Source: Patescibacteria group bacterium (GTDB lineage Bacteria > Patescibacteriota > Patescibacteriia > Magasanikbacterales > GWA2-37-8). Taken from it: a DNA stretch of 64,000 nucleotides. Where the stretch lies: positions 64,001 through 128,000 of the forward strand of contig SCQK01000007.1 in the NCBI GenBank assembly GCA_004321885.1. The letters run 5' to 3'. Below are positions 1 through 64,000 of this stretch, one piece after another (position 1 is the first letter of the stretch; the number at the start of each line of letters is the position of its first letter). The notes under the pieces are model-generated. The model was given only the letters and a program-made list of their open reading frames with translations, did no database searches and was not told the DNA's origin. Position numbers and translations under genes: made by a program.

Positions 1-128
1 GTAACGCCGAAACGTGGAAAGACGAACAATTAAGAAGAATCGCGCCAAAACCGGTCGCGACAGAGTCGAAAGCCGACACTCCTATTTTCCAAACCCCCGC
101 TTCTCCGCCATCGCCGGTCACTTCTATT

Positions 129-671
129 TTGAATCTATCCGACGATTATTCAACTTATACATACAGCAAACTGGCCAATTCCTGCTCTTCCTATAAAAAC
201 AACATCTCTTCGAGCCAAGTGAGTTTGAGATGCGGAAACTCTTCGGCTCATTGGCGCGTGCATTGGGTTAAAAAAATCAACGTGTCCGGCTTTGACAAAC
301 TGCAAGTAAAGGCCGACCTGGTTTTGGACGACCACACTTCGTTTTTTAGCGAATGCGACGGCCACGGAGTGAAGTATGATAATTATGTTGATTTGATAAT
401 TGTCAATTCAGACCCCAACGCGACATTGAGCGCGGAATGCAATCGCGTCGTGTCAGACGCGGATTGGCCGAAATGCGCCGTCAATTATATTCATCCAACG
501 GCGATAACACATTGCGGCGTGCCCAAATGCGGCACGAGCAAAAGCTGCGACTTTGAGGTTGATGTTGCGGGCCGGGACGCGGTGTACCTGGTTTTCTACA
601 CCACCGACCCCTGGCTGGCTGACATTGAAGGAACCCTCTCTAACGCGAAAATTACTTTGATGTCAAAATAA
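129..671 (+). CDS. hypothetical Cys-containing protein
   Basis: 180-aa ORF with no recognisable motif; convergent with the next gene. Confidence 0.3.
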   Translation: MNLSDDYSTYTYSKLANSCSSYKNNISSSQVSLRCGNSSAHWRVHWVKKINVSGFDKLQVKADLVLDDHTSFFSECDGHGVKYDNYVDLIIVNSDPNATLSAECNRVVSDADWPKCAVNYIHPTAITHCGVPKCGTSKSCDFEVDVAGRDAVYLVFYTTDPWLADIEGTLSNAKITLMSK

Positions 672-672
672 T

Positions 673-2082
673 TTAATATTCAAACGCCCCGACGTCAAAC
701 CCGGCGCCGGCCGGACGCGCTTTGCCGGCAAAATCAACCGGCGGCGCGTCTGCGGCCGCTCCCTTGTCTATAGCCGGCGAGCCCGCAAGCAAACGAAAAT
801 CCGCCGCGGCCGCGTTCACAAACAGCGGGTCGCCTTCAACATAACCGGCGCCCCTCACCTCGTTGTCTTCGGTGTCGGCTTTGTACTCGTGGATTAAATT
901 ATTTTCCACGATAGTTTTCTGCGCCGCGGCGCTCAGCACGGATATTTCAAACGACCGGTTTTGACTGCATATATTGTTTCTAATGCGCACACCATCAGCC
1001 TCGGCGTTGTCCATCGCGATGCACCCGCCCCACTCGCCGCCGTTGTTGTAAAAAGTGTTGTTCGCGACAATGATGTCTTTCATCGGGTGGGGCCCGCCCT
1101 CGTCGCCGTTGTTCGTCACGGTCAGGCCGCGGAATTTATTGCCGTAGCCGATGTTGTTGTTAAAATTTATATTTTCCAAAAGTCCGCCCATTTCCGAAGC
1201 CACTTGATAGCCGTCGCTGTTGGAAATATTATAAACGACATTGCCGTACACTTTAATATTGTAGGTATGCTTCTCCCAGGCGTCTATATATATACCCGCG
1301 GCCGGTATATTATAAATCACGTTTTTATAAATCTTGCCGTTGCGCGAACCATCCTTTACAGTGATTCCCTCTTTATCTGTCGCAGCCGGAGAATCGTGCA
1401 CCTTATTATTAAAAATCGCGAACCCATCAGCGCCGCTTAGAGAAATCGCTTCCTGCATGGGCCCGACATTTGGTCTTACCACTTCATTGCCGCTGATAGT
1501 GATGTCCTGGCTATCCCACCAAACCCCGATACCCGAGGAGCGAGTATTATAGGTATAATTTTTTTCAATGATGACATGCGCGGAACGGCTGACAAAAATA
1601 CCGTTGCTCTCGTCGTCGCCTTTGGCGTTTATTATTCGCAGGCCAGAAACTTTGATATATGACTTGTCCACAATCTCAAACAATCCGTGCTGGTCCGAGG
1701 GCAGGGTGATGGAGGCGCCGTCTATGGTAACTTTTTCTCCCGGGTACGGCTTATAAGTGATATACTTATCGGCTGTTCCGGAATTTTGCGGCAAAACCCT
1801 TTCTTTATACGTACCTTTTCTGATGAGGACAGTGTCGCCGGCTTTTAGCTTTTTCGCGGCGTACGAAATAGTTTTCCAAGGTTTGGTCTTGGTGCCTGGA
1901 TTGGAATTTTTCCCGCCGGGCGAAACATAGTACGTCTTTCCGGTGGCGGCGACGGCAACCGCGCCGTTGGCCGGTTTGGGCTGCAGCACGAAAGAAAAAT
2001 ACAAAATCCCCAAAACGCCGGCGGCTAACAACGCGACACAAAATATGATGGTCTTTTTTTGCATATGATTGTATCTTATCAC
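673..2082 (-). CDS. secreted/anchored right-handed beta-helix repeat protein (pectate-lyase-like fold)
   Basis: N-terminal hydrophobic segment (IIFCVALLAAGVLGILYF); repeated Asn/Gly-rich beta-helix-like units (NNTFYNNGGEWGG, IRNNICSQN, ISGNEV). Confidence 0.55.
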   Translation of the reverse strand: MIRYNHMQKKTIIFCVALLAAGVLGILYFSFVLQPKPANGAVAVAATGKTYYVSPGGKNSNPGTKTKPWKTISYAAKKLKAGDTVLIRKGTYKERVLPQNSGTADKYITYKPYPGEKVTIDGASITLPSDQHGLFEIVDKSYIKVSGLRIINAKGDDESNGIFVSRSAHVIIEKNYTYNTRSSGIGVWWDSQDITISGNEVVRPNVGPMQEAISLSGADGFAIFNNKVHDSPAATDKEGITVKDGSRNGKIYKNVIYNIPAAGIYIDAWEKHTYNIKVYGNVVYNISNSDGYQVASEMGGLLENINFNNNIGYGNKFRGLTVTNNGDEGGPHPMKDIIVANNTFYNNGGEWGGCIAMDNAEADGVRIRNNICSQNRSFEISVLSAAAQKTIVENNLIHEYKADTEDNEVRGAGYVEGDPLFVNAAAADFRLLAGSPAIDKGAAADAPPVDFAGKARPAGAGFDVGAFEY

Positions 2083-2116
2083 AGAAGCAAAAAAGAGTAA
2101 ATGTTTCCCGCTTTCA

Positions 2117-2144
2117 TTGACTATCGCCCAATTTTTGCTATAAT
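2117..2144 (+). promoter_or_regulatory. sigma70-like promoter for tRNA-Ser
   Basis: TTGACT-16nt-TATAAT ending 9 nt before the tRNA 5' end. Confidence 0.5.
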
Positions 2145-2153
2145 ATCGCCGAT

Positions 2154-2245
2154 GGAGAGGTGGCCGAGTTGGCTGAAGGCGGCAGGTTGCTAACCTGTTG
2201 TAGGGCCTTAAAATCCTACCGTGGGTTCAAATCCCACCCTCTCCG
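2154..2245 (+). tRNA. tRNA-Ser (anticodon GCU), type II with long variable arm
   Basis: acceptor GGAGAGG/CCTCTCC; anticodon loop TTGCTAA; T-arm GTGGGTTCAAATCCCAC; long variable arm; 92 nt. Confidence 0.85.
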
Positions 2246-2365
2246 CTCAATGAGATGGAATTGAACGTTTGAGAACAGTGCTTGGAATGCGCGTTTATGC
2301 GCTCTTTCCTGCACTTTCAGCGTCACTGATTGAATAGAGACTGGGACTTCGAACCCACGAGGTGA

Positions 2366-2593
2366 TCAGGGCACTTCATCGAGGAATGGCACCTCTATCT
2401 GTCCACCGTCTGGGCTGATCGCGCCGACGCGCCACCCTTCACGCTTCCTTTTCAACATCCAACGATAGACCCGCACAGCGTCGTAGACGCCCTGTGTGAG
2501 CGGTTTTTCTCCGGAATGTGTGAGTTCTTCAGCCTCGTTCTGTTTGAGCCGAAGGTGAAGATCTATTGCCTTCTTGTCAGTCTTCATGGGCAA
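2366..2593 (-). CDS. hypothetical small basic protein (island cargo)
   Basis: 75-aa ORF in the GC-rich island; no clear motif. Confidence 0.3.
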   Translation of the reverse strand: MPMKTDKKAIDLHLRLKQNEAEELTHSGEKPLTQGVYDAVRVYRWMLKRKREGWRVGAISPDGGQIEVPFLDEVP

Positions 2594-2784
2594 AGACTTC
2601 TCCTAGAGTTATGTAGATCTCTCGATCGTAGTTCCAAGAAGTACCGGAGTCAAGCATATTTGTCACACCGGTGCGCGATGTGCTCCCTTGTGGGGGAGGA
2701 AATGGAACGCGCATGTTCGAAAATGTTCTTGACACATCCAATGCGGTTCCGGTACGGTAATACAAACAACCAAACGGAGGAGTC

Positions 2785-3678
2785 ATGGTCGGCAAGGTCG
2801 CGATCTTCGGGGTGTTTATGGGAACGTTCGCCGCTGGTTGTGGCGAACCGCTCGGCGGGAGCGATGACCAGGACGTCGAACAGGTCGTGCTTCAATATCT
2901 CCGGGATCACGATCCGGGCATCACGCGAGGGTCGCCGGAGTACATGGTCTTCCTTAAGGACATCCTGTGGGGTTTGCACCCCGACCTCTTGAATCACAGT
3001 CGCGGGACGAAGATTGGCGAGTTCGCCGCGGCGTATATTAGCAATGCTGTAGCGCCGCTATTGGATGATGAACAAGCTCCGAGGCCGACCATCCAGTCAC
3101 AGACTTCCGCCCTCACCAGCGGCTTCAACCGCAACGCCGTGGTGAACTATGCATATGCTTGGGCGAGCAACGGCGGCAAGAAAAGAAACGGTGCTTACGT
3201 CAGTTTCGACAATGACTGCACGAATTTCGCCAGTCAGGCGATCAAGGCCGGTGGAGTCCCGGCAATTGGTAGCGGCTCGTGCGGCTATGAGGAGACGACC
3301 TGGGAGTGGTACTCCCAGTTCTCCTTGGCTTGGTGGTGTCTCAAGAAGTGGGCCGTTTCCACCACGTGGGTCAGGGTCTCTGAGTTTTACCAGTACCACG
3401 TGCAGAACAAGCGTAACGCATCGACTGGCCTCTACTACCTTGGCAACCTGAACTCCTTGCGGTCTGCAGCTCGTCCGGGCGACATCATTCAGCTGCAGTT
3501 GGCTTCCAGCGGCACCCTGTTTCACTCGATGGTCGTGACCAAGAAGGACAGCACCGGCGAGATCTATTGCACCTATCACACCGGTCCCAACGGCTACGAT
3601 GTCGTTGACAAGCCGCTGGCCTCCATCGCAGCCAACTACGGGAACACGAGCTACTATCGTCTCAACAGGTTTGACTAG
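2785..3678 (+). CDS. putative amidase-domain (CHAP/NlpC-like Cys peptidase) lipoprotein
   Basis: GGAGG RBS 6 nt upstream; lipobox-like TFAAGC; 'NDCTNFASQAIKAGG' Cys motif typical of the putative amidase domain family. Confidence 0.55.
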   Translation: MVGKVAIFGVFMGTFAAGCGEPLGGSDDQDVEQVVLQYLRDHDPGITRGSPEYMVFLKDILWGLHPDLLNHSRGTKIGEFAAAYISNAVAPLLDDEQAPRPTIQSQTSALTSGFNRNAVVNYAYAWASNGGKKRNGAYVSFDNDCTNFASQAIKAGGVPAIGSGSCGYEETTWEWYSQFSLAWWCLKKWAVSTTWVRVSEFYQYHVQNKRNASTGLYYLGNLNSLRSAARPGDIIQLQLASSGTLFHSMVVTKKDSTGEIYCTYHTGPNGYDVVDKPLASIAANYGNTSYYRLNRFD

Positions 3679-3754
3679 CAAAGCGGCAACAACGCCCGCC
3701 CCGAAGCCCTATTCCACCTGCCCGTCGTCATTGTTTGTAAGTCGCACATATTCT

Positions 3755-4231
3755 ATGACATTTCGTCGTCGCATCGGTATCGTCTTCGTCTGCATCCTGC
3801 TCGGGTTCGTTGTTCTGTTCGTGGCAGGACCCGGTTTCATGGTGGTCGACAACAGGGACATCCGAGCCGCCGATGATGTCTCAGCGGAGGACATGGCCGC
3901 TTGGCTGGGAGATGCTGGCTGGCAGGCGGATGCTACAAAACATTACTATCTCATCAACGTATCGGGAGTTGTGCATTCTCTCTCGCCGCGATCGCTCAAA
4001 TACCTCGAGGCGCGCATCACAAATACCAAGGCGAATCTGCGCGTGTACGCCGTCACACCGTTATTGGGTTTTGTCGTTGAACCGTTTCGACTCGGAACGG
4101 TGAGCCTCCTGTTTCTGATAGAGACACCGGAAGAGCGAGACCTAGCGGACATCATGCGGCAGTTCAGCTTCTGTGTACGTCAAAGTGATCAGAGCGGGCT
4201 ATGTATGCCCGTGTTGTCGGGGACACGTTGA
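3755..4231 (+). CDS. hypothetical membrane-anchored protein (island cargo)
   Basis: ATG at 3755 followed by a TM helix (IGIVFVCILLGFVVLFVAG); the longer ORF call from 3599 is Ser/Thr/Pro-rich and an unlikely start. Confidence 0.35.
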   Translation: MTFRRRIGIVFVCILLGFVVLFVAGPGFMVVDNRDIRAADDVSAEDMAAWLGDAGWQADATKHYYLINVSGVVHSLSPRSLKYLEARITNTKANLRVYAVTPLLGFVVEPFRLGTVSLLFLIETPEERDLADIMRQFSFCVRQSDQSGLCMPVLSGTR

Positions 4232-5672
4232 ACTGGCCGGCTTCGGAGCGGAGCGACTGATCATACCCCGGCGCCAACGTGATCTGCGGCGATCCGGTGC
4301 TGAGCTCCACCTTGGCGACCACCGCCTCGATCACTGAGCGCCGTGTCACCGGGTCGTCGCTGGCCAGCTTGGCGTTCATGGATTCCACCACCTCAAGCAT
4401 GGTGGCTCCTCGCTCGTCATCCAACAGGTTCTCCGGTCTGTTCACCAAGAACCACTCGGTTGCCCGGATCTGCTGGAGGACTGCGCCGCGCTCCTGATCG
4501 TACTGGCTGTCGTCGACCAGGCCCCTGGCGTACTGACGAGCCAGATCCTTCAGCTTCTCGTCGAGCTCGCGCCGTTGCTGCCTGAGCAGGCGAATCCGCT
4601 CGCCCTGCTCCTTGCTTCTGGTCCGGCGTGCCTGGCGCTCCGCCCGGCGCAGGACAGGGACCATGGTGGCAGGCAAGTCCATTGCCAGCAGGTTGGCGCA
4701 GATCTCATTGTCAAGGTCGGCCGCTCGGGTGCAGAAGCTACAACCCTGCTGGTGGCAACGGTAGTAGTCGTGGATTCTGCCAGACTTCTTGATGTGTCGC
4801 TCGCCGGTCAGCGTCGCGGCGCACCTCGGGCATCTGACCTTGCCGGCCAGGACGAAGACCAGATGCTTCCGGCCGCCTCGCACACTGCCTCCGGCTTTTT
4901 GCCGAAAGACCTCCTGGCACCGGTCGAAGAGCTCTTTGGAAACCAAAGGTGGATGACTGCCCGGGTAGCTCCTGCCCCTGCTCATCATCACGCCGATGTA
5001 GAACGGATTCTTGAGCAGCCGGCACCATTGGTTAACCGGTACTTTCTTGCCGTGGACACCCACCAGGCCGCTGCTGTAGATCGTGTCCGCCAGCTGGCTG
5101 GCTGTCAGCTTTCCCGTAGCCCACAGTTCAAACGCTTCTCTCACCCTCGTTGCCCTCGCCGGATCCAGCACCACACGATCATTTTGCATCAAATAGCCCA
5201 GACAAGGGCGGCCGAACCATTTGCCCCGAAGAAGGCGCTCTTCGAGGCCCTTGCGAACCTCGGCCGAGAGGTTCGCGCTGTAGAACTCTGCTTGTGCTGC
5301 CATAATGTTTTCCAGAAACTCACCCATAGGGGTCGCTTCAAAGGATTCCACCACCGAAAACAGCTTTACTCCATATTCCTTGAGCTGGCCCTTCAAGATG
5401 AGATGATTAAAGACGTTGCGGGACAGCCGGTCGATCTTGTGGACGACGAGGCCACTGATGGACTTGTCCCGTTTGACGTGGCCGATGGCGGCCATGAGCC
5501 CCGGACGCCCGCGCAACTGCCTGCCCGAGCTGACGTCCTGGTACCTGGCGGCCACGATCAAACCACGTTCCTCGGCGTATCGCTGCATCAGCCGAAACTG
5601 AGCCGCGATGGAAAGCTCGCGTTCCGCCTGCCGAGTGGTGGAGACGCGAGCGTACAAAATGACTGCTGACAT
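4164..5672 (-). CDS. large serine recombinase (resolvase/invertase N-domain + recombinase domain + zinc ribbon)
   Basis: N-terminus MSAVILYARVSTTRQ with catalytic Ser; later C-x2-C ... C-x2-C Cys clusters; 502 aa. Confidence 0.85.
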   Translation of the reverse strand: MSAVILYARVSTTRQAERELSIAAQFRLMQRYAEERGLIVAARYQDVSSGRQLRGRPGLMAAIGHVKRDKSISGLVVHKIDRLSRNVFNHLILKGQLKEYGVKLFSVVESFEATPMGEFLENIMAAQAEFYSANLSAEVRKGLEERLLRGKWFGRPCLGYLMQNDRVVLDPARATRVREAFELWATGKLTASQLADTIYSSGLVGVHGKKVPVNQWCRLLKNPFYIGVMMSRGRSYPGSHPPLVSKELFDRCQEVFRQKAGGSVRGGRKHLVFVLAGKVRCPRCAATLTGERHIKKSGRIHDYYRCHQQGCSFCTRAADLDNEICANLLAMDLPATMVPVLRRAERQARRTRSKEQGERIRLLRQQRRELDEKLKDLARQYARGLVDDSQYDQERGAVLQQIRATEWFLVNRPENLLDDERGATMLEVVESMNAKLASDDPVTRRSVIEAVVAKVELSTGSPQITLAPGYDQSLRSEAGQFNVSPTTRAYIARSDHFDVHRS

Positions 5673-5763
5673 AGGAGAGGGGTTAAGAGTAACTCCACCT
5701 ATGGTCGCAGCGCCCGAGCTGCTTTACAACCAAAAGAGAAACCACTATAATTGAAGTGTTTTT

Positions 5764-7455
5764 ATGTTACTACATGCGGATAACACGCTGGGAGTCGGAC
5801 AACCGGAAGGAAACAACCGGGTACGAAGGACGTCCCAGAATCCCCGCATGCGCGCAGTTGCAAAAATTTTTCTTCTTCTGGCCGGCTGGCTTATCGTCGT
5901 TTCCATTGTTTCCAATTCGTTTGACAACGACCTGGGCTGGCATTTGCGCTTTGGCCAAGACGCCCTAAGCGGCGATTTTCAGTACACCGACAGTTATACC
6001 TGGGGCTTTGCCGGGCGCGAGTGGGTAAACCACGAATGGGGGGCCGATATTTTATTTTGGATTATTTACAGCCGCGTCGGCTACTTCGCCCTGGCGCTTC
6101 TCATCGGCACGGTAATCTGGGCGGCATTTGTGCTGGCGCCTCTTATTTTTGCGCGTTTCAGTTTAGGCGCTCTCGCGATTTCGCTGCTCATGGCCCTGGC
6201 CGCGGGCTTTACTTTTGTCACGCGCGTCTCCATGGCGGCGCCGCTGTTTTTTGTTTTGCTCTGGTTTTCGCTGGAAAGAAAAAAATATTTTTTCCTGTGG
6301 CCGATTTTATTCTGGGCGTGGTCTTTTCTGCATGGTAGTTGGATACTGGGATTTATTTTAATAAACATTTATTTGGTTGGAGAAATAATTCCCTCCACTA
6401 TTAGAGCCTGCCCTGAACTTGTTTCAGGGGGAGGGACAAAAGGTGGAGTTGGCAAGAAGCTCTGCTGGCAAATCATTTCCGCGGCCGCGATTCTTCTCAA
6501 TCCGTACGGCATAAAACTCTGGCGCGAGGTGCTCTCCTATTTTATATACAGCGACTACAAGCGGCTGATTATTGAATGGCTGCCAAGCTACAGTTACCCC
6601 ATTCGCTGGTGGCCCATAATTATCGCGGGAGCGGCCGGCGTTTTGCTTTACCTGGGGTGGAAAAACAAAAAAGCGTCTTTGACCCACGTATTGTTATTTT
6701 TGGCCATATTTTTAGCCGCCATGCAATACAAGCGCAACAATATTTTGCTGACGCTCGTTTGCGCGCCGATTTTCGCAATAGCTTTGGAAGAAACAAAGAA
6801 GAAACTACTCTCAATTGCCATTCCGAACCCGAAGGGTGAGGAATCCCTTCGCCTTACGAGTAAGTTTAAGGGATTCCTCGCTCCGCTCGGAATGACAACG
6901 GCGATTGTCCTCTTCGCCGTCTCAGCCGTTTATTACCTTCCCCGCCTGCGGGCGCAAAATGACGTCTGGCAGGACAAAAATTTTTTGACCCGGCACGGCT
7001 TTCCGGTCAAAGCCGTTGATTTTGTAAAAAAACTACCGGCCGGAGCGAAAATTTTCAACGAATTCGGCTGGGGCGGTTTTTTTATCTGGCAAACGCCGCA
7101 AGTAAAAATGTATTTTGACGGACGGGGCGCGGCCACCTGGCGCGACGCCAATGGCGAATTCATGCTTAAAAAATATCTGCGCTACCTTGGCGAAAAAAAA
7201 CAGTTGCCCGAATTAAGCAAAACTCCGGCTGAATATATTTTGCTGGAAAAAAACAGGCTGGCCCTGCCGCCGCCCGGCTGGAGCGACAAACTGTTTTTCA
7301 AAAAAGAAAACTTGGCAAAAATAATGGAGCGCAAGCCGCCGTTGCTTGAAACCGACCTGACGAAAAGCAGTGATTGGAAACTGATTTACAGCGACGAGAT
7401 GACGAACATTTGGAAAAGAACCGCGGACATGAATTCCGGCTCAAGCCCGGAATGA
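5764..7455 (+). CDS. polytopic membrane protein, possible GT-C-type glycosyltransferase
   Basis: at least 10 hydrophobic helices; D-N-D-containing first loop (SFDNDLGWHLRFGQ); contains in-frame palindromic repeats at 6391-6440 and 6838-6897; the true start may be the internal Met at about 5845. Confidence 0.45.
   Translation: MLLHADNTLGVGQPEGNNRVRRTSQNPRMRAVAKIFLLLAGWLIVVSIVSNSFDNDLGWHLRFGQDALSGDFQYTDSYTWGFAGREWVNHEWGADILFWIIYSRVGYFALALLIGTVIWAAFVLAPLIFARFSLGALAISLLMALAAGFTFVTRVSMAAPLFFVLLWFSLERKKYFFLWPILFWAWSFLHGSWILGFILINIYLVGEIIPSTIRACPELVSGGGTKGGVGKKLCWQIISAAAILLNPYGIKLWREVLSYFIYSDYKRLIIEWLPSYSYPIRWWPIIIAGAAGVLLYLGWKNKKASLTHVLLFLAIFLAAMQYKRNNILLTLVCAPIFAIALEETKKKLLSIAIPNPKGEESLRLTSKFKGFLAPLGMTTAIVLFAVSAVYYLPRLRAQNDVWQDKNFLTRHGFPVKAVDFVKKLPAGAKIFNEFGWGGFFIWQTPQVKMYFDGRGAATWRDANGEFMLKKYLRYLGEKKQLPELSKTPAEYILLEKNRLALPPPGWSDKLFFKKENLAKIMERKPPLLETDLTKSSDWKLIYSDEMTNIWKRTADMNSGSSPE
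6391..6440. repeat. composite palindromic repeat (CCCTGAAC-TTG-TTTCAGGG core) inside a CDS, in frame
   Basis: near-identical copy at 7738-7795 inside comFC. Confidence 0.8.
6838..6897. repeat. family-A-variant palindromic element (GAGGAATCCC...GGGATTCCTC...CGGAATGACA) in frame
   Basis: related half-copies at 14483-14520, 15248-15285 and 39070-39105. Confidence 0.75.
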
Positions 7456-7464
7456 CAATCGCGG

Positions 7465-8262
7465 CTAACCCCTGGCCAAAGTGAGCCAGTAAATTTTTTG
7501 CGCGCCGGCCGCTTTCAGCACGCGCGCGCATTCCTGCATGGTGGCGCCGGTGGTGTAGACATCATCAACCAGCAGAACGTATGCGGGCGCCGGAGCCGGT
7601 CCCTTCCACGCGAACGCGCCGGCCACGTTTTGCGTCCTTTCCTCTTTGCTTAACCTGGCTTGATGAGGAGTGTAGCGGGTGCGAACTAATACCCCCTCCT
7701 CTATCCTCCCCCTAATAGGGGGAGGGTTCTGTGTGAGTCCCTCCCCTTTTAGAGCCTGCCCTGAACTTGTTTCAGGGGGAGGGATACAGGGAGGGGTATT
7801 CAAAGAGTCCAAAAAAATTTTTGCCAACACTTTCGCCTGGTTAAAGCCGCGCTCGCGTTCGCGGCGCGGGTGCAGGGGAACTGGAAGAACTGACCAGCAT
7901 ATTGGCTCCACAGCCCCGACTAAGTCGGGGACTATGGAGCCAGCCACGCTAATTATCGTTCCGACCGAGCAGAGCGAACGGAGGAACCCCTTTTTCTCAC
8001 TTATTATTTTTTCAAAAACATTTTTAATGTCTTTGGCAAAGCCGTATTTGAATTGTTTTATCAGCCTGCCCACGGGCCCGTTTTCTTCATAAACAAAAAA
8101 AGACGCACCTCGGTCCAGGTGCGCGTCCGCGGGCCAAAGCGCGCACTCATTTTGGTGTTTGGCCCGGCAAAGCTTGCACCACCACTCCCCTTCCACGCCG
8201 CAATCCACGCACGAGACCGGGAAAAGAATATCTTTGAACCAGCGCGCGGAGGCGGCCAGCAT
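7465..8262 (-). CDS. comFC: ComF family protein (zinc ribbon + phosphoribosyltransferase fold)
   Basis: N-terminal C-x2-C...C-x2-C; RGFNQA and LLVDDVYTTGATM PRTase motifs; a 35-aa in-frame repeat-encoded insertion (7690-7800). Confidence 0.7.
   Translation of the reverse strand: MLAASARWFKDILFPVSCVDCGVEGEWWCKLCRAKHQNECALWPADAHLDRGASFFVYEENGPVGRLIKQFKYGFAKDIKNVFEKIISEKKGFLRSLCSVGTIISVAGSIVPDLVGAVEPICWSVLPVPLHPRRERERGFNQAKVLAKIFLDSLNTPPCIPPPETSSGQALKGEGLTQNPPPIRGRIEEGVLVRTRYTPHQARLSKEERTQNVAGAFAWKGPAPAPAYVLLVDDVYTTGATMQECARVLKAAGAQKIYWLTLARG
7690..7800. repeat. composite palindromic repeats (GC-hairpin C family + CCCTGAAC..TTCAGGG) in frame within comFC
   Basis: CCCTCC..GGGAGGG hairpins and a copy of the 6391-6440 element. 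Confidence 0.8.
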
Positions 8263-8263
8263 A

Positions 8264-8866
8264 CTATTGCCAGCTCACGGCGCCGACCAGCCACTCATTG
8301 CCGATTTTAAGCAAATTTACTTTATAGGAAACCTGTTTGGAAGACGTGGCGCCCGCTTTTTCCTCTACGCGCGTGGCCTGCAAAGCCACCCCGGCGCTGG
8401 CGCCGTCCCAGTCGCTAAGCGACGAAGCGATGACCTTGGTTGTAACGCCCAAAAATTCCACGGCCGGTTTTGTATTTTTAAGAGGCGCGCTGATTTTTTG
8501 CCACAAAACATCAGTTACCAAATTTTCCAGCTCGCGAATATTGTCATAATTATTGTCGGTGGAATATGTGCCATAGCGCTCCACGAAAATTTTGGCTATC
8601 TGCCTCACCCCGTTTTTTTGCGCTTCCAGCGACGTCGGTTTTTTCACCACCAGCGGCGTGGTGGTGGCCAAGGGATTTTGCACTCCCGCCGGCGTGCCGT
8701 CCGTGTAAGCCGCGGGTAAAACATTTTCAGTTTTGTTTTCTTCGGCCGGCGGCGCTGTCTCCGATTTTTTCTTTCCGGCATACGTTAAAAAAACGCTGAC
8801 ACCGATAATTATGATAACTATCGCTCCGACGAAAATGAAAATTCTGGCGCGTAGAGGCATATACAA
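8264..8866 (-). CDS. membrane-anchored hypothetical protein (T4SS-locus associated)
   Basis: N-terminal TM helix then Ala/Pro/Thr-rich linker; translationally adjacent to the VirB4-like gene. Confidence 0.45.
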   Translation of the reverse strand: MYMPLRARIFIFVGAIVIIIIGVSVFLTYAGKKKSETAPPAEENKTENVLPAAYTDGTPAGVQNPLATTTPLVVKKPTSLEAQKNGVRQIAKIFVERYGTYSTDNNYDNIRELENLVTDVLWQKISAPLKNTKPAVEFLGVTTKVIASSLSDWDGASAGVALQATRVEEKAGATSSKQVSYKVNLLKIGNEWLVGAVSWQ

Positions 8867-8875
8867 AATTTATTA

Positions 8876-10747
8876 TCACTGATTTTCTTTTTCAAATTCT
8901 TTTTTGGCCGCTTCAATGTCCAGCAACTGCTGGGGATTGGTGGTCACAATCTGGTCTTCGGTGTAGGAGGCCACCACTTTAATGGCCGCGTGCTTGTTGC
9001 CGGCGAAAAAAATCCCCTCACCCACAGCGCTTTCCAAAAGCAGATATTTTTCGCCCTCGGTTAAAATAAACACTTTTTGCACCAAATCAATGGCCGCCGG
9101 CGACTGACGCAACAAAAGTTGCAGGGCCGAGTTCGTCACAATCGCCTGACCGTATTGCGAGCGCAAAAAATCATTCACATCCTGCGTGATGGTGGTAACG
9201 CCCAAAAAATATTTGCGGCAGCGCTTGACCAGGGCGAAAATAAAGCGAGCGCTGTCCTCGTGCTGCATCAGCCACCAGGCCTCGTCTATGGCCAGAATCC
9301 TTTTCTTGCGCTCCGAACGCACAACGTTCCAAATATAGTTGACGATGGCGTAAATGGCCAGGGGGCGCAACTCGTCTTCCAAATCGCGCACCGAAAAAAC
9401 CACCAGCTGATTTTTCACGTCCACGTTGGTGGGCGAATTAAACAGACCGCTAAACGTGCCCTCGGTAAATTTTTTCAATTTCAAGACCAGCTCGTTTGAC
9501 CCTTCCATGCCCTCCAAAATTTCCTCCAAATCCTGCATAATGGGCGGCGTCACCTTGGTCAAATCCGCGTCCGGCGTGATATCTTTTTTGGCGTAAGTTT
9601 CTATGAGCGCGCGGTCAATGATGGAATCCTGCTCGGTGGTAAGCCCGCCCAGCATGATGCGCAACAGCCCCTTCACGGTAATGACCGCCCCGCGGATAAT
9701 ATCATCCACGGAAATTTCCTGACCCACGGGCCGCGGCAAATCAAAGGGGTTCACCTTGCTTTCCGAAGATAAAGAAATATTTATATAGGTGCCGCCCACG
9801 GCATCGCACAAATGCTTGTATTCCATTTCCGGGTCAATCACGATAATGTCCGTGCCCATCATCATGGTGCGCAAAATTTCCAGCTTGATGGCATAACTCT
9901 TGCCGGCGCCGGAAGTGGCGAACACCACCATATTGGCGTTTTGCAAAGAAAAGCGGTCAAACAAAATCAGGCTATTGTTGTGTCGGTTGATGCCGTACAA
10001 GATACCGTCATCCGAGGTGAGCTCGGCGGAAATAAACGGAAAACTGGCCGCGATGGGGCTGGAGTTCATGTTGAAAGCGACCGCGATTTCATCGTTGCAT
10101 AAGGGCAGGGTGGAATTAAAACCCTGCTCGGACTGATAAAAAACCTTGCGCGAATAAATGAGCTTGCCGCCAAAAACATTTTCAATGTCTTCGCAGGTCT
10201 GGTCCAGCTCTTCTTTGGTTTTGGCGTAAACCGTAACATAAAACGCAAACTGAAAAAAATGCTCGGTGCCCTGGGTGAGATTGTCGCGCAGTTCTTCTAT
10301 GTCGCGCAGGGCGGTTTCGCGAATCGGGTCGCGCGGCGCGCCTTTTTCCGCGTCGGCGTTTATCTGCGCTTCCAGGGCGCCGACTTTATTGCGCAACTGC
10401 TTCAAAATTATAGCTGACTTGACCGGATAAAAAAACATGCCGATGTCCATGGTCACGGACATATTAAGAATGGGCGAACTCCAGCCCACCGAAATATAGC
10501 GCGGATAGGTGATGACAAAAATGGTGCGGCAAAAAATATCGCCCAGCTTCACGAAGCCGGTCTCCACGTTGAAAGCCGAGGGCGCGATGATGTCCTTAAT
10601 GGAAACCGTGCCCTCGCGATAAGCCCGCTCTTCGGCCAAAATCATGGTCTCGGCCGCGGCTTTCTTTTTTACCGCCTCTTCTTCTTTGCGCAGGCGGCTC
10701 TCGTCGGGCTGGCCGGTTGGTTTTACGATTTTTGGTGCAAAAGCCAT
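8876..10747 (-). CDS. virB4: VirB4/TrbE-like conjugal transfer ATPase (C-terminal ATPase part)
   Basis: Walker A ATSGAGKS; Walker B ILAIDEAWWLM; 623 aa. Confidence 0.8.
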   Translation of the reverse strand: MAFAPKIVKPTGQPDESRLRKEEEAVKKKAAAETMILAEERAYREGTVSIKDIIAPSAFNVETGFVKLGDIFCRTIFVITYPRYISVGWSSPILNMSVTMDIGMFFYPVKSAIILKQLRNKVGALEAQINADAEKGAPRDPIRETALRDIEELRDNLTQGTEHFFQFAFYVTVYAKTKEELDQTCEDIENVFGGKLIYSRKVFYQSEQGFNSTLPLCNDEIAVAFNMNSSPIAASFPFISAELTSDDGILYGINRHNNSLILFDRFSLQNANMVVFATSGAGKSYAIKLEILRTMMMGTDIIVIDPEMEYKHLCDAVGGTYINISLSSESKVNPFDLPRPVGQEISVDDIIRGAVITVKGLLRIMLGGLTTEQDSIIDRALIETYAKKDITPDADLTKVTPPIMQDLEEILEGMEGSNELVLKLKKFTEGTFSGLFNSPTNVDVKNQLVVFSVRDLEDELRPLAIYAIVNYIWNVVRSERKKRILAIDEAWWLMQHEDSARFIFALVKRCRKYFLGVTTITQDVNDFLRSQYGQAIVTNSALQLLLRQSPAAIDLVQKVFILTEGEKYLLLESAVGEGIFFAGNKHAAIKVVASYTEDQIVTTNPQQLLDIEAAKKEFEKENQ

Positions 10748-10752
10748 AGGTA

Positions 10753-11433
10753 TTATTCTACCTGCATCTGATTCGCCGGCGCCAGGTATTGGCTAAACGC
10801 CACGTCCGGATTATACGTTGAATAAAATAATTCTATCAGGGATTGCGTGTCCAGGCGCGCCACTTCCAGGTTCATTGAAGCCAAACCCCCTTCCACCTGG
10901 CGCACGCGCGCGTCTAAATCTTTTTTTCTCTGCAAAAACCGGTCTTCTTTGAGAGTGATGATAGTAGCCGGATTAATCGTCTCCATCGCGCGCGGCCAAA
11001 AGCCGCGTTTTTTGTTAGAAAGCGGGTCGTAGGGCACAATCACGAAAAACTGTTTGCTCATGATTTTGCCGAGCGACACCAGCTCGGTGATAAACGAGCG
11101 GTAATCGGCCGTCTGCGCGCGTAAAAGCTCGTTGCTTTGCTCGCGCTCTTTGGTTAGTAATTTTTCCAGATAGGGCTTGATATATAACTGACGCGATTGC
11201 ACCACCACCTGCAGGGGAAAATCCAGGGAGTTCAAAAAAGAAACATACGACGACACCAGCGCGTTTTGCTCTTCCTCGCTTTTGAGCGCGAAATTAACGC
11301 TGGAAACCATCAGCAGGGCGCGCAGGGTGCCGTCTTTCATGACAACAGTGTCTGATTTGATTTCAGAAAAAGGCAGATGATTCTGCGCGGACGGAATAGC
11401 TCTTTTTTTGGCCAGCGTTTTTTTATTTTGCAT
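10753..11433 (-). CDS. VirB4 N-terminal-domain-like protein (split or frameshifted virB4?)
   Basis: 226 aa ending 5 nt before the ATPase ORF in a different frame; combined length about 850 aa matches Gram-positive VirB4 homologues. Confidence 0.45.
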   Translation of the reverse strand: MQNKKTLAKKRAIPSAQNHLPFSEIKSDTVVMKDGTLRALLMVSSVNFALKSEEEQNALVSSYVSFLNSLDFPLQVVVQSRQLYIKPYLEKLLTKEREQSNELLRAQTADYRSFITELVSLGKIMSKQFFVIVPYDPLSNKKRGFWPRAMETINPATIITLKEDRFLQRKKDLDARVRQVEGGLASMNLEVARLDTQSLIELFYSTYNPDVAFSQYLAPANQMQVE

Positions 11434-11477
11434 ATGTTTTTCCCTCCCCTTGCGAAGGGGAGGGTTAGGGAGGGGTC

Positions 11478-11906
11478 TTACTCGGGTTTGTAATATCCCC
11501 CGGTATTCACAATCAAAGACAAATCCCTGATTCTGTTATACGACAATCGCGGCATGGCCTTGGCCGCTTCTTCTATTTTTTTCTCCGCGTTCGCTTCGCG
11601 CAATTTTTTCAAATCGGCGTTGGAATATTTTTTCTGCCAGATGCGCAGGCTGGGCCGGCGCGCGGTGCCGGCGATATTTAGGATAAAATAATGAAACGGC
11701 TGGCCGTTGATTTTGACAAAAGCGAAGGTCAGCGACAAGCCGCCGAAAAGCGCGGTGAGGAAAATAAACAAAGCCATGTCGGCCAATTTGAAAGACAAAA
11801 ATATCAACAGACTGCCTGCGAGCAAAATGATAAACTGCCTGGTGGTGATGGGCCCAAAAATTTTGTCTTCCACGTCTATGAATTGCGGCACCGTGAATTG
11901 ATCCAT
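11478..11906 (-). CDS. PrgI-family small conjugation membrane protein (VirB3-like)
   Basis: MDQFTVPQFIDVEDKIFGPITTRQF start and two TM helices, characteristic of PrgI/TcpE-like proteins that accompany VirB4. Confidence 0.55.
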   Translation of the reverse strand: MDQFTVPQFIDVEDKIFGPITTRQFIILLAGSLLIFLSFKLADMALFIFLTALFGGLSLTFAFVKINGQPFHYFILNIAGTARRPSLRIWQKKYSNADLKKLREANAEKKIEEAAKAMPRLSYNRIRDLSLIVNTGGYYKPE

Positions 11907-11907
11907 A

Positions 11908-13101
11908 CTATAATTCTTTCTCCATCGCCACTATCGCTTTTATTTCTTCTATCTTTATCCCGCCTTTTTCCGTCGCTGTCTGCGCCAGGGTTTTTCTGTC
12001 GGCCAACGCGCCGCACACCGCGTCCATGTATTCCAAATAAAGAGGGCTCTGTTTCCAGGCGGCCTGCGCGTCCATATATAATAGGTAGGATTCGTCGCGC
12101 AGGTTGATGAATTTTTGTTTCAGGCGCTGGCCCGCCTCGGCGCAGTTTTGCGCCAAACGGCGAAAATCCGTCAGACTAATATATTTTACCTCATCTATGG
12201 GTCCCATTTCAACAGGCGGAGCGGAAATATCCCGCATGCTCTGTTTTACCGGCGCGCTTCCTAACTTGAACGACGAGGATTGTGTAGCCCCCTCCCCTCT
12301 TAGGGAAACCGTCATCTTCCCCTCCCCTTGATAAGGGGAGGGCTCGCCACCACACCAAAATTTTTGGTGTGGTGGCGAGGGAGGGGCAGTCGCAACCGGC
12401 TTCTCTTCAGGCGCCAAAAGCGCGTGCAAAAGCTCGTTGGCTTTTTTCTTGCTCTCGGGCACAGTTGGTCCCCCCCCTCCTTTAGAAGGAGGGGGCAAGG
12501 GGGTGGTCTTGACCTTTTCTGAATGTTCAAACGGGTTAAACGGAGTTGCTGTCGCCGGCAACAATACCTCTTCGCACGCTCCCGCCGCTTTCTCGGCCTG
12601 ATTGGCCGTAAAACCCATGCCACCGTCTTTTATGGAACGCAATAAAATATTTTTCGTTTCTTCGGGCGAGCGCACGTCTTTGAGGCGCAACTGAATAATA
12701 CTGCGCAAGCGATTGATAAAGTTGGGCGGCACTGGAAAATTTATTTTTTTGAGCGCCTGGTCCACCTGGCTTAGGCGCGGCTCGCTCAATTTCGGCGCGT
12801 CGCCCTTGGCCGGCGCCGGCTCTTCCAAAGGCGACCGAAAATCATTATTCGCTTTCTTCGTTCCCATCATCGGCGCCGTGGGATACGGCGGTCGTTTTGG
12901 CGCTACTTTCACTCCCTCCCCTTTTAGGGGAGGGGCAGGGAGTGGGGTATTGTGCGCCGCTTGTCTTACCTGCGACAAAGGCATGCGCACAAAACTGCCG
13001 TCGGCCTTTTTTACCAAAATTGTTGGTTCGTTTGGCATATTATTTACCCCTGCCTCCCTCCCCCTTAAATAAAGGGGGGGACAGGAGGGGGTATTATTCA
13101 C
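11908..13101 (-). CDS. Pro-rich hypothetical protein with four in-frame GC-hairpin repeat insertions
   Basis: the first 20 codons are encoded by a repeat, so the likely true start is MPNEP at about 13038; repeat-encoded segments at 12286-12345, 12470-12500 and 12912-12950. Confidence 0.45.
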   Translation of the reverse strand: MNNTPSCPPLYLRGREAGVNNMPNEPTILVKKADGSFVRMPLSQVRQAAHNTPLPAPPLKGEGVKVAPKRPPYPTAPMMGTKKANNDFRSPLEEPAPAKGDAPKLSEPRLSQVDQALKKINFPVPPNFINRLRSIIQLRLKDVRSPEETKNILLRSIKDGGMGFTANQAEKAAGACEEVLLPATATPFNPFEHSEKVKTTPLPPPSKGGGGPTVPESKKKANELLHALLAPEEKPVATAPPSPPHQKFWCGGEPSPYQGEGKMTVSLRGEGATQSSSFKLGSAPVKQSMRDISAPPVEMGPIDEVKYISLTDFRRLAQNCAEAGQRLKQKFINLRDESYLLYMDAQAAWKQSPLYLEYMDAVCGALADRKTLAQTATEKGGIKIEEIKAIVAMEKEL

Positions 13102-14425
13102 TAACTAATTTTAAGTCTTTCGCCACCTGCGCGGCCAAGGATTCCACGCTGTCAAATTTTTTGGGCAGGCGCAAATAACGTTCGGTGCGCGCTTCTATTT
13201 TTTTTCCATACAAATCGCCCGCAAAATTCAAAACATGAACTTCCAGGCAGTCTTTTTTTGTTAAAGAATTATATCCATAATATAGCAAGCCGGAATACCC
13301 CTTCCCCTGCCCCTCCCCTAAAAGGGGAGGGTGGCTATCGGTGGTTCCTCCCCTTTTTAGGGGGAGGACAAAGGAGGGGGTATTCGCAATGAAAGCGACG
13401 GAGCACGTATACAATCCCCTGGGCAAATTTTTGGCCAGCGCCACGTCCAAGTTGGCCGTGTGAATCCCTACTTTATCCCCTTGTCCATAGCCGGGCAAAA
13501 CCGCGCCGGCCACCACGCGCGAACGGTGTAAAAACACAATTCTGGTTACGGCCGCCGCCAGCGCCGCCGCTCCCAAAATTTGCGTGGCCGATAACGCGTT
13601 GCCATTTAAATAATAATCCAAAATAATGGCGGACACGGGCCAGGACAGCTCGCACAAAGTCGCCACCGAAGCGGTGATTTTTTTCAGGCCGAAATAGTAC
13701 AAAAACATGGCCGCGGCTCCGGATGTAAAAACTATAATGATTAAAGTCGTCCACTGGGCCGCGCCCACCGACGGCAGAGAGGAAAAATAGCGCGCCGCCG
13801 GAATCGCCATAATCAAAACCGTGAGCCCAAAGCGCAAAGCCGCCAGCAGGCCATAGCTGATATTTTTTAGGGAATATTTTCCAAAGGTGGTGGCCGAACC
13901 CCAGGCAAACGCGGCCAGCATGGAAAAACCGGCGGCAATGGGAACAGCCGACATCGCGCTAGAAACCGCGAACGGATTTTTGAAAGTAACAAAATATCCC
14001 GCGACCAGCGCGAGCGGGGCGTAAAAATAAAACGAGCGCGGAAATCGCTCGCGTAAAAATATGGCGGCCAAGATAATCGCGAAAATCGGCTGAAATTTTT
14101 GCAAAAGAATCACTACGGAAATATCTTTGAAGCCCGTGGCAAACAAGGCCTTGGTGATAAAAATCGTGCCCAAAGCCCCGCCAAACAAGGCCACCCAAAA
14201 AATTGCGACCCACTCTTTGCGTTTTATCAGTTTTAACTGGGCGCGGTAAACAACCAAAAACGGCAACAAGGCGACAAAACCGAGCAGGTGCTCCAAAAAC
14301 ACCAGCAAGGCCGGTTGCAAGGAATACAAACGGGGTCGCAAAAAAGTGCCGTCCAAACTCCACAGCAGAGCGGCCAGCGCCACGGCCATTGCCCCGATAA
14401 TCACGCTATTTTTTTTCATAATCAT
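13094..14425 (-). CDS. EamA/DMT-family transporter joined to a riboflavin-kinase-like C-terminal domain
   Basis: 10 TM helices, then GYGQGDKVGIHTANL ... LEVHVLNFAGDLYGKKIEARTERYLRLPKKFDSVESLAAQVAKD resembling the RibF kinase domain; a repeat-encoded insertion at 13305-13385. Confidence 0.5.
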   Translation of the reverse strand: MIMKKNSVIIGAMAVALAALLWSLDGTFLRPRLYSLQPALLVFLEHLLGFVALLPFLVVYRAQLKLIKRKEWVAIFWVALFGGALGTIFITKALFATGFKDISVVILLQKFQPIFAIILAAIFLRERFPRSFYFYAPLALVAGYFVTFKNPFAVSSAMSAVPIAAGFSMLAAFAWGSATTFGKYSLKNISYGLLAALRFGLTVLIMAIPAARYFSSLPSVGAAQWTTLIIIVFTSGAAAMFLYYFGLKKITASVATLCELSWPVSAIILDYYLNGNALSATQILGAAALAAAVTRIVFLHRSRVVAGAVLPGYGQGDKVGIHTANLDVALAKNLPRGLYTCSVAFIANTPSFVLPLKRGGTTDSHPPLLGEGQGKGYSGLLYYGYNSLTKKDCLEVHVLNFAGDLYGKKIEARTERYLRLPKKFDSVESLAAQVAKDLKLVSE

Positions 14426-14480
14426 TTGTCATGCTGAACCACCAGCTGGCGGTTGTTTCAGCATCTTCGCTTTCTTCGTC

Positions 14481-14596
14481 ACCCCACTGTCATTCCGAGC
14501 GGAGCGAGGAATCCCTTATACTACGTTAACAGTTTCTATATCCCCCTTCTTCAAATGCAACACAATCGCCAGCGCCTCGCACAGCCACGAGGCGCG
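14481..14596. repeat. about 115-bp direct repeat, copy 1 (remnant of the 3' end of gene 15271-16254)
   Basis: about 90% identical to 15236-15350; encodes ASWLCEALAIVLHLKKGDIETVNVV* on the minus strand. Confidence 0.8.
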
Positions 14597-14723
14597 TTGT
14601 CTCACACATTAATAATGATTGTGAATAAAAACTGTGGACAAAACGCCTTGACAAAAAACTCTTTTCTTGATATATTAGATTCGGATAGTAACGATGAAAA
14701 GACCCTCGTAAGAAGATACGTGC

Positions 14724-15248
14724 TTACGGGGTGCTTTTTTTATACTCAACTTTATTCCTCAAATCACTAACAAAACTAATTTTGCCGCCGGCCACTTTCC
14801 GCAATAAGTACGAGCAACTGGACGGCGCGGGCGCGATCAAGTGGCAAAACTTATTTTGTTTTCGCAAATAGTCAACTAAACAATGAAAATCACCATCGCC
14901 GCTGACAATTACGGCCTGATCATAATTCTGATATTCTATCATCGTGTGTAAAACCAATTCGGCGTCACAATTCCCTTTTACTTCACCGTCTTTCAATATT
15001 AGAGTTGGTTTAAATATCAAAATGTAACCAACCTCCTGAAGAAATTTATACAACTCCTCATTGCCAAATAAAAAACCAATGAACATAAACGCCTTCGCGA
15101 CGCTATATTTGTCTTTCAAATACCTGCGAAAACGAAAATAATCCAGCTTCCAACCAATGCGCTGCATACTGAAATATAGATTCTGACTGTCTATAAACGC
15201 GAAATTGTTTTCTTTCATACTTCGTTTCCCTCCCCGCCCCACTGTCAT
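14724..15248 (-). CDS. NYN/LabA-like domain protein (predicted RNase)
   Basis: FIDSQNLY...KGNCDAELV...SGDGDF motifs. Confidence 0.65.
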   Translation of the reverse strand: MTVGRGGKRSMKENNFAFIDSQNLYFSMQRIGWKLDYFRFRRYLKDKYSVAKAFMFIGFLFGNEELYKFLQEVGYILIFKPTLILKDGEVKGNCDAELVLHTMIEYQNYDQAVIVSGDGDFHCLVDYLRKQNKFCHLIAPAPSSCSYLLRKVAGGKISFVSDLRNKVEYKKSTP

Positions 15249-15350
15249 TCTGAGCGGAGCGAGGAATCCCTTACACTACGTTAACAGTTTCTATATCCCC
15301 TTTTTTCAAATGCAACACTATCGCCAGCGCCTCGCGCAGCCAAGAGGCAT
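15236..15350. repeat. about 115-bp direct repeat, copy 2 (authentic 3' end of gene 15271-16254)
   Basis: see copy 1. Confidence 0.8.
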
Positions 15351-16254
15351 AAGCCTCGCGCTCCTCTTGTCCGCGATAAATATTCTGCAAGAATTTTTCC
15401 GCCTCCAAAATTGCCGTGTCCTGATTGTAGCCACGGCCGGAAAAATCTTTGAGCAAAACCGATAATTTTCTGCTTTCATCTCCGGCATCGCTCGTCGGCA
15501 CGCTCTCGTTGCTTTGCTCCAACGATTGTATGATGTTCCGGCTCATGGCGTCAAAATCCGCGTCGCTCTTGCCGCCCAAAAATTCCCCCAGATAAAATCG
15601 CGCCGGCACGCCGGTCACGATGGCGCTATAAAAATAATTCTGCAATAAAAATTGTCTTTCATTCGCGCCAAACTGGCCAAACATCTTCCACACCGCCTGC
15701 AAGAGCATGGAAAAAATAAAAGCGTCATCCCAAAAATATTGTTTTTTAATATCTTCTGATTTCGAAACAGCGGGTAGTGTGCGCACAAACATTTCGCCGA
15801 TTTCTTTATCCGCGCCATTTCGCAAAAAATCCCCGAGCGTCGCCACAAAAACCAAATCATTATAAAATCCGCCTTCGCCTTTCAAAATAATTTTCAATTC
15901 TTCTTTTTCGTATGGCTTGACGCCAGCGCCCAAACCCAGAGCCGCTGAAATAAACGATAGCTGTAGCGCCAATGCGCCGGCGATTTCGCTATCGTCTGGC
16001 TTATCCATAAATTCGGCGACCAATTCGGAATCCAAAAACAAAATTATTTCTTTTTCAATCACGTCCATTGCTCCGGATAACTCTTCCTTAGTCGCTCGCG
16101 CGCCAATTTGCGAAGCGTAATCAAACATTTTCTCGTTTGCGCCCTTGGCAATCAAATCCGCTTTGGCTTTTTCCAATTCCAAAAACGCCTCGCGAACATC
16201 CTGCCACGAACACCTTCTAAACTCGCATACTTTGCGCCTGCCGAGGGTGAACAT
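15271..16254 (-). CDS. hypothetical protein (T4SS-locus)
   Basis: 327 aa, acidic, no motif recognised. Confidence 0.5.
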   Translation of the reverse strand: MFTLGRRKVCEFRRCSWQDVREAFLELEKAKADLIAKGANEKMFDYASQIGARATKEELSGAMDVIEKEIILFLDSELVAEFMDKPDDSEIAGALALQLSFISAALGLGAGVKPYEKEELKIILKGEGGFYNDLVFVATLGDFLRNGADKEIGEMFVRTLPAVSKSEDIKKQYFWDDAFIFSMLLQAVWKMFGQFGANERQFLLQNYFYSAIVTGVPARFYLGEFLGGKSDADFDAMSRNIIQSLEQSNESVPTSDAGDESRKLSVLLKDFSGRGYNQDTAILEAEKFLQNIYRGQEEREAYASWLREALAIVLHLKKGDIETVNVV

Positions 16255-16263
16255 AAAGCAATT

Positions 16264-16578
16264 TTATTCCTCTCCTTCGTCAGATTTATCAAAAAAATTT
16301 TCAACCAACTCTGACAAATCAAGACGCCTTCTTTCTTCTGCACTCTTTTTATTAAATTCTAAAACAGAATGCAAATCTTGTTGTTGCCTTGATGTCAAAT
16401 TTCGACTCTCCAGTTCTTTAACGACCAGTTCCGTCGGCGCCTTCAAATTATCATATATGTATCTTTCATTACTATTCGGGGCTACACGCGCGCATAACAT
16501 TCTAAAAACATCCTTAGTTGTATTTTTTTTGAGCTCTGATTTAAAATACCCTTCATTTTCTTTTGTATCGATAGTCAT
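16264..16578 (-). CDS. hypothetical protein
   Basis: 104 aa; tightly packed in the operon. Confidence 0.4.
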   Translation of the reverse strand: MTIDTKENEGYFKSELKKNTTKDVFRMLCARVAPNSNERYIYDNLKAPTELVVKELESRNLTSRQQQDLHSVLEFNKKSAEERRRLDLSELVENFFDKSDEGEE

Positions 16579-16600
16579 AATTATTTTTCATCTATAACTT

Positions 16601-17794
16601 TCAAGCAAGTGGTTGCGCGAAATTACTAAAAATAAAATCTTTCTTCTTTTCGTCAAAATATAATAATGGCTCTCCGGATTTATAATAATCCATATAAATA
16701 TCATTCACTTGCAGCAAATTTGAAAATAAAGGTTCGCTGTGGTAATCCGTTCCGTCCAATTTAATAACGGATTTAATGTAGGCCGCCGCCTGTTCGGCTG
16801 ACACCTTCGCGAACCATTTCTTTAAATTCCGCGTGTCTTCATCCGTAAGGGGAACATGCAAAATGGCATACGTTATGTCCGCAGTCAGATTTGATTTTGT
16901 TATATCAATGTTATTTATGTCAATCCCAATAATGCTTCCGTTCATTATATGCAAATATAACTTCAAGATAATTCCGATTATCAGGCCGTCCGCTTCGCTG
17001 GTCAAATTAAAATATTTATCATTACTCAAAAAATCTAAAAGTTGCATTTCGTTCAAATCCGACTGTGCAAAATTAACAAAGATGGTAATCCAAAAATGAA
17101 TCGTATATAAATCCATTTCATTCTGCGGACCGATTATTGTCTGATTGTCCAACAGAAAACCAGCTAATTCCAAACTGCGTTTGGTTCGAACATCAAACAA
17201 ACTGGAGTCGCTCTTAAGCATGTCCGCCAAAATCGCTTCAATATCAAACCCGATTTCAATCGCCAAGACGATCAAACTGCTATGTAAAAAATAATCTTGT
17301 TCCGTAGAATTAAGCCGGCCAAAAAAATAACAGCATAAAACGACATAAATCCGCCGCAAGAACGCGGCCAGTTCCGCATCTATTCCTTCAAAAAATAACC
17401 CGGCTGCGGAATTTTTTGCCAGCTGGCGTAATAAAATCAAAACCTCATTCTGCTTGCCGAAATTTATCGCTACATAAACCGTGCGAATTAATTTATCGCG
17501 CTGAAGCGAATCCTTCGTGTCGGTCGGTTTGAATTTTTTTATTTCTTCCAATGTCAATTCACCGACCGCGGGATTTCGGCCGCGCATTGTTTTTACCAGA
17601 TTTTCACAATCGCCAAAATTTTCCTTTTTCGTCGTGGAGGTCAGCGGATAAAACTGATACGCCAAAGCTTCTTCCCAGGGAAGTAAATCAAAACCTTTGA
17701 TTAGTTGCTCAAATTCGCTCTTGTCTTTCGCTGAAATATTAAGCAAACTAACAAAGGAAGACAGCGTAAAATTTTCTCTGACAATTTTAGCCAT
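16601..17794 (-). CDS. hypothetical protein
   Basis: 397 aa; no motif recognised. Confidence 0.5.
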   Translation of the reverse strand: MAKIVRENFTLSSFVSLLNISAKDKSEFEQLIKGFDLLPWEEALAYQFYPLTSTTKKENFGDCENLVKTMRGRNPAVGELTLEEIKKFKPTDTKDSLQRDKLIRTVYVAINFGKQNEVLILLRQLAKNSAAGLFFEGIDAELAAFLRRIYVVLCCYFFGRLNSTEQDYFLHSSLIVLAIEIGFDIEAILADMLKSDSSLFDVRTKRSLELAGFLLDNQTIIGPQNEMDLYTIHFWITIFVNFAQSDLNEMQLLDFLSNDKYFNLTSEADGLIIGIILKLYLHIMNGSIIGIDINNIDITKSNLTADITYAILHVPLTDEDTRNLKKWFAKVSAEQAAAYIKSVIKLDGTDYHSEPLFSNLLQVNDIYMDYYKSGEPLLYFDEKKKDFIFSNFAQPLA

Positions 17795-17801
17795 AAATTA
17801 A

Positions 17802-19649
17802 TTATTTTCTCTTTCGCGATTTCGGCTTTTTAGGAGGCGTTTGAACTTTAATATTATCTAACAATTGCCTCTTGGCTTCCGCGGAAAATAATTTTAACAT
17901 CTTAATAATTGCACCAATGCCCTCCGGCGGGCTCAATTGCGATACGCGCAGTATTAAACTGTCGTCGGCCTTGCCCAATAATTTTTCCAGGTATTCTTCC
18001 AAAACATAACGCTGGTTGTCTATGGTAATTTCCCCGGCCACTCCTTTTTCAAAATAAATCTCGGCCGCTTGCGCCGCATCATCGCCGAATAGCTTATTGA
18101 ATAGCCCGGTAAAATTTGTTAGCAGCTCATGGGATAAACTTTTAATTTCTTCTTCGCCTGCCTGTTCCTCGCCTTCTTCTCCCTCCTCCAACGCCTCTCT
18201 GGCCTGCTCCTCATCAGTGGCGCCCTTATGTTCCACCATGGCCGCCGCGTCCTTAATATCTCCCATTTTTACCCTCGCGTTTAAATAGGCGACGAGCTCT
18301 TTAATGTTATAAAAATATTGTTCTTCCACCGGAAAGCCTTCTCTTTCTTTTTTCAAATTCCTGCATCTTATCTTTAAGCATATTTTTTTATTCCCCCAGT
18401 CAAATCTCTCGTTGATCGCTTCGCCAGCAGTGAAAAAATCAGTGCCAGCGGCCTTGGCCAAGCACATCAGCCAATCGCGCGGATTATTGTATAAAAAAGG
18501 CGCGATAATATCCGTAAATATTTTATCATCGGCTTCATCCTGCTCAAGACCATAGCCCCTTATATCTCTTAAGGCTTCGTCATACGTGCTGTGCAGGCCT
18601 TGATAAATCTGACCGCGACGATTATTTCCAATGTCAATGATACGATAATCTTCTTTCGGGCCGTTTGTCCCGTCTTCCTTCGGCCTTTCCAATTTTTGCG
18701 TATAAACGACAAAATTTTCCTTTGGCCCCAGGGCCACGGCCGCGTTCTGAGTGCGGGCGAGGGTTCTCTCATGCTGTCTTTCGTTGGAAATATTTTTCCT
18801 GTGCATTTGCAATAATGGCAATTCAAATTCCACCGTGGTGCCGGTATATTCGTTAAATTTCCCTATCTCGTGCACGTGGCCTTCGGCCAAAAATGGAATG
18901 CCTTTTTTTCTAAGATCGGTCCGAGCATCATTTTTGGACATGGTCTCGCAAACCGGCAGCCATAAAAATTCAGCCGCTCCGTTCACCTTGGTTTCTCCGC
19001 TGGCAAGAAATAACGTATGCGAAGCATTTTCAATGTGGTGCTTATCCAAAGCGCTATCGCGCAAGCCGCCAATGTACTGAAAGCCAATCTGATTTGCCCT
19101 GATTTTATCCAGATACCCCTGTGTATCAAAATCAACCAAAGTGTCAAGCGGACATTTTTCGCGCAGGTCAATCGGCCCTTTTTTTGATTGCACGACGAGC
19201 TCTTCACCGTTAAAATATTTTTCTATTAGCGTCTGGTCGTTAATCTTGTTCAGTCCAAGCATTCTATTCATTTCTCTTATGCACGCAAGCTGGGCCAATT
19301 GGCGCAGGTCTGCTTTTAGCTTTTTGCCCGCGACCTCAATCTTTACCGTCATTTCAGCTTTGTCGGCAATGCCTTGATATATATCCGCGGGGTTGTAGCC
19401 GCCGCGCCAGATTTCGTTCGCTTCTAAAAAGTCGCGCATGCGATGGTGCTCCACCAAAAAATCCGAATCATAGCCGGTCATTGATAATAATTCAACATCA
19501 GCCACTTTCGCCGTATCCGAGGTGGCGTTTTTCCAGCCTATTTTTTCGCCCAACTTATGATAAATATGGTCCATGATGGAACCGGTTTTCCCTTCCGATG
19601 CCGGGCGCTGTTTTTTTTCAACTTCTGGGTTATGTATTTCGCTAGCCAT
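17802..19649 (-). CDS. hypothetical protein with acidic C-terminal tail
   Basis: 615 aa; EGHVHE His cluster; Glu-rich tail; no confident domain call. Confidence 0.5.
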   Translation of the reverse strand: MASEIHNPEVEKKQRPASEGKTGSIMDHIYHKLGEKIGWKNATSDTAKVADVELLSMTGYDSDFLVEHHRMRDFLEANEIWRGGYNPADIYQGIADKAEMTVKIEVAGKKLKADLRQLAQLACIREMNRMLGLNKINDQTLIEKYFNGEELVVQSKKGPIDLREKCPLDTLVDFDTQGYLDKIRANQIGFQYIGGLRDSALDKHHIENASHTLFLASGETKVNGAAEFLWLPVCETMSKNDARTDLRKKGIPFLAEGHVHEIGKFNEYTGTTVEFELPLLQMHRKNISNERQHERTLARTQNAAVALGPKENFVVYTQKLERPKEDGTNGPKEDYRIIDIGNNRRGQIYQGLHSTYDEALRDIRGYGLEQDEADDKIFTDIIAPFLYNNPRDWLMCLAKAAGTDFFTAGEAINERFDWGNKKICLKIRCRNLKKEREGFPVEEQYFYNIKELVAYLNARVKMGDIKDAAAMVEHKGATDEEQAREALEEGEEGEEQAGEEEIKSLSHELLTNFTGLFNKLFGDDAAQAAEIYFEKGVAGEITIDNQRYVLEEYLEKLLGKADDSLILRVSQLSPPEGIGAIIKMLKLFSAEAKRQLLDNIKVQTPPKKPKSRKRK

Positions 19650-19650
19650 A

Positions 19651-22600
19651 TTATGTTAATTTTTTCAATTGTTCGCTGTCCAATCCTCTAATTAGCTTGA
19701 ATAGCTCCTGAATGTTCTTGATTCCCTGATCCCTTAGCCCCTGATCGTTTTGGGCGTTATTACGGTGCTGAAGTTCAATTTTACTGGACTCCGTCACATT
19801 AAATTCTTTAATATGCCTGACCGCCTCGGCCCCAAGATTATATTTTTGCAAGAAACCTTTAATGGCGGCGGCTTGTTCGTTATTAAGCAACGTAGCGCTG
19901 GCCCGCATTGTTTTGCGCACGCTTTCAATTACTTGTTGCGCTTCTCCACCAAAAGTAGTAGCGACTTCCTGCGCCAGCATATTCATTGTGGCGTCATCAA
20001 TCCAACTTTGTTCAAATAAGCCTTTCAAAATTGTCTGGGCCACCATTTTATCTTCCCAGGTCTGCTTGCCTTTCCCTTTAAGTGTAACATGGTTCATATG
20101 CCCGCGATGCGCCTGGAGCAACTGGTCGTAATTCATGTCCTTGAAATTCTTGAAAAATCCTTCCACCACGGCTTCTTCGGCGGCGGTGTTTGGCACATCA
20201 ATGCCCATATTGCCCCAAATATTCGCTTGCCCGGCCTTAGAAATCATGTCCTGGCGCGTGCCGCGATACAAAGTGTATTGATGATCGCGCAAGGCCAGCT
20301 GATGAGCCGCGTAAAGAGCGGGGTTGGCCGCGCCAGCTTTTCCCCAAACCGCGCTTAATTGTCCGCGCGACTGGGTGAGCGATCCCGACAAAGACTTGCC
20401 GATTTCTTCGACATTAGCCGCCGATCCGGCTTGCCGGAGCTGGCCCAATATTTGCTGTAATACATTGATTTCGGTTTTGGCTAAAAAATTTTCATCCATT
20501 TGCTGTTTGCCAAAAAGGACCTTAAAATTATTTTCAAGAGCGGTACCTTTCGTTGAACTAAGAAATGCTTGCGCGGCTGTTGCGTCAATTTTGCCGCCGA
20601 CTTTAATTTTTTCCATTGCCTTTGTCAGAGTTTCCAAACTCGCGGCCAATTCCTGTATTTTTTGTTGATTGGCGCCGCCGCTAAAAATACCGGCCGCGCT
20701 TTCCATCCCCTTCAATTTATTTTCATCAGCTTCTATTTCAGATTCTAAATTTCCAATCTCGTCAGCCAGCCTAACCCCTCTTTCAGTTTCATCGTCCGTC
20801 GGATTCGCTTTATTATTCAATACACCATACTCTCTTTTCATTTCTTCTAATGCACTCTTTTTAGAATCCAGACCAGTTCTCATTCCTTCAGCTTTTTCCC
20901 CGGCCGCCAACGCGGAAGCCACGCCCTGCAAAGATTGAATTCGCGTTTCGATGGGAGCCGATTCCGCTTCCAGCTTTCCCTTCCCTTTTTCATTTAACGC
21001 GCTTTGCGCGGCCAAAAGATTCTTCTCCTCTTCCGAACTTAATCCTTCTTGTTCAGACTTACTGCGCGCCAAGGCGCTAACATATTGTTCGCCCTGACTG
21101 GTATTTATCAGCCCGCCCCTAACGCTCGCTTCAATAAATTTAATCAGCTCCTCGGCAATTTGCCCGCCCAGTTCGCCCATTTTTTTAGCTTCCACTGTGT
21201 GCCGAAATCTTTGGAAAAACGCCGCCCTATTTCTCTTCGCTCCCATTTCTTCCAACCCGATTTCCGCCTCGGCCCGCGCTTTATGCGCCTGAATTTGTTC
21301 GCTGACTGTTCCCAAACCATATTTGTCTTTTTCACCAATTTGGAATTCGCCGTTCTTAAATCGCGCATTGCCTTTCACCGCGCGGCGGCCGTATGCCTTG
21401 TATTCGGTGGTTTTTTCTTCCGAACGCGCTTGTTCTGCCTCAAGCATGCCCTTTTCTATGCGATCCAACGCGTTAATGGACGGCCCTTCAAAGGCCTGAA
21501 ATAAATATTTTGGATCGGCGCTGATTCTTTTGTCCATCAATTCTTCGCGCACCTTGGCGAACTCCTGCACTCTCTTCAATTGTTTCCGGCTGCGCAAAAG
21601 CTTTTCGTGCCTCCCATGGAAGAAACGCTGAAACGGACCGCGACCCTCGTCAACGACCTGCTCTGTGTACCATTCATCCCCCTCTCGCACAAGCTTCGCG
21701 CCTTTTTTAATATCGGCCGCGGCCGCTTTTTTCGCCTCCTCTTCTGTCGCCACGGCTACTCCGCTTTTGTCGGTAATAAGATTTTTTTTCTTCTTAAAAT
21801 CATACTTCATCTGCGTTATCGCCTTACCATTCTCATCATATAATTTTCCGCTCTCATCGGCTGTTACACGAGCATTTTGTTCATCTTCGGTCAAAGCGTC
21901 TTTAGAATCTACTATTTTATTATTCTCGTCACGCTTAACTTTATGCCATGCTTTGCTTTTTTCGTCATATTCCATCTTATAACCCATCAATTCTTCATTT
22001 CTGGACAACCTGGATTTAATGTTCAATTCTTCCTCCTTCGTTTCCAACCGCGGCCCGCCGGCACGCCAGGCTCGCCAGCCCTCCACAATTGACCTTTGCA
22101 AATCGCCTTTGATTCTTTCAACTCTATTAGCCAATAAACCCTGATACAATCCTTTTCCTGTTAATTTTGCCAAACCAATCCCCGCTTTCTTAGCCCCCTC
22201 AACCCCCTTTTTCGCCGCCCAGCGCGCCGCGGTGTACCCGCTCGCCACCGCCGCCACCTTCTTGCCGAAGTCCGTCACTTTGCCCATCATGGCCCCGCCG
22301 GTTACGCCCAGCGCCTGGGTCACTTTCGCCCCAATCAAAAGCATGCCAATGGCAATGGCGAAGTTGGCCATGGCCGGCCATGTCATTGCCGCCGTAATTC
22401 CGGCGCTCTGGCCGCCAACTTTAATGTTTGACGCGCCCGCTGATTCAATGCCCTCATCGGTAATTTGAACCGGAACCGAATTATTGCTGGGGTCAGCTAT
22501 CTCTTTGCTTACTGTCCCGGACCCCACCACGGCAAAAGACAACCAAAGAAAAAACGCCAAAATCGGCCCGACAATCACGTGATTGCCAAACTCGGTCCAC

Positions 22601-23415
22601 CACTGGCTGGCGTATTTTTGCGTTTGCGGTATGACATTCAAAACAAAAGCCAAAGGGGATAAAATGATAAGCACCCAAAGCACAATCATACGCGCCAAAA
22701 GAATCACCAGATAAACACCCATGGTCACCATAGCCATCCCCGCAAAAGCGACTGCGGCAACCGAAGCCATAAATATGCCGGACATCTTGTAATTCTCCGG
22801 TTGCGTGCCGCCGGCAAATCTTTGTATATCATTAAAATTGAAGGCGTTTATAAGATTGCCGCCGGCCGTGGCCGCCACGCCATTGATAAAAGTTATCATC
22901 ACCACCTGGGCCAGGTCTATAATCAACCCGGCAATGGTGCGGCTGAAATTTACAAGTATCGCGGCAAACAATAATTTCACCAGTAATTTTTTGTATTCAT
23001 ATTGCTCTATGCCCAAAATTGTGCCAAAGGCGATAACGAGCAGGATAATTACAAAAAACATGTTGGTAACATCGCGCACCAACACCCACCCAGTAGTTAC
23101 CGCCGTTGAATCTATAAATCCATTGTATCCCCCAATTTGAATGGTAAAACGCAGAATGAAAATTGTAATCTTCATGAACAACGCCGCCATCCACATGGTA
23201 AAAGTAGTGCCGGCGCTCATTATGGCATCAAAAAATCCATCAGCCTGCGCCACTTCGGCGCCCATCACCCACATCAACAAAACAGTCGTGGCCACCATCA
23301 CAAACGAAACCATGCCCAACTTCCTGCTGGGTTTCAAAAATCGCAAAACAGCGCTCGCGGCCGCGCGCGCTTTTACGCAAACTTTACTCGCCTTTTTCCA
23401 AAGGGAGACAAGCAT
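19651..23415 (-). CDS. VirB6/TrbL-like polytopic membrane protein with a roughly 900-aa charged coiled-coil C-terminal extension
   Basis: about 380-aa N-terminal multi-TM domain, then a Lys/Glu-rich low-complexity region; context with VirB4 and PrgI. Confidence 0.55.
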   Translation of the reverse strand: MLVSLWKKASKVCVKARAAASAVLRFLKPSRKLGMVSFVMVATTVLLMWVMGAEVAQADGFFDAIMSAGTTFTMWMAALFMKITIFILRFTIQIGGYNGFIDSTAVTTGWVLVRDVTNMFFVIILLVIAFGTILGIEQYEYKKLLVKLLFAAILVNFSRTIAGLIIDLAQVVMITFINGVAATAGGNLINAFNFNDIQRFAGGTQPENYKMSGIFMASVAAVAFAGMAMVTMGVYLVILLARMIVLWVLIILSPLAFVLNVIPQTQKYASQWWTEFGNHVIVGPILAFFLWLSFAVVGSGTVSKEIADPSNNSVPVQITDEGIESAGASNIKVGGQSAGITAAMTWPAMANFAIAIGMLLIGAKVTQALGVTGGAMMGKVTDFGKKVAAVASGYTAARWAAKKGVEGAKKAGIGLAKLTGKGLYQGLLANRVERIKGDLQRSIVEGWRAWRAGGPRLETKEEELNIKSRLSRNEELMGYKMEYDEKSKAWHKVKRDENNKIVDSKDALTEDEQNARVTADESGKLYDENGKAITQMKYDFKKKKNLITDKSGVAVATEEEAKKAAAADIKKGAKLVREGDEWYTEQVVDEGRGPFQRFFHGRHEKLLRSRKQLKRVQEFAKVREELMDKRISADPKYLFQAFEGPSINALDRIEKGMLEAEQARSEEKTTEYKAYGRRAVKGNARFKNGEFQIGEKDKYGLGTVSEQIQAHKARAEAEIGLEEMGAKRNRAAFFQRFRHTVEAKKMGELGGQIAEELIKFIEASVRGGLINTSQGEQYVSALARSKSEQEGLSSEEEKNLLAAQSALNEKGKGKLEAESAPIETRIQSLQGVASALAAGEKAEGMRTGLDSKKSALEEMKREYGVLNNKANPTDDETERGVRLADEIGNLESEIEADENKLKGMESAAGIFSGGANQQKIQELAASLETLTKAMEKIKVGGKIDATAAQAFLSSTKGTALENNFKVLFGKQQMDENFLAKTEINVLQQILGQLRQAGSAANVEEIGKSLSGSLTQSRGQLSAVWGKAGAANPALYAAHQLALRDHQYTLYRGTRQDMISKAGQANIWGNMGIDVPNTAAEEAVVEGFFKNFKDMNYDQLLQAHRGHMNHVTLKGKGKQTWEDKMVAQTILKGLFEQSWIDDATMNMLAQEVATTFGGEAQQVIESVRKTMRASATLLNNEQAAAIKGFLQKYNLGAEAVRHIKEFNVTESSKIELQHRNNAQNDQGLRDQGIKNIQELFKLIRGLDSEQLKKLT

Positions 23416-23428
23416 TCCAGTGTGATTA

Positions 23429-23791
23429 TTATGCGACTATATTATACCACAAAAAAAGCTCCGTAACAACGAAGCTGGGGATAAAAATACACGGGAAGCA
23501 GCCCGAGAGCTGAATGGGAGACGAGCCGTCGTTCCAGTCAATCTTTACATCTCGTATGGGCATCTGGTTCATGTCGGCATAAGCGTAAAATTTGAGGGTA
23601 ACGCGGGAGGGAGAGACGGGTATTGTTACGTCAGCGCTGGTTTTGTCGTTGATGGTGAGGCCTTCGGCGCCCTCAAAACAGATGCCGTTCCGGCAATTTA
23701 CCGCATCCAAGCTGTATACATTGTTTAATTTGGCAAACAAATAATTCAAATCGTTAAACAACCCTTTTTCCACCTGGCACTGGCTTTGCAC
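23429..23791 (-). pseudogene. orphan fragment of the giant-protein 3' region
   Basis: 120 aa; 23520-23700 is about 95% identical at nucleotide level to 27040-27240 and about 85% to 29285-29450. Confidence 0.6.
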
Positions 23792-23885
23792 GCAGAGGTT
23801 GTTTCTACAAATACCGGTGATGATGTCACGATCGGATTTGCTTTTTTGAAAAAATAATGTATAGTATAATTACTGTTAAAATTTT

Positions 23886-24284
23886 ATGACTGATTTAGCC
23901 AGGCAACTGGAATTTTGGCTTTCGTCGGCCTCAAAAAATTGGCAGACCGCACTTTCTCTGTATAAATTAGGCCATTATGACATGTGCTTATTTTGCTGTC
24001 ATTTGACTTTAGAGAAAAAACTTAAAGCTATTATTGTCTACCTATTGAAAAAAGTACCACCGCCGATTCACGATTTAAATCGTTTAGCGCAAATCGCGGG
24101 GTTAAATGTTTCTCTCACACAACAAGAACAGCTTAATGAAATAACGAAATTTAATATCCAAGCCCGTTACGATGATATAAAATTGGCTTTTTACAAAAAA
24201 GCTACCAAATTATTCGCAAAAAAATATTTGGAAATAACACAAGAATTAATTTTATGGCTGGAAAAAAAATCGGGCGAGAAGTAA
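23886..24284 (+). CDS. HEPN-domain protein (TA-like partner of MNT)
   Basis: 132 aa alpha-helical; overlaps the downstream nucleotidyltransferase by 31 nt. Confidence 0.55.
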   Translation: MTDLARQLEFWLSSASKNWQTALSLYKLGHYDMCLFCCHLTLEKKLKAIIVYLLKKVPPPIHDLNRLAQIAGLNVSLTQQEQLNEITKFNIQARYDDIKLAFYKKATKLFAKKYLEITQELILWLEKKSGEK

Positions 24285-24592
24285 TGGAAAAAGTCGGTAA
24301 ATTAAAAAAATCTATTGAAGCGGACGGCATAAAAGTGCACAGTATATTTGTGTATGGCTCGTATGCGAAAGGGAATGCGCACAAATGGAGCGACATAGAT
24401 GTTTGTGTCGTTTCAAAAAATTTTGGGACAAAAATTAAAGAGCCGCAGAATTATTTATGGTCTAAGCGCGTAGTTTTACACGATTATTCTTTAGAACCGA
24501 TTGGATTTAGCTATAAAGATTTTAGATTTAGTAATTCACCTTTAATTAGCGAGGTACGTCGTACTGGCGTAAATATCGGCGATAAGGTATGA
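24254..24592 (+). CDS. minimal nucleotidyltransferase (MNT)
   Basis: VYGSYAKGNAHKWSDIDVCV (GS-x9-DxD). Confidence 0.7.
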   Translation: MAGKKIGREVMEKVGKLKKSIEADGIKVHSIFVYGSYAKGNAHKWSDIDVCVVSKNFGTKIKEPQNYLWSKRVVLHDYSLEPIGFSYKDFRFSNSPLISEVRRTGVNIGDKV

Positions 24593-24713
24593 ATCAACAA
24601 TTCTTGCGCCAGGTAATGATTGGCAGGGGCGACGGCTCGACACCGGTTCAACTTGACGGCTGCTTCCTCAATCATCTGTGGAAATTTATCCACCGAAATT
24701 ATGTATAGGCTAA

Positions 24714-24950
24714 GATACTCCCAAAATTCACAACCTCGTCAGACTTTTATTTTTGACGGAACTCCACATACCGCAGTATATCAAGTGTCAAATTGAGGAT
24801 TTAAATCCGCATTATCTTATACCTCGTTATCCTGATTTGGAATTCAAACCAAAATTTAGTTTTACCCACAACGAAAAGAACGCGAAAAAAATAATTAATT
24901 CCGCCGAAAAAATTGTAGTATGTCTAAAAAGCAAGTTAGAAAGATACTAA
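24714..24950 (+). pseudogene. degraded HEPN-like remnant paired with the second MNT
   Basis: only a short ORF with a non-ATG start; same 31-nt overlap geometry with the next MNT; resembles the C-terminal half of HEPN. Confidence 0.3.
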
Positions 24951-25249
24951 CAAAATTTGAAAATGAATTATCCAAAAAAATCAAAGTGGATAATATTTTT
25001 ATTTTTGGCAGCGCTGCCAGAGGCGAAATGACCAGAGACAGTGACTTGGATTTAATTGTCATTTCCAACAATTTCGACAAAATGGACTTCATGAAACGGT
25101 TGCAATTATTGTCGCGGGCCAGCGCGTGCTGCGCCGACAAGATTGCGATGGACGTGGTTGGATACACAATCAAAGAATTTAGGGACATGGACAAAGTTGA
25201 ATCGTTATCCTTAAAGAGAATCATGCGCGAAGGATATTTTGTGCGATGA
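24920..25249 (+). CDS. minimal nucleotidyltransferase (MNT), second copy
   Basis: IFGSAARGEMTRDSDLDL motif. Confidence 0.7.
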   Translation: MSKKQVRKILTKFENELSKKIKVDNIFIFGSAARGEMTRDSDLDLIVISNNFDKMDFMKRLQLLSRASACCADKIAMDVVGYTIKEFRDMDKVESLSLKRIMREGYFVR

Positions 25250-25327
25250 GATAAGTTGTGAAACTCATTAAAAAACTTATCCACTCTTTTTTCTTGACAC
25301 CGCTTGGCTAAAAATGCGACAATACCC

Positions 25328-25356
25328 TTGACAAAAGGGTGTTTTTGTGTTATGTT
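25328..25356 (+). promoter_or_regulatory. sigma70-like promoter of the lipoprotein module
   Basis: TTGACA-17nt-TATGTT; mirrored at 28574-28602 on the minus strand. Confidence 0.45.
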
Positions 25357-25433
25357 GTATGGTTCTTTCACAAAGTGCTAAGTAGGCCAGTATATGGCCT
25401 GGTTAGCCACAAAAGAAGGTTTGGGTAAAGAGT

Positions 25434-25572
25434 GTCATTGCGAGAAGGGAGCGTAAGCGACCGACGCCTGTCCGCCTCTGGCGGAAAGCAATCCCAGTCA
25501 ATTACGAAAGGCCTGCCTGTCGGCAGGCAGGGATTGCCGCGTCGCTCACTGCGTTCGCTCCTCGCAATGACA
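25434..25572. repeat. family-A palindromic element (GTCATTGCGAG...GCAATCCC...GGGATTGC...CTCGCAATGACA) in the 5' leader
   Basis: 139-bp near-perfect inverted repeat; copies at 28358-28496, 36856-36937, 51831-51911, 52934-53009 and 54239-54314. Confidence 0.8.
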
Positions 25573-25613
25573 AACAACGTTTTTCCCCGCTTCGGCGGGG
25601 AAGGAGAAAGTCC

Positions 25614-26009
25614 ATGCTGAAGAAATTGATCGCCACCCTCCTCTGCGTCGCGTTCGCGATGCTCGCCGCGTCCTGCGGCGATGATGGCAAGACCCCGCCC
25701 CCGTCCGACGCGCGGGTCTCGCCCGAACTCCGCGCGGACGGTTGTCCGCCCGGACGAAAAAGGGACAACGTGTCCGGCGAGTGCGTGCTCGCCGACGGGC
25801 TTGTGCCAGACACGAAGAAACCCACGCCGGATACGGGTGTGTGCCCCACACTGCCGAAGGAGGAGGTTGCGTGCAAATTGGGCAAAACCACTGTCGTCAG
25901 TTGCACACTGACAAAGTGGAAACCTGGTGGCTGTGTCGACGTGTGGTGCGCGTGCAACACCGACCCTGGTTGTAACGGGTGGTGGCGCCGCGCTGACTGC
26001 GGCCTCTAA
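25614..26009 (+). CDS. small Cys-rich lipoprotein (GC about 65%)
   Basis: signal peptide + lipobox LAASCG; 10 Cys; a paralogue at 27894-28316 on the minus strand. Confidence 0.6.
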   Translation: MLKKLIATLLCVAFAMLAASCGDDGKTPPPSDARVSPELRADGCPPGRKRDNVSGECVLADGLVPDTKKPTPDTGVCPTLPKEEVACKLGKTTVVSCTLTKWKPGGCVDVWCACNTDPGCNGWWRRADCGL

Positions 26010-26019
26010 CCTTCAAAAA

Positions 26020-26050
26020 CTGCACTGAGCAAGACGTTCGGTGCAGTAAA
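26020..26050 (+). terminator. possible terminator hairpin
   Basis: CTGCAC...GTGCAG stem followed by an A/T-rich tract; large loop. Confidence 0.3.
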
Positions 26051-26089
26051 AATTGTATTCTTTAAAAGAAGAACCTAAAAAGAAGAAAC

Positions 26090-26455
26090 TTACAAGACGA
26101 ACTTTAAAAGATTTTTTAATTCTTTTTCCTCTTCTATAAACTTTTTTTTCATCCTGCGAGCGGCGGCATAGCTGATTTGAAAGTCATTTTTTAATTGACG
26201 GGCGGTGTAATTTGAATCGCTTAAATAATTTTCAAACGCGGATAACCATTTTACCAAAGGTATTCTTGTCTTGTGGAATACTACCTCGGAGATGTCGGAA
26301 AATCTCCTTAAACAATTTTGACAAGTGTATTTTTTTATTTTCCTTTTATCTCTAATGGTGTAAACTCTCTTTGAGAAACAATCAGGACAAACCAGACCGC
26401 GAGGCCAATTCATTCTGCGCAGTGCCTGAAGGATTTGCGTTTCAGAATATATCAT
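26090..26455 (-). mobile_element. IS1595/ISXO2-family transposase N-terminal zinc-ribbon domain only (truncated remnant)
   Basis: WPRGLVCPDCFSKRVYTIRD...YTCQNCLRRFS...FHKTRIPLVKWLSAF matches the IS1595 Tnp N-domain; no DDE domain follows. Confidence 0.6.
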
Positions 26456-26456
26456 A

Positions 26457-27842
26457 TCATTTCGGAGCTACAATGATGGATTTGGGAGAGGAGCCGCCGA
26501 AGGGGGTCCAGGCACCACTATCTAAAGGAAAACATTCATCATCGTAAGTATTCCCGGTGATTTGTCTTCTATCATAACACCCCGTCTTCCCCGGGCTATT
26601 CGCGTCACCGCACACCCCATTACACCACCCCCAATTATCCTTGACCTGTACCTTGGGGGTGTATTTGCAACAGCCTTCTTTGAAAGCGAGGTCGGACGGG
26701 CATTGAGAAGCCGGAACAAAGTTGGCGCTGTCTTTGACGCACTGATAGGAATAGTCGGCGCGGAAGTACGCGTTGTCGCAGGTTTTGTCCACAATCTGGC
26801 CGAAGTTGGGGGCGATGTTTTCCGGCAGGCATTGGTCTATGTTTTTGCAGTCATTCACTGACTGGCACTCTTTGTTTGTTGGTTTCTCAGTACCATACAC
26901 TTCTTTGTGCGTCACGGTATTATAAGAAGCTGTTTTTATATAGCAATATTTCTTGGCGTTAAATTCCCCGCCAACGGATTGGAAATCGCATTTCGTGCCT
27001 GTGGTTTTGCCTCGGTGATTGCGGAAGTAGCCCGAGAGCTGAATGGGAGACGAACCATCGCCCCAGTCAATTTTTACATCTCGTATGGGCATCTGGTTCA
27101 TGTCGGCATAAGCGTAAAATTTGAGGGTAACGCGGGAGGGAGAGACCGGTATTTTCACGTCATCACTGGTTTTGTCGTTGATGGTGAGGCCTTCGGTGCC
27201 CTCAAAACAAATGCCATTCCGGCAATTTACCGCTAAAATTTTCGGAGCCAAAGCCGCAGAAGATTGCTCGGTCGCATTGAAAAGATTATTTTGCGAAGAA
27301 ACGCGCGCCTGATAAACTCCAGCCTCATCCAAGCTGTATACATTGTTTAATTTGGCAAACAAATAATTCAAATCGTTAAACATCCCTTTTTCTATCTGGC
27401 TGTCCGAAAGCTGGCTTAGCAGCGGAGGCGCCGGCCTGGAAAAATCAAGCGTGCCGTCCACGGCGCCGCTCGCGGTCTTGTTCGTCTGCCCGCCTGGATT
27501 GATATTTTTGGAACTGTAAGGCGCGCCGGTCACAGTTTGGCTGGTGTTTTGCTGGCGAGGGCCGTACAGTAATTTAATATCTTCCTTATCCGTTAAAGGA
27601 GGATTAGTGATATTTAGACTGCCAAACGGAGACATCAGGGTTTTGAAAATATAGTCGGCCAATTTATCCACACCTGTCGGCGAGGTATGCAAATTAACAG
27701 TAAAATTTCCGCCTTCCCAAATTCTGTTTGTTTTGGCCGTATTGGCCCTGTAAGCCGCGTCCGCGATTTGCATAAATTTTCTTAAAGTAGTATTGCGTAT
27801 TCTCTTGAAAAGAGAAGGGATTCTCTGCTCAAGGGAACGCAC
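26457..27842 (-). CDS. orphan paralogue of the C-terminal ~480 aa of the giant protein (possibly silent cassette)
   Basis: collinear with the giant protein C-terminus; 26560-26860 is about 90-95% nucleotide-identical to 28780-29060. Confidence 0.6.
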   Translation of the reverse strand: MRSLEQRIPSLFKRIRNTTLRKFMQIADAAYRANTAKTNRIWEGGNFTVNLHTSPTGVDKLADYIFKTLMSPFGSLNITNPPLTDKEDIKLLYGPRQQNTSQTVTGAPYSSKNINPGGQTNKTASGAVDGTLDFSRPAPPLLSQLSDSQIEKGMFNDLNYLFAKLNNVYSLDEAGVYQARVSSQNNLFNATEQSSAALAPKILAVNCRNGICFEGTEGLTINDKTSDDVKIPVSPSRVTLKFYAYADMNQMPIRDVKIDWGDGSSPIQLSGYFRNHRGKTTGTKCDFQSVGGEFNAKKYCYIKTASYNTVTHKEVYGTEKPTNKECQSVNDCKNIDQCLPENIAPNFGQIVDKTCDNAYFRADYSYQCVKDSANFVPASQCPSDLAFKEGCCKYTPKVQVKDNWGWCNGVCGDANSPGKTGCYDRRQITGNTYDDECFPLDSGAWTPFGGSSPKSIIVAPK

Positions 27843-27893
27843 CGCGAGGCGATGCGTGAGAAGGTTAGGATGGGTGGGCGAGGTGGGGCGACG

Positions 27894-28316
27894 TCACTGC
27901 TTGGTGCAGGTGACATACTTGTCAGCTGTTTGACAAGATGTCGACTGTGCCGAAGCACAGGGAGCAACCGCCCCCCCCCCGTTCGTACAAGGGAAACGAC
28001 AGCCAGAGCCGTCTTTGTTCTCTGTCCCATCTGGAGAACATTGACGGATTTCTGATCCGGTGCACACCCACGTACCACCTTTCGGGCACTTCCCAGACGT
28101 GGTGTCCGGCGTGGGCGTTCCCTTGTCGCACTTCCCCTGCGCCGAGACGACGCAGGTAGGAAACGAGTCGCCGACGAGCCCGTCGGCGCGGAGAGTGTCC
28201 GCAATGCGCGCGTCGGACGGGGGGGCGGAGCCGGTGTCATCGCCGCAGGACGCGGCGAGCGTCGCGAACGCGACGAGCGTCGCGCAAAGGAGGATAGCGT
28301 TCAATTTCTTCAGCAT
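27894..28316 (-). CDS. small Cys-rich lipoprotein paralogue (GC-rich)
   Basis: MLKKLNAILLC...LAASCGDD lipobox; 12 Cys. Confidence 0.6.
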   Translation of the reverse strand: MLKKLNAILLCATLVAFATLAASCGDDTGSAPPSDARIADTLRADGLVGDSFPTCVVSAQGKCDKGTPTPDTTSGKCPKGGTWVCTGSEIRQCSPDGTENKDGSGCRFPCTNGGGAVAPCASAQSTSCQTADKYVTCTKQ

Positions 28317-28357
28317 GTTCCTTCTCCTTCCCCACCGAAGCGGGGGTTTCGTTGTTT

Positions 28358-28496
28358 GTCATTGCGAGGAGCGAACGTAGTGAGCGACGCGGCAATCCCT
28401 GCCTGTCGACAGGCAGGCTTTTCGTAATTGACTTGGATTGCTTTCCGCCAGAGGCGGACAGGCGTCGGTCGCTTACGCTCCCTTCTCGCAATGACA
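28358..28496. repeat. family-A palindromic element in the leader (inverted copy of 25434-25572)
   Basis: sequence identity. Confidence 0.8.
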
Positions 28497-28573
28497 CCCA
28501 TTACCCAAACCTTCTTTTTGTGGCTAACCAGGCCATATACTGGCCTACTTAGCACTTTGTGAAAGAACCACAC

Positions 28574-28602
28574 CTTATACCACAAAACTGGGGTTTTGTC
28601 AA
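28574..28602 (-). promoter_or_regulatory. sigma70-like promoter (TTGACA-17nt-TATAAG) of the minus-strand lipoprotein module
   Basis: mirror image of 25328-25356. Confidence 0.45.
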
Positions 28603-28698
28603 CCTCGCCAAGAGGCCCCGCCTCCGGCAGGGTCAAGGGTATTGTCGCATGGCGGAGTGAACTCGTCAAGAAAAGATGTGATAAGTGACGATGTTTTT

Positions 28699-31600
28699 TT
28701 ATTTGGGAGCCACGATGATGGATTTGGAGAAAGAAGTAAATGCACCAGTATCATCTGTACACTCATCTTTTCCTCCATTCCAAAAACCCTGATAACACCC
28801 CCCGTCCTTCCCACCCGGACAACTCCCGTTACACCACCCCCAGTTATCCTTGACCTGCACCTTGGGGGTGTATTTGCAACAACCTTCTTTGAAAGCGAGG
28901 TCGGACGGGCATTGAGAAGCCGGGACAAAGTTAGCACTGTCTTTGACGCACTGGTAGGAATAATCAGCTCGGAAGTAGGCGTTGTCGCAGGTTTTGTCCA
29001 CAATCTGGCCAAAGTTGGGGGCGATGTTTTCCGGCAGGCATTGGTCGATGTTTTTGCAGTCGGTATCAGAACCGACTGTCTGGCAGGTTTTCGTCATGGG
29101 CCTCCTTATCTCGTGTTTATCTTCCGGCTGCACATAGGCGTCGGTTACAATGGTGCAGCGATTTTCTTTCACATCCTGATTAAGCGGATTGGGTACACTC
29201 TCACATTTGCCATCCACCTTCCCTCGGTGATTGCGGAAGTATCCATCAAGGACAACCGGCGCCGAGCCATCGTTCCAGTCTATCTTTACATTCCTGATGG
29301 GCATTTGGTTCATATCGGCATAGCCGTAAAATTTGAGGGTAACGCGGGAGGGAGAGACCGGTATTTTTACGTCAGCGCTGGTTTTGTCGTTGAGGGTGAT
29401 GCCGGCTGGCCCTTCGGTGCAAATGCCGCCCTGACAGTTGACAGACAGGACTTTGGGGGCTTTGAGAAAATTACTTAATGTCTCGGTGCGGTTAATTCCT
29501 TTGACTTCGTATGCATCTGAATTATATCGCTTATATATACCGAGATTATCTAGAGCAAATAAATTGTTGACTTTGGCGAATAGACTGTCAAGACGCGACA
29601 CGGAATTTATGCCTGCCGGCAAACCCGCGGGGGCTGGTTTGGTGAAATCAAGAGTGCCGTCCGGATTGCCACTAATTGTTCTGTTGACATAGCCGCCCGC
29701 ACCTGTGCTGCTTTTCGCGCCATACGGAGCGCCCACAATGCTCTGGATGGCATTCTGCTGGCGCGGGCCATAAAGTAACCGCAGGTCTTCTTTTTCCAAA
29801 GAAGGAGGATTGTTGATGTTGAGAGAGCCAAATGGTTCGGTGAGAGTTTTGAAGATGTAATCCGAGCCAGAGCCGGAAAAAGAGACGGAATATTTGCTTC
29901 CCTCCCAAATCCGGTTGGTCCAGGCCGTGCTCTGCCTGTCGGCAACATCGGCGATTTGGTCGCAGTATTCTCTTAATCGCGCCGTCACTTTTATATTTAT
30001 TGGAAAATAAGATTGGCCCGACTGCTCCTCATTTGGCCACCAGCCAGGACCGCCGCCGGCCAAACATTTTGCCACACCGACTTTAATCAGCTTTTTGTCT
30101 TTGTCAAACACCAAAACCACTTCCAAAGATTGCTGTCTGTCTTCTTTGCCGTTATCGCACAAATCGCCGGCGTCTTTGGCGGTCACCTGCATAACACTGT
30201 CTTTCAAACTATCTCCGTATTCGGGAAAAAATCCGGACTGGTCTTTAATGTAGTCGCGTTGCAGAACCCCGGCTCCCGCGTCCCGGTTATCGGAGAAAAA
30301 TCTCATTATGGTGTAATCGTTAAATTGTTTGATGCGCGTTTCCGCCAGCGGCGGCCGCGTGTTGATGGGTTTCTCAAATATTAAAGAATGTTCTTTTTCC
30401 GTATCACACAGTTCGGTTGAGTTGTAAGCGTCTCCTTTCAGCGAACCATCCGCGTTTTCTTCCGCCACCACGCATCCTGATTTGCCCGCCTGGTCAATGT
30501 AATTTTTTCCGTACAATGTTCTGACCCGTTTCGTAATATCGCTCTTGGCGCCATTACGGATAATATATGTGCCGCGCACCACATTATTGTCACCGCCGAT
30601 ATTTATGAACATGTCGGCCTCAATTTCCACCTGGTCTATATCATACAAATGAATGTCGTAATCAGCCACTTGTGAAAAAGTAACTCTGTTAAATAGACTG
30701 CCATATTTCCAAGACGCGGGATTGGGGTCTTTATGGCCGGGAAAATTAAACTCCTGCGGGTCATCTGCTTTGGCGAACGGCGTATAACCGACCATTTTTG
30801 ATGAAACAGAACCTGGTTTGATTATCGTCTCTGCCTTCAATGAATAAACAATGCCCTGGGGCACGAGTGTTCTGCTAAACGGAGACGGCATCAATGGCAA
30901 AAGAGACACGCCATAGCATTCTGACGGGTCGCAAAAATAATGTGCGTCATCGCTATTTGTAAAATATTGACGCGGCTGTTGGTCGCTGCCGGGGACTTGA
31001 TTATAGAGCGACTCTCCGATTTTTGGATTCACAGTGCTATTGATTGTAAGGTCGTTGGAATAAAAGGCGACTATTTGGCCTACTACACTTTTATAAATAG
31101 TGGCGCATCTTTGAATCTTTTCCTTGCTACAAAACCTTCCAAAAAAAGTCGGATAAGCGCTGTAATCGCCCCTATTCCCCGCTTCTCTGGCGCAATAATA
31201 CCGTCCATAGGCCGCGGGCTTGTAGCCGGCTTCGTCAAACTGGTTGTCCACGTCCAATGCCCCATTCAAGGTCTGCACCGGCAGCCAGGACAGGCACTGA
31301 AAGTTGGTCTGCTCGGAATTTATCGGGCGAGACATATCTTTTTCCAGACAAAAACCACGCCAGCCGATGAAGCGGTTTTCTTTTTTCTTGATTTCGCAAG
31401 TGCCGGATGTCTGGCCCGCGCAATCATCGTCAGTCGCGCAGGGCTTGGTGTCATAAGAGCCGCCCAGACAATAGCCCTGGGGCACGGCATTACCTTTGTT
31501 CGGATTGGTGTAGCCCCAGTATTTTACAGTGCTGTCTCCGTAATTTACCTTCGTGTAATCGCATTCGCAGGCAGAAGCGGTTTTGGTGTCCGTGGTTTCA

Positions 31601-34600
31601 ATAGCGCCGCTCTCATTGCACTTGTTGGCATTGACAAAGGCCTGGGATTTTACCAGATTGGCGGTGTTGGGATAGGGCGATTCTTTTTCCGGATAGGCGC
31701 GGCAGGTGTGGTTGGGCGCCTGGTCCATGATATTGCTGTCCGGGCCAGACGGGCTTTGCATACAGAGGTTGTTTTTGCAAATGCCGGCGCTGTTTTTGCC
31801 GCAGGGTTTGTTGTTGGCGCCCTGGGCGCAATTATAATCATTTGGCTTGGCCGGGTCTTTGCAGTTTAGCCCGCCGCAAGGAATCATTTTCACCAAACGC
31901 CAGTCCGGATTTTTGCTGTCGCCTAAATTGCGCTGGTCCAATTCTTCGGGCGGATACAAGCCCAGCAAACTAAAACCAGAATAGTCCAGTCCCTTCCACG
32001 AGGTGTCGCGGCCGCGGTAAATGTTGTCGCTTAAAACCTGGCCCGTGTATTCATGGTCAAAATCCACCCACTTTTTACAGTTGGTAATGTCGCCTTCCGC
32101 GGCTTTTTCCGGGGCCTGGGCGCACCGGCCAATGCCGTCGCAGACTTCTTTGAACTTGCTTTCTTTTTCGCTCCACACGCGGTGCGATGACTTGCATTGC
32201 AGCCACTCGCCGCACTCGCGGTCGCGCACCACTTTGAGCACGGTGTTGGCGTTGTTTACCCCGCCTTTCTTGGAAACATCTATGGGTTGAACCAGCGCGT
32301 AATTTTTGGCCGCGCTGTCGGCATAGGTGGCGGCCGTGTCATAGAGCTTGTTTGGCCAGTCGGTTTTGTCAAATAAAACACAGCCGGCTTTTTCGCTCAC
32401 TTGTCCAACGCATTCTTTAGCCGCGGATTTTAATTTTTCATCGTTGATGATGTAATAGGCCTTGTCGCTGTCGTTGTGGTCCACATACTCGGTGCAGCCG
32501 CTTTGCTGAGCCGGACATTCGCCCACGAAATTTTTGTACCGGCCTTTGTCGCCGTAAGACCACAGGTCATAAAGATTCCCGGCTTTCAAATAATCCGGAT
32601 AGCAGGGCGACAAATCCTTGTCAACGCATTTCGGGGTCGGGTCGGTCGGAGTTAGTGTGATGCCTTTGGCGCAATCGCTGTCGCTGACGCAATATTTTTC
32701 CAGATTGGTCTTGCTGTTCCCGTCGCACTGGCCCACACCTTTCCAAAACCAGCCGCTCGCTTTATTGCCAGCTCCCCCGGGCAAGGTTACATCAGCGCGA
32801 TAAGAACAAATTTTCTGCCCAATAACAACCGGGTCTTTGAAATAGACCGTGCCGTCCGGAGAATTATATTCGTCACAACCCTCGGCCTCGCTTTGGCAAA
32901 GATTTTTGTCATAGCCATCGGGGTCGTTTTTTACAAGAACCGTTTCGTAAGCATCGCCAGACGGAGTGGATTTTTTCTTACCGGCGTAAGTACAGCCGAC
33001 GTCAATCTCGTTGCAGTGGGCTGATTTGTCCGCCACCAAATATATGGGCTTGTCGGCCCGGGTGTCGGGGGGAATGAAAACCGTGGAAGCGGTGACTGTT
33101 CCGCCCGCGGTTTTGATGTCAGCTAATTCATATCCAAACACATTGACATAACAGCCCTTTTCTCCGACTGGAACCTGACAGGAAAATTCCTGGCTGGCCT
33201 GGATTCCTGCTTGCGCAGGAATGACAATTTTTACCTTTGTCCCCTCGGCTCCGGACAGCCACACATTGTACGCGCGCGGGCCCGAGTCCTCGGGCGTGTT
33301 GTATGTGTCGTACAGCGCAGTACAGCCAATGGCGTTTTCGCGGCACAAATTGCTAAAGCCCGTGAGATAAAACGGCGTATTGCGGGAATTGGCGTAAGCT
33401 GAACAGCCCAGGGCTTCGCCCGGCAGATTATCCGTGGGGTCGCTGTCGCAAATCTGGTCAACCTTGAGGGTTTTTTTGACCAGATAAATATAGTCGGTAA
33501 CTTCTTTCAAAGAAATGTTGTCTAAAAATACGCTGCCGACGTTGGCAAAGGAAAAAGTAAGGCTGGCCGCGTCTGTCTCGTTGACTTCCACTGGGCCGAG
33601 ATGATAATAGCGCCAGACATCGCTGACGCTCACCGCGCCCAGCGCGAATGAGGCAGTCTTGCCCAAAGCAACCGCAAGAGTAAGCGCGCCCGAGGACTTG
33701 GCCCAGAAAGTCAAATCATAACTCTTGCCGGTTTTGAGCGCCACATCTTTTACCGCTGTGCCGGCTGTGCCGCCGCCTGAATTTAAGACAGAAAATCCCA
33801 ATGAGTGCCCGCCCGGCCTGGTTGACTCGGCAGAAATGGCAATGGAACTGTTGCCCCCCGCCCAGCCAGTCAGGGCCGCGGCCTGAACTCCGGCTTCAAA
33901 TTCTTCGTAAAACACATTGCGCGTATTGTTGCCGGCATTGCCCTTGTACTCGCGGCAGGAGTTGTGCTGGGCCTGGCACGATAGGCTGATGCCGGCGGTG
34001 TTGTAGGCCGAGCCAGGCAGGCCATAGTAAAAGCAGGCGCCGTCTTTGTATTCGCCGTTTTGAAAACAATTAGCGCCATTGTAAAATTCCGGCTCGTTTA
34101 GGCGATACGGGGCGCAGGACTTGTCCACCGGAATGGTTTTGGCCAGCAGGCGGTAATAGACCGCGCCCTTGTCATCGTTGAATTGACGGCAGTCGGCGTC
34201 GGCCGTGCCGGCCTTGTAAAGCGCTTCGCTGCATTTCGCGTCATAACCAGTCAATTCGGCCTGGGTTTTGTACCAGTACTTTGGCGCCCCGGCCGCGACC
34301 GCATCTTCCACCAGGGTGTAGGTTTTTAATTGAAACCCGCCATAGGTGGAGCCTTCGTAGGTAAAGAAAACCTTGCCCTTGTCTTTTTCGGGCAAAACGC
34401 ACGGCCGCAAATAGGAAAAAAATTCCACCTGCTCGGTAAGACCGGCCGTGGTGGTGGACAGATTGGTAAAACTAGCGCACCCGGTCGCGGCCGACGGGCA
34501 CGAGGCGCCGGAGGCAGGAATAATATAAGCCAGGTCTTGGCCGGCCGAATAATTGCTGGGCATCTCGCGATAGCTGGCATAGCCCACGCACTTGGCATCG

Positions 34601-36885
34601 CACTGGTCGTTCCAGGTGATTTCGCCCTCGGTAATTGTAGCGGCCGTAAACTGGCCGGGCACGCGGTCGCCTAAATAGCTTTGCGGGCTATACCAGTCGC
34701 ACCCCACTTCGCTGGGCAAACACACCTGGGCATAGTTAACGCAATCTTTCTCCGGTTTGATGTTGGTCAAGTCAGCCACGGTTTCGGGCCAGTCTGTTGG
34801 CGGGGTGCCCGGGTTGGCATCGTAGCACTTCAAATAGTACGGCGCTTTTTTTAGAGACAATTTTTCAGTGGTACTAACGGTCTTGAAAATGGCACAGCCG
34901 GCTGAATTGGCCGAACAGCCCGAGGAGCCGGAGGATAAATTTTTATTGAAATAAATCGCGGAATTTTCGCCGATAGTTAGGTCGTCTGTGTTTTGCGCCA
35001 GCCAGGTGGACGAGGCGGCCGGGGTCTCTGCGCTTTTTTTCAGGCTATAAGCAGAACAGCCCACATTGTCTTTTTCACAATAGCCCGTGTCCAAGGTGCG
35101 CTGTAAATAGGCTGTTTGCGCGCCCGTGGTTTTGTTGGTAAAGGCCAGACAGGTGCGGTTTTGCGGCTTGCATTGGCCCGCGTCAAAACGCCAGACATTT
35201 TTCTCGCGCGAGCAATAGCCATAGGTGGCACAGTTGCCGTCTTTGTCATAGGCCACGCACGCAGACAAGTCCACGCATTCTTCCATTCTTTCGGGGCCGT
35301 CGGCCATCAGCAGATTGGGGCCGCTGGCCAGGGCGTTACAGCGCGAGGCCGGCGCTTTCAGCACCCAGTTCGGGTCTATCAAACGGCAAAAAGGCTTATT
35401 CACCGGGTCGTTGTCAATGACTCCGGAGCTGTTTTTATTGCAGTCATTAAACCCGTCCACCACTTGTTTTAATGTCCAAGGCTTGTCCGGATTGCTGTTT
35501 AAGGCCGCGATTTCAAAACCAAGCGGCAGGACGCGCGCCTTGCGCAGTTTTTTGATGTTGGAATAGCAGTAGGCCTGCTGATAACAGGCACGGTCCGTGT
35601 CTAAGGAATTATCCGGCGGAATCAGCTTCCAGTCGCCGTGCAGGCCCGGCCCGCCGGCTCCTCTTTGCAGGGCTTCGGCAATGGTGAGGGGCTTGCCGCC
35701 GCTGGCCTCCTGGGCCGCGCCCACCAGGCCCTCGTCGGCCGCGCAATTGTTTTGCGCCGGAGATTCCGGACAGCTGGAGAGCTCGGCCAGGATGTTGTAG
35801 CGCTCTTGCACCGTGGTTTTGGGCGTGAGCAATTCGCTGTACATTGTCTCGGCTTGGCGGCGGTCGCTTTGCCCGCCCACCGCGATAAAGTTCTCCGCGC
35901 TTGGACCGGCGCCGCCACCGCCGCCCTCATCGTAGCCGATGCCAAACGGAAACATGCCCTTGGACAGAAAATTTTTCACCATTTCCCCGGCCAGGGTGTT
36001 TAAGAACATTGAGATGGTGGAAGGAATAATTTGGAAAGTGCCTGAACCAATGGCCTGGCCCGCCATTTGCTGGCTCATTTTTTGCTGTTCCGATGGGGTC
36101 AAATTTTCCATTGTTTTTTTGGTGGCCTGGGCCGGCGTTTTTATTGCTCCGGAAATTAAAGACTCCACTCCCTTCATACCCTGACCCTCCTGGCGCTTCA
36201 AAAGAGCTTCATTTTTTTCTTCCATTATTATATTATCTATTTTCGCCCTTGAATCCATGTAAAGGCCGAGGTCGGTTTCTTCCACTTTAAGCGAGGCGTT
36301 GAAAACCTGGTCAAAGTTGCCCTCGGCCAGACCGCCGTAGCGGCTTTTCCAGGCCTCGCCGCCCCAATTTTTGACAAAGGAATTGAAATCGCAGGCCGGT
36401 TTGGCCGGTTCGCCATATTGAAATTTCAGCCCGATGCGAAAAGCCAGGTCAATTTTTATGTCCGGAATTTTGCACAAATTCAAACCAAGGGGCTTGCCCA
36501 ATTCTTCTATGGCCTTGCCAAACGCGTTGCCCCCGACGTTTTTCATATAGCTTCCCCAGCCGTCTTTGAAAGCCAGGCCGCTTTGGCCCTTGCCCCCGGC
36601 GGCCAGATACACAGCCGTGTCATAAGCAATTTTGCGCATGAAATATGAGGTAGCTTGCATGGCCGCGCTCATCACAGCCACCTGGGTGCCCTTTATTATT
36701 TTATCTTTTATTTGTTTGGCCAAATCCGGAATGTCTTTGGTGATAATGGCGGGCCACGCGGCTTGGGCCGTGCGCGGAAACAAAAAAGAACCGGCGAGGG
36801 TGGTAGCCAGCAGAATTACTGCAAGTATTGTGGCGCTGATTTTTTTCATACATTTGTCATTGCGAGGAGTGGAGCGACGAAGCAA
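28699..36885 (-). CDS. giant secreted Cys-rich surface protein (2728 aa)
   Basis: signal peptide MKKISATILAVILLATTLAGS...AQA; uninterrupted 8.2-kb ORF; many Cys/Gly/Asn-rich segments. Confidence 0.8.
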   Translation of the reverse strand: MLRRSTPRNDKCMKKISATILAVILLATTLAGSFLFPRTAQAAWPAIITKDIPDLAKQIKDKIIKGTQVAVMSAAMQATSYFMRKIAYDTAVYLAAGGKGQSGLAFKDGWGSYMKNVGGNAFGKAIEELGKPLGLNLCKIPDIKIDLAFRIGLKFQYGEPAKPACDFNSFVKNWGGEAWKSRYGGLAEGNFDQVFNASLKVEETDLGLYMDSRAKIDNIIMEEKNEALLKRQEGQGMKGVESLISGAIKTPAQATKKTMENLTPSEQQKMSQQMAGQAIGSGTFQIIPSTISMFLNTLAGEMVKNFLSKGMFPFGIGYDEGGGGGAGPSAENFIAVGGQSDRRQAETMYSELLTPKTTVQERYNILAELSSCPESPAQNNCAADEGLVGAAQEASGGKPLTIAEALQRGAGGPGLHGDWKLIPPDNSLDTDRACYQQAYCYSNIKKLRKARVLPLGFEIAALNSNPDKPWTLKQVVDGFNDCNKNSSGVIDNDPVNKPFCRLIDPNWVLKAPASRCNALASGPNLLMADGPERMEECVDLSACVAYDKDGNCATYGYCSREKNVWRFDAGQCKPQNRTCLAFTNKTTGAQTAYLQRTLDTGYCEKDNVGCSAYSLKKSAETPAASSTWLAQNTDDLTIGENSAIYFNKNLSSGSSGCSANSAGCAIFKTVSTTEKLSLKKAPYYLKCYDANPGTPPTDWPETVADLTNIKPEKDCVNYAQVCLPSEVGCDWYSPQSYLGDRVPGQFTAATITEGEITWNDQCDAKCVGYASYREMPSNYSAGQDLAYIIPASGASCPSAATGCASFTNLSTTTAGLTEQVEFFSYLRPCVLPEKDKGKVFFTYEGSTYGGFQLKTYTLVEDAVAAGAPKYWYKTQAELTGYDAKCSEALYKAGTADADCRQFNDDKGAVYYRLLAKTIPVDKSCAPYRLNEPEFYNGANCFQNGEYKDGACFYYGLPGSAYNTAGISLSCQAQHNSCREYKGNAGNNTRNVFYEEFEAGVQAAALTGWAGGNSSIAISAESTRPGGHSLGFSVLNSGGGTAGTAVKDVALKTGKSYDLTFWAKSSGALTLAVALGKTASFALGAVSVSDVWRYYHLGPVEVNETDAASLTFSFANVGSVFLDNISLKEVTDYIYLVKKTLKVDQICDSDPTDNLPGEALGCSAYANSRNTPFYLTGFSNLCRENAIGCTALYDTYNTPEDSGPRAYNVWLSGAEGTKVKIVIPAQAGIQASQEFSCQVPVGEKGCYVNVFGYELADIKTAGGTVTASTVFIPPDTRADKPIYLVADKSAHCNEIDVGCTYAGKKKSTPSGDAYETVLVKNDPDGYDKNLCQSEAEGCDEYNSPDGTVYFKDPVVIGQKICSYRADVTLPGGAGNKASGWFWKGVGQCDGNSKTNLEKYCVSDSDCAKGITLTPTDPTPKCVDKDLSPCYPDYLKAGNLYDLWSYGDKGRYKNFVGECPAQQSGCTEYVDHNDSDKAYYIINDEKLKSAAKECVGQVSEKAGCVLFDKTDWPNKLYDTAATYADSAAKNYALVQPIDVSKKGGVNNANTVLKVVRDRECGEWLQCKSSHRVWSEKESKFKEVCDGIGRCAQAPEKAAEGDITNCKKWVDFDHEYTGQVLSDNIYRGRDTSWKGLDYSGFSLLGLYPPEELDQRNLGDSKNPDWRLVKMIPCGGLNCKDPAKPNDYNCAQGANNKPCGKNSAGICKNNLCMQSPSGPDSNIMDQAPNHTCRAYPEKESPYPNTANLVKSQAFVNANKCNESGAIETTDTKTASACECDYTKVNYGDSTVKYWGYTNPNKGNAVPQGYCLGGSYDTKPCATDDDCAGQTSGTCEIKKKENRFIGWRGFCLEKDMSRPINSEQTNFQCLSWLPVQTLNGALDVDNQFDEAGYKPAAYGRYYCAREAGNRGDYSAYPTFFGRFCSKEKIQRCATIYKSVVGQIVAFYSNDLTINSTVNPKIGESLYNQVPGSDQQPRQYFTNSDDAHYFCDPSECYGVSLLPLMPSPFSRTLVPQGIVYSLKAETIIKPGSVSSKMVGYTPFAKADDPQEFNFPGHKDPNPASWKYGSLFNRVTFSQVADYDIHLYDIDQVEIEADMFINIGGDNNVVRGTYIIRNGAKSDITKRVRTLYGKNYIDQAGKSGCVVAEENADGSLKGDAYNSTELCDTEKEHSLIFEKPINTRPPLAETRIKQFNDYTIMRFFSDNRDAGAGVLQRDYIKDQSGFFPEYGDSLKDSVMQVTAKDAGDLCDNGKEDRQQSLEVVLVFDKDKKLIKVGVAKCLAGGGPGWWPNEEQSGQSYFPINIKVTARLREYCDQIADVADRQSTAWTNRIWEGSKYSVSFSGSGSDYIFKTLTEPFGSLNINNPPSLEKEDLRLLYGPRQQNAIQSIVGAPYGAKSSTGAGGYVNRTISGNPDGTLDFTKPAPAGLPAGINSVSRLDSLFAKVNNLFALDNLGIYKRYNSDAYEVKGINRTETLSNFLKAPKVLSVNCQGGICTEGPAGITLNDKTSADVKIPVSPSRVTLKFYGYADMNQMPIRNVKIDWNDGSAPVVLDGYFRNHRGKVDGKCESVPNPLNQDVKENRCTIVTDAYVQPEDKHEIRRPMTKTCQTVGSDTDCKNIDQCLPENIAPNFGQIVDKTCDNAYFRADYSYQCVKDSANFVPASQCPSDLAFKEGCCKYTPKVQVKDNWGWCNGSCPGGKDGGCYQGFWNGGKDECTDDTGAFTSFSKSIIVAPK

Positions 36886-36937
36886 TCCCTTGCGTTATGT
36901 CTGGGATTGCTTCGGCCTTTCAGGCCTCGCAATGACA
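36856..36937. repeat. family-A palindromic element
   Basis: GTCATTGCGAGGAG...CGCAATGACA between the TSP3-repeat gene and the giant gene. Confidence 0.8.
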
Positions 36938-37561
36938 CTATTGTTTTAACATACTCGCCGCGGCGCTCGTGGTGGAATTCATTATTTCTTGCACTGTGGC
37001 GAGCAAGTCATTGTCGGAAATTTTATCCAATATGTCTTTGTCCATCCCGGCCGCTGTCAGCATTTCGCGCAATTGCTTGGGGTCGCTTAGGGCCTTGTTG
37101 ATATCAAGCAAAGCCGTGCTTGTGGCCGGCGGTTCGGCCCCCAAAGCCGCGGGCGCGGCCGGCAAGGCCTCGCCGGCGCTCATCAGAGAACAATCTTTGC
37201 CCTCGGCGCAATTTGGATTGGCGCCCTTGTCAATCTCTTGTTTGTCGCTGGCGCCGTCGGAATCGCTGTCGGCCAAATACGGGCTGGTTTGATAAATATA
37301 CAGCTCATCAAAATCGTTTAAGCCATCTTTGTCTGTGTCGCGAAAACGCAGGGTTTCTATGCTAATCGTGTCGTGCGCTTGAAAAGGAGGAATTTTGCTG
37401 TTTAAGGCAAACGGCGCCAGCATGGTATTGCGCAACTGCAAATAGCCAAGCCCCACGGCGAGAAGCGCAAAAATAGATAGCAGTAACAACCCTATCTTTT
37501 GGTGTCTGGATAAGTGTTTTTGAAAATCTACCGGCGATTGTTCGTCCGGCATAGTAATCAT
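36938..37561 (-). CDS. membrane-anchored protein with thrombospondin-type-3-like Ca-binding repeats
   Basis: N-terminal TM helix; DTDKDGLNDFDE and DSDSDGASDKQE (DxDxDG) repeats. Confidence 0.55.
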   Translation of the reverse strand: MITMPDEQSPVDFQKHLSRHQKIGLLLLSIFALLAVGLGYLQLRNTMLAPFALNSKIPPFQAHDTISIETLRFRDTDKDGLNDFDELYIYQTSPYLADSDSDGASDKQEIDKGANPNCAEGKDCSLMSAGEALPAAPAALGAEPPATSTALLDINKALSDPKQLREMLTAAGMDKDILDKISDNDLLATVQEIMNSTTSAAASMLKQ

Positions 37562-37563
37562 CT

Positions 37564-37624
37564 GTCATGCTGAACTTGTTTCAGCATCTCCACTGGGGAT
37601 CCTGAAACAAGTTCAGGATGACAA
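37564..37624. repeat. tandem family-E palindromes (GTCATGCTGAACTTGTTTCAGCAT / ATCCTGAAACAAGTTCAGGATGACA)
   Basis: related copies at 14440-14475 and 45716-45745. Confidence 0.7.
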
Positions 37625-37636
37625 TGGTTTACATTA

Positions 37637-38662
37637 TTATACCACAAAATTGTCTCGCAGTAATGTGGATAACTGTTTCCACTGCTCTACGGATAATTCT
37701 TGAGCGCGAATGTTTGGGCCAATACCCATTTCAGTAAAAATTTTTTCCAATTTTTCTTTAGCGCCCTCATTGTCATTCCCCCGACTAAGTACGGGGGAAT
37801 CCAGCAACGGCTGTAAATTCTTTATCAATAATTTGCGTTTTTGCGCGAATCCGGCTTTGACCACTTTGAAGAACCACTGTTCATTGTCATCATCGCTGTC
37901 ATCGCTGGCTCCATAGTCCCCCAAAGGGGGCTGTGGAGCCAGAGTGCCGGCCGACATCACGGCTCCATAATCCCGGTCGCCTGCGGCGACCGTGGAACTA
38001 TGGAGCCAGCGATGTTGCTCCATTCCTCGCAATGACAATTTTATCACCGCGCTGTCCACCTTGGGTTCGGGCCAAAAAAATGTTTTCGGCACTTTCATTA
38101 TTATTTCCGGCTCGGCGTAATATTGAACGGAAACAGCAAGCAAAGACATATCCCCCGGCCCAGCGCAAATTCTTTCGGCCACTTCTTTTTGCACCATGAG
38201 TACCATCACGGACGGACTGTCCGCTTCTCCCGCAACAGCGGGATCCCGCTCGCCGCGGGACAAAAATTTACGCAACACGTTGGAAGTGATTTGATACGGC
38301 AGATTGGCCACAACTTTGTATTCTTTATTCCCCATTCCTAATTCTCTATTTTTCAACACATTTCCCCACGCAATTTCCACGTTCTTATGTTTCTTCACTT
38401 GCTCTTCCCAATACGGCTGGAGTTTTTTTTCAATTTCATAGGCAATGACTTTGCCGGCGCGCTCGGCCAGCGCAAAGGTGAGCGCGCCAAAACCCGGGCC
38501 GATTTCAACCACCGTGTCTTTTTTGGAAATTTCCGCCGCCGCGAGCATCTTTTCTATTGGCTCTTCGCGCAACAAAAAATTCTGCCCGTATCGTTTGCTG
38601 GGAGTGAGGCGATACTTGGAGCAGAGATATTTTAAGTGTGAGGTAGCAAATAAGATGGACAT
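37637..38662 (-). CDS. rsmA: 16S rRNA (adenine1518/1519-N6)-dimethyltransferase with two in-frame repeat insertions
   Basis: RYGQNFLL, EIGPGFGALT and VVANLPYQITS motifs; insertions encoded by the family-F repeat (37895-38032) and the family-B repeat (37772-37805). Confidence 0.7.
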   Translation of the reverse strand: MSILFATSHLKYLCSKYRLTPSKRYGQNFLLREEPIEKMLAAAEISKKDTVVEIGPGFGALTFALAERAGKVIAYEIEKKLQPYWEEQVKKHKNVEIAWGNVLKNRELGMGNKEYKVVANLPYQITSNVLRKFLSRGERDPAVAGEADSPSVMVLMVQKEVAERICAGPGDMSLLAVSVQYYAEPEIIMKVPKTFFWPEPKVDSAVIKLSLRGMEQHRWLHSSTVAAGDRDYGAVMSAGTLAPQPPLGDYGASDDSDDDNEQWFFKVVKAGFAQKRKLLIKNLQPLLDSPVLSRGNDNEGAKEKLEKIFTEMGIGPNIRAQELSVEQWKQLSTLLRDNFVV

Positions 38663-38752
38663 AAGCGATAGGCGATATTCACTTTGCCCCGCCCTTCAAC
38701 CAGCAATCCGAAATATACCTATTAATAAAACTTTTGATATTGAACCATACTT

Positions 38753-39376
38753 CTATCGCTTATCGCTTATCTTCACGCACCCTTGCCTGATAATTTTAAT
38801 TTTTTCAAACTTCACGCTTACTATCGTACTTGGTTTTCTGCGCGGCAGTTTGCCGGCGTCCAGCAAAAAATCCGGCGCGTATTTTTTGCCGGCGAACTTT
38901 TTTATGATATCGCTACTATTATATATATCCCCTTCTCCGCCTATATTGGCCGAGGTGGCGACGAGCGGCCGGCCGAGCGCGGCGCATAATTTTTTGGCCA
39001 ATGGATGCGACGTGACGCGCAGGGCGAGGGTGTTGTTTGATACGACACCGGCGGCCAGACGAAAAGGGATTCCTCGCCGCGCTCGGAATGACAATGAAGC
39101 GACAATCGTGAGCGGGTCGTGCCAATATTGTTTTGCCAATTTTCCAATCGTCTTGTTCCAAACTAAATATTCTTTCGCCATGGCGACAGAAGACGCGACA
39201 ACCAAAAGCGGTTTGCTCTTTGGCCGCTTTTTTATCTTAAAAATTTTATCCACTGCTTTTTGATTCGCCGCGTCGCAACCCAAACCATACGAGGTCTCGG
39301 TGGGGAAAACGACAATTTGACCACTCTTCAAGGCAATAAAAATTTTTTCTATCTCACTTTTTTTCAAGATTATCAT
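38753..39376 (-). CDS. tsaC: L-threonylcarbamoyladenylate synthase (YrdC/Sua5 family)
   Basis: FPTETSYGLGCDA...KIKKRPKSKPL; an in-frame family-A half-element at 39070-39105. Confidence 0.7.
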   Translation of the reverse strand: MIILKKSEIEKIFIALKSGQIVVFPTETSYGLGCDAANQKAVDKIFKIKKRPKSKPLLVVASSVAMAKEYLVWNKTIGKLAKQYWHDPLTIVASLSFRARRGIPFRLAAGVVSNNTLALRVTSHPLAKKLCAALGRPLVATSANIGGEGDIYNSSDIIKKFAGKKYAPDFLLDAGKLPRRKPSTIVSVKFEKIKIIRQGCVKISDKR

Positions 39377-39436
39377 AATCGATTAGATAAGCGATACGCG
39401 ATAGGCGAAGAGCAAATATCGCATATCGCTTATCGC

Positions 39437-40507
39437 TTATTTTTTAATCCACCTCAAATACGCCTCGCAGAGCGGCAGCAGCTCCCCTTCCAGCACCCCC
39501 TCAGGGTCGCTGGATTCGTACTCGGTGCGGTGGTCTTTTACCATGTGATAGGGGTGCAAAACATACGAGCGTATCTGATTCCCCCACTCGGCCGATTTAT
39601 ACTCCCCGCGCAATTCCTGTTTTTCTTTCGCCAGCTTCTCCTGCTCCAGCCGGTGCAGTTTCGCTTTCAAAACCTTCATGGCCGTTTCCTTATTCTGTTG
39701 TTGCGAGCGTTCGTTCTGGCACTGCACGCTGATGCCGGTGGGCGCGTGCACAATGCGCACGGCTGAATAAGTGGTGTTGACGCTTTGGCCCCCGTGCCCG
39801 CCGGACATAAAAGTATCAATGCGCAAATCCTTGGGGTCAATGGCAATTCTTACATCCTCGTCCAACTCGGGCAAAACCTCCACCAGGGCGAAAGAAGTGT
39901 GGCGCATTTTCTCGGCGTCAAAAGGCGAAATGCGCACCAGCCGGTGCACGCCGTGTTCGGATTTTAGATAGCCATAGCCGTAGCGGCCTTTCACTTCAAA
40001 CATGACTGACTTAAAGCCGGCTTCGGCCCCGCGCGATTCTTCCAATACTTTTGTTTTCCAGCCGCGCTTTTCGCAAAAACGCAGCAGCATGCGCGTGAGC
40101 ATGGCGGCCCAGTCCTGGGCCTCGGTGCCGCCGCTGCCGGCATGTATGGCAACGATGGCGTTGTTCTTGTCATAAAGGCCGGAGAGCAGTAAATAAAATT
40201 CATACTCGGTGAAATCTTTTTCCAACTGCGCGGTTTGCTTTTCCACTTCTTCGGTTAGCGAATCATCGGCCGAGAGTTCAAGCAAATCATCGGCCTTGTT
40301 TTCTATCTGTTCCCACTTTTCCAATTCTTTTTTTATGTCCTGGTAATCCTGCGCCACGGCCTGGGCGTTTTCCTGGTCGCGCCAAAAATCCGGCGCCTCC
40401 ATTTGCGCCGCCAGCTTTTCGGACTTTTTTTTCAGCTCATTTAGTTTCAACAATTTTTTTGTCCGCCCTATTTTTTCTTTTAATTCCGATAATTTTTTAC
40501 TAACCAT
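39437..40507 (-). CDS. prfB: peptide chain release factor 2
   Basis: GGQ motif and SPF tripeptide; 356 aa in a single frame with no apparent programmed frameshift. Confidence 0.85.
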   Translation of the reverse strand: MVSKKLSELKEKIGRTKKLLKLNELKKKSEKLAAQMEAPDFWRDQENAQAVAQDYQDIKKELEKWEQIENKADDLLELSADDSLTEEVEKQTAQLEKDFTEYEFYLLLSGLYDKNNAIVAIHAGSGGTEAQDWAAMLTRMLLRFCEKRGWKTKVLEESRGAEAGFKSVMFEVKGRYGYGYLKSEHGVHRLVRISPFDAEKMRHTSFALVEVLPELDEDVRIAIDPKDLRIDTFMSGGHGGQSVNTTYSAVRIVHAPTGISVQCQNERSQQQNKETAMKVLKAKLHRLEQEKLAKEKQELRGEYKSAEWGNQIRSYVLHPYHMVKDHRTEYESSDPEGVLEGELLPLCEAYLRWIKK

Positions 40508-40528
40508 AGAATAACTGACGGAATTTTT

Positions 40529-41014
40529 TTAAAAAATTTTATCCAGCCCGACGGTCAAAACCGCGATTACCAGATTGGCGATAACCGTACCGACAAAAAG
40601 ATAAGGCCATGATTTTTTGAAAGGCAAACCGAGAATAAAAGCGATGAGCGAAGCCGTATAGCCGCCGTTTACCGGCAGAGGAATGGCCATAAAAATCAAA
40701 AGGCCTATAAGTTCGTATTTTTGATAACGGGCAAATTTTTTTTGCGCATGGGCCAGCGCCTTCAGCCACGCTTTGCCAAAAAATCCGGAATTCTGCGAAA
40801 CCCATTTGTGAAATTTGTCGGCCACCAGCAGAATCGCCGTAATCGGAATCATATTTCCCGCGATAATCAAAATCATCGCTTCCCAAACGGGCAAGCGATA
40901 CGCGACTATCGCCACCGGCAAAGCCACTCTTTCCACGAGCGGCAAAGCGGACATGATGATAGTAGCCAGAACCGGCGGAAACGAGGAAAAAAAATGGATG
41001 AATGCTTGAGTCAT
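40529..41014 (-). CDS. small integral membrane protein (COG2426-like)
   Basis: 161 aa, four TM helices. Confidence 0.4.
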   Translation of the reverse strand: MTQAFIHFFSSFPPVLATIIMSALPLVERVALPVAIVAYRLPVWEAMILIIAGNMIPITAILLVADKFHKWVSQNSGFFGKAWLKALAHAQKKFARYQKYELIGLLIFMAIPLPVNGGYTASLIAFILGLPFKKSWPYLFVGTVIANLVIAVLTVGLDKIF

Positions 41015-41123
41015 AAATCATGGCGACAGACCCATCATACATCAAAATATCCATATTGACAATCAGGAACGATTGCCATACTATATTTGAAACTCAAGGC
41101 TCATTCCCCCAAGGAGGGATTAT

Positions 41124-41285
41124 ATGAAAACTCTGTTGTGGGTGATAATGATGGGCGGGCCATTTCTGATTCTGTGTAAGGACAGGTGGCTCATCTTCGT
41201 TGGCGCCATGATTATCGGCGCCTGGATTGTCGGCATTCTGGGTGCGGGCGTGGCCAGCGGACGCTCGCCGCAAGACCCGGAATAG
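41124..41285 (+). CDS. small membrane protein (53 aa)
   Basis: AAGGAGGG RBS 6 nt upstream of ATG; two hydrophobic helices; followed by a terminator. Confidence 0.45.
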   Translation: MKTLLWVIMMGGPFLILCKDRWLIFVGAMIIGAWIVGILGAGVASGRSPQDPE

Positions 41286-41299
41286 TCTCTATCGTTCGT

Positions 41300-41330
41300 G
41301 CCTCGCGCCACCCCGCGAGGCGTTTTTTTT
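41300..41330 (+). terminator. rho-independent terminator
   Basis: CCTCGCG-CCACC-CCGCGAGG followed by T8. Confidence 0.6.
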
Positions 41331-41337
41331 AAATAAA

Positions 41338-41368
41338 TATCCCTCCCCTTCTAGGGGAGGGATAGGGG
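41338..41368. repeat. family-C GC hairpin (CCCTCCCC-TTCTA-GGGGAGGG)
   Basis: part of a bidirectional terminator region downstream of groEL; other copies at 11443-11470, 13055-13095, 49612-49650, 50937-50975, 55803-55835 and 58826-58868. Confidence 0.7.
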
Positions 41369-41395
41369 GGAAGAGCGCCTTGTTTTCTGCTCTTG

Positions 41396-43064
<1,669 letters not shown>

Positions 43065-43075
43065 TTCATTAATTT

Positions 43076-43366
43076 TTATTCAACTATCGCCAAGATGTCC
43101 TCCTGGGATAAAATTTTATATTCTTCTTTGCCGAGCTCAACCTTGTCGCCGCCCCAGGTTTTGAAAATCACATGGTCGCCGACTTTCACTTCCATTTTGG
43201 AGCGCTCACCGGATTCAAGCAGCTTGCCCGGGCCCACAGCTACCACATCGCCTTCGGCCTTTTTTCTTTCTTCCTCTGTCTTTGTTAAAACCAAACCAAA
43301 GGAAGTAACTTCTTCCTCTTTTGTCTGTTTGACCAATACATGGTCGCCTAATGGTTTTATCTGCAT
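43076..43366 (-). CDS. groES: co-chaperonin GroES
   Basis: 96 aa, MQIKPLGDHVLVK. Confidence 0.9.
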   Translation of the reverse strand: MQIKPLGDHVLVKQTKEEEVTSFGLVLTKTEEERKKAEGDVVAVGPGKLLESGERSKMEVKVGDHVIFKTWGGDKVELGKEEYKILSQEDILAIVE

Positions 43367-43399
43367 ATATTATTCTGTCATTCCCCCGACTAAGTCGGG
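43367..43399. repeat. family-B palindrome in the groES 5' region
   Basis: identity to the other copies. Confidence 0.85.
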
Positions 43400-43494
43400 G
43401 GAATCCAGTTATAATTAAAAAAAAGACGCATATTATCACTCTAAATACCAGAGTGATAACTGTGCACCTCATCTTACCATTTTCTCAAAAAATG

Positions 43495-44889
43495 TCAAGA
43501 CCTTCTGCGCCCAACCACCAAACCCCACACTCCCCACCAAAAAACCTGTCCCACGTACAATGACCACAAAAAGTGTTCAAAGAGCGCGGCCGCGAGCAGA
43601 GTAGCCAACACCGGAATGAAGACGCGATTATTCGCTGAAACAAACTGGCAGAGTTTTCTGTGGATTAAATAAAAAATAATAAAACCGAACAAGCCCAGCT
43701 CGGCAAACACCAAAACATAAGTATTATGGACCGGCAAAGAGTACAGGCTATGCGTGGCCGCCGCCAACCTGATTGGGTAAAAACCGGGGCCAACACCAAA
43801 CAAAGGATATTTTTTAATAAAAGCAAAGGCGTATTCATATTGATTTTGACGCTCGGAAATGGAGCGGGTTTCCAGCCGGGTATTGGCGCGAATGCGGGTG
43901 GCGAAGACAGGCCATAAGATGATGACAAAAGCAAAAATAACAAGCAAGCTATATGTAATTTGCTTAAAAATAAGCGAGGGGATTCTTCCGCGCGCCCCTT
44001 CAGGGCCTGGTCGAAATAACACCACTAACCAAAAAACCATTCCAACTGCCGCGGCAATCCACGCCCCGCGCGAAAACGATAAAATCAATCCGCTCAAAAC
44101 AAACGTCTGCCCAATGGAAAAAAGGATTTTGCGTCCGCCTTTTTCTATACGCGAATACAATACCAACCCCAGCACAAAAATCACCGCCAAATAAATTCCA
44201 AAAGGATTTGGCCCGCCCAAACTGCCGTACGGACGCAGAAGACGCGCGCCGGCAAACTCAATCACTCCGGCCCCGACGTCATAAGACGCGTGCCCTGCAA
44301 TTCCCAGCCACTTGCTCGCGAACACCCCTTGAACACAAAATTGATACAAGCCCAAAATCGCTTGCCCCACCCCGCCGAGCCATAACGCGCCCAGTGCCCC
44401 CCCCTTTATACTTCGTATTTGCTTGTTCGCTCGGAAGAAAAACTTCATTTTTCTTCTCTCGCTCACTTCGCAAATAAGGGGGGGCGACGGGGGGGTAAAG
44501 GCGACGACCACCCCGAGCGCCATGGCCTCAAGTAATTTGAAAACAAAATAAAAAGAAATACCCTTGTCAAAACTCTTCAAAACGCCGATTCCCAAAATAG
44601 CCAAAAAAATAATTAAATATAAAAGCGCTCGTTTTCTATTTTTCGCCCGCGCAAAAAAATCCCGTCGCGCTTCCTTGCTCCAAAATTTCTCCAGTAAAAA
44701 CAAAAGCAAAATAATCCAGAACAAAATTTCCGTGGCGTATAAGCTCACGGTTCCATATTCCCAAAATTGCCCGTTCAGTTCCCCGTATTTCCAGATATAA
44801 CGGGTTTGCCAAGGCAGGAGAAAGAAGAAAAGGAGTAAGAGGTAATACCGAATTCGTGAAATTAACATAAACAGAATGGCAAAATCCAA
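43495..44889 (-). CDS. O-antigen ligase (Wzy_C)-family membrane protein
   Basis: about 10 TM helices; FSRGAWIAAAVGM motif. Confidence 0.55.
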   Translation of the reverse strand: MDFAILFMLISRIRYYLLLLFFFLLPWQTRYIWKYGELNGQFWEYGTVSLYATEILFWIILLLFLLEKFWSKEARRDFFARAKNRKRALLYLIIFLAILGIGVLKSFDKGISFYFVFKLLEAMALGVVVAFTPPSPPLICEVSERRKMKFFFRANKQIRSIKGGALGALWLGGVGQAILGLYQFCVQGVFASKWLGIAGHASYDVGAGVIEFAGARLLRPYGSLGGPNPFGIYLAVIFVLGLVLYSRIEKGGRKILFSIGQTFVLSGLILSFSRGAWIAAAVGMVFWLVVLFRPGPEGARGRIPSLIFKQITYSLLVIFAFVIILWPVFATRIRANTRLETRSISERQNQYEYAFAFIKKYPLFGVGPGFYPIRLAAATHSLYSLPVHNTYVLVFAELGLFGFIIFYLIHRKLCQFVSANNRVFIPVLATLLAAALFEHFLWSLYVGQVFWWGVWGLVVGRRRS

Positions 44890-44892
44890 ATG

Positions 44893-44960
44893 CTTAAATT
44901 TGACATTGGGAATTGAATATTGGACATTGATTGGTCATTGGTAATTGGTAATTTTTAATT
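44893..44960. repeat. about 70-bp repeat (TTTGACATTGGGAATTGAATATTGGACATTGATTGGTCATTGGTAATTGG)
   Basis: inverted copy at 49290-49365. Confidence 0.7.
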
Positions 44961-45972
44961 TCCACTCTTCTCTATATTTCGCCCTGGTGTCATTCTCGTG
45001 AAATTTCAAAATGCCGTCGGAAATCACCACGCTCTTGTCGCCCGCGGCGGCTTTTTCTTTCAAAGAGAACATAAGCCGAGCCATCTGAAGCGCTTTTACC
45101 TGCCCTTCAATCAAATCGCCATACGTTCCGGCCCACATTTTTTCCCAAATTGTTTTCCAAATTTTGCCAAGCCGTGAATCGCGCAAACGCAAGCGCGAAA
45201 CAACTTCAAATCGCGCCAAGGCATTGGGCAAGTATTTTTTTGTCCACGAATTCGCGGCCAAAAAATTGGCGTAATAATTGCCGGGGTCGTATATCGGAAT
45301 CATCTGGTGTATCCAATAAGCAAAATGTATGTCATCATCGGCCACGCGTAAATTTTCCAAATTTAAGTGTTCGCTGTCCGCGTAAAACGACAAACAGACG
45401 CGATTTTTGTGCTTTTGGCCATACACGCGCAAACCCCACAATCGCAAAATTAAATTGGTAAAAAACCGCGCCAACCAGACGCGGCGCGGGGCGGCGACGA
45501 TGAAAAAATCAATGTCGCTTTCTTCCTTCGCCTGCTCCATACCCACGCTGTTGCAGACAAAAACCGCTTTCACAAACGGCGCCGAACGGATTTTTTTGGC
45601 GGCCCGGCGCGCGATTTTTAATTTCTTCTCCGTTTCCGCCAGCCGCGCCCGCCGCGCCTCAACTGTCCCCGCTCGCCCGGGAAGAAAATAATAACTGAAT
45701 TTTGTTTCAACCTTTCTGTCATCCTGAACTTGCTTCAGGATCTCTAAAAATTGCGCAAACCCCATCGCCGGCGCCTGCCCCCACACCAAAGAATTTGGTG
45801 TGGGGGGCGTCCACAAAAAAGAATACACCTCTTCGCGCGTCAGAGGATAATCGGCCGAATCAAAATAAGCCAGAGTTTTCTGAATACTTTCAAGAAGAGC
45901 TTTTTCCATAGGGCTCTTTGTCTGAAATTTCCGCCGCACAAATTGCCAAGCCCTTGTTGCCAATTTCCACAA
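44935..45972 (-). CDS. nucleotidyltransferase-domain protein (Pol-beta-like NTase superfamily)
   Basis: NSVGMEQAKEESDIDFFIV; contains in-frame family-D (CCCACACCAAAGAATTTGGTGTGGGGG) and family-E palindromes. Confidence 0.45.
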   Translation of the reverse strand: MWKLATRAWQFVRRKFQTKSPMEKALLESIQKTLAYFDSADYPLTREEVYSFLWTPPTPNSLVWGQAPAMGFAQFLEILKQVQDDRKVETKFSYYFLPGRAGTVEARRARLAETEKKLKIARRAAKKIRSAPFVKAVFVCNSVGMEQAKEESDIDFFIVAAPRRVWLARFFTNLILRLWGLRVYGQKHKNRVCLSFYADSEHLNLENLRVADDDIHFAYWIHQMIPIYDPGNYYANFLAANSWTKKYLPNALARFEVVSRLRLRDSRLGKIWKTIWEKMWAGTYGDLIEGQVKALQMARLMFSLKEKAAAGDKSVVISDGILKFHENDTRAKYREEWKLKITNYQ

Positions 45973-46546
45973 GTGTTACGCCTTCAATCGTACCACTGAC
46001 GGTATGCCCGTTTTTCTTCAGCATATCCACAATTTTTTTCGCCTCAGCCGGATCTGTGACAAAAAAACGTTCTGCCGGCCTATTTTGCGGGTTTCCTGAT
46101 AGGCTTGTGTTAAGTTTGGAATTTTGGAACAATTCTTTGAATTTCGGAACATTGAAATCCGAAATATTTTTTAATTCAAAAATTTTTGACGTTTGCGAGT
46201 TTTTGAAAACAGACGGATTGGTTAAATTCAACATTTCATTTTCAAATTCAATCAGGCCCTTTGTCGCTTCGGCTGATTTTAATGTCGCCTTCTTGGCCAA
46301 CTCCCCTTTTTCTTCAACGCTGAATTTTGATCTGCCGAAGGAATTAACTACGTTTTGTTCGGTTTCCTGGACTTTGCCGCTAATCTGGCCCAGCAGTTTA
46401 ACGTAATCTTTCGGGTTTACGGGCTTAACATCCATTTTCTGACCGGCTACTGTCGCGAACCAACTGCCGCTCACAGTCGTTTCAGCCGCTTTTCCCGGCG
46501 CTCTTTCCTTTTCAAATTTTTTAATCCCTTCTCCTCTCTCCAGCAT
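45890..46546 (-). CDS. hypothetical protein downstream of yidC
   Basis: 218 aa, Lys-rich; overlaps the previous ORF by about 80 nt, so the start is uncertain. Confidence 0.35.
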   Translation of the reverse strand: MLERGEGIKKFEKERAPGKAAETTVSGSWFATVAGQKMDVKPVNPKDYVKLLGQISGKVQETEQNVVNSFGRSKFSVEEKGELAKKATLKSAEATKGLIEFENEMLNLTNPSVFKNSQTSKIFELKNISDFNVPKFKELFQNSKLNTSLSGNPQNRPAERFFVTDPAEAKKIVDMLKKNGHTVSGTIEGVTLVEIGNKGLAICAAEISDKEPYGKSSS

Positions 46547-46555
46547 AAAATTTTC

Positions 46556-47314
46556 TTAAACCACCTTTCCTTCGATGACATTGGGCGAAGCCGGTGGATT
46601 TTTCTTGAAGAGATAAACTTGTTGAAGAGCCATCAGCAGGGTGCTGAAAAACCAATACAAAGTAAGACCGGCCGGCAAACTCATGCCGATAAGCACGGTC
46701 ATCAGCGGCATAAAATACAGCATCTGCTTATTCATCATGCTCATCATGGCTTCATCTTTGCTGCCGACTCCGGCGCCGGCCGGAGGCTTCTTGCCCTTGT
46801 TCATTGTCTTGGCCTGCCAAAACTGGGCCGCGCCGGCCAATACCGCCAAAATCACATTGGGCTTGGCCATATCAAAAAACCCGAAAGAAATCGGATTGAT
46901 TTTTCCCGGATTGGACACGAACGGATAAAGCCATTGACCCAAGTTGGCCGAAACCAAAGCATCGCGCAGAACCATGTACAAGGCGATTAAAATTGGCAGT
47001 TGGATAAGAATCGGCAAACACGAAGCGAACGGGTTCACTTTGTTGGTTTTGTACAATTCCATTATGGCCTGGGTCTGTTTTTGCTTGTCATCGGCGTACT
47101 GTTTTTTTATGGCCTCCATTCTCGGCTGAAGCTCTTGCAAAGAGCGCTGGGCCCTGATGGATGAAGTGGTAAGCGGCCACAAAGCCAGCCGCACCAAAAT
47201 CGTAATCGCCAAAATCACCAGACCGACGTCGTGGCCCGGCAGAATATCATAAAGGCCGACAAAGATATTGAAGATGGGCTGGTAAAGTACGGTGCGAAAG
47301 AGGGTGGAAAACAT
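46556..47314 (-). CDS. yidC: membrane protein insertase YidC (short form)
   Basis: YKTNKVNPFASCLPILIQLPILIALY. Confidence 0.8.
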   Translation of the reverse strand: MFSTLFRTVLYQPIFNIFVGLYDILPGHDVGLVILAITILVRLALWPLTTSSIRAQRSLQELQPRMEAIKKQYADDKQKQTQAIMELYKTNKVNPFASCLPILIQLPILIALYMVLRDALVSANLGQWLYPFVSNPGKINPISFGFFDMAKPNVILAVLAGAAQFWQAKTMNKGKKPPAGAGVGSKDEAMMSMMNKQMLYFMPLMTVLIGMSLPAGLTLYWFFSTLLMALQQVYLFKKNPPASPNVIEGKVV

Positions 47315-47318
47315 ATTT

Positions 47319-48560
47319 TTATTCTTTAGTTTCTTCTACTGGCTCTTCTTTGCTTTCCCCAACCTTTTCCTCAATCGGTTCAGCCGCCGCTTCTTCGCTG
47401 GACATTTCCTGAGTGCCGCCCTTTTCTTTCACATTGATGCCCCAGCCCGTAAGCTGGGCCGCCAGGCGCACGTTTTGCCCGCCGCGGCCAATGGCCAAAG
47501 AAAACTGGTCCGGCGCGACATACGCCGAAGCCGTTTTGCTGGCTTCGTCCAATTCCACTTCCGCCACTTTGGCTGGAGACAGCGCGTTGGCAATATAGTT
47601 GACCGGACTTTCGCCATAACGGATGATATCTATTTTTTCTCCGCCCAGCTCTTCTATTATAGTATTGATGCGTCCACCGCGCTGGCCAATGCACGAACCG
47701 ATGGGGTCTATCTGCTCGTCGTTCGCGTCCACAGCCACCTTGGAACGGTAGCCGGGCTCGCGCGCGATGCCTTTTATTTCAATCAGTCCTTCTTTAAGCT
47801 CGGGAATTTCCTGCTTGAAAATTTCCCGCACCAAACCCGCGTCGGCGCGCGATAAAATTATCTCGGGTCCGCGCGGCCCCATCTGCACCGACTGCACCAA
47901 AAATTTCAGCTTGCTCCCGGAACGATAAAAATCGCGGCTGTTTTGCTGTTCCGCGGGCATAATGCCAGTAACTTTGCCCAAATCAACCAAAGTTTTTCTG
48001 CCTTCCACGCGCTGAATCGTGCCGACAATTACCTGACCTTCCTGACCCTTGAAGTCGTCAAACACCATACTGCGCTCGGCTTCGCGCACCTTTTGGATTA
48101 TCACCTGCTTGGCGGTCTGCGCGGCCATGCGTCCGAAATCGCCCCCAGCCTCCAGCTCAATTTCCAGCACCTCGCCGGCCCGGGCGCCTTTTTTGATTTT
48201 TTTCGCCTCCGAGAGCATCATTTCCAGCTTGGGATTAAAGCGCGGCAAATCAGCCACTTCTTCCTCGGTGAGCTCGCGGCCTTCCTCTTTGGCCTTTTCA
48301 CGCCGCTTGGTCAATTCTTCCTGGGCCGCGACCAGCGCCTCCTCGGCAGTATCTTCCACCACGATTTTCACGTCCCACGCTTTCATATCGCCGGTCTCGG
48401 GGTCAAATTTCACCTTGATGTTCTGTTGTTTGTTGCCAAAATCCTTGCGATAAGCCGCGGCCAGCGCCACTTCTATGGCCTCAAGCACCGCCTCGTAGGG
48501 CAGATTTTTTTCCTCGCACAAAAATTGTATGGCCTTGCTGATTTCCGACATAGTTGTCAT
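47319..48560 (-). CDS. nusA: transcription termination/antitermination factor NusA
   Basis: N-terminal domain + S1 + KH architecture, 413 aa. Confidence 0.9.
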   Translation of the reverse strand: MTTMSEISKAIQFLCEEKNLPYEAVLEAIEVALAAAYRKDFGNKQQNIKVKFDPETGDMKAWDVKIVVEDTAEEALVAAQEELTKRREKAKEEGRELTEEEVADLPRFNPKLEMMLSEAKKIKKGARAGEVLEIELEAGGDFGRMAAQTAKQVIIQKVREAERSMVFDDFKGQEGQVIVGTIQRVEGRKTLVDLGKVTGIMPAEQQNSRDFYRSGSKLKFLVQSVQMGPRGPEIILSRADAGLVREIFKQEIPELKEGLIEIKGIAREPGYRSKVAVDANDEQIDPIGSCIGQRGGRINTIIEELGGEKIDIIRYGESPVNYIANALSPAKVAEVELDEASKTASAYVAPDQFSLAIGRGGQNVRLAAQLTGWGINVKEKGGTQEMSSEEAAAEPIEEKVGESKEEPVEETKE

Positions 48561-48588
48561 TCCCCCGACTTAGTCGGGGGAATCCAGT
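48556..48588. repeat. family-B palindrome abutting the nusA start codon
   Basis: identity. Confidence 0.85.
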
Positions 48589-48667
48589 TATATTAAATTA
48601 AAGAGCCCTTCTTCCGAAGCGCTCTCTTAACAATCAAACCTTGGAATTAAGCATACACCTGTCTGAT

Positions 48668-49306
48668 TCAAATGTCAAGGGCCTTGGCGATATTTTGCGG
48701 CACATGGTGCGGGGTTTTGCCAAATACAACCACTTCATCGCCCGCTTCCAAAAAATTATATAATTTTTCCGCGTTTTTGTAAGCGATGTTCACACAGCCG
48801 TGACTCATGGGTTTTTTGCCAAACTGGTTGTGCCAATACGCGCCGTGGAGATAATAGTGCCTTTTGAATTCCAAATTCCACTTGGTATTGGGCAGGTTGT
48901 AACCGGGCCCGATATAATTCACCACCGGGACTTTGCGCATTATCGTGAATTTGCCCTTGGGCGTGGGCATGCTAACCAGACCGGTGGAAACCGGCATGGC
49001 GCCGATTTTTACATTATTGTAAAAATAATATAACTGCTGTTTGGCCAAATCTACCTCCACGCGGCGCGCGGAGGTTTTTTCTTTGTCCGGCGACAGCGGG
49101 TCGTGTCCGGTGTAAACCTCTTGTCCGTCTTTATAGCCGTCGGCGTCCGAGTCCGGATTGTTCAAATCCGTGCCCAAAGATGTCTCCAGCGCATCGGACA
49201 GGCCGTCTTTGTCTATATCCAAAACGGCCGCGAAAGTGGAGATGGGCAGTAGAATAAAGAATATAATGATTAATATTGTGTACCGCATAAAATTTTCAAT
49301 TACCAA
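48668..49306 (-). CDS. L,D-transpeptidase (YkuD) with N-terminal TSP3-like Ca-binding repeats
   Basis: DIDKDGLSDALE and DSDADGYKDGQE repeats; catalytic SHGCVNI. Confidence 0.75.
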   Translation of the reverse strand: MVIENFMRYTILIIIFFILLPISTFAAVLDIDKDGLSDALETSLGTDLNNPDSDADGYKDGQEVYTGHDPLSPDKEKTSARRVEVDLAKQQLYYFYNNVKIGAMPVSTGLVSMPTPKGKFTIMRKVPVVNYIGPGYNLPNTKWNLEFKRHYYLHGAYWHNQFGKKPMSHGCVNIAYKNAEKLYNFLEAGDEVVVFGKTPHHVPQNIAKALDI

Positions 49307-49365
49307 TGACCAATTTCCAATAAATGTTCAATATCCAATTCCCGATGTCAAAATTTGACATTTGA
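49290..49365. repeat. inverted copy of the 44893-44960 repeat
   Basis: about 85% identity by eye. Confidence 0.7.
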
Positions 49366-49396
49366 ACTTTATTATTGATTTGACATTTGTAATTTG

Positions 49397-50290
49397 TCAT
49401 TTCATAATTATATCTCCAATTTCGTCCGTTCGTAAAATTTCCGCGGCCGCACGTTCTAATTTTTTCAACACTCGCAAAGAGGGATGACCGTACCTATTTT
49501 TTCCCACGGAAATTATCGCTTTATCCGCGTTTACGGCTCGCAAAAACTCGGCGCTGGTGGAACTATCGCTGCCATGATGCCCGACTTTCAAAATATCGGA
49601 CCTCAACGCTGTACACCCCTCCCCTATTAGGGGAGGAACAGGGGGAGGGGTATTTTGGCTAGAACAATACTTCGCCAGCAACGCCTGCTCCAGCGGTTCC
49701 TCCATATCGCCGGTAAACATTATAGTCGTACTCGCTCTGGAAAGCCGGAAAACAATTGAACGATTGTTATAATCCCCATCTTTTGTATCTATGCCCAGGG
49801 CCGGGTCCGGGGCCAAAAAATTCAGCTCTGAACCGGCGAACGCCAGCTCTTTCGGGCCGCTTATCACGCTTGCAACCGCCCTCTCTTCCTGCTGGTATCT
49901 GTACCAAACCTGCCAGTACGCGTCAAATTCTTTCTTGGCTCCATTGGTGATAATATTTTTTACCTCGTATCTTTTTAAAACATCCGCACAGCCGCCGTAA
50001 TGGTCCAGGTCAGGATGCGTAATCAGCAAATAATCAATGGTGCGGTCGTAAAACGGCAGATACTTGCCCAGTTTAGTCAGCACTTTGCGATTGGGTCCGC
50101 AATCCACCAGCATTTTTGCGCCGTCATCAAACTGTATCAGCGCCGAGTCGCCCTGACCCACGTCAAAAAAAATAACGCGAAAACCTTTTTCCGCGAAAAA
50201 AAACAAATTAAAAAGCAAACCGAGAATTATTATCAGGCAACCAACCAGGGCCGAAACTACTTTCTTGCGCATAAAATCTGATTCACCCAC
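49397..50290 (-). CDS. MBL-fold hydrolase corresponding to the ComEC C-terminal domain (stand-alone, TM-anchored)
   Basis: FFDVGQGDSALIQ...DCGP...ITHPDLDHYGG...VGHHGS; an in-frame GC hairpin at 49612-49650. Confidence 0.65.
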   Translation of the reverse strand: MGESDFMRKKVVSALVGCLIIILGLLFNLFFFAEKGFRVIFFDVGQGDSALIQFDDGAKMLVDCGPNRKVLTKLGKYLPFYDRTIDYLLITHPDLDHYGGCADVLKRYEVKNIITNGAKKEFDAYWQVWYRYQQEERAVASVISGPKELAFAGSELNFLAPDPALGIDTKDGDYNNRSIVFRLSRASTTIMFTGDMEEPLEQALLAKYCSSQNTPPPVPPLIGEGCTALRSDILKVGHHGSDSSTSAEFLRAVNADKAIISVGKNRYGHPSLRVLKKLERAAAEILRTDEIGDIIMK

Positions 50291-50928
50291 TGTTCGTTTT
50301 CTTTGACAAAAATTTCTTTTTCCACGCCAAAAGATAGCTCTTCCAAGAACGCGCGGATTTTTTCCGGACGATGATAATATGATTCAATGAGCACTTCCAC
50401 CCCGCCGGTTTTCACGAGCGGCGGGTCTTTTTGGTTGATATTGGTCACCACAAAAATTCCGCCGTCTTTGAGCACGCGATAGACCTCGTCAAAAAACCGG
50501 CGCGGATCTTTTAGGTGCGCGATAAGAAAAGCGGCCAGCACGATGTCAAAGGTTTCGTTTGCAAACGGCAAATTTTCCGCGTCGCCCACCACTGTCGTAA
50601 TGTCATACTGAATTTGTTTCATTATCTCCGGTCGCAAAATTTTTCGCTTCAGCATCTCCAGCATCTTGGGCGAGATGTCCAAAGCGGTCACGCACGCTCC
50701 CCGCTTGGCCAAATACAAAGAGGCCCGCCCGGTGCCCGCGCCGACATCCAAAATTTTTTTGCCCGCCACCACACCAAAATTTTTAGTGTGGTGGCCGGAC
50801 ACGTCGCCGAGCATGGAAAATAATTTTCCCTGTTCAAAACTGTTCAGGTATTTTTCTTTTTCATCGTAATACTTGGCCGCCAAATTATATCCTTCGGCCG
50901 ATGACAGAACCTGTATTTTTTTGGTCAT
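50257..50928 (-). CDS. class I SAM-dependent methyltransferase
   Basis: ILDVGAGTGRASLYLAKRG motif I; a family-D palindrome in frame (50765-50800). Confidence 0.7.
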   Translation of the reverse strand: MTKKIQVLSSAEGYNLAAKYYDEKEKYLNSFEQGKLFSMLGDVSGHHTKNFGVVAGKKILDVGAGTGRASLYLAKRGACVTALDISPKMLEMLKRKILRPEIMKQIQYDITTVVGDAENLPFANETFDIVLAAFLIAHLKDPRRFFDEVYRVLKDGGIFVVTNINQKDPPLVKTGGVEVLIESYYHRPEKIRAFLEELSFGVEKEIFVKENEQWVNQILCARK

Positions 50929-52463
50929 AGATGTTTACCCCTCCCTAACCCTCCCCTTATAAAGGGGAGGGCAATAATAATATACAACAATATCGTCATC
51001 CACCAGCTGATTCGTATTTCCAGCGCGGCCCAGCCCTGTTTTCCAAACCATTCCACTAACATTATAACATACCCAAGTCCGACGCCAACAATCCAGGCCA
51101 CTATCTGTCCCAAAGGAAAAAATATGAAACCGAGCATGACCGCGGCGAATCCAAAAAGCATCAGCCACGGGATAATCCACAGCACCAGCAAATTCACGAG
51201 CGGCGCAACGATAGAGAGGCGGCCGAATTGAAACAGCATCAAAGGCAAAGTGGCGATGATGGCGGAAAGGGTTTGCACCAATGTTTGAAAGAAAAAATTA
51301 ATACTGTCATTGCGAGGAGCCGGAAGCGACGAAGCAATCCCAAGCGATAAATATACGAGTCCCAAAGTCGCTAAAAAAGACAGTTGAAACCCCGCGTCCC
51401 ACACCAGCACGTACGGATTAAAAAGCAACATCAGCGCCGCGGTCAGCGCCAGCACATTGCCCACGCGCGACAAGCGACCCATTTGTTGCGCCAGCAAAAC
51501 AATCACGCCCATTATTCCGGCGCGCACCACCGAAGCCGAGGCGCCGGTAAAGAGCACGAATAAAATTATGCCAACGACCACGGCCCAAAACGCGCGAGGG
51601 CGCGACAGCCCGGCCAGAATAAAAAAACTCATCAGCGCCAAGGCGATGATACTAATGTTGTATCCGGATATGGCGATAATATGAGTGATGCCCGAACGAT
51701 TAAAATCCTCCAGCAGCTCCGTCGGCAGGCCGCTACGCGCGCCGTAGAGCAGTCCGGCCATCAAACTGCTCTTCGGCTCTGGCCAAAGTTTGTCCACCTG
51801 ATTCGCGACAGCCGATTTAAGGCGTAACATGTCATTGCGAGCGACCGTAGGGAGCGCGGCAATCCCATTCTTTGCAAGGGATTGCTTCGTCGTTTCACTC
51901 CTCGCAATGACAGGATTCCCGCACACCGACCAAATCCCATAGCGCGCCAAATACTGGTCATAGCGAAATCCGTCCGGGCTCGCTTTTGGCTCTTGCAATA
52001 CACAAGACAAATTCAACTCCTCTCCATACTCATAGCGCGGATACAGTGGCAGCCAAAAAATAATTTTACCGGAAATATTTTTTGGACAAACAAACGACTG
52101 CCCCGCGCAACTTTTTACTTTCGCCACGTATTTCACGTTGCTTATCCCCGCTTCCGGCTCTTCGCTTACAGCCGCCGTCACTTCCATTTTCTCGCCGTTG
52201 TAATATTTGATACTGCTCGGCGTGATTTTCGGCACGCTGATTAAAAAACGCAAGCCGCCCAAAATAAAAAACAACGCGCAAAGCAGGGCGAAGCGCCAAA
52301 CTTTTTTCTGCCACAGCATTACGGCGAAAAAAAGCGCGGCAAACGCCGCGATAAACAAAGGAAACTGCCAATCACTATTTTCCTGAAGCGAAAACAAACT
52401 CACGCCGGCTATAAAACAAAAGCAAAACGCGAGAAACGTTTTGCTTTTAGAGTGCATTGTCAT
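50925..52463 (-). CDS. comEC: ComEC/Rec2 competence channel protein (N-terminal + competence domains)
   Basis: IIAISGYNISIIAL ... SASVVRAGIMG ... GFQLSFLATLG; start placed at MTMHSK (52463), because the longer ORF call would overlap leuS by 220 nt; two family-A elements in frame. Confidence 0.7.
   Translation of the reverse strand: MTMHSKSKTFLAFCFCFIAGVSLFSLQENSDWQFPLFIAAFAALFFAVMLWQKKVWRFALLCALFFILGGLRFLISVPKITPSSIKYYNGEKMEVTAAVSEEPEAGISNVKYVAKVKSCAGQSFVCPKNISGKIIFWLPLYPRYEYGEELNLSCVLQEPKASPDGFRYDQYLARYGIWSVCGNPVIARSETTKQSLAKNGIAALPTVARNDMLRLKSAVANQVDKLWPEPKSSLMAGLLYGARSGLPTELLEDFNRSGITHIIAISGYNISIIALALMSFFILAGLSRPRAFWAVVVGIILFVLFTGASASVVRAGIMGVIVLLAQQMGRLSRVGNVLALTAALMLLFNPYVLVWDAGFQLSFLATLGLVYLSLGIASSLPAPRNDSINFFFQTLVQTLSAIIATLPLMLFQFGRLSIVAPLVNLLVLWIIPWLMLFGFAAVMLGFIFFPLGQIVAWIVGVGLGYVIMLVEWFGKQGWAALEIRISWWMTILLYIIIALPFIRGGLGRGKHL
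51831..51911. repeat. family-A palindromic element in frame inside comEC (a half copy at 51305-51341)
   Basis: encodes ...IAALPTVARNDM... Confidence 0.8.
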
Positions 52464-52474
52464 TTTAAACACGC

Positions 52475-55012
52475 TCACACAACTATACTCACCAACTTTC
52501 CTTTCACGTAAATCACTTTCTTGGGTTGTTTGCCTTCCAGCCATCTCTGAATTTTTTCGCTGGCGAGCGCGCGGCTCTTCGCCTCTTCTTCGGAGATTCC
52601 CGCCACCACTTCCAAAGTGTCGCGCAACTTGCCATTCACCTGCACGGCCAGAGTGATTTCTTTTTCTTTGGCCAGCTCGGGGTCGTACTTCGGCCACGGT
52701 TCAAATGTGATGGATTTTTTATGTCCCAATAGCGACCACAACTCTTCGCACATGTGCGGAGCGAAGGGCGAAAGAATTTTTACGAATAATTCAAAATTCG
52801 CGATGGAAATTTTTGCCTGCTTTGAAAATTCATTACTCAATTCCATCATTTTCGCTATGGCCGTATTAAATCTCATCGCTTCAATATCTTCGGTGACTTT
52901 TTTGATTGTTTGGTGAAGTAGCTGCGTCATGCTGTCATTGCGAGGAGCCGAAGGCGACGTGGCAATCCCTTTCTTTGTTTGGGATTGCTTCGCTTCGCTC
53001 GCAATGACATTGAGCCCCCACACCCTCTCCAAAAACCTACGCACCCCTATCAATCCATTCGTATCCCACTCCACGGCCTGGTCAAACGGCCCCATGAACA
53101 TTATATACGTGCGCAAAGAATCCGCGCCGAATTTTTCCACCATTTCGTCCGGGTTTACCACGTTGCCTTTTGATTTACTCATTTTTTCTCCGCCTTTGGC
53201 TAAAATCATGCCGTGGCTGGTGCGTTTTTTGTACGGCTCACGCGTGGGCACAGCGCCGATGTCAAACAAAAACTGATTCCAAAAACGGGAATACAACAAA
53301 TGTAGAACCGTGTGCTCCATGCCGCCATTATACCAATCCACGCCGCCTTCGCCCGGCTTCGCGGGCTTCGGCGGGCAAAGCCAATATTTTAGCTTTTCCA
53401 TTGAGGCCAATTTCTTATCGTTTTTCGGGTCGCAGTAGCGCAAAAAATACCAACTGCTTCCGGCCCAATTCGGCATGGTGTCTGTTTCGCGCCGAGCCGG
53501 GCCGCCACATTTCGGGCATTTTGTTTTCACCCATTTTTCCATCGCGGCCAAGGGCGATTCGCCTGTGTCGGTCGGCTCATATTTTTTCACTTTCGGCAAT
53601 TCCAAAGGCAAATCTTCTTCCGCCAGCGGAATCCATCCTGGATTCAATCGCTCACCATCGTTTGGAAATTGGAAATTGGAAATTGGAAATTCCGCTTGTT
53701 TTTCGCACGCGGGACAAAAAACAAGCGGGATGGGTTCGCCCCAATAGCGCTGTCGCGAAAACACCCAATCGCGGAGTTTGTATTGCACTTTTTTCTCGCC
53801 AATCTTTTTTTCTTCCAGCCACTTCATTATTTTTTCCATCGGCTCGGGCACGATTTCCTTTATCGGCAAATTAAATTTCTTGGCAAACTCACTGTCGCGC
53901 TCGTCGTGCGCGGGCACGGCCATAATGGCGCCGGTGCCATAACCGGCCAAAACATAATCCGCTACCCACACCGGAATTTCCTTACCCGTGGCCGGGTTAA
54001 TCGCTTTGATACCCTTCAATTCCACGCCTGTTTTCTCTTTTTGAAGCTCTGTCCTCTCTAAATCCGATTTTTTCTTAGCTGATTCAACATATTTTTTTAC
54101 TTCGTCTATATTTGGAAATTGGAAATTGGAAATTGGAAATTTGAGGAGCGAAGCGACGAGTTCATGTTCGGGCGCGACAACCATGTACGTGGCGCCGAAG
54201 AGAGTGTCGGGGCGAGTGGTGAAGACCTCAAGCACACTGTCATTGCGAGGAGCCGAAGGCGACGTGGCAATCCCTTTCTTTGTTTGGGATTGCTTCACTT
54301 CGTTCGCAATGACAAATTTAATCATCGCGCCTTCGCTTCTGCCAATCCAATTTTCCTGCTGGACTTTTGCGCGTTCAATATAATCCACCTCTTTCAAGCC
54401 CTCCAGTAATTTATCCGCGTACTTGGTAATCGCCAGCATCCATTGCTCCTTATTGCGCCGCTCCACCGGCGTACCACAGCGCTCGCACTTGCCGTCCACC
54501 ACTTCCTCGTTGGCTAAGCCGATTTTACACGACGGGCACCAGTTTATGGGCATGGCTTTTTTGTAAGCCAAACCGTGCTTGAAAAGCTGTAAAAAAATCC
54601 ACTGGGTCCATTTGTAATATTTCGGGTCCGTGGTATCCACCTGCCGCGACCAATCAAAACTTAAACCGAGCGATTTTAGCTGGCGCGTGAAATTGGAGAT
54701 GTTTTTTTTCGTCACCTCGGCCGGGGGTTTGCCGGTCTTGATAGCAAAATTTTCCGTCGGCAGGCCGAAAGCGTCAAATCCAATAGGATACAAAACATTG
54801 TAGCCCTCCATGCGGCGCTTGCGCGAAATAATATCCATGGCCGTGTAGGCGCGCGGATGTCCCACGTGCAAACCCTCGCCGCTCGGATACGGAAACTCAA
54901 TCAAAGAATAAAACTTCTTTTTTTTCTTATCTTCTTTAACCTCAAAAGTCCCGTTCTCTTCCCAAAACTTCTGCCACTTTTTTTCAATTTTTTTCGGGTC
55001 GTATTTTGGCAT
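52475..55012 (-). CDS. leuS: leucine--tRNA ligase
   Basis: HVGHPRAYT (HIGH) and KMSKS motifs, 845 aa; in-frame family-A elements twice ([20 protein letters not shown] duplicated) and (GGAAATT)n runs twice. Confidence 0.9.
52934..53009. repeat. family-A palindromic element in frame in leuS
   Basis: copy at 54239-54314. Confidence 0.85.
53663..53691. repeat. (GGAAATT)x4 heptamer microsatellite in frame in leuS
   Basis: second run at 54107-54140; encodes [10 protein letters not shown] twice. Confidence 0.85.
54239..54314. repeat. family-A palindromic element in frame in leuS
   Basis: near-identical to 52934-53009. Confidence 0.85.
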
Positions 55013-55013
55013 A

Positions 55014-55790
55014 TTATTTAAACAACTCCAATAATTTTTTATGCAAAACCGGATTGGCGACTATAATATCACACTCGCCTCTCTTCCACTCCTCTCCAAA
55101 ACTGTTTGTCCATTTGGCTCCGGCTTCGGTGGCGATAACATACGGCGCCAAAAAATCATGATAAAAACCGGCGTTGGTCACGACCGCGTCTATGCGGCCC
55201 GCGGCCAAATGGCACATGGTTAAAATTGTCCCCATATTATGTAGCCAGCACCCGGTGTCGCCGTTTATATTATTCCAAAAACGCACATAATCCTTAAATC
55301 TTTTTTGCCCGTTTCCGCAACCCACCGCGCCCTGGCTGAAAATCAAAAAACAATGCTCCACCTTATCGTAATTTCCAACTTTAATCCGCTCCCCGTTCAA
55401 GTACGCCCCCTCGCCTTTTTGCGCCCAAAACAATTCATCATTCATGGCATCGTAAATCGCGCTCAAGTATGGCGTTCCATTTTTTGTCAGGCCGACCATC
55501 ACGCACCACATCGCCACATGGTTGGCGAAGTTACGTGTGCCGTCTATTGGGTCTATCACCCAGGTATGCTCGGCCCCCGGATTTATTTCCTCTTTTCGTT
55601 CTTCGGAAATTATTCCGTGGTCCGGATATTTTTCCAAGATTTTTTCTATCAAAAATTTCTCCACTTCCGTGTCCGCTTCGGTAATTACGTCCGACGGATT
55701 TGATTTGACGCCGCTTTTGACCCCTTTCAAATAATATCCCTTGGCCAAATACCCGGCTTCTTTAATGGTGGATTTTACAAATTCAAGCAT
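55014..55790 (-). CDS. inositol monophosphatase-family protein
   Basis: [12 protein letters not shown] motif. Confidence 0.75.
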
Positions 55791-55895
55791 ACTTTATACC
55801 CCACCCTGTGTCCCTCCCCTAAAAGGGGAGGGGAATGTTTGCGTGCCTACATTTTATCGCAAACAGGGCTAAAAATCAAATTACGCCCGGATAAA

Positions 55896-55924
55896 TTGAC
55901 CTAACTGCCCAGTTCGTTTATACT
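55896..55924 (+). promoter_or_regulatory. sigma70-like promoter (TTGACC-17nt-TATACT)
   Basis: well-spaced hexamers on the plus strand in a minus-strand gene neighbourhood. Confidence 0.5.
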
Positions 55925-55930
55925 ATTGCT

Positions 55931-56182
55931 AAGCGTGGTGTGCTGTCTGTCGCTTATCAGCGGCTGAAAGCCCCACACAACACTCCAACGAGGAGGAACA
56001 ATGAAAGTCGGCAACAGAGCAGGCCCGGCCCAGAGCCGAGCCAACAACACGCGCTGATCGCAGAAGCCAACCGCCTCTTCGGGGCAGGAGGTGAAAATGC
56101 ACTGGCCGTGACAAACACGGACGGCGTAGGCACTGTGACGGAGCAGGACCAGGGGGCGGTCTCGACGACGCCCCTTTTTTTA
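55931..56182 (+). ncRNA. candidate small RNA or micro-ORF transcript (GC about 62%)
   Basis: promoter, then about 250 nt containing SD-ATG micro-ORFs (56001-56057 encoding MKVGNRAGPAQSRANNTR; 56097 encoding MHWP), ending in a GGGGCG...CGCCCC-T7 terminator at 56152-56182. Confidence 0.4.
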
Positions 56183-56192
56183 ATCTCAGCTA

Positions 56193-56313
56193 AATTAAAA
56201 CGGAGGGTATATATAATTTTTGTAGCGGCCATCGCACCCCCGCGGGGCAGCGGTCGCCGCAGGCGACCCTGTTTGGCCGCAAAAAAATTATATATACCCT
56301 CCGTTGTTTTAAT
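56193..56313. repeat. long hairpin element with conserved about 55-bp core (GCGGCCATCGCACCCCCGCGGGGCAGCGGTCGCCGCAGGCGACCCTGTTTGGCCGC) and 28-bp perfectly paired outer arms
   Basis: abuts the trxA stop; a second copy at 56698-56804 has the same core but different, still perfectly complementary arms. Confidence 0.7.
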
Positions 56314-56634
56314 TTACGCGTACTTCTCCAGCATCTCTTTCAACTTCTCTTTCTGCACCCCGCCCGTCAGCTGGTCCACTATCTGGCCGTCCTTGAAAAC
56401 CATAAACGAAGGGATACTCAACACACTATACTGCGCGGCCGTGTCGCCGTTCTCGTCCACATTCATCTTGCCGATTTTAATGTTCTTGCCCTCAAATTCC
56501 TTGGCCAATTCTTCCACTATCGGCCCCATCATCTGGCACGGCCCGCACCACGGCGCCCAAAAATCCACAAACACCGGCTGTTTGGATTGCAAAACCTCCT
56601 CGTTAAAATTTTTGTCGGTAAACACGTTGTCCAT
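56314..56634 (-). CDS. trxA: thioredoxin
   Basis: WAPWCGPCQ active site, 106 aa. Confidence 0.9.
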   Translation of the reverse strand: MDNVFTDKNFNEEVLQSKQPVFVDFWAPWCGPCQMMGPIVEELAKEFEGKNIKIGKMNVDENGDTAAQYSVLSIPSFMVFKDGQIVDQLTGGVQKEKLKEMLEKYA

Positions 56635-56648
56635 ATTTATTTTTTTCT

Positions 56649-56682
56649 GGATTCCCCCGTACTTAGTCGGGGGAATGACAGC
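56649..56682. repeat. family-B palindrome in the trxA 5' region
   Basis: identity. Confidence 0.85.
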
Positions 56683-56697
56683 TTGTGTTTAATTATT

Positions 56698-56804
56698 AGC
56701 AAAGTTTTGTGATTTTTTTCGCAGCGGCCATCGCACCCCCAAGGGGCAGTGGTCGCCGCAGGCGACCCTGTTTGGCCGCAAAAAAAAATTCACAAAACTT
56801 TGCC
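56698..56804. repeat. second copy of the conserved-core hairpin element (between the infB stop and trxA)
   Basis: see 56193-56313. Confidence 0.7.
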
Positions 56805-56805
56805 T

Positions 56806-58824
56806 TTAACTTAACACCAACTTTTTCTCCTTTTCCTCTTCCTTGTAACACTCCAGCACATCATCTATCTCCAATTTTAATTTACCCTCAAACTGCGCCC
56901 CGCACTCGCTACCCTCGGGCACTTCGTTCAAAATCTGCTTGGCCACCTGCAACTGCGACAACTTACCCAAGCCGATAATCTCTTCCCCGCGCTTTACTCG
57001 CGCTTTACAGCCCTTCTGCAGTTTGCCCTGTTCCACGCGGCCGCCGACTATCATATTGCCCTTGCCGGTGCGGAAAATCGCCACCACCTTGAACACCCCG
57101 AGTTCAGTAGTAATTTTTTCCGGACTCAACAACTTGCCCATTTCTTCTTTGACGAAATCCAGCAGGTCGTAAATTATTTTGTACTCATTATACACTAATT
57201 TTTTATCGCGCGCCATTTCTTGCGCCACCGGGTTGATGGTAACATTAAAAGCAAAAAGCATGGCGCCGGCGGCTTCGGCCTTGGCCACGTCATCTACCGT
57301 CACATTGCCCAGGCCCTTGCCCACCACGCGCACGCCCACCTCGTCATTTTTAATTTTTCCCAGCGAACCGATAATCGCTTCCAGCGAGCCGAGCGTATCG
57401 CCCTTCACCACCACGTTCAAAACCTTCTTTTGCTCGTCGCTTTCAGCCGCGCCCAGGGCAAAAGTTTCTTTTTCCGCGCCCATCTGCTTATTTTTTTTCT
57501 CTTTTATGTCAATGGCCTTGGCCCCGGCGGCCGCGGCCACGTCCAAAATATCCCCCACGGCCGGCGCCACCTTAAATCCCAGAATGCGCGCCGGACAGCT
57601 GGGCGGGGCCGTCAGCAAATTTTCTCCTTTGTGATTTTTCATGGCCCGCACCTTGCCGTAAATCTCGCCGTTTATCACCAGCGGGTCGTTCACGCGCAAA
57701 GTGCCGGTCTGCACCAAAATCGTGGCCACCGGGCCTTCGCCCTTGTCCACGTGCGCCTCAATGACCGTGCCCGCGGCCGAGCGGTCCGGATTGGCTTTAA
57801 TGCTGTCGGCATGCACGTCGGCCACTAAAAGCAACACATCAAGTAGCTTATCTATGTGCAAATTCTGTTTGGCGGAAATTTCCACCATGGGCGTGTCCCC
57901 GCCCCACTCCTCGCCTATCACTCCGTTTTGCGACAAATCAACGCGCACCTTTTGCGGGTCAGCTCCCTCTTTGTCAATTTTATTGAGCGCCACCACGGTC
58001 GGAATTTTGGCGGCCTTGATAATGTTTATCGCTTCCAAGGTTTGGGGCTTGACGCTGTCGTCGGCCGCCACCACCAGAATGGCGATGTCAGCCACCTTGG
58101 TGCCGCGGCTGCGCATCACCGTAAAGGCCTCGTGCCCGGGAGTGTCTATAAATGTCAGGGGGGATTTTTCTTTGGTTTTGGGATTGGTCCAAATCACCTG
58201 ATAAGCGCCGATGTGCTGGGTAATGCCACCAGCCTCGGATTCCATGACATTGGTGCGTCGAATAGCGTCTAACAATTTTGTTTTACCGTGGTCAACGTGC
58301 CCCATCACCACGATAACGGGCGGGCGGCGCGTGGTAGCGTCCGCGGCCAAAATTGATTCCAAATTATTTTCGTGCGCCGAGACTGCTTCGGTTTTTTGCT
58401 CGGGTTCGCGCACGGTAAAACCGAATTCCTGCGCCATCAGCACGGCCGTGTCATGGTCCAGGCGCTCGTTTTGCGCAGCCAAAATTCCGTTTTTCATGAG
58501 TTCAACGATAAGGCCGGTAACCGGCATCTGCAAAATATCGGCGAATTGGCGCACGGTCAGCTGGTTTGGTATGGCCACGCTGGCGCCGCTCGTCTGGCGC
58601 GCCTCTTTTTCCAGCTCTTTTTGTTTTTCTTTTTCCTTGCGCTCGCGCTCTTCCAGCACGAACTTTATCCGTTTCCAGGCGCGCTGAATCTGCTGGGCCA
58701 CGCGGTCATCCACTTTCACGGCCCGAGCGCCGATATCAAAACCAAACTCTGGCAAAATTTGCAAAAGTTTTTGGGGGTGGACTCGGAGTTGTCTGGCCAG
58801 TTCGCTTACGTTCATAAAGCTCAA
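56806..58824 (-). CDS. infB: translation initiation factor IF-2
   Basis: GHVDHGKT, DTPGHEAF and NKID GTPase motifs, 672 aa. Confidence 0.9.
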   Translation of the reverse strand: MSFMNVSELARQLRVHPQKLLQILPEFGFDIGARAVKVDDRVAQQIQRAWKRIKFVLEERERKEKEKQKELEKEARQTSGASVAIPNQLTVRQFADILQMPVTGLIVELMKNGILAAQNERLDHDTAVLMAQEFGFTVREPEQKTEAVSAHENNLESILAADATTRRPPVIVVMGHVDHGKTKLLDAIRRTNVMESEAGGITQHIGAYQVIWTNPKTKEKSPLTFIDTPGHEAFTVMRSRGTKVADIAILVVAADDSVKPQTLEAINIIKAAKIPTVVALNKIDKEGADPQKVRVDLSQNGVIGEEWGGDTPMVEISAKQNLHIDKLLDVLLLVADVHADSIKANPDRSAAGTVIEAHVDKGEGPVATILVQTGTLRVNDPLVINGEIYGKVRAMKNHKGENLLTAPPSCPARILGFKVAPAVGDILDVAAAAGAKAIDIKEKKNKQMGAEKETFALGAAESDEQKKVLNVVVKGDTLGSLEAIIGSLGKIKNDEVGVRVVGKGLGNVTVDDVAKAEAAGAMLFAFNVTINPVAQEMARDKKLVYNEYKIIYDLLDFVKEEMGKLLSPEKITTELGVFKVVAIFRTGKGNMIVGGRVEQGKLQKGCKARVKRGEEIIGLGKLSQLQVAKQILNEVPEGSECGAQFEGKLKLEIDDVLECYKEEEKEKKLVLS

Positions 58825-58904
58825 CTACCCTCTCCTGTTAGGGGAGGGATAAAGGGATGGGGTATCCACTCAATATCCCTAAAATCTTACTCTCTTACAC
58901 TGAA

Positions 58905-59015
58905 TTAGTCAAATACGGGAATATCGCTGGCTCCATAGTGCCCGACTTAGTCGGGGCTGTGGAGCCGTAATGCACTCTGGCTCCACGCACAGCATGGAGC
59001 CAGCGACATTTGACA
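58905..59015. repeat. family-F composite palindrome (GGCTCCATAG..CCCGACTTAGTCGGGG..CTGTGGAGCC..)
   Basis: related copies at 7895-7950 and 37895-38032. Confidence 0.7.
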
Positions 59016-59063
59016 CGCGCCCGATTTTGTGATAAAGTGATTTCACAATTAAAATAATAATTC

Positions 59064-59095
59064 TGGATTCCCCCGACTTAGTCGGGGGAATGACA
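59064..59095. repeat. family-B palindrome upstream of rny
   Basis: a second copy at 59204-59234. Confidence 0.85.
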
Positions 59096-59332
59096 GATGA
59101 GATTTTTGAGGGAATTTTTTAAGAGGAAACTCGTATGGCTCGTGCGGCTGAAACTGCCAAAAATACGCTAACGAAAACACTTTCAAGCGCTATCCGTGTG
59201 TGGGTTCCCCCGTACTTAGTCGGGGGAATGACAAACGAATCGGCCATCACTTCGGCTTTGTTTGCGTTCGTAAAATAAACAAGGCCTCTCTTCTTAAAAT
59301 TTTCGCCCGCAAAAATCGCGGAAATTTTTTGT

Positions 59333-60862
59333 ATGACTAAAGAACTGCTCTGGGCGGTTATAACCGCTCTAATTACCGGCGCCGGCATCGCGCTCGGCTA
59401 TTTTTTGCGCAAAAAAATCGCCCAGGCCCAGGCCAATTCCATAGAAGCCAAGGCGGAAAAAATTCTGACCGAGGCCAAAACTAAACAACAAGAATTTATC
59501 CTGCAGGCCAAGGAAAAAGCCGAACATATCATAGACGAAGCCAAGCGCGAAGAAAAACAACTCCGCGCCGAATTGCACAACCTGCAACAGCGGCTGGAGC
59601 GGCGCGAAAGCATGTTTGACCAAAAACTTTTGGAATTTCAGGACAAACAGCAAAAGTTGCAGGAAAAGGTGGAGCGCGTCCAGCAGATAAAGCAAGAATT
59701 GGAACGAGCGCGCGAACAGGAAATGGTGAAATTACAGGAGCTGGCCGGCCTGACGCGCGATGAAGCCAAAACCGAATTGCTGAACCGCGTGGAACAGCAA
59801 AGCAAAGACGACCTGATGTTGCGCATAATGAAGCTGGAAAAAGAAAACAACGACGCCTTCCAGGAAAAAGCCAGGGATATAATCACCGAGGCCATTCAAC
59901 GTTGCGCGTCTTCGCACGCGGCCGACATCACTTCCACGACAGTAGCGCTGCCGAGCGAAGACATGAAAGGCCGAATCATCGGCAAGGAAGGCCGCAACAT
60001 CAAGACCATAGAAAAACTGACCGGTTGCGAACTGGTAATAGACGACAGCCCGGACACGATTATGGTTTCGGGCTTCTCGCCCATCCGCCGGCAAATCGCC
60101 AAGCTGGCGCTGGAAAAGCTGATGGCCGACGGCCGCATCCAGCCGGCGCGCATTGAAGAATTTATAGAAAAAGCCAAGCAGGATTTGGCTTTGGACATAA
60201 AAAAGGCGGGCGAAGAGGCCCTGTATAAAATGGGCATCACCGGCATTGACCCCAAACTGGTCGGCATCGTGGGACGGCTGAAATACCGTACCAGCTACGG
60301 CCAAAACATCCTAAACCATTCTATGGAAGTAGGCTACTTGTCGGGCCTTATCGCCAGCGAGCTGGGGCTGGACGCGGCCAAAGCCAAAAAGTGCGGCTTT
60401 TTCCATGACATCGGCAAGTCCGTGGACCAGGAAACCCAGGGCACTCACCCGGAAATCGGCGGGGTTATTCTGAAGAAATTCAACATGGACGAGGACCTGG
60501 TGCAGGCCGCGCAAACCCACCACAACGACAAACCATACAATATCTATTCTTCCATCGTCAAAGCCGCCGATGCCATTTCCGGCGCGCGCGTCGGGGCGCG
60601 CAAAGACAGCTACGAAGCCTTTGTGGCGCGCCTGGAAGAGCTGGAAAAAACCGCCGCGGCTTTTCCGGGCATTGAAAAAGTCTACGCCATTCAGGCCGGA
60701 CGCGAGGTGCGCGTGTTTGTGAAGCCCAATGAAATAGACGACTACTCGGCTTTTCAGCTGGCCAAAGACATTGCCCGCAAGATTGAGCAGGACTTGCAGT
60801 ACCCGGGCGAAATCCGCGTCAGCATTATCCGCGAAACCCGCGTGGTGGAATACGCCAGATAA
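59333..60862 (+). CDS. rny: ribonuclease Y
   Basis: N-terminal TM helix, coiled coil, KH domain, and an HD domain (FFHDIGK). Confidence 0.85.
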   Translation: MTKELLWAVITALITGAGIALGYFLRKKIAQAQANSIEAKAEKILTEAKTKQQEFILQAKEKAEHIIDEAKREEKQLRAELHNLQQRLERRESMFDQKLLEFQDKQQKLQEKVERVQQIKQELERAREQEMVKLQELAGLTRDEAKTELLNRVEQQSKDDLMLRIMKLEKENNDAFQEKARDIITEAIQRCASSHAADITSTTVALPSEDMKGRIIGKEGRNIKTIEKLTGCELVIDDSPDTIMVSGFSPIRRQIAKLALEKLMADGRIQPARIEEFIEKAKQDLALDIKKAGEEALYKMGITGIDPKLVGIVGRLKYRTSYGQNILNHSMEVGYLSGLIASELGLDAAKAKKCGFFHDIGKSVDQETQGTHPEIGGVILKKFNMDEDLVQAAQTHHNDKPYNIYSSIVKAADAISGARVGARKDSYEAFVARLEELEKTAAAFPGIEKVYAIQAGREVRVFVKPNEIDDYSAFQLAKDIARKIEQDLQYPGEIRVSIIRETRVVEYAR

Positions 60863-60984
60863 TCAACTGTCATTTCACGGCCTTTACTGTCATTCCAGCG
60901 CAGGCGGGAATCCACGGTGGTCAAAACAATTATTTTGTGTTAGAGTTATCCATATGCCTAACTTCAACCGAAAGGGGGTGACTT

Positions 60985-61263
60985 ATGAATAAAGCAGAAT
61001 TAGCCCAGAAACTGGCGGAAAAATTGAATGTCGCCAAGAAACAGGCCGAAGATATGTTGAATACTTTCACTGACCTGGTTACCGAAGCGCTCAAAAAAGG
61101 CGAAGAGGTGGTGCTTACTGGTTTCGGCGCTTTCAGCGCCAAACAGCGCGCCGCCCGCCAAGGCGTCAATCCGCAGAACCCTTCGCAGAAAATCAGCATC
61201 CCGGCTGTCACCGTGCCGAAATTCAAAGCCGGCAAGGCCCTGAAAGACGCTTTGAAACAGTGA
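60985..61263 (+). CDS. hup: HU-family DNA-binding protein
   Basis: MNKAELAQKLAEKLN...GFGAFSAKQRAARQGVNPQ. Confidence 0.85.
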   Translation: MNKAELAQKLAEKLNVAKKQAEDMLNTFTDLVTEALKKGEEVVLTGFGAFSAKQRAARQGVNPQNPSQKISIPAVTVPKFKAGKALKDALKQ

Positions 61264-61307
61264 TTATTTTGAGCAAAAAGGCCCCCGCCGCAAACGGAGG
61301 GCTTTAT

Positions 61308-61379
61308 GGCCCCATCGTCTAATGGTTAGGACGCTGCCCTTTCAAGGCGGAAATCCGGGTTCGATTCCCGGTAGGGTCA
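61308..61379 (+). tRNA. tRNA-Glu (anticodon UUC)
   Basis: anticodon loop CTTTCAA; T-arm CCGGGTTCGATTCCCGG; acceptor stem has one C-A mismatch at pair 6; 72 nt, CCA not encoded. Confidence 0.7.
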
Positions 61380-61398
61380 CACACTTCAATACTTCAAA

Positions 61399-61428
61399 TT
61401 GTAAAATTATTGTACAGCTGATATAATA
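61399..61428 (+). promoter_or_regulatory. possible promoter (TTGTAA-17nt-TATAAT)
   Basis: AT-rich hexamers about 30 nt upstream of the 61457 ATG. Confidence 0.35.
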
Positions 61429-61456
61429 CATATATTAATATATCATCAGTACAAAT

Positions 61457-62149
61457 ATGCGCAAGCTAAAAAAACAGCAGGCTATTTTGTTACGGCGACA
61501 AGGAAAAAGCTACAACGAAATAAGGAAGATCCTCGATCTCCCCTCAAAAGGAACACTGAGCGTCTGGTTCAAAGATATGGCGCTGTCGCCGGAAGCCAAA
61601 AAGAGATTGGCACGCAATGTAAATCTGGCGCGCAAACGAGGACTGTTTCGTTTCAATCGAGAACGCACCAAACTTTGTCAGGCCGAAAACAAACGCTTGA
61701 GGAAAGAAGCTCAAAAAGTCATCAGGAAACTTACCCCGCGAGAACTCTTGCTAACTTGTGTGGCCCTTTATTGGGGTGAGGGGTATAAAAGTCACAATCA
61801 GCCGAAATTAAGCCTGACCAATACCGAACCTGAACTCATTGCTTTGTTCATGCGTTTTATCCGCGAAATCCTACGAATTCCGGACGAACGCATTCGCACG
61901 CATATTCATATCCATCCCAACGTTAATATCCAGAGGGCAATAAAATTTTGGTCGCAAGTGACCCGATTGCCAATGGAAAATTTTCGCGTAATAATGGCGG
62001 CAAGTCGTGCTAGCCTAGGTAAACGTCCTGTTAATTCTCTGCCTTACGGAACACTTGATGTTCGTGTGCATGCCAGACAAACTTTTTTTACCATGATGGG
62101 CTATATTGATTCGCTCAAAAAAGAAAGTAAAATTAGCAAAATCCATTAA
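61457..62149 (+). CDS. HTH-containing protein with a possible LAGLIDADG-like endonuclease-type domain
   Basis: N-terminal HTH (LLRRQGKSYNEIRKIL); LYWGEGYKS motif; lies in an AT-rich segment directly 3' of tRNA-Glu. Confidence 0.35.
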   Translation: MRKLKKQQAILLRRQGKSYNEIRKILDLPSKGTLSVWFKDMALSPEAKKRLARNVNLARKRGLFRFNRERTKLCQAENKRLRKEAQKVIRKLTPRELLLTCVALYWGEGYKSHNQPKLSLTNTEPELIALFMRFIREILRIPDERIRTHIHIHPNVNIQRAIKFWSQVTRLPMENFRVIMAASRASLGKRPVNSLPYGTLDVRVHARQTFFTMMGYIDSLKKESKISKIH

Positions 62150-62304
62150 TCGTTTCTGCTATCTATCAGGCATTGGTTGCTCTAGGGAATCGAACGCCGG
62201 AGCGATGTCGCGCGAGCTTGCGGGCGAGCGCGACCGCGAGGCGGTGGCCAGCCCGAGCGAGCGGAAGCGAGCGAGAGGCGAGGCCGATTCCCGTTGGGGC
62301 TACG

Positions 62305-62340
62305 AAAAAATCCCCCCGATTAAATCGGAGGGATTTTTTT
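62305..62340. terminator. bidirectional rho-independent terminator
   Basis: A6-TCCCCCCGATT-AA-ATCGGAGGGAT-T7 between convergent genes. Confidence 0.6.
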
Positions 62341-62351
62341 GCCAGAAATTA

Positions 62352-63332
62352 TTATTGGCAGTTGGCTTTGACCGTCAAACTGTTATCTTCTTTTGTGGTT
62401 TCTTTTATAAAATCGTCTTTTGCCACTTGCACCCCCACATCCGCCCCACAAACCGCTTTCTTCCAGGTAAACTCAAACTCCTGCTTTTGACCAGGCCCCA
62501 GGGCCATAAAAATATAATACCATGTGCTCACATAGCCATTGACATACATGGTCGCGCCCGGTCCTTTTTTAGTGTTAAAATTTAACCCGCCCACGGCGTA
62601 AGCCGCTCCTTCGTTTGTCACGGTCGCGATTACTTTAACTTTTTGGCCTTCGCTAAATTGACTCGGTTCAAACCTGATATCGGTTAAAACCAAATTAGGC
62701 AATAATTCAATTTTGGAGAAATCAACCAAACCGCTTATCAACCTCGCGTACCAAGGCCGCTTCACCGTCGTTATGGCGTTGGTATCGGCCGCGATATCCA
62801 CCCGGCTTTTCACCTTGAAAGGAATAAAACCAAATAGCTTGCCTTCTTCTTCCACCCTGGCTCTATAAATCGGTTTATTATTTTCCACTTTCAATTCCAG
62901 GCCTTTGAGCGCGCCGCCCGGCAACCCCTTCTTTTCCACCACCTTATTTAAACTTTTGTAGACAACGGCCGGCTCCATTTTTAAGGTATAAGTGGCGCTG
63001 TTGATTTCACCGCTCAAAATCAAACTGCCGTTCTTCACGGCTACATCTGTTTCCGCTTCTATGTTTTTCAACTCGGCGCTTTTTAGCTGGTTATCAGACG
63101 GCGTTGGGGACGGCGGCGGATCAGGGTCGCCAAGTTCCGTTAGCAAGGCGGGGTTTGACCGCGCCGCGCCGGGCAATGGCGGCTCCGGCTGAGGATTGAG
63201 CTGATTTCCTTCCACCGGTGCCACGGTCTTGGCCGGCGTTACGGACCGAACCGGAGTGAGATAAACCGCGCTGGCGGCTGACGTCGCGCCAAAAAGCAAT
63301 CCCGCGACAATTAGAACTTGTATTTTATGCAT
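62352..63332 (-). CDS. secreted protein with a C-terminal CARDB-like beta-sandwich domain
   Basis: signal peptide MHKIQVLIVAGLLFGATSAASA; Pro-rich linker; VIATVTNEG...YVNGYV pattern. Confidence 0.45.
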   Translation of the reverse strand: MHKIQVLIVAGLLFGATSAASAVYLTPVRSVTPAKTVAPVEGNQLNPQPEPPLPGAARSNPALLTELGDPDPPPSPTPSDNQLKSAELKNIEAETDVAVKNGSLILSGEINSATYTLKMEPAVVYKSLNKVVEKKGLPGGALKGLELKVENNKPIYRARVEEEGKLFGFIPFKVKSRVDIAADTNAITTVKRPWYARLISGLVDFSKIELLPNLVLTDIRFEPSQFSEGQKVKVIATVTNEGAAYAVGGLNFNTKKGPGATMYVNGYVSTWYYIFMALGPGQKQEFEFTWKKAVCGADVGVQVAKDDFIKETTKEDNSLTVKANCQ

Positions 63333-63540
63333 ACAAAATTATTTAACATTTGCGGAGCGTAAGCATCCGCTATCCGCAGGTATCTTAACACAAATGGATT
63401 AAATACGCTACTTTCAAGTATAACATGGTATAAAAAATTCCGCTGAATGGAGCTTGTGGACTGTTAAAAAAAACTGTAATTGGTCAACAAATAAAAATAG
63501 TGGTATAATATAGAAAATTAATTTAAATAATTAAATTATT

Positions 63541-64000
63541 ATGCCAAAACTAAAACCCCAGCTACTCCTCATTGCTTTAGCAACTATTTTAATATCGTCT
63601 GGTTTTGTTTTTGCGGTAAAAAAAATTCTAACTGTATCTGCAGTCAATAAGACGGCTTCTCTTGCCGAATTTAGCCCTCTTATTCCAACTTCTTCAGCGC
63701 AAGCGGATATCCCCACGGAACAAATACAAAAACTCCAGATTAAGAATTTTAAGAATGGAGCGAAATCTATCGAGCAAGATATTAAAGTGTTAAAAAAACA
63801 ACTATCTGCGTTGGCGCGGCGGAAAGTGGCCATACCATCGTTTTCTCCCGAAGGTATTTCAAATAACTTAACTAAACTGAAAACGCTAATTAAACAAATT
63901 AAAGCCATGCAAAGTTGGGGGGAATTAAATGTGTTAAAGCGGGAGATGAGTGAGCCGATGCGCCAACTATCTATAGATAGCCATCAAGTAGAGGTTTTAG
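63541..64000 (+). CDS. hypothetical membrane-anchored protein (3' partial, runs off the window)
   Basis: ATG preceded by a TGG-TATAAT extended -10 about 35 nt upstream; N-terminal TM helix; the ORF is open to the window end. Confidence 0.4.
   Translation, partial: MPKLKPQLLLIALATILISSGFVFAVKKILTVSAVNKTASLAEFSPLIPTSSAQADIPTEQIQKLQIKNFKNGAKSIEQDIKVLKKQLSALARRKVAIPSFSPEGISNNLTKLKTLIKQIKAMQSWGELNVLKREMSEPMRQLSIDSHQVEVL

Follow-up and report, generated by a model that had tools for sequence, protein, structure and literature searches.

The 64-kb window analysed here comes from a Patescibacteria MAG, as expected for the CPR-like organism supposed in an earlier note on this DNA. A tRNA-Ser(GCT) gene lies near its start on the forward strand, at 2154..2245 (Rfam RF00005, 59.3 bits); ARAGORN places its end one base further (2154-2246). 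The gene is intact, its discriminator N73 is G2245 and CCA is not encoded. A promoter-like site of the tRNA gene, TTGACT-16-TATAAT with a TG (2117..2144, forward strand), belongs to the host flank. Downstream of the tRNA come the genes listed in the earlier note, namely a large serine recombinase, an amidase and two small ORFs, all of which are present. The start of host DNA on the other side is marked by a second promoter-like site, TTTACA-17-TATAAT (5723..5751, forward strand), whose TATAATTG box is kept in the related loci L008, L009 and L104. It precedes a host membrane-protein gene that starts at 5848; the NCBI protein has 535 aa.

The reverse-strand ORF at 4164..5672 encodes a complete protein of 502 aa that is, by its domain set, a large serine recombinase (LSR, integrase), as had been proposed; integration and excision activities are predicted. 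The N-terminal Resolvase domain (PF00239, 1.6e-30, residues 4-152) carries the catalytic S11 in the motif YARVSTTRQ. Across 22 family members, residues Y7, R9, S11, Q15, D81, R82 and R85 do not vary. A Recombinase domain (PF07508, 1.4e-10) was also found. The Zn_ribbon_recom match (PF13408) reaches 22.6 bits, slightly below the 25.3 cut-off; in this Cys4 zinc ribbon C281, C284 and C306 are invariant and C311 is nearly invariant. The protein matches the PHROG 95 integrase family (3.7e-79). The AF2 model (pLDDT 83.6) shows a long coiled coil made of helices 333-382 and 388-410. Search with this model using Foldseek revealed full-length matches to serine integrase-att complexes, with E values down to 4.6e-22 (9y66, 9dxh, Bxb1 9iu2, PhiC31 9rah and 4kis). 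No relative above 35% identity was found in IMG/VR. An IS607-family serine transposon was rejected: with 42 bits, NF033518 stays below its cut-off of 110 and covers the catalytic core only, the architecture is that of a 502-aa LSR, and TnpB is absent among the island ORFs. The Ccr (SCC) and XisF equivalogs were rejected on their scores (XisF 104 against 375, CcrB 89 against 900, CcrA 84 against 700, CcrC 52 against 900).

The island has three further ORFs. The forward-strand ORF 2785..3678 encodes a 297-aa papain-like cysteine amidase, secreted and possibly a lipoprotein. It matches Amidase_6 (PF12671, 1.2e-26, 94.3 bits against a cut-off of 23.2) and contains the motif NDCTNFASQ, so the amidase-domain gene with a Cys motif described earlier is indeed there. 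C145, H247 and H265 are invariant in an alignment of nine sequences. Only four close homologues share its additional N-terminal domain (about 110 residues); one of them belongs to a cluster named Caldilineales and another to a contig of 69% GC. This cargo may, from its sequence relatives, be foreign to CPR. The model has low confidence (pLDDT 61.7) and gave weak fold matches, with YjcM as the best, followed by a Bacteroides N-acetylmuramoyl-L-alanine amidase, NlpC/P60 and CHAP. From these matches, the enzyme may cleave peptidoglycan and act on the cell wall. Its N-terminus, MVGKVAIFGVFMGTFAAGC, has A and not L/V/I at lipobox position -3 (pattern used, [LVI][ASTVI][GAS]C), and its homologues have ordinary signal peptides without the Cys. 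With this non-canonical lipobox, the protein may be a lipoprotein.

The forward-strand ORF 3755..4231 encodes a 158-aa protein with one N-terminal membrane helix, which accounts for the membrane protein expected in the cargo. Its 3' end overlaps that of the recombinase gene by 68 nt. It is an orphan: among 1.84 billion representatives, six distant homologues were found. A small reverse-strand ORF (2366..2593) would encode 75 aa from a TTG or 73 aa from the ATG at 2587, and family searches with it gave no match. A small basic protein had been announced; the ORF exists, but its product is only mildly basic (pI 8.05). A role as regulator or directionality factor would be a guess.

An integrase together with an amidase that adjoins a small membrane protein could be what is left of a prophage after deletion of the phage body, the amidase being the endolysin and the membrane protein the holin of a lysis cassette. 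The PHROG 95 match of the recombinase, a weak PHROG match of the amidase (peptidase, 4e-07) and the CHAP endolysin domains among the fold matches of its low-confidence model all point in this direction. However, these two PHROG matches are the only ones in the four island ORFs, in which no phage structural, packaging or replication gene was found. The best IMG/VR relative of the recombinase stands at 35% identity, and the phage-derived hydrolase considered in the earlier note finds no backing here. A signal peptide or lipobox is present in the amidase, whose homologues occur in non-phage neighbourhoods. Where the ends of family members are resolved, the unit holds the integrase alone or has cargo of non-phage type, and the hairpin-plus-arm module beside the tRNA, described below, is intact. 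We therefore regard a decayed prophage as unlikely.

The composition of the region was compared with that of the window. Segment 2247-5700 has 57.6% GC, against 48.9% for the rest, and is the highest-GC 3.45-kb stretch within the 64 kb. In tetranucleotide usage it stands at a distance of 0.43, where the window mean is 0.20 (sd 0.043), an excess of about 5.5 sd. GC3 is 0.75-0.76 in the amidase and recombinase genes, against 0.42-0.67 (about 0.58) in 23 host ORFs. A two-boundary likelihood segmentation gained 34 lnL units, with 2775-5655 as best segment. The compositional deviation thus passes formal tests, but its outline differs from the one first drawn, a step from 45 to 60% immediately after the tRNA with a return to AT-rich DNA beyond the recombinase gene. 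The measured step is from 49 to 58%. GC is only 51-53% over 2250-2700 and begins to climb at about 2700, some 450 nt past the tRNA; the flanking DNA, including that beyond the recombinase gene, has about 49-50% GC. The change-point on the recombinase side falls at 5620-5740. This late climb, together with a 1-kb GC that varies from 35 to 62% across the heterogeneous window, would suit native genes whose GC excess stems from gene-specific constraints or ordinary heterogeneity, with no insertion at all. Against this, GC3 and tetranucleotide usage both deviate, the block is missing between the tRNA-Ser and membrane genes of relatives, and an att-type junction is present (see below), which makes a native origin highly improbable.

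The excess had been attributed to recent acquisition from a much GC-richer donor. Because the recombinase gene is GC-richer than its surroundings at all eight other loci of its family (only marginally in L097), the GC excess is, judged from sequence, a trait of the recombinase family and no donor signature. Relatives with useful context, at 43-56% identity, occur only in CPR-like contigs and are all GC-richer than their hosts, so that such a donor finds no support. As sampled, the whole family is found only in CPR-like contigs.

Comparison of nine distinct loci of this family, including the window, revealed a recurrent association with tRNA genes. At six of the nine, the recombinase stop codon is followed after 45-106 nt by the 3' end of a convergent tRNA gene or tRNA-like sequence (Arg-TCG, two Arg-GCG, Ala-TGC, Pro-TGG and one uncalled tRNA-like end). 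In the window and two other loci the tRNA is 1-1.9 kb from the recombinase, with small genes between. The close arrangement was seen at one of 55 generic viral LSR loci (Fisher p = 7.5e-6 against the family). Moreover, an imperfect inverted repeat, GTTCRA-N30-TYGAAC, is present with at most one mismatch at 6/6 family-adjacent tRNAs, that of the window included, and at 0/25 other tRNAs from the same sequence set (p = 1.4e-6). The mirrored arm is absent at the nearest called tRNA in two cargo-bearing loci, L097 and L103 (annotated tRNA-Thr). The centre of the repeat always falls between N73 and C74; the central dinucleotide is GC in the window and GT/AC in relatives. One element, P0002, is a 1,775-bp integrase-only unit found in two unrelated contexts with 99.7% identity, and the identity begins and ends at the GT that forms the centre of the inverted repeat. 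The sequences of P0002 give direct evidence of recent mobility in this relative and indicate that such units move with crossover at the repeat centre. In the only member that has both ends defined, the element arms are unequal, 15 and 20 nt from the centre. At one tRNA-Arg locus, L005 and L099 carry diverged recombinases whose divergence is similar to that of the host genes; this pattern could reflect long vertical residence instead of frequent mobility.

In the window, the match to this geometry is perfect: GTTCAA in the tRNA T-loop (2225-2230) is followed after 30 nt by TTGAAC in the element (2261-2266), and the repeat 2225..2266 would be the tRNA-side att junction. By its symmetry centre, the crossover dinucleotide is probably G2245/C2246, and the tRNA-Ser(GCT) gene would be the attB-derived half of the junction. 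On the element side, comparison with relatives suggests a right-end module (2246..2310, reverse strand) made of the P arm and a hairpin, GCGC-ataaac-GCGC (2289-2302). Minimal relatives have the corresponding hairpin and arm immediately behind the recombinase stop codon. The tRNA-side junction thus has the att architecture of the relatives, in agreement with an integrated island bounded by the tRNA 3' end and the recombinase gene.

The far, recombinase-proximal end can be bracketed to 5673..5722 from the GC change-point, the start of the host promoter and motif comparison. Just upstream of the recombinase ATG, this interval contains a TTAAC/GGTTAA motif conserved in the family. Counting 20 nt from gttaag (5684-5689) gives G5709/C5710 as a weak candidate for the far crossover. 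The window copy may be truncated and immobile, because only about 50 bp separate its ATG from the host promoter, whereas a well-defined relative has its left end 244 bp ahead of the ATG. An attL/attR core of 2-12 bp had been anticipated around positions 2246 and 5700; no direct-repeat core was found around the island ends, nor any repeat of the tRNA 3' part near 5660-5765. A direct-repeat att core is not expected for a serine integrase.

Related loci were examined for the absence of the island. In L008, L009 and L104, the tRNA-Ser(GCT) gene adjoins the membrane-protein gene without the 3.5 kb. VirB4 of these relatives is 79-83% identical. The genomes are, however, distant (the flanking membrane protein is only 42-45% identical) and carry the tRNA on the opposite strand relative to the membrane-protein gene. 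One must therefore assume an additional rearrangement or another ancestral orientation. The databases contained no true empty site, the nearest flank relatives being those with 42-45% identity in the membrane protein. In L009, a different LSR (31% identity) converges on the same tRNA-Ser(GCT).

The reversed orientation would also fit a resident, domesticated recombinase that rearranges the locus, for instance by inverting the tRNA-plus-island segment through its palindromic GC dinucleotide, where relatives have GT/AC. Palindromic cores abolish polarity in PhiC31 and Bxb1, and L005 and L099 suggest a long stay at one locus. But a second inverted site around the segment was looked for and not found. 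The only other GTTCAA-N30-TTGAAC match is 47 kb away, within a promoter-like AT-rich spacer. The foreign composition and the true mobility seen in a relative also argue against domestication, which we consider very unlikely.

An independent Logan assembly (L001) reproduces 2218-6430 at 100% identity. This contig ends 28 nt inside the tRNA, and the left junction is thus backed by a k-mer-length overlap only, as might be expected if a fragment of a GC-richer organism had been joined to a CPR contig at a conserved tRNA during assembly or binning. Yet the identity runs from the tRNA tail across the island and continues for 720 nt within the host membrane gene, the 214-kb MAG contig covers both sides, and the junction has the family-specific arm fitting the geometry of the tRNA-Ser. 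Such a chimera appears extremely improbable.

Taken together, we think it quite probable that the region from 2246 to about 5710-5722 (about 3.46 kb) is an LSR-mobilised integrative element at the 3' end of tRNA-Ser(GCT). In the proposed mechanism, the element would integrate by means of its own LSR at the extreme 3' end of the tRNA gene, the tail of a tRNA gene being the chromosomal attachment site of this recombinase family. The universal T-loop GTTCRA would serve as one recombinase half-site, with its mirror TYGAAC in the element 30 nt away. Strands would be exchanged at N73 and the next base (G2245-C2246 here, A-C in relatives), so that the mature tRNA sequence would stay intact. Besides the integrase gene, a minimal element of about 1.8 kb would have only a short hairpin and the two ends. 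The window copy would have captured about 1.85 kb of cargo, which separates the integrase stop codon from the hairpin-plus-arm module and comprises the secreted Amidase_6 cysteine amidase, the small membrane protein and the 73-aa ORF. From its sequence, this copy may still be able to excise. Since no transfer or replication genes were found among its ORFs, uptake by transformation or hitch-hiking is assumed. Beyond this locus, we see an even chance that the family is a clade of serine integrases, so far Patescibacteria-like only, specialised on tRNA tails, with a T-loop half-site and N73/N74 exchange, its basic unit being a 1.8-kb integrase-only selfish element that remains GC-richer than any of its hosts and now and then picks up cargo such as the present amidase. 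This half-site and exchange point would explain how close integrase relatives can colonise Ser, Arg, Ala and Pro tRNAs.

If true, this would provide a testable model of a serine integrase reading a tRNA gene, and would partly explain how the very small CPR genomes gain genes and vary between strains. It would also provide compact integrases (~500 aa) whose tRNA-tail site exists in every organism, and which could serve as tools in genetically intractable CPR bacteria and in their hosts. The secreted amidase is a candidate cell-wall factor, for the bacterium's own wall or for that of the episymbiont's host bacterium.

Like the integrases of Bxb1, PhiC31, Listeria A118/LI and TP901-1, the recombinase has a Ser catalytic domain, a recombinase domain, a zinc ribbon and a coiled coil, and its tRNA-side att junction is short and near-symmetric around a central dinucleotide, without long direct repeats. 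It differs from these phage-type enzymes in sequence (12-17% identity in structural alignments, at most 35% to any IMG/VR LSR), in its carrier of 1.8-3.5 kb without phage genes, in its target, a tRNA tail and not a protein-coding gene, and in the element arms 15 and 20 nt from the centre in the one member with both ends defined. Among small elements of non-phage type, Tn4451/Tn5397 (TnpX/TndX) and SCCmec (CcrAB/CcrC) use an LSR for excision and integration, and SCC elements have their site at the 3' end of a conserved housekeeping gene. The present element resembles them in size, non-phage nature and, for SCC, location at a gene 3' end, but has a recombinase of another family (Ccr scores below cut-offs), no mobilisation gene and a different target. 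The amidase resembles Amidase_6 and NlpC-P60-CHAP amidases such as B. subtilis YjcM, with a Pfam match above the gathering score and an invariant Cys-His-His, and departs from them by its additional N-terminal domain.

The tRNA-tail habit recurring in this serine-integrase family has so far been credited almost only to the unrelated tyrosine integrases. Tyrosine-integrase islands of the Islander/TIGER type share with the element the use of the tRNA 3' part as site, a tRNA that stays functional, an integrase at the edge and a small cargo. They differ in enzyme family, in their displaced tRNA fragment or direct repeat and in their crossover within the anticodon or T-loop, not after N73. An island of this type was rejected here: the only recombinase is serine-type and the interval 5660-5765 has no tRNA repeat. 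Islander leaves out serine integrases, since tRNA targeting is counted as a tyrosine-integrase hallmark (PMC4383910). In the TIGER survey (Mageeney et al. 2020, PMC7192596), only 14 of 297 islands with a serine integrase were called, computationally, at t(m)RNA genes; its authors wrote that such use of t(m)RNA genes "has not been reported previously" and that proof was needed (PMC7192596). Our element likewise ties a serine integrase to a tRNA gene. The present case is marked by recurrence within one family, five tRNA species, a defined junction geometry and Patescibacteria hosts.

The island lies 3' of a tRNA-Ser(GCT) gene, placed at 2154-2246 by ARAGORN and ending at 2245 in the Rfam tRNA model. 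The arrangement read in the earlier note, tRNA-Ser and then a recombinase with an amidase-domain gene, was recovered with ARAGORN, Rfam and Pfam. The island carries a 73/75-aa ORF (2366-2593, minus strand), a 297-aa ORF with an Amidase_6 domain (2785-3678, plus strand; Pfam 1.2e-26), a 158-aa ORF with one N-terminal membrane helix (3755-4231, plus strand) and a 502-aa large serine recombinase (LSR; 4164-5672, minus strand) with Pfam Resolvase, Recombinase and Zn_ribbon_recom domains. Pfam, PHROGs, NCBIfam and PADLOC gave no family for the 73-aa and 158-aa ORFs, and HMMER found six weak matches to the latter, no more, among 1.84 billion representatives. No cargo gene has a counterpart at any other family locus compared. 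The recombinase, the amidase and the flanking membrane protein each match, without a difference, a protein on a 214.5-kb MAG contig labelled 'Patescibacteria group bacterium'. An independent Logan assembly, contig L001, reproduces window 2218-6430 at 100% identity.

The 502-aa protein is a complete LSR. The catalytic residue S11 and the usual Arg and Asp residues are invariant across 22 family members. The AlphaFold model (pLDDT 83.6) contains the long coiled-coil helices, and Foldseek aligns the whole chain with serine integrase-att complexes, among them those of Bxb1, PhiC31 and LI integrase. Scores for XisF, Ccr and IS607 fell below the NCBIfam cut-offs, and these equivalogs were rejected. 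The nearest homologues are 43-56% identical and, where contigs are useful, are surrounded by typical CPR housekeeping genes; at least 45 homologues exceed 40% identity. No relative above 35% identity was found in IMG/VR. In place of a Shine-Dalgarno sequence, a TAACC or GGTTAAC..TTAACC-like inverted motif is located 8-25 nt 5' of the recombinase ATG in the window (5682-5700) and in L005, L007, L097, L099, L101 and L103. A role as operator or as translation signal is possible.

With loci oriented so that the recombinase reads to the right, adjacency was scored as a convergent tRNA after the recombinase stop codon. Five family loci have such a tRNA 46-106 nt past the stop: L004 (Arg-TCG), L005 and L099 (both Arg-GCG), L007 (Ala-TGC) and L101 (Pro-TGG). 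A convergent nearby tRNA was found at only 1 of 55 generic viral LSR loci (Fisher p = 7.5e-6 versus the family). In L097, in L103 (annotated tRNA) and in the window, the tRNA is 1.0-1.9 kb away with small genes between. In L103, a tRNA-like 3' end bearing CCA but not called as a tRNA also lies 45 nt past the stop. There (7515-7680), an att-type repeat adjoins this end and ARAGORN gives no call; it may belong to an intron-containing tRNA, a type described for Patescibacteria.

At family-adjacent tRNAs, the T-loop GTTCRA has a mirror image in the element, TYGAAC with at most 1 mismatch, at a distance of exactly 30 nt. This GTTCRA-N30-TYGAAC arrangement is present at all six family-adjacent tRNAs and absent from the 25 other tRNAs of the same sequence set (p = 1.4e-6). 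The window copy is perfect, with GTTCAA at 2225-2230 and TTGAAC at 2261-2266. The centre of symmetry constantly falls between the discriminator N73 and the C at 74, that is, between G2245 and C2246 in the window and between A and C elsewhere. From this geometry, the tRNA-side boundary of the island is identified as a putative family-type att junction centred on 2245/2246, so that element DNA would begin at the tRNA tail despite the later rise in GC. A second perfect GTTCAA-N30-TTGAAC occurs in the window at 49326-49367, against a chance expectation of about 0.015. The surrounding intergenic spacer is AT-rich, has three TTGACAT repeats and lacks a tRNA, and we treated the match as coincidental or unrelated.

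The compositional deviation is real. Region 2247-5700 has 57.6% GC versus 48.9% in the remainder and is the most GC-rich 3.45-kb stretch of the window. Its tetranucleotide-usage distance to the remainder is 0.43, whereas all windows of the same size average 0.20 (sd 0.043), and the amidase and recombinase genes have a GC3 of 0.75-0.76 versus 0.42-0.67 in 23 host ORFs. Likelihood segmentation delimits a GC-rich block at 2775-5655 (59.1% versus 50.3%, gain 34 lnL units), with support intervals of 2640-2840 on the left and 5620-5740 on the right. Details of the earlier description need correction. The flanks, given as about 45% GC and as AT-rich past the recombinase, are at about 49-50% on measurement, and GC does not jump directly at the tRNA 3' end, the first 450 nt being at 51-53%. 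Other anomalies against the 49% background are seen at 16001-18000 (38-39% GC) and 24001-25000 (34.7%).

The attL/attR core proposed earlier was looked for, and no direct repeat beyond chance was found at either island end; such a core is not expected for LSRs. A host promoter-like site, TTTACA-17-TATAAT, is located at 5723-5751, and relatives retain its TATAATTG box. The far junction is therefore placed within 5673-5722, a bracket consistent with the GC change-point. All GC dinucleotides of this bracket lie between 5709 and 5722. Among them, G5709/C5710 has a weak arm-like motif (4/6 match) at 20 nt, the L004 spacing. Because this motif overlaps the TTAAC conserved 5' of all family integrase genes, we did not rely on this candidate. 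In L004, the element's left end is GT, 20 nt and TCGAAC, 244 nt 5' of the ATG. Nothing in the window clearly corresponds to this end, and because of its distance from the ATG in L004 the window copy may be truncated. Comparison of L005 with L099 did not give a left boundary, their upstream flanks being without synteny.

Beyond the far end, the flanking membrane-protein gene starts at 5848, in agreement with a 535-aa NCBI protein; an exact look-up of a 563-aa version gave no match because the annotated protein starts at 5848. The named relatives of the protein are Candidatus Magasanikbacteria, and no relative closer than 45% identity was found in genome and metagenome contigs or in a 5.8-billion-protein search. 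In three distant relatives (VirB4 79-83% identical, same downstream gene order), tRNA-Ser(GCT) lies directly 5' of the membrane-protein gene without an island. For the comparison of empty and occupied sites called for earlier, these loci lack the island, but the tRNA is on the opposite strand in 3/3 and the nearest membrane protein is only 45% identical. In L009, a relative sharing this locus, a different LSR (31% identity) converges on tRNA-Ser(GCT). As compared by sequence, the relatives' locus supports insertion at a probable recurrent hotspot, with the orientation difference left over.

The break of L001 at 2218 is no proof of an empty site. Logan assemblies use k = 31, hence this break corresponds to a second path diverging at about 2248, and such a split is expected from any genome sharing the tRNA tail. 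The other end of the contig is due to an exact 34-nt repeat (AGAGCCTGCCCTGAACTTGTTTCAGGGGGAGGGA; 6403-6436 and 7751-7784; 41 nt at 95%) containing a hairpin, which is in frame within two host ORFs of opposite coding strands, the membrane protein and a ComF-like protein. Within the membrane-protein ORF, a 20-nt inverted repeat (6838-6879, 85% complementary, 2-nt loop) gave only a spurious miRNA-like hairpin match in Rfam. In L008 (1-360) and L104 (221-415), the tRNA-Ser(GCT) 5' end (cacctctcca) is duplicated beside the membrane-gene promoter with an insert between the copies, encoding a GIY-YIG-like ORF in L008. VirB4/DUF87-, TraC-like and PrgI-like genes lie directly downstream, from 8876-11433 onward in the window and in L008, L009 and L104. 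Since distant relatives have them in synteny at 67-83% identity, these genes resemble a conserved core locus that is type-IV-secretion-like, not a mobile element.

The GC excess had been taken as a sign of recent acquisition from a much GC-richer donor. All family recombinase genes examined are GC-richer than their surroundings, usually by 8-19 points and marginally in L097. In L005 and L099, the recombinases occupy the same tRNA-Arg locus, have diverged about like host genes and are still GC-richer. The excess can therefore not be read as recent arrival from such a donor. For the amidase cargo, a non-CPR origin is plausible. A search of 5.8 billion clusters gave only four close homologues. 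Of these, one cluster bears the name Caldilineales, and a further one comes from a contig of 69% GC in which the gene, too, is atypical. Residues C145, H247 and H265 are invariant in the alignment. The fold model is poor (pLDDT 61.7), with YjcM, a Bacteroides muramoyl-alanine amidase and CHAP domains as best matches, and a sequence search of the PDB gave no match. In L007 (7802-9745), an SLT lytic-transglycosylase gene and a 206-aa ORF lie 5' of the recombinase, with GC3 of 0.78-0.89 and a host value of about 0.3; L007 is a second instance of a family integrase with a cell-wall enzyme nearby.

Mobility is visible in a family recombinase, P0002, carried by a unit of 1,775 bp that shows 99.7% identity between two unrelated contexts. 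Identity starts and stops at GT, the centre of the GTTCRA/TYGAAC repeat, and the unit contains the integrase gene, a hairpin and the ends, nothing else. GTTCGA-N35-TCGAAC sites join tandem copies. Contig L002 (9760-15124; L003 2959-4765) shows a tandem array with at least three related element left ends and attP-like GTTCGA-N35-TCGAAC joints; its second unit has a recombinase without catalytic domain and an IS3 insertion. In minimal relatives, the hairpin and arm module directly follow the integrase stop, while in the window the hairpin (2289-2302) and arm module are about 1.85 kb from it. This is read most simply as internal capture of cargo by a minimal element.

We judge the window island to be a genuine integrative element, borne by an LSR and sitting at the tail of a tRNA gene. 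Of 297 serine-integrase islands, TIGER placed 14 at t(m)RNA genes, a finding that its authors described as not reported before and as requiring proof (PMC7192596). Durrant et al. surveyed LSRs on a large scale without mention of tRNA (PMC10083194), and our literature search returned no account of Patescibacteria with LSR elements at their tRNA genes. The island itself is modest, and the interest lies in the family's recurrent, geometrically defined use of tRNA tails.

Follow-up and report, generated by a model that had tools for sequence, protein, structure and literature searches.

Hairpin repeats in a patescibacterial genome segment

What are the palindromes that recur along this DNA, and how have they come to lie in frame inside genes such as leuS, comEC and rsmA? 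The window, i.e. the whole stretch of DNA that was analysed, is 64 kb long. On sequence grounds the organism belongs to the Patescibacteria (CPR), near Magasanikbacteria: its LeuS is identical to an NCBI Patescibacteria protein, whose nearest relatives come from Magasanikbacteria and Uhrbacteria. The window contains 49 copies of hairpin repeats, 21 to 140 nt long, which belong to about nine families and occupy 3.4% of the sequence. In 27 of the 49 cases the copy is intragenic and in frame, and these copies are spread over 11 intact genes.

Counts in the window were compared with those expected by chance. With at most 1 mismatch, GTCATTGCGAG was found at 17 sites (1.16 expected), the 32-nt B unit at 4 sites with up to 3 mismatches (0 expected), and family E at 3 sites (0 expected). 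The published pattern for Ssn-related motifs (SRM) gave 9 matches against 0.18 expected, all B copies included; this search yielded seven B copies and one unit resembling the Neisseria Transformation Sequence (NTS). Upon folding as single-stranded DNA, every element tested (A, A′, B, E, F, H and K) formed a stable hairpin, with z between −4 and −11. Perfect hairpins reached 0.62 per kb, compared to 0.04 per kb in the syntenic relative L122, a ∼15 fold difference. A preliminary description had reported GTCAT repeats in frame within genes, and the counts, the folds and the intact ORFs all bear this out. It had also given at least five families GTCAT/ATGAC at both ends. This holds for A and A′ only, as B and E are tagged at one end and F is untagged. 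Nor are all five related through such ends, since F, together with the further families G, H, I and K, has no tag.

The tagged families

Families A, A′, B and E are built alike: TGTC stands unpaired as a tag, the stem begins with AT, and the tail is rich in C. A and A′ are dimers of inverted units, tags outward, which start with GTCAT and finish with ATGAC. Their copies are the following, with the strand where one is assigned:

52933..53009, A inverted dimer, 77 nt, leuS site 2, encodes 25 aa; fold −26.7 kcal/mol, z −8.0
54238..54314, A inverted dimer, 77 nt, leuS site 1, encodes 25 aa
51830..51912, A dimer, 83 nt (VIARSETTKQSLAKNGIAALPTVARND), in comEC
51305..51341, plus strand, A half unit, left arm only (GIASSLPAPRND), in comEC
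36855..36937, A dimer, 83 nt, intergenic, 5′ edge of a 2700-aa surface-protein ORF
25433..25572, A dimer, 140 nt, intergenic, two further hairpins nested in it
28357..28496, A dimer, 140 nt, intergenic, reverse complement of the 25433 copy
38019..38037, minus strand, A terminal fragment (..CTCGCAATGACA), in rsmA
6820..6898, A′ dimer (ATTCCGA..GGAATCCC..GGGATTCC..CGGAATGACA), in a 563-aa membrane protein
14488..14515, plus strand, A′ half unit TGTCATTCCGAGCGGAGCGAGGAATCCC, intergenic
15243..15270, plus strand, A′ half unit, at the start of a NYN-domain ORF
39064..39094, minus strand, A′ half unit, in tsaC (SFRARRGIP)

The two leuS copies are 97% identical to each other, and a ∼415-nt inverted duplication has the copy at 25433..25572 in the middle of its left arm. 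As a side observation, the terminal ATGACA of the A′ half unit at 15243..15270, read on the minus strand, provides the ATG of the NYN-domain ORF.

Outside the window, the A termini TGTCATTGCGAG..CTCGCAATGACA were found as exact 12-nt matches at at least 120 loci in many phyla, with element lengths from 71 to 99 nt and no 3-nt periodicity. Neither a target-site duplication nor a target motif was detected in 127 A flank pairs (for k = 3, 1 match seen, 2 expected).

B and E are single units: (T)GTCAT tags just one end, and the other carries the C-rich tail (CCAG, CYCC). B consists of TGTC, an 11-bp stem starting with AT, a TAA loop and a CCAG tail; in E, the TGTC is followed by an 8-bp stem that begins with AT, and the loop has 5 nt.

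37771..37804, plus strand, B, in rsmA, SRM pattern match
43032..43064, plus strand, B, between groEL and groES
43376..43408, plus strand, B, upstream of groES
48555..48587, plus strand, B, 5′ edge of nusA
56647..56680, minus strand, B, upstream of trx
59063..59095, minus strand, B, infB-rny intergenic region
59200..59233, minus strand, B, infB-rny intergenic region
60888..60915, plus strand, NTS-like SRM unit TGTCATTCCAGCGCAGGCGGGAATCCAC, between rny and the HU gene
37564..37587, plus strand, E, intergenic
37599..37622, minus strand, E, intergenic, inverted relative to the 37564 copy
45718..45741, plus strand, E, in a 345-aa ORF
7757..7784, E-like hairpin (CCCTGAACTTGTTTCAGGG), untagged, in a comFC-like gene

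No A, A′ or E copy matched the SRM pattern; these families are assigned to the class by the anatomy of their tag, stem and tail and, in the case of A, also because it flanks ssn genes (see below).

The untagged families

Family F shares only an inner stem-loop with B. Family G (CCCTCCCCT..AGGGGAGGG) has 14 copies, and family H reads GCCACCACACC...

37900..38014, F compound palindrome (GGCTCCATAG..CTATGGAGCC, twice), in rsmA
58924..59006, F palindrome with a B-type inner stem-loop, intergenic, upstream of infB
7899..7930, F-like unit, in the comFC-like gene
7705..7755, two G hairpins (CCTCCCCC..GGGGGAGG), in the comFC-like gene
12290..12495, cluster of three G and one H hairpin (H at 12343-12379), in a 397-aa ORF
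12914..12934, G, in the 397-aa ORF
13311..13370, two G, riboflavin-kinase part of an EamA-RibF ORF
49615..49651, G, in the MBL hydrolase gene (PPVPPLIGEG), not in the syntenic orthologue
50949..50971, G, 3′ end of comEC
11442..11464, 41338-41364, 55812-55832 and 58828-58848, G, intergenic
50765..50795, H, in a methyltransferase gene (GHHTKNFGVVA)
45778..45806, H, in the 345-aa ORF
53661..53691, I heptamer run (GGAAATT, about four units), leuS site 3, encodes 10 aa
54111..54141, I heptamer run, leuS editing domain, encodes 10 aa

F, G, H, I and K act like the tagged families, no partner enzyme was found for them, and they may spread by another route.

Host genes remain intact, and a relative lacks the insertions

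The main hosts are the following:

52475..55012, minus strand, leuS, intact, 845 aa, two A and two I
50925..52463, minus strand, comEC, A (one full, one half) and one G
37637..38662, minus strand, rsmA/ksgA, intact, 341 aa, B, F and an A fragment
38753..39376, minus strand, tsaC/yrdC, intact, 207 aa, one A′ half unit

In addition, the comFC-like gene hosts two G, one E-like and one F-like unit, the 563-aa membrane protein gene an A′, and the 345-aa ORF an E and an H. These genes had all been named as hosts before, and each does carry repeats: the 20-aa peptide described as duplicated in LeuS occurs twice in the intact ORF, comEC has its 1.5 A copies plus a G, and rsmA has its F and B plus an A fragment. 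Together, F and the A fragment make an insert of ∼45 aa that separates the two KsgA domains. Every host ORF has its full length and its conserved domains, which speaks against frameshifted pseudogenes. One ORF, at 55940-56692, was discarded as spurious, the real gene there being trx (56314-56634, minus strand).

In L122, where the SRM pattern had 0 matches, every insertion tested was missing, from LeuS, the methyltransferase, the MBL hydrolase and ComEC alike. The H hairpin of the methyltransferase is a clean 11-aa insertion, facing an 11-aa gap in the L122 orthologue. We conclude that these are insertions specific to the lineage, in housekeeping genes that have stayed intact, as the preliminary description had proposed, and not ancient protein features. 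The inserts are presumably translated and located in surface loops; the AlphaFold model had too low a mean pLDDT (49) to be of use.

Two LeuS loops are used repeatedly across CPR

LeuS site 1 is natively a 15-aa segment, and in ∼30 of 110 CPR orthologues it is expanded by repeat peptides starting with V-I-A, V-I-P or V-I-L. Strictly A-type carriers alone require at least 9 state changes on the NJ tree. Two LeuS proteins that are 92% identical (P0059 and P0063) have an A-type and an NTS-type dimer, respectively, at the same codon. Site 2 follows the same pattern, and another orthologue, P0007, has A copies at both LeuS positions used in the window. Two LeuS loops have thus been occupied repeatedly, by different SRM families, across CPR orthologues.

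Family A brackets a GIY-YIG nuclease gene in other genomes

Ssn is a GIY-YIG site-specific nuclease that cuts single-stranded DNA beside its hairpin; the gene is arranged as NTS-ssnA-NTS, and every Ssn clade comes with a hairpin variant of its own (Chenal et al. 2025, PMC11893778). In genomes other than this one, among them CPR (Woesebacteria locus L038), a 95-aa GIY-YIG gene (PF01541, E = 2e-16) is bracketed by two A arms. At least one A terminus lies within 220 nt of the gene in 60 of the 71 cases, and both strict termini within 200 nt at 28 of the 60 evaluable loci. The density of A termini is 2.9 per kb near the gene, versus 0.32 per kb elsewhere. The ssn-bearing unit with its A arms measures ∼360-590 nt, and the right arm of the leuS copy at 52933..53009 is identical to that of two such units (L137 and L139). 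More distant homologues, with GTCAT-tagged hairpins of their own on their flanks, exist in Neisseria, Azospirillum, Aeromonas, Rhizobium, Spirosoma and Planktothrix. The homologue in Neisseria has 48% identity and NTS on its flanks, and on this basis we place the A-bracketed genes in the Ssn family. This association of Ssn with A, found independently here, agrees with the published pairing of Ssn and repeats.

No ssn gene was found in the window, and as this covers 64 kb only, the cognate nuclease of this organism is unproven. No ssn partner of A′, B or E was found either, and scans of viral contigs gave no match.

How the repeats may have spread

The starting point is what was observed: the repeats, their intact hosts, their absence from the syntenic relative, the hot spots, and the link of A arms with ssn elsewhere. 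The probable explanation is that the genome was colonised by hairpin repeats with a history of spread and turnover, the GTCAT-tagged ones belonging to the CGTC/TGTC-tagged REP superfamily, or SRM class, of Ssn recognition sites. The tagged hairpins would be the single-stranded DNA sites recognised by small GIY-YIG Ssn nucleases, and family A the ORF-less form of the unit whose two arms bracket ssn. Copies would spread within and between genomes via hairpins in single-stranded DNA, leaving no target-site duplication, and the best candidate for initiation is Ssn cutting beside the tag; we infer that Ssn mobilises the repeats. Most new copies would fall in genes because the genome is 90% coding. 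The survivors would be frame-keeping, stop-free copies in permissive loops, translated as extra loops of 8-45 aa. Occupied sites would then turn over, one SRM family being swapped for another at the same codon. GIY-YIG nucleases hydrolyse DNA without religation, and the Ssn model therefore lacks an integration step.

Host processes could have spread the palindromes instead of Ssn, for instance template switching at the hairpins, ectopic gene conversion, or recombination with foreign single-stranded DNA that had been taken up; ssn would then be either a parasite with palindrome loops as its homing sites or a regulator that has been domesticated. There are ∼40 ORF-less copies for each ssn unit (128 elements against 3 genes in unbiased genome loci), the untagged G, H, F and I enter genes equally well with no nuclease known for them, and the near identity of the two leuS A copies suggests gene conversion. 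Moreover, Ssn in Neisseria modulates transformation by limiting it, and is not described as a transposase (PMC11893778). However, the 12-nt termini and the arms are exactly conserved across phyla next to a gene that is 62-74% identical, which suits a co-transferred unit, and the pairing of each Ssn clade with its own hairpin variant parallels that of RAYT and REP. We consider spread by host processes without Ssn unlikely, though worth keeping in mind.

The preliminary description had suggested REP/REPIN elements moved by RAYT, or hairpin MITEs of the IS200/IS605 type. There are real similarities with these systems: hairpin singlets and inverted doublets, an unpaired tag, a partner gene flanked by its own repeats, and no target-site duplication, which suits single-strand transposition of the HUH type. 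Yet REPs of that kind carry a GTAG tag instead of TGTC, REPINs are extragenic, and their partner is an HUH tyrosine transposase, whereas that of family A in other genomes is a hydrolytic GIY-YIG nuclease, as found at the A arms of 60 of 71 loci. A search of the window revealed no RAYT, IS200/IS605 gene or other Y1/HUH transposase and no GTAG tag, the documented partner being Ssn, and in the survey of Di Nocera et al. CGTC repeats did not flank any RAYT (PMC3733652). Such a mobiliser is highly improbable.

We give hardly any credence to classical MITEs of a DDE insertion sequence, mobilised in trans from an IS1595-type remnant at 26090-26455. A does have 12-nt terminal inverted repeats, and the two 140-nt A copies, inverted relative to each other, enclose an ORF with an IS1595-type zinc ribbon. 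But this 121-aa ORF is a zinc ribbon only, without a DDE domain, the surrounding inverted repeat is a 415-nt segmental duplication that reaches past the A copies, target-site duplications are missing from the 127 flank pairs, and across phyla A arms bracket ssn, not a transposase. Finally, that the intragenic segments are old functional features, or their hosts pseudogenes, is next to inconceivable in spite of the two LeuS positions shared with P0007: the segments are missing from the closest orthologues as well as the syntenic relative, their DNA is a palindrome identical to intergenic copies in unrelated phyla, carriers are scattered on the tree with different families at the same codon, and the host ORFs are full length with conserved domains.

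Comparison with known repeats

The kind of repeat is already known. The CGTC/TGTC-tagged REP superfamily includes dRS3 of Neisseria and RPE-4 and RPE-6 of Rickettsia; its members have an unpaired CGTC (often TGTC) tag, 8-9 bp stems starting with AT, 4-5 nt loops and a tail near CCA, and they are mostly inverted dimers, some of them intragenic, as with different REPs at one recB site in two Xanthomonas species (Di Nocera, De Gregorio and Rocco 2013, PMC3733652). B and E fit this anatomy, A and A′ carry the TGTC tag and C-rich tail, and inverted dimers and intragenic copies are common to both sets. The differences are that in the window B has a longer stem (11 bp) and A a bulged one, and that the published survey covered 5 phyla but no CPR, and concluded that the class has no dedicated enzyme (PMC3733652).

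The SRM/NTS hairpin is directional, with (C/T)GTC as its upstream tag, an ATTCC..GGAAT-type stem and CC(A/G)G for a tail, and the repeats share these features. Both B and the 60888 unit conform to the published pattern, whereas A, A′ and E do not. A is a long dimer with bulges, and its bases are conserved exactly from phylum to phylum. A arms bracket Ssn-family genes as in NTS-ssnA-NTS, although the window has no ssn gene. Intragenic copies amount to 11 of 24 for A, A′, B and E in the window, compared to 2% of NTS in N. meningitidis (PMC11893778), a study from which Patescibacteria are absent.

The likenesses to REPs and to Rickettsia palindromic elements, drawn in the preliminary description, are apt. 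The latter are in-frame palindromes in many unrelated housekeeping genes of a reduced genome (Ogata et al. 2000, as related in PMC10969869 and PMC3733652). They add peptides, as in the window, and RPE-4 and RPE-6 are CGTC-tagged (PMC3733652), the likeness being drawn at the level of description. According to the same accounts they are ∼100-150 bp long and Rickettsia-specific, while the window elements are of 21 to 140 nt and about nine families; recurrent use of one codon by different families is absent from the description of RPE as given in these two sources.

What is new is the phylum, the intragenic load and the turnover at hot spots. This CPR segment is an unusually gene-invasive instance of a known repeat class.

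Hairpin repeats of the window

About 90% of the 64-kb window is coding, and its gene content is typical of CPR bacteria (groES-groEL, nusA, infB, rny, yidC, prfA-like, leuS, comEC, ksgA/rsmA, tsaC, trx). It also holds a 2700-aa surface protein and a T4SS-like cluster adjoining a large serine recombinase. The window LeuS is identical to an NCBI entry named 'Patescibacteria group bacterium', and its nearest relatives, at 60–80% identity, belong to Magasanikbacteria, Uhrbacteria and further Patescibacteria.

We counted 49 hairpin-repeat copies in about nine families, which together make up 3.4% of the window. Families beyond those of the preliminary description were found by a palindrome scan and a direct-repeat scan of the window. 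That the families are real is borne out by their numbers, which are far above chance, and by their folding: the family A terminus GTCATTGCGAG is present at 17 sites with at most 1 mismatch, compared to 1.2 expected in the window, no 32-nt B unit or E unit is expected there by chance, and every copy tested folds into a stable single-stranded DNA hairpin. Scanning the whole window with Rfam at the gathering score gave no family for any element.

Hairpin-repeat families of the window
Family A: TGTCATTGCGAG..GCAATCCC-loop-GGGATTGC..CTCGCAATGACA, 77–140 nt in the window
Family A′: architecture of A, with ATTCCGAG arms
Family B: TGTC-ATTCCCCCGAC-TAA-GTCGGGGGAAT-CCAG
Family E: TGTC-ATCCTGAA-CTTGT-TTCAGGAT-CYCC
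Family F: GGCTCCATAG..CTATGGAGCC
Family G: CCCTCCCCT..AGGGGAGGG
Family H: GCCACCACACCAAAA..TTTTGGTGTGGTGGC
Family I: about four GGAAATT heptamers in a run
Family K: two 105-nt palindromes

The families had been described as carrying GTCAT/ATGAC at both ends. This applies to A and A′ only, as B and E are tagged at one end and F is untagged. That untagged families (F, G, H, I and K) are present as well shows that this genome accumulates small hairpin insertions generally. The two K palindromes (56199–56305 and 56699–56803, ∼105 nt each) have in common a 71-nt GC-rich core of 93% identity, while their outer stems of ∼25 bp are perfectly paired and wholly different from each other. They lie on the minus strand, one just 3′ of trx and the other just 3′ of infB, like giant terminators, and Rfam gives them chance-level matches only.

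Several other features of the window were recorded. A tRNA-Ser gene (2154–2246), the large serine recombinase (4164–5672) and T4SS-like genes encoding a VirB4/TraG-like ATPase and a PrgI-like protein (8876–11906) suggest that a conjugative or mobilisable element is integrated here. The adjoining 16–24 kb stretch is low in GC (42–48%), with many large ORFs without a Pfam match, and at 23886–24592 a minimal nucleotidyltransferase comes directly after a HEPN protein, and the two form a toxin-antitoxin-like pair. Two 140-nt A copies around an IS1595-like ORF were considered as a composite transposon. This was rejected, as the inverted repeat is a duplication of ∼415 nt (25328–25741 and 28180–28602, 79–96% complementary) reaching beyond the elements, with an A element central in each arm. 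The duplication brackets 2.4 kb containing a 121-aa ORF, which has the IS1595-type zinc ribbon only, and paralogues of the C-terminus of the 2700-aa surface protein, found as direct repeats at 23494, 27023 and 29235. It looks like a repeat-mediated rearrangement.

Anatomy of the tagged families

Families A, A′, B and E all have TGTC directly before the stem. In B, the unpaired 4-nt TGTC is followed by an 11-bp stem (ATTCCCCCGAC) starting with AT, a 3-nt loop and a CCAG tail; in E, by an 8-bp stem (ATCCTGAA), also starting with AT, a 5-nt loop and a C-rich tail (CYCC). An A or A′ half consists of TGTC, ATTGC../ATTCC.., ..GCAAT/GGAAT and CCC, and the full element is made of two such halves, inverted, with the tags outward. 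The E copies at 37564 and 37599 likewise form an inverted pair.

This anatomy was compared with two published descriptions. The CGTC-tagged REP superfamily (Di Nocera et al. 2013, PMC3733652) has a tag that is often TGTC, stems of 8–9 bp starting with AT, loops of 4–5 nt and a tail near CCA; its members are mostly inverted dimers, with some intragenic copies, and include the Neisseria dRS3 and the Rickettsia conorii RPE-4 and RPE-6 elements. E and B agree with this stem, loop and tail, and A, A′ and the E pair with the inverted dimer. The A and A′ halves fit only in part, because their stems, although starting with ATTGC or ATTCC, are bulged and longer. The second description is the published pattern of the Ssn-related motif (SRM), HGTCWYN(0-2)YYVSBRHN(0-5)WNVSBRGN(0-2)RNCYNB, which has 9 matches in the window compared to 0.18 expected: all 7 B copies, a unit at 60888–60915 resembling the Neisseria Transformation Sequence (NTS), and one chance-looking match inside infB. 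Scanning the window placed A, A′ and E outside this pattern, yet they have the SRM anatomy, and A brackets ssn genes in other genomes. We conclude that the GTCAT-tagged families very probably belong to the CGTC-REP/SRM class.

The likeness to Rickettsia palindromic elements lies in palindromes inserted in frame within functional ORFs and absent from orthologues; at the sequence level the tie is indirect, being the CGTC tag of RPE-4 and RPE-6 only. A literature search by element termini returned unrelated primer sequences only, and we found no paper tying these repeats to Patescibacteria.

Insertions in intact genes

The density of CGTC-REP/SRM-type repeats is high in this Patescibacteria window. 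More than half of the 49 copies lie inside intact genes: 27 copies are found inside 11 ORFs. Each specific insertion reported in the preliminary description was recovered (leuS, comEC, rsmA, tsaC, the comFC-like gene, the membrane protein and the 345-aa ORF). ORF 55940–56692, in contrast, is spurious as a host gene; it overlies trx of the opposite strand. Two objections had been foreseen. The hosts are not pseudogenes, as all 11 are full length with conserved domains. Nor are the segments ancient protein features, as shown by a syntenic locus of a relative (L122) with the gene order rny-infB-trx-leuS-comEC-methyltransferase-MBL-ykuD. Its proteins, 57–84% identical to those of the window, lack the element-coded stretches: the methyltransferase has a clean 11-aa gap in place of the H copy, the MBL hydrolase an 8-aa gap in place of the G copy, ComEC has gaps at the A copies and LeuS at all four inserted copies. 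This 22-kb locus has no SRM match and a single perfect 9-bp-stem hairpin (0.04 per kb), compared to 40 in the window (0.62 per kb).

Sequence alignment was used to place the inserts on solved structures; an AlphaFold2 model of LeuS (12-sequence alignment) had a mean pLDDT of 49 and was unsuitable for this. Relative to T. thermophilus LeuRS (1H3N), LeuS site 1 (A copy 54238–54314) is a turn bordering the editing domain on its N-terminal side, and site 2 (A copy 52933–53009) is in the linker preceding the anticodon-binding domain. The rsmA insert, ∼45 aa long, falls between the methyltransferase domain and the C-terminal domain of B. subtilis KsgA (6IFS), and the half unit of tsaC overlays a short native loop of TsaC (9D3H). 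All these positions vary in length among orthologues. From these alignments, the inserts in LeuS, KsgA and TsaC are predicted to occupy surface loops.

Two G hairpins are also present in ORF 13094–14425, whose product joins an EamA-type transporter, made of two EamA repeats, to a riboflavin-kinase domain at the C-terminus; both hairpins lie in the kinase part. The elements call for caution in annotation. Spurious ORFs are generated by the repeats (e.g. 55940–56692, 28310–28669 and 25502–25960), and false or alternative start codons can be created by them, since on the minus strand the terminal ATGACA of a B copy (48555–48560) and of an A′ copy (15243–15248) provides the nusA and NYN-domain ORFs with their first ATG if these are called mechanically.

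Hot spots in LeuS across CPR bacteria

We surveyed the 120 closest CPR orthologues of LeuS, and located the site-1 segment in 110 of them. Between WIGRSEGA and VFTTRPDT, this segment has a native length of 15 aa, and roughly 30 of the 110 orthologues have it lengthened by peptides that the repeats encode. Directly after one Phe, always the same, the peptides begin with V-I-A (A type), V-I-P (A′ or NTS type) or V-I-L (ATTCTGA type). Site 2 shows the same pattern. Of the related orthologues, a quarter to a third have these two loops filled by differing repeat families. Carriers of strict A-type inserts alone require at least 9 state changes on a neighbour-joining tree, their nearest neighbours being without insert. 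In two LeuS that are 92% identical (P0059 and P0063), the same codon holds an A dimer in one and an NTS-type dimer, GTCATTCCCGCGGAAGCGGGAATCCAG-AAAA-CTGGATCCCCGATCAGGTCGGGGATGAC, in the other. The two A copies of the window leuS are 97% identical to each other, and the LeuS of a relative (P0007, locus L121) has its own pair of A copies at the same two sites. This pattern points to elements that entered repeatedly, to occupied sites where one element gave way to another (ectopic conversion), or to a combination of the two.

The leuS gene of the window also carries a run of four AATTTCC heptamers at two places (53661–53691, which is site 3, and 54111–54141). At one homologous site, P0007 has four units of a different heptamer, AATATCC, and peptides of the PISNFQFP type are found at sites 1 and 2 of other orthologues (P0025, P0004). 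Tandem heptamers may be a separate insertion class. Many of the CPR LeuS (P0002–P0120) are 950–1350 aa long, owing to fused alpha/beta-hydrolase, NUDIX or HAD domains; P0063 has a serine-hydrolase domain of ∼190 aa within the zinc-finger loop, at site 3.

Family A in other genomes and its partner gene

The exact pattern TGTCATTGCGAG-N45-75-CTCGCAATGACA was found at 120 or more loci, whose hosts, among the matches listed, include Bacteroidota, Cyanobacteria, Chloroflexota, Planctomycetota, Proteobacteria, Nitrospirae, Verrucomicrobia, Omnitrophota, Firmicutes and CPR bacteria. Family A is not lineage-specific. Its inner stem (GAAGCAATCTC / GAGATTGCTTC) is conserved as well, and the bulged arms and the loops are variable. 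Among the matches listed, copies are 71–99 nt long without 3-nt periodicity, long ORFs contain only 10 of 128, and 127 flank pairs show no conserved target motif. The in-frame property seen in the window is therefore a survivorship filter rather than a design feature. In a scan of viral contigs, only 2 contigs had long A units and 34 had short A, with no long A′-type unit and no B, hence phages are not an obvious main vehicle.

Clustering of the ORFs neighbouring A copies revealed one recurrent small protein, a 95-aa GIY-YIG nuclease, which is 62–74% identical between one genome each of Woesebacteria and Nostoc and the genome of locus L111. For the reverse test, 80 metagenome loci encoding relatives of this protein were taken. 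The gene occupies exactly the 'loop' of an A element, TGTCATTGCGAG-arm-GCAATCTC - ATG..ORF..stop - GAGATTGC-arm-CTCGCAATGACA, in units of 358–586 nt. Both strict A termini were present at 28 of the 60 evaluable loci, and 60 of 71 GIY-YIG genes had at least one A terminus within 220 nt; the density of A termini was 2.9 per kb near the gene, compared to 0.32 per kb elsewhere. In the leuS copy at 52933, every base of the right arm agrees with the right arm of such units.

The Ssn family was described recently (Chenal et al. 2025, PMC11893778), in work that did not dwell on intragenic copies or on CPR bacteria, so the GIY-YIG link found here is a rediscovery. These are GIY-YIG nucleases of ∼94 aa (cd10448) that bind NTS/SRM hairpins in single-stranded DNA and cut just upstream; such site-specific cleavage beside the hairpin was shown for the Neisseria and Wolbachia homologues. 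In that report ssn genes have their own repeats on either side, 'like an insertion sequence', Neisseria Ssn modulates natural transformation, and only 2% of Neisseria NTS copies are intragenic. The gene family found here shares 48% identity with the NTS-flanked Neisseria homologue, and A repeats are found on both sides of ssn in other genomes, including a CPR genome (Woesebacteria, locus L038) where an ORF-less A is nested within the A-bracketed unit. More distant homologues (42–67% identity), from cultured Planktothrix, Rhizobium, Spirosoma, Neisseria, Azospirillum and Aeromonas, each have their own GTCAT-tagged flanking hairpins. On the Azospirillum lipoferum plasmid AZO_p3 (L243, 255106–256190), an ssn-type GIY-YIG gene flanked by SRM dimers interrupts a conserved operon between sufB and sufC, a placement typical of a selfish insertion.

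No ssn homologue was found within the window, and BLAST gave no DNA match to an ssn unit in plasmid or phage collections. The GIY-YIG protein matches no NCBIfam model, and among solved structures the UPF0213 protein 1ZG2 comes closest to it, at E = 0.003 only. GIY-YIG genes are among those horizontally transferred from Patescibacteria (PMC12455944).

Candidate mechanisms of spread

We tentatively propose Ssn as a possible mobiliser of the repeats. Ssn would cut single-stranded DNA during replication or after DNA uptake, and so start the copying or relocation of a hairpin. Integration would then proceed through host repair, a step assigned to the host because, to our knowledge, GIY-YIG enzymes do not religate. 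Selection would keep stop-free, frame-preserving copies in permissive loops only, and the copies surviving in genes would be translated.

The main alternative is that the palindromes spread via host recombination, ssn being a passenger or a domesticated regulator. We disfavour DDE-type MITEs: the elements do have terminal inverted repeats, but target-site duplication was not above chance in the 127 flank pairs of family A, among the matches listed. The RAYT or IS200/IS605 transposase envisaged in the preliminary description is also disfavoured, as the window has no Y1 transposase, the tag is TGTC and not GTAG, and the gene flanked by the repeats in other genomes encodes a GIY-YIG protein. The CGTC-REP class 'apparently lacks a dedicated transposase' (PMC3733652).

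Taken together with the Ssn proposal, the data can be read more broadly: in Patescibacteria, Ssn-type hairpins would be truly mobile, protein-remodelling DNA, repeatedly entering and swapping at a few permissive codons of essential enzymes (e.g. the two LeuS loops) and spreading between lineages with a ∼400-nt ssn cassette, perhaps via natural competence, a route on which CPR bacteria depend. We regard this joint reading as doubtful.

Significance

Selfish in-frame palindromes in essential genes have long been seen mainly as a Rickettsia curiosity. The present observation is real and of a known kind; what is noteworthy is the phylum, the number of families, the share inside essential genes and the recurrent hot spots. 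The repeat load and the LeuS hot spots seem to be new here. The filled, empty and swapped LeuS sites make up a natural series for testing the mobilisation of hairpins by Ssn, and can also serve to study enzyme tolerance of peptide insertions and the repeat-derived share of the extra length of CPR proteins. If the mobile-DNA reading is true, Ssn would be the mobiliser that has long been missing for CGTC-tagged REPs, RPE-4 and RPE-6 among them, and CPR genomes would be the richest natural record of in-frame selfish DNA.

Follow-up and report, generated by a model that had tools for sequence, protein, structure and literature searches.

Described systems and position of the locus

The closest described systems are the chromosomal T4SSs of the Patescibacteria, for which a 2025 study already recorded a TrsD-like gene adjoining virB4 and comF in the vicinity (Quinonero-Coronel et al. 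2025, Microb Genom, PMC12102498). Of the T4SS components in the phylum, a TrsD-like gene adjoining VirB4 is the one found most often; relaxases are mostly absent, VirB8 can seldom be detected and then mainly in the class ABY1, and the ABY1 loci carry comF, recG, and radA (PMC12102498). The few Patescibacteria that can be cultivated cannot live as epibionts without their T4SSs. In Southlakia, according to PMC12857230, which summarises Wang et al. 2023, the T4SS is essential for epibiotic growth, while the loss of comEC left viability unaffected. A role in DNA uptake is therefore not established for the phylum.

The region described here lies in a window of 64,000 nucleotides, the whole stretch of DNA that was analysed. 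In identity and anatomy it is very probably a vertically inherited chromosomal T4SS of the monoderm (MPF-FATA-like) type from Candidatus Magasanikbacteria (Patescibacteria, class ABY1). With the Patescibacteria-clade systems (PMC12102498) and the T4SS of Southlakia epibionticum (PMC12857230), the locus shares the chromosomal location, the absence of a relaxase, a VirB4 of MPF-FATA ancestry with an adjoining TrsD-like gene, a PrgI-type VirB3, and a VirB6 homologue. The hard-to-detect VirB8 (mainly ABY1) and the nearby comF (in ABY1) are also shared. In contrast, the window has neither a VirB2-like pilin array nor a VirB1-like hydrolase beside virB4, encodes the last module of its extended VirB6 as a separate 615-aa gene, has two paralogous X genes and a 397a gene that match none of the components named in these sources, and carries NYN and EamA/RibK insertions. 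The window thus represents an ordinary member of an already described system, with a few accessory families lacking an assignment, and adds no new kind of system. It provides a parts list for the T4SS of Magasanikbacteria and ABY1, comprising a structure-supported VirB8, a stable two-gene ATPase (TrsD and VirB4), a VirB6 extension module that is fused or separate, and two further conserved soluble families.

The pGO1/pSK41-type system (TrsC-TrsD-TrsE) has separate VirB3-like, TrsD-like, and VirB4 genes in the same order as the window, and its TrsD is homologous to the N-terminus of VirB4. The pGO1 systems, however, are plasmid-borne and conjugative, with a relaxase, a T4CP (TrsK), a VirB1-like TrsG, and a topoisomerase, none of which were found in the window. 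The window VirB4 instead scores best with the CD1110/CTn2 subclass. Extended VirB6 proteins such as RvhB6 of the Rickettsiales (PMC12857230) likewise carry a large hydrophilic extension after their polytopic VirB6 core. The lineage of the window differs in that the extension is fused in some members and forms a second gene in others, and in that no similarity of the extension to Pfam families or solved structures was detected.

Anatomy and conservation of the locus

Table 1. Genes of the T4SS locus, listed by position in the window.
Feature	Positions	Strand
ComFC-like, 265 aa	7465-8262	minus
VirB8 homologue (structure-supported), 200 aa	8264-8866	minus
VirB4 ATPase, 623 aa, middle and C-terminal P-loop domains	8876-10747	minus
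TrsD-like protein, 226 aa, N-terminal VirB4 domain as its own gene	10753-11433	minus
VirB3 homologue (PrgI family), 142 aa	11478-11906	minus
397a, 397 aa, soluble, T4SS-associated	11908-13101	minus
EamA transporter and riboflavin kinase fusion, 443 aa	13094-14425	minus
NYN-domain gene, 174 aa	14724-15248	minus
X2, 327 aa, paralogue in family X	15271-16254	minus
Highly charged orphan ORF, 104 aa	16264-16578	minus
X1, 397 aa, family X member	16601-17794	minus
615-aa soluble protein	17802-19649	minus
Extended VirB6/TrbL-like protein, 1254 aa	19651-23415	minus

The ORFs named by the first-pass annotation are all present on the minus strand with the boundaries it gave. The tight packing that it described (gaps of 0-22 nt) holds within two sub-blocks, but the locus as a whole is broken by a non-coding gap of 298 nt (14426-14723) and by a 44-nt gap between the 226-aa and PrgI genes. 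Nor is the gene chain uninterrupted, since three omitted genes (397a, EamA/riboflavin kinase, and NYN) sit between the PrgI and 327-aa genes.

At least 554 relatives were confirmed in the stretches examined. The locus counts refer to the 80 best of these, each of which is assigned to the Patescibacteria by its record title or its gene content. Common to these best 80 is the order VirB6ext - X - 397a - PrgI - TrsD - VirB4 - VirB8 - ComF. The clustering is far beyond chance, because the order VirB6-like ... 397a - PrgI - 226 aa - VirB4 - 200 aa - ComFC recurs in 60-80 of the best 80 species. The locus is thus conserved in relatives, as the earlier reading required; the unrelated genes that were to count against it do occur in part, as EamA/RibK and NYN interrupt the locus.

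A large serine recombinase is encoded at 4164-5672, 1.8 kb beyond comFC, as might be expected if the locus were part of an integrated conjugative element (ICE) mobilising DNA to other cells. Such a recombinase lies near the locus in only two of the 80 best relatives, however, and the ICE reading is very unlikely. The VirB4 is closest to CD1110/ICE-type conjugation ATPases, and the G+C content changes from about 0.50-0.53 in the 8-14 kb interval to a lower 0.385-0.48 in the 14-24 kb interval, both of which would suit an ICE. On the other hand, housekeeping genes (KsgA, Sua5, RF-1, GroEL, YidC, NusA, LeuRS, IF-2, and RNase Y) surround the locus, and the gene order with the flanking comFC and 563-aa membrane-protein genes is conserved across dozens of species, which points to vertical descent. 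The window proteins that were compared with Pfam and NCBIfam include neither a relaxase nor a VirD4/TcpA coupling protein, and the system is therefore not a machine for conjugation; the absence of relaxases is likewise reported in the literature (PMC12102498).

The two-gene VirB4

The 623-aa VirB4 matches the NCBIfam CD1110-family VirB4 at 5e-108 (362 bits, cut-off 325; profile positions 178-730 of 752) and Pfam P-loop_TraG at 3e-28, and its residues 245-601 match the VirB4 C-terminal domain of 4AG5 at 2.7e-50. The translation contains a Walker A motif (GAGKS) and a DEAW Walker B motif. The 226-aa protein matches NCBIfam TrsD/TraD (NF041427) at 1.2e-7, under the curated cut-off, as well as positions 91-233 of VirB4_plasma at 8e-8 and positions 2-95 of the CD1110 VirB4 at 2e-5.

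The two genes are 5 nt apart in different frames, a pattern that a single indel could give, and the first-pass annotation left open whether the split is a genuine two-gene arrangement, a frameshift pseudogene, or a sequencing error. A frameshift pseudogene or an assembly or sequencing error in this genome is exceedingly improbable. The 226-aa gene is present in 80/80 best loci, always as a separate ORF that stops at homologous residue 226 and is followed by a new ATG in each of these independently assembled relatives; no intact orthologue lacking the interruption occurs among them. All three relative frames are found, and the spacers range from 1 to 484 nt among the best 80 relatives and reach 6.7 kb in relative L078. 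The TAA stop of the N-gene and the MAF(K)P start of the ATPase are conserved. Both genes are strongly conserved as well, with 47-78% identity for the TrsD-like gene among relatives and 71-83% for VirB4 across the best 80 species. In pGO1-type systems, the TrsD/TraD family that the N-gene matches is likewise encoded on its own, and the two-gene arrangement has already been published (PMC12102498). Because the same homologous stop, the three relative frames, and the variable spacers recur, the split is a genuine and conserved arrangement of a TrsD-like N-domain gene and an ATPase gene.

The extended VirB6 and its detached module

Residues 1-361 of the 1254-aa protein contain about 7-8 predicted TM helices (Kyte-Doolittle scan), and the remaining residues, about 890, are hydrophilic and largely coiled-coil-like. 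Its conservation is confined to the N-terminal ~400 aa (tblastn, 56/80 best loci). The window protein itself has no Pfam match, but 13 of its 44 orthologues (30-56% identical) match Pfam TrbL/VirB6, with a best value of 2e-5, and this is the only family matched by more than one orthologue. The VirB6/TrbL-like call of the first-pass annotation is thereby upheld, and the protein can be regarded as an extended VirB6/TrbL-like protein by way of its orthologues. Upstream of the gene, a promoter-like site occurs at 23469-23441 (consensus match only); the promoter and terminator scan gave nothing else that was informative.

The 615-aa protein is the detached C-terminal module of the extended VirB6. 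The module is fused to VirB6 in 31 of 97 relatives worldwide, and within the lineage it alternates between the fused state and a separate second gene. It contains the conserved motifs HxENA / GHxHE / EAxD..TD..AP / DW and the invariant residues H204, E206, D244, K247, E260, E266, R298, D374, D379, and D391. No match to a Pfam family or solved fold was obtained, and the structure model is confident yet has no solved structural relative. On a speculative and unlikely reading, the protein, or the equivalent C-terminal module of VirB6, is an undescribed domain apparently restricted to the Patescibacteria lineage, the invariant residues may form a catalytic or metal/nucleotide-binding site, and X1/X2 and 397a may be lineage-specific cytoplasmic partners that replace the coupling protein. 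If this were true, the site could, for example, belong to a hydrolase at the channel whose substrates are transported macromolecules or ones that come from the host.

VirB8, PrgI, and ComFC

The 200-aa protein, previously listed only as a membrane protein, has an N-terminal TM helix, a disordered linker (residues 30-75), and an NTF2-like domain. Structure prediction supports its assignment as a bitopic VirB8 homologue with the NTF2 fold. It differs from the VirB8 family (VirB8, DotI, TraM, PrgL, and TcpC) in its long disordered linker and in sequence identities of only 7-19%. Against Pfam VirB8 the window protein gives no match, and weak matches occur in only 2 of 69 family members.

The PrgI-like protein matches Pfam PrgI at 1.2e-7 (32.6 bits, cut-off 27), has two predicted TM helices, and is encoded in 76 of the 80 best loci. 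The ComFC-like protein matches NCBIfam comF at 1.2e-21 and GntX at 2.4e-17, both under the cut-offs, and Pfam Pribosyltran at 1e-5. Its gene contains two in-frame palindromic-repeat insertions. ComFC is a competence protein that handles ssDNA. The ComFC-like protein is the sole member of the Com machinery found in the window, which has no ComEC/ComEA/ComFA set. The earlier description, in which the T4SS locus of a CPR bacterium adjoins a competence gene, is borne out. The window also encodes a metallo-beta-lactamase-fold protein at 49397-50290.

Accessory families

Family X: Whether started from X1 or from X2, iterative HMM searches arrive at one set of ~56 genes in 50/80 best loci, always between the VirB6-like and 397a genes. 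An HMM built from the direct matches of X1 finds the 327-aa protein at 7.5e-5, and X2 has 16 direct phmmer matches in relatives. The order X1-X2 is the same in relatives L012, L017, L029, and L043. X2 is without the C-terminal YFDE..F.W motif of the longer members, and a strong TM segment is absent in 50 of the 56 members. X1 and X2 are distant paralogues of one locus-specific soluble family. The family has no Pfam consensus but gives weak designed-PPR matches (E about 1e-3), which suggest at most a helical repeat-like character. The 56-sequence alignment returned seven proteins from a set of 5.8 billion in a profile search limited by its word prefilter. In a search of 15 sequences, the X profile also matched the TrsD-like protein at E 3e-4, a value that was regarded as insignificant.

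397a: The gene lies directly upstream of PrgI in 75 of the 80 best loci. TM segments are absent in 76/76 members, the C-terminal ~100 aa are conserved, and the true start is probably M22 (13038). No Pfam or PDB match was found. The long 397a proteins of X-less loci are not X-397a fusions; their central 397a domain is duplicated instead.

The 104-aa ORF: This ORF gives only weak PHROG/Pfam noise and has no tblastn, phmmer, or HMM match in the best 80 related loci. It is an orphan, and perhaps no conserved component.

Searches of Pfam, PHROGs, NCBIfam, and PDB sequences with family X, 397a, the 615-aa protein, and the 104-aa ORF produced no consistent match, singly or family-wide. The suggestion that the four unknowns are analogues of VirB8, VirB2, or lytic enzymes does not hold, since the 615-aa protein is a VirB6 module, the 397-aa and 327-aa proteins are soluble paralogues, and the 104-aa ORF is an orphan. 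As lineage-specific components most of them do travel with the system, the exception being the 104-aa ORF, which lacks relatives in the 80 loci. Three soluble lineage-specific proteins (X1, X2, and 397a) accompany the T4SS core.

Proposed mechanism and cargo

The membrane core would consist of the extended VirB6 (1254 aa and the split-off 615-aa module), VirB3/PrgI, the two-gene VirB4, and the bitopic VirB8. At the cytoplasmic membrane, VirB3 and VirB6 would serve as the docking site of the TrsD/VirB4 ATPase, with VirB8 as a possible scaffold for the channel across the wall. The transfer of macromolecules to or from a host cell would be powered by ATP hydrolysis. Nucleic acid would be the most likely cargo because of the conserved link to comFC. 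This proposal for cargo and direction of transport is tentative, and somewhat short of even chances.

Less probable still, and on balance unlikely, is an effector- or pilus-based apparatus for host attack that has no role in nucleic acid transport, with comFC a mere neighbour and with X1, X2, 397a, and the 615-aa protein as secreted effectors or pilus-tip factors. The X, 397a, and 615-aa families are indeed soluble, lineage-specific, and fast-evolving (13-18% mean column identity), as effectors often are, but in 31 relatives the 615-aa protein belongs covalently to VirB6, as would be expected of a component of the machine more than of a cargo. T4SS-like tubular structures at the parasite-host interface and the essential T4SS but dispensable comEC of Southlakia (PMC12857230) also agree with host attack. 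Against it, comFC is tightly coupled to the VirB8-like gene, following it at a distance of 1 nt in the window and directly in 67/80 best loci. A VirB2-like pilin was likewise not found in the window, as the locus and its flanks have no pilin-like Pfam match and no small two-TM secreted ORF, in a search of limited sensitivity. The VirB1, VirB2, and T4CP genes that were not found in the window can lie elsewhere in the genome.

Inserted genes

The NYN and EamA/RibK genes are genome-specific later insertions at a variable spot of the operon and are not components of the T4SS. The EamA-riboflavin kinase fusion matches Pfam EamA at 1e-27 and Flavokinase at 2e-19, and a weak partial match to it occurs in only one of the 80 best related loci. 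The 174-aa NYN protein matches Pfam NYN at 3e-14, and its gene is found in 1/80 best related loci. In this genome, transcription of the operon could be broken up by the two insertions and the 298-nt gap. A 129-nt direct repeat (14465-14593 and 15220-15348, 90%) brackets the NYN gene and duplicates the 3' end of the X2 gene.

Gene Order and Conservation

The minus-strand gene run from 23415 to 7465 is real according to ORF listing and translation. The first-pass annotation named ten of its genes but omitted the 397a (the second 397-aa protein), 443-aa and 174-aa genes. The G+C content drops at 14-24 kb of the window. With 362 bits, the VirB4 ATPase exceeds the curated cut-off of the CD1110 subclass profile, and its match spans positions 178-730 of the 752 in that profile.

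Relatives were sought with the VirB4 protein in one genome per GTDB species, and at least 554 were confirmed among the stretches examined. The best 80 of these, from Ca. Magasanikbacteria and other Patescibacteria, are 71-83% identical, and their loci were compared with all window proteins by tblastn. Rough gene calls in the related loci give a canonical order: [large secreted protein], a VirB6-like protein of 850-1900 aa, one or two 310-500-aa genes, 397a, PrgI, 226-aa protein, VirB4, 200-aa protein, and ComFC.

Features of the locus and its surroundings, with tblastn matches among the 80 related loci
Feature	Position	Strand	Assignment	Loci matched
1254 aa	19651-23415	-	extended VirB6/TrbL-like	56 (N-terminal ~400 aa)
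615 aa	17802-19649	-	VirB6-extension module	9
397 aa (X1)	16601-17794	-	family X	4
104 aa	16264-16578	-	without relative	0
327 aa (X2)	15271-16254	-	family X	10
174 aa	14724-15248	-	NYN-domain protein (Pfam/NCBIfam)	1
298-nt gap	between 174-aa and 443-aa genes
443 aa	13094-14425	-	EamA transporter + riboflavin kinase (RibK) fusion (Pfam/NCBIfam)	1
397a, 397 aa	11908-13101	-	no database match	75
142 aa	11478-11906	-	PrgI (VirB3) family (Pfam/NCBIfam)	76
226 aa	10753-11433	-	TrsD/TraD-like; matches VirB4 N-terminus (Pfam/NCBIfam)	80
623 aa	8876-10747	-	VirB4 ATPase, CD1110 subclass (Pfam/NCBIfam)	80
200 aa	8264-8866	-	VirB8 homologue	60 (68 by HMM)
265 aa	7465-8262	-	ComF/GntX-like (Pfam/NCBIfam)	67
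129-nt direct repeat	14465-14593, 15220-15348		brackets NYN
Palindromic repeats in genes	7688-7727, 7897-7944		comFC
	12914-12951		397a
	13294-13384		riboflavin kinase domain
	6863-6897		563-aa ORF (+)
Palindromic repeats, intergenic	11439-11476, 14488-14522, 15243-15277		many more sites at 37-59 kb
Serine recombinase	4164-5672	-	Resolvase + Recombinase + zinc ribbon
120-aa ORF	23429-23791		truncated gene copy
132- and 112-aa ORFs	23886-24592	+	small overlapping ORFs
Inverted repeats	25328-25741, 28180-28602		~400 nt, up to 96%
461-aa gene	26457-27842		resembles 3' end of giant gene
Segment	28699-29445		grouped with 120-aa ORF, 461-aa gene and inverted repeats

The Two-Gene VirB4

The first-pass annotation left open whether the split virB4 is a genuine pair of genes or the result of a frameshift or sequencing error. 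The N-domain and ATPase ORFs are separate in 80/80 loci, and the N-gene alignment reaches homologous residue 226 nearly always. The relative frame of the two genes is 0, 1 or 2, and the spacer ranges from 1 to 484 nt, apart from L078. At the junction the window has ...Q V E TAA tacct ATG GCT TTT; relatives keep the stop as well as the MAF(K)P start, although the spacers differ. A frameshift or assembly error is therefore ruled out, and the split is a genuine two-gene arrangement. In locus L078, 6.7 kb (195-6912) lie between the TrsD-like gene and the ATPase gene, which shows that physical separation of the VirB4 halves is tolerated. The pair of TrsD and VirB4 is known from pGO1-type systems, and the window has the same arrangement. 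No other T4SS feature is reported to be as abundant in Patescibacteria, and for Southlakia the pair is listed as essential (PMC12102498).

The VirB8 Homologue

The 200-aa protein, previously called only a membrane protein, is VirB8. Each of the 68 family members carries a single N-terminal TM helix, and individual proteins show scattered weak Pfam matches to SnoaL_4, VirB8, TcpC, and other NTF2-like families. Modelled with AF2 from 61 homologues (mean pLDDT 84), the protein has a TM helix at residues 4-29 and then a disordered linker at 30-75; residues 78-198 form an alpha+beta cone in which most 10-residue blocks exceed a pLDDT of 90. The gene directly follows virB4 in most related loci. In a survey of Patescibacteria, VirB8 was seldom found and was nearly exclusive to the class ABY1 (PMC12102498).

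Extended VirB6 and the 615-aa Module

About 7-8 hydrophobic helices occupy residues 1-361 of the 1254-aa protein, and a long hydrophilic tail comes after them. The protein has no Pfam match itself; among the N-terminal regions of 44 orthologues, 13 match TrbL/VirB6, the sole family that more than one of them matches. It is an "extended VirB6" as the term is used in a review (PMC12857230).

Among 1.84 billion representatives, a full HMMER search yields only 97 relatives of the 615-aa protein. Its homologue stands alone directly after the VirB6-like gene in L002, L010, L015, and L050, and also stands alone in L011 and L013, whose contigs stop short of a VirB6 gene. In L032 and L042 it is the C-terminal part of the VirB6-like protein. 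Proteins of 1250-2100 aa account for 31 of the 97 relatives; at the N-terminus they match that of the window VirB6 with E values of 1e-42 to 1e-125 (30/31 at 1e-81 or better), and the 615 core lies near their C-terminus. Immediately ahead of this core is a stretch that aligns with the C-terminus of the 1254-aa protein. These alignments indicate that the 615-aa gene is a fission product of the VirB6 extension, or that the long forms are fusions. Invariant or near-invariant polar residues, including H204, E206, D244, K247, E260, E266, R298, D374, D379, and D391, suggest a putative functional site.

Soluble Accessory Families

Iterative HMM searches from X1 (the 397-aa protein beside the 615-aa gene) and from the 327-aa X2 reach the same ~56 genes in 50 loci, always between the VirB6-like gene and 397a. 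In a separate test with HMMs from direct matches only, the X1-type profile matches X2 at 7.5e-5, and L024 has one relative directly matched by both searches. An X1-type copy precedes an X2-type copy in L012, L017, L029, and L043, as in the window. X1 and X2 are distant paralogues in one soluble family, which is probably helical. Pfam yields no consensus for family X, and outside the family only designed PPR repeats show similarity, which is weak.

The 397a protein has no TM segment in 76/76 members. Its C-terminal ~100 aa are conserved, and its central domain occurs in duplicate in longer members. Orthologues of 500-630 aa (L061, L063, L065, L080, L054, L060, and others) contain two copies of this central ~100-aa domain (RL..L...RLKD.R...GGLGL).

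Nature and Cargo of the System

The locus belongs to the Patescibacteria T4SS described in 2025, which includes an ABY1-specific comF association (PMC12102498), and is an ordinary member of this known kind. Such novelty as remains lies in accessory families that are uncharacterised, chiefly the 615-aa module attached to VirB6. As expected from known T4SS biology, hexamers of VirB4 would dock on the membrane through VirB3 and VirB6, and VirB8 would scaffold the envelope-spanning part. The tight comFC linkage favours nucleic-acid traffic as the putative cargo, whereas an effector or host-contact role stays a serious rival, since in Saccharibacteria the T4SS is essential and comEC is dispensable (PMC12857230).

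Insertions and Repeats

The NYN and EamA/RibK genes are not T4SS parts and fill a variable spot between X and 397a. The direct repeat around NYN (90% identity) copies the final ~26 codons of X2 together with a palindromic element, and is a trace left by the insertion of the NYN cassette. The 443-aa fusion has an unusual architecture, is not at this position in related genomes, and is a candidate flavin uptake-and-trapping protein.

Short G+C-rich palindromic repeats of several families are dispersed over the window, for example AATACCCC..CCCTCCCCTAAAAGGGGAGGG, TGTCATTCCCCCGACTAAGTCGGGGGAATCCAG, and TGTCATTCCGAGCGGAGCGAGGAATCCCTT. Alignment with relatives shows that some lie in-frame within genes, as 22-29-aa inserts in ComFC and the riboflavin kinase domain that leave the frame intact. 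These are reminiscent of Rickettsia palindromic elements.

Surroundings of the Locus

The remaining window contains chromosomal housekeeping genes (KsgA, Sua5, RF-1, GroEL, YidC, NusA, LeuRS, IF-2, and RNase Y). A surface protein of 2728 aa is also encoded there, and there is some mobile debris as well. A relaxase, coupling protein, VirB1-like enzyme, and VirB2-like pilin were sought in the window and not found. The large serine recombinase lies 1.8 kb beyond the T4SS/comFC block; it is near the locus in only 2/80 relatives and is thus probably an unrelated mobile element.

Just upstream of the window VirB6 gene, the 120-aa ORF repeats part of the 461-aa gene in truncated form (93% DNA identity), and the 461-aa gene itself resembles the 3' end of the giant 2728-aa gene. 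The inverted repeats enclose a segment with an IS1595-type zinc-ribbon transposase fragment. In relatives, a homologous protein lies directly upstream of VirB6 and reaches 850-1500 aa where complete (21 loci). The giant surface protein may therefore have been the original neighbour of VirB6, and is possibly an adhesin of the system. An insertion between the T4SS and the giant gene holds the 132- and 112-aa ORFs, which on visual inspection resemble a candidate HEPN/minimal nucleotidyltransferase toxin-antitoxin pair.
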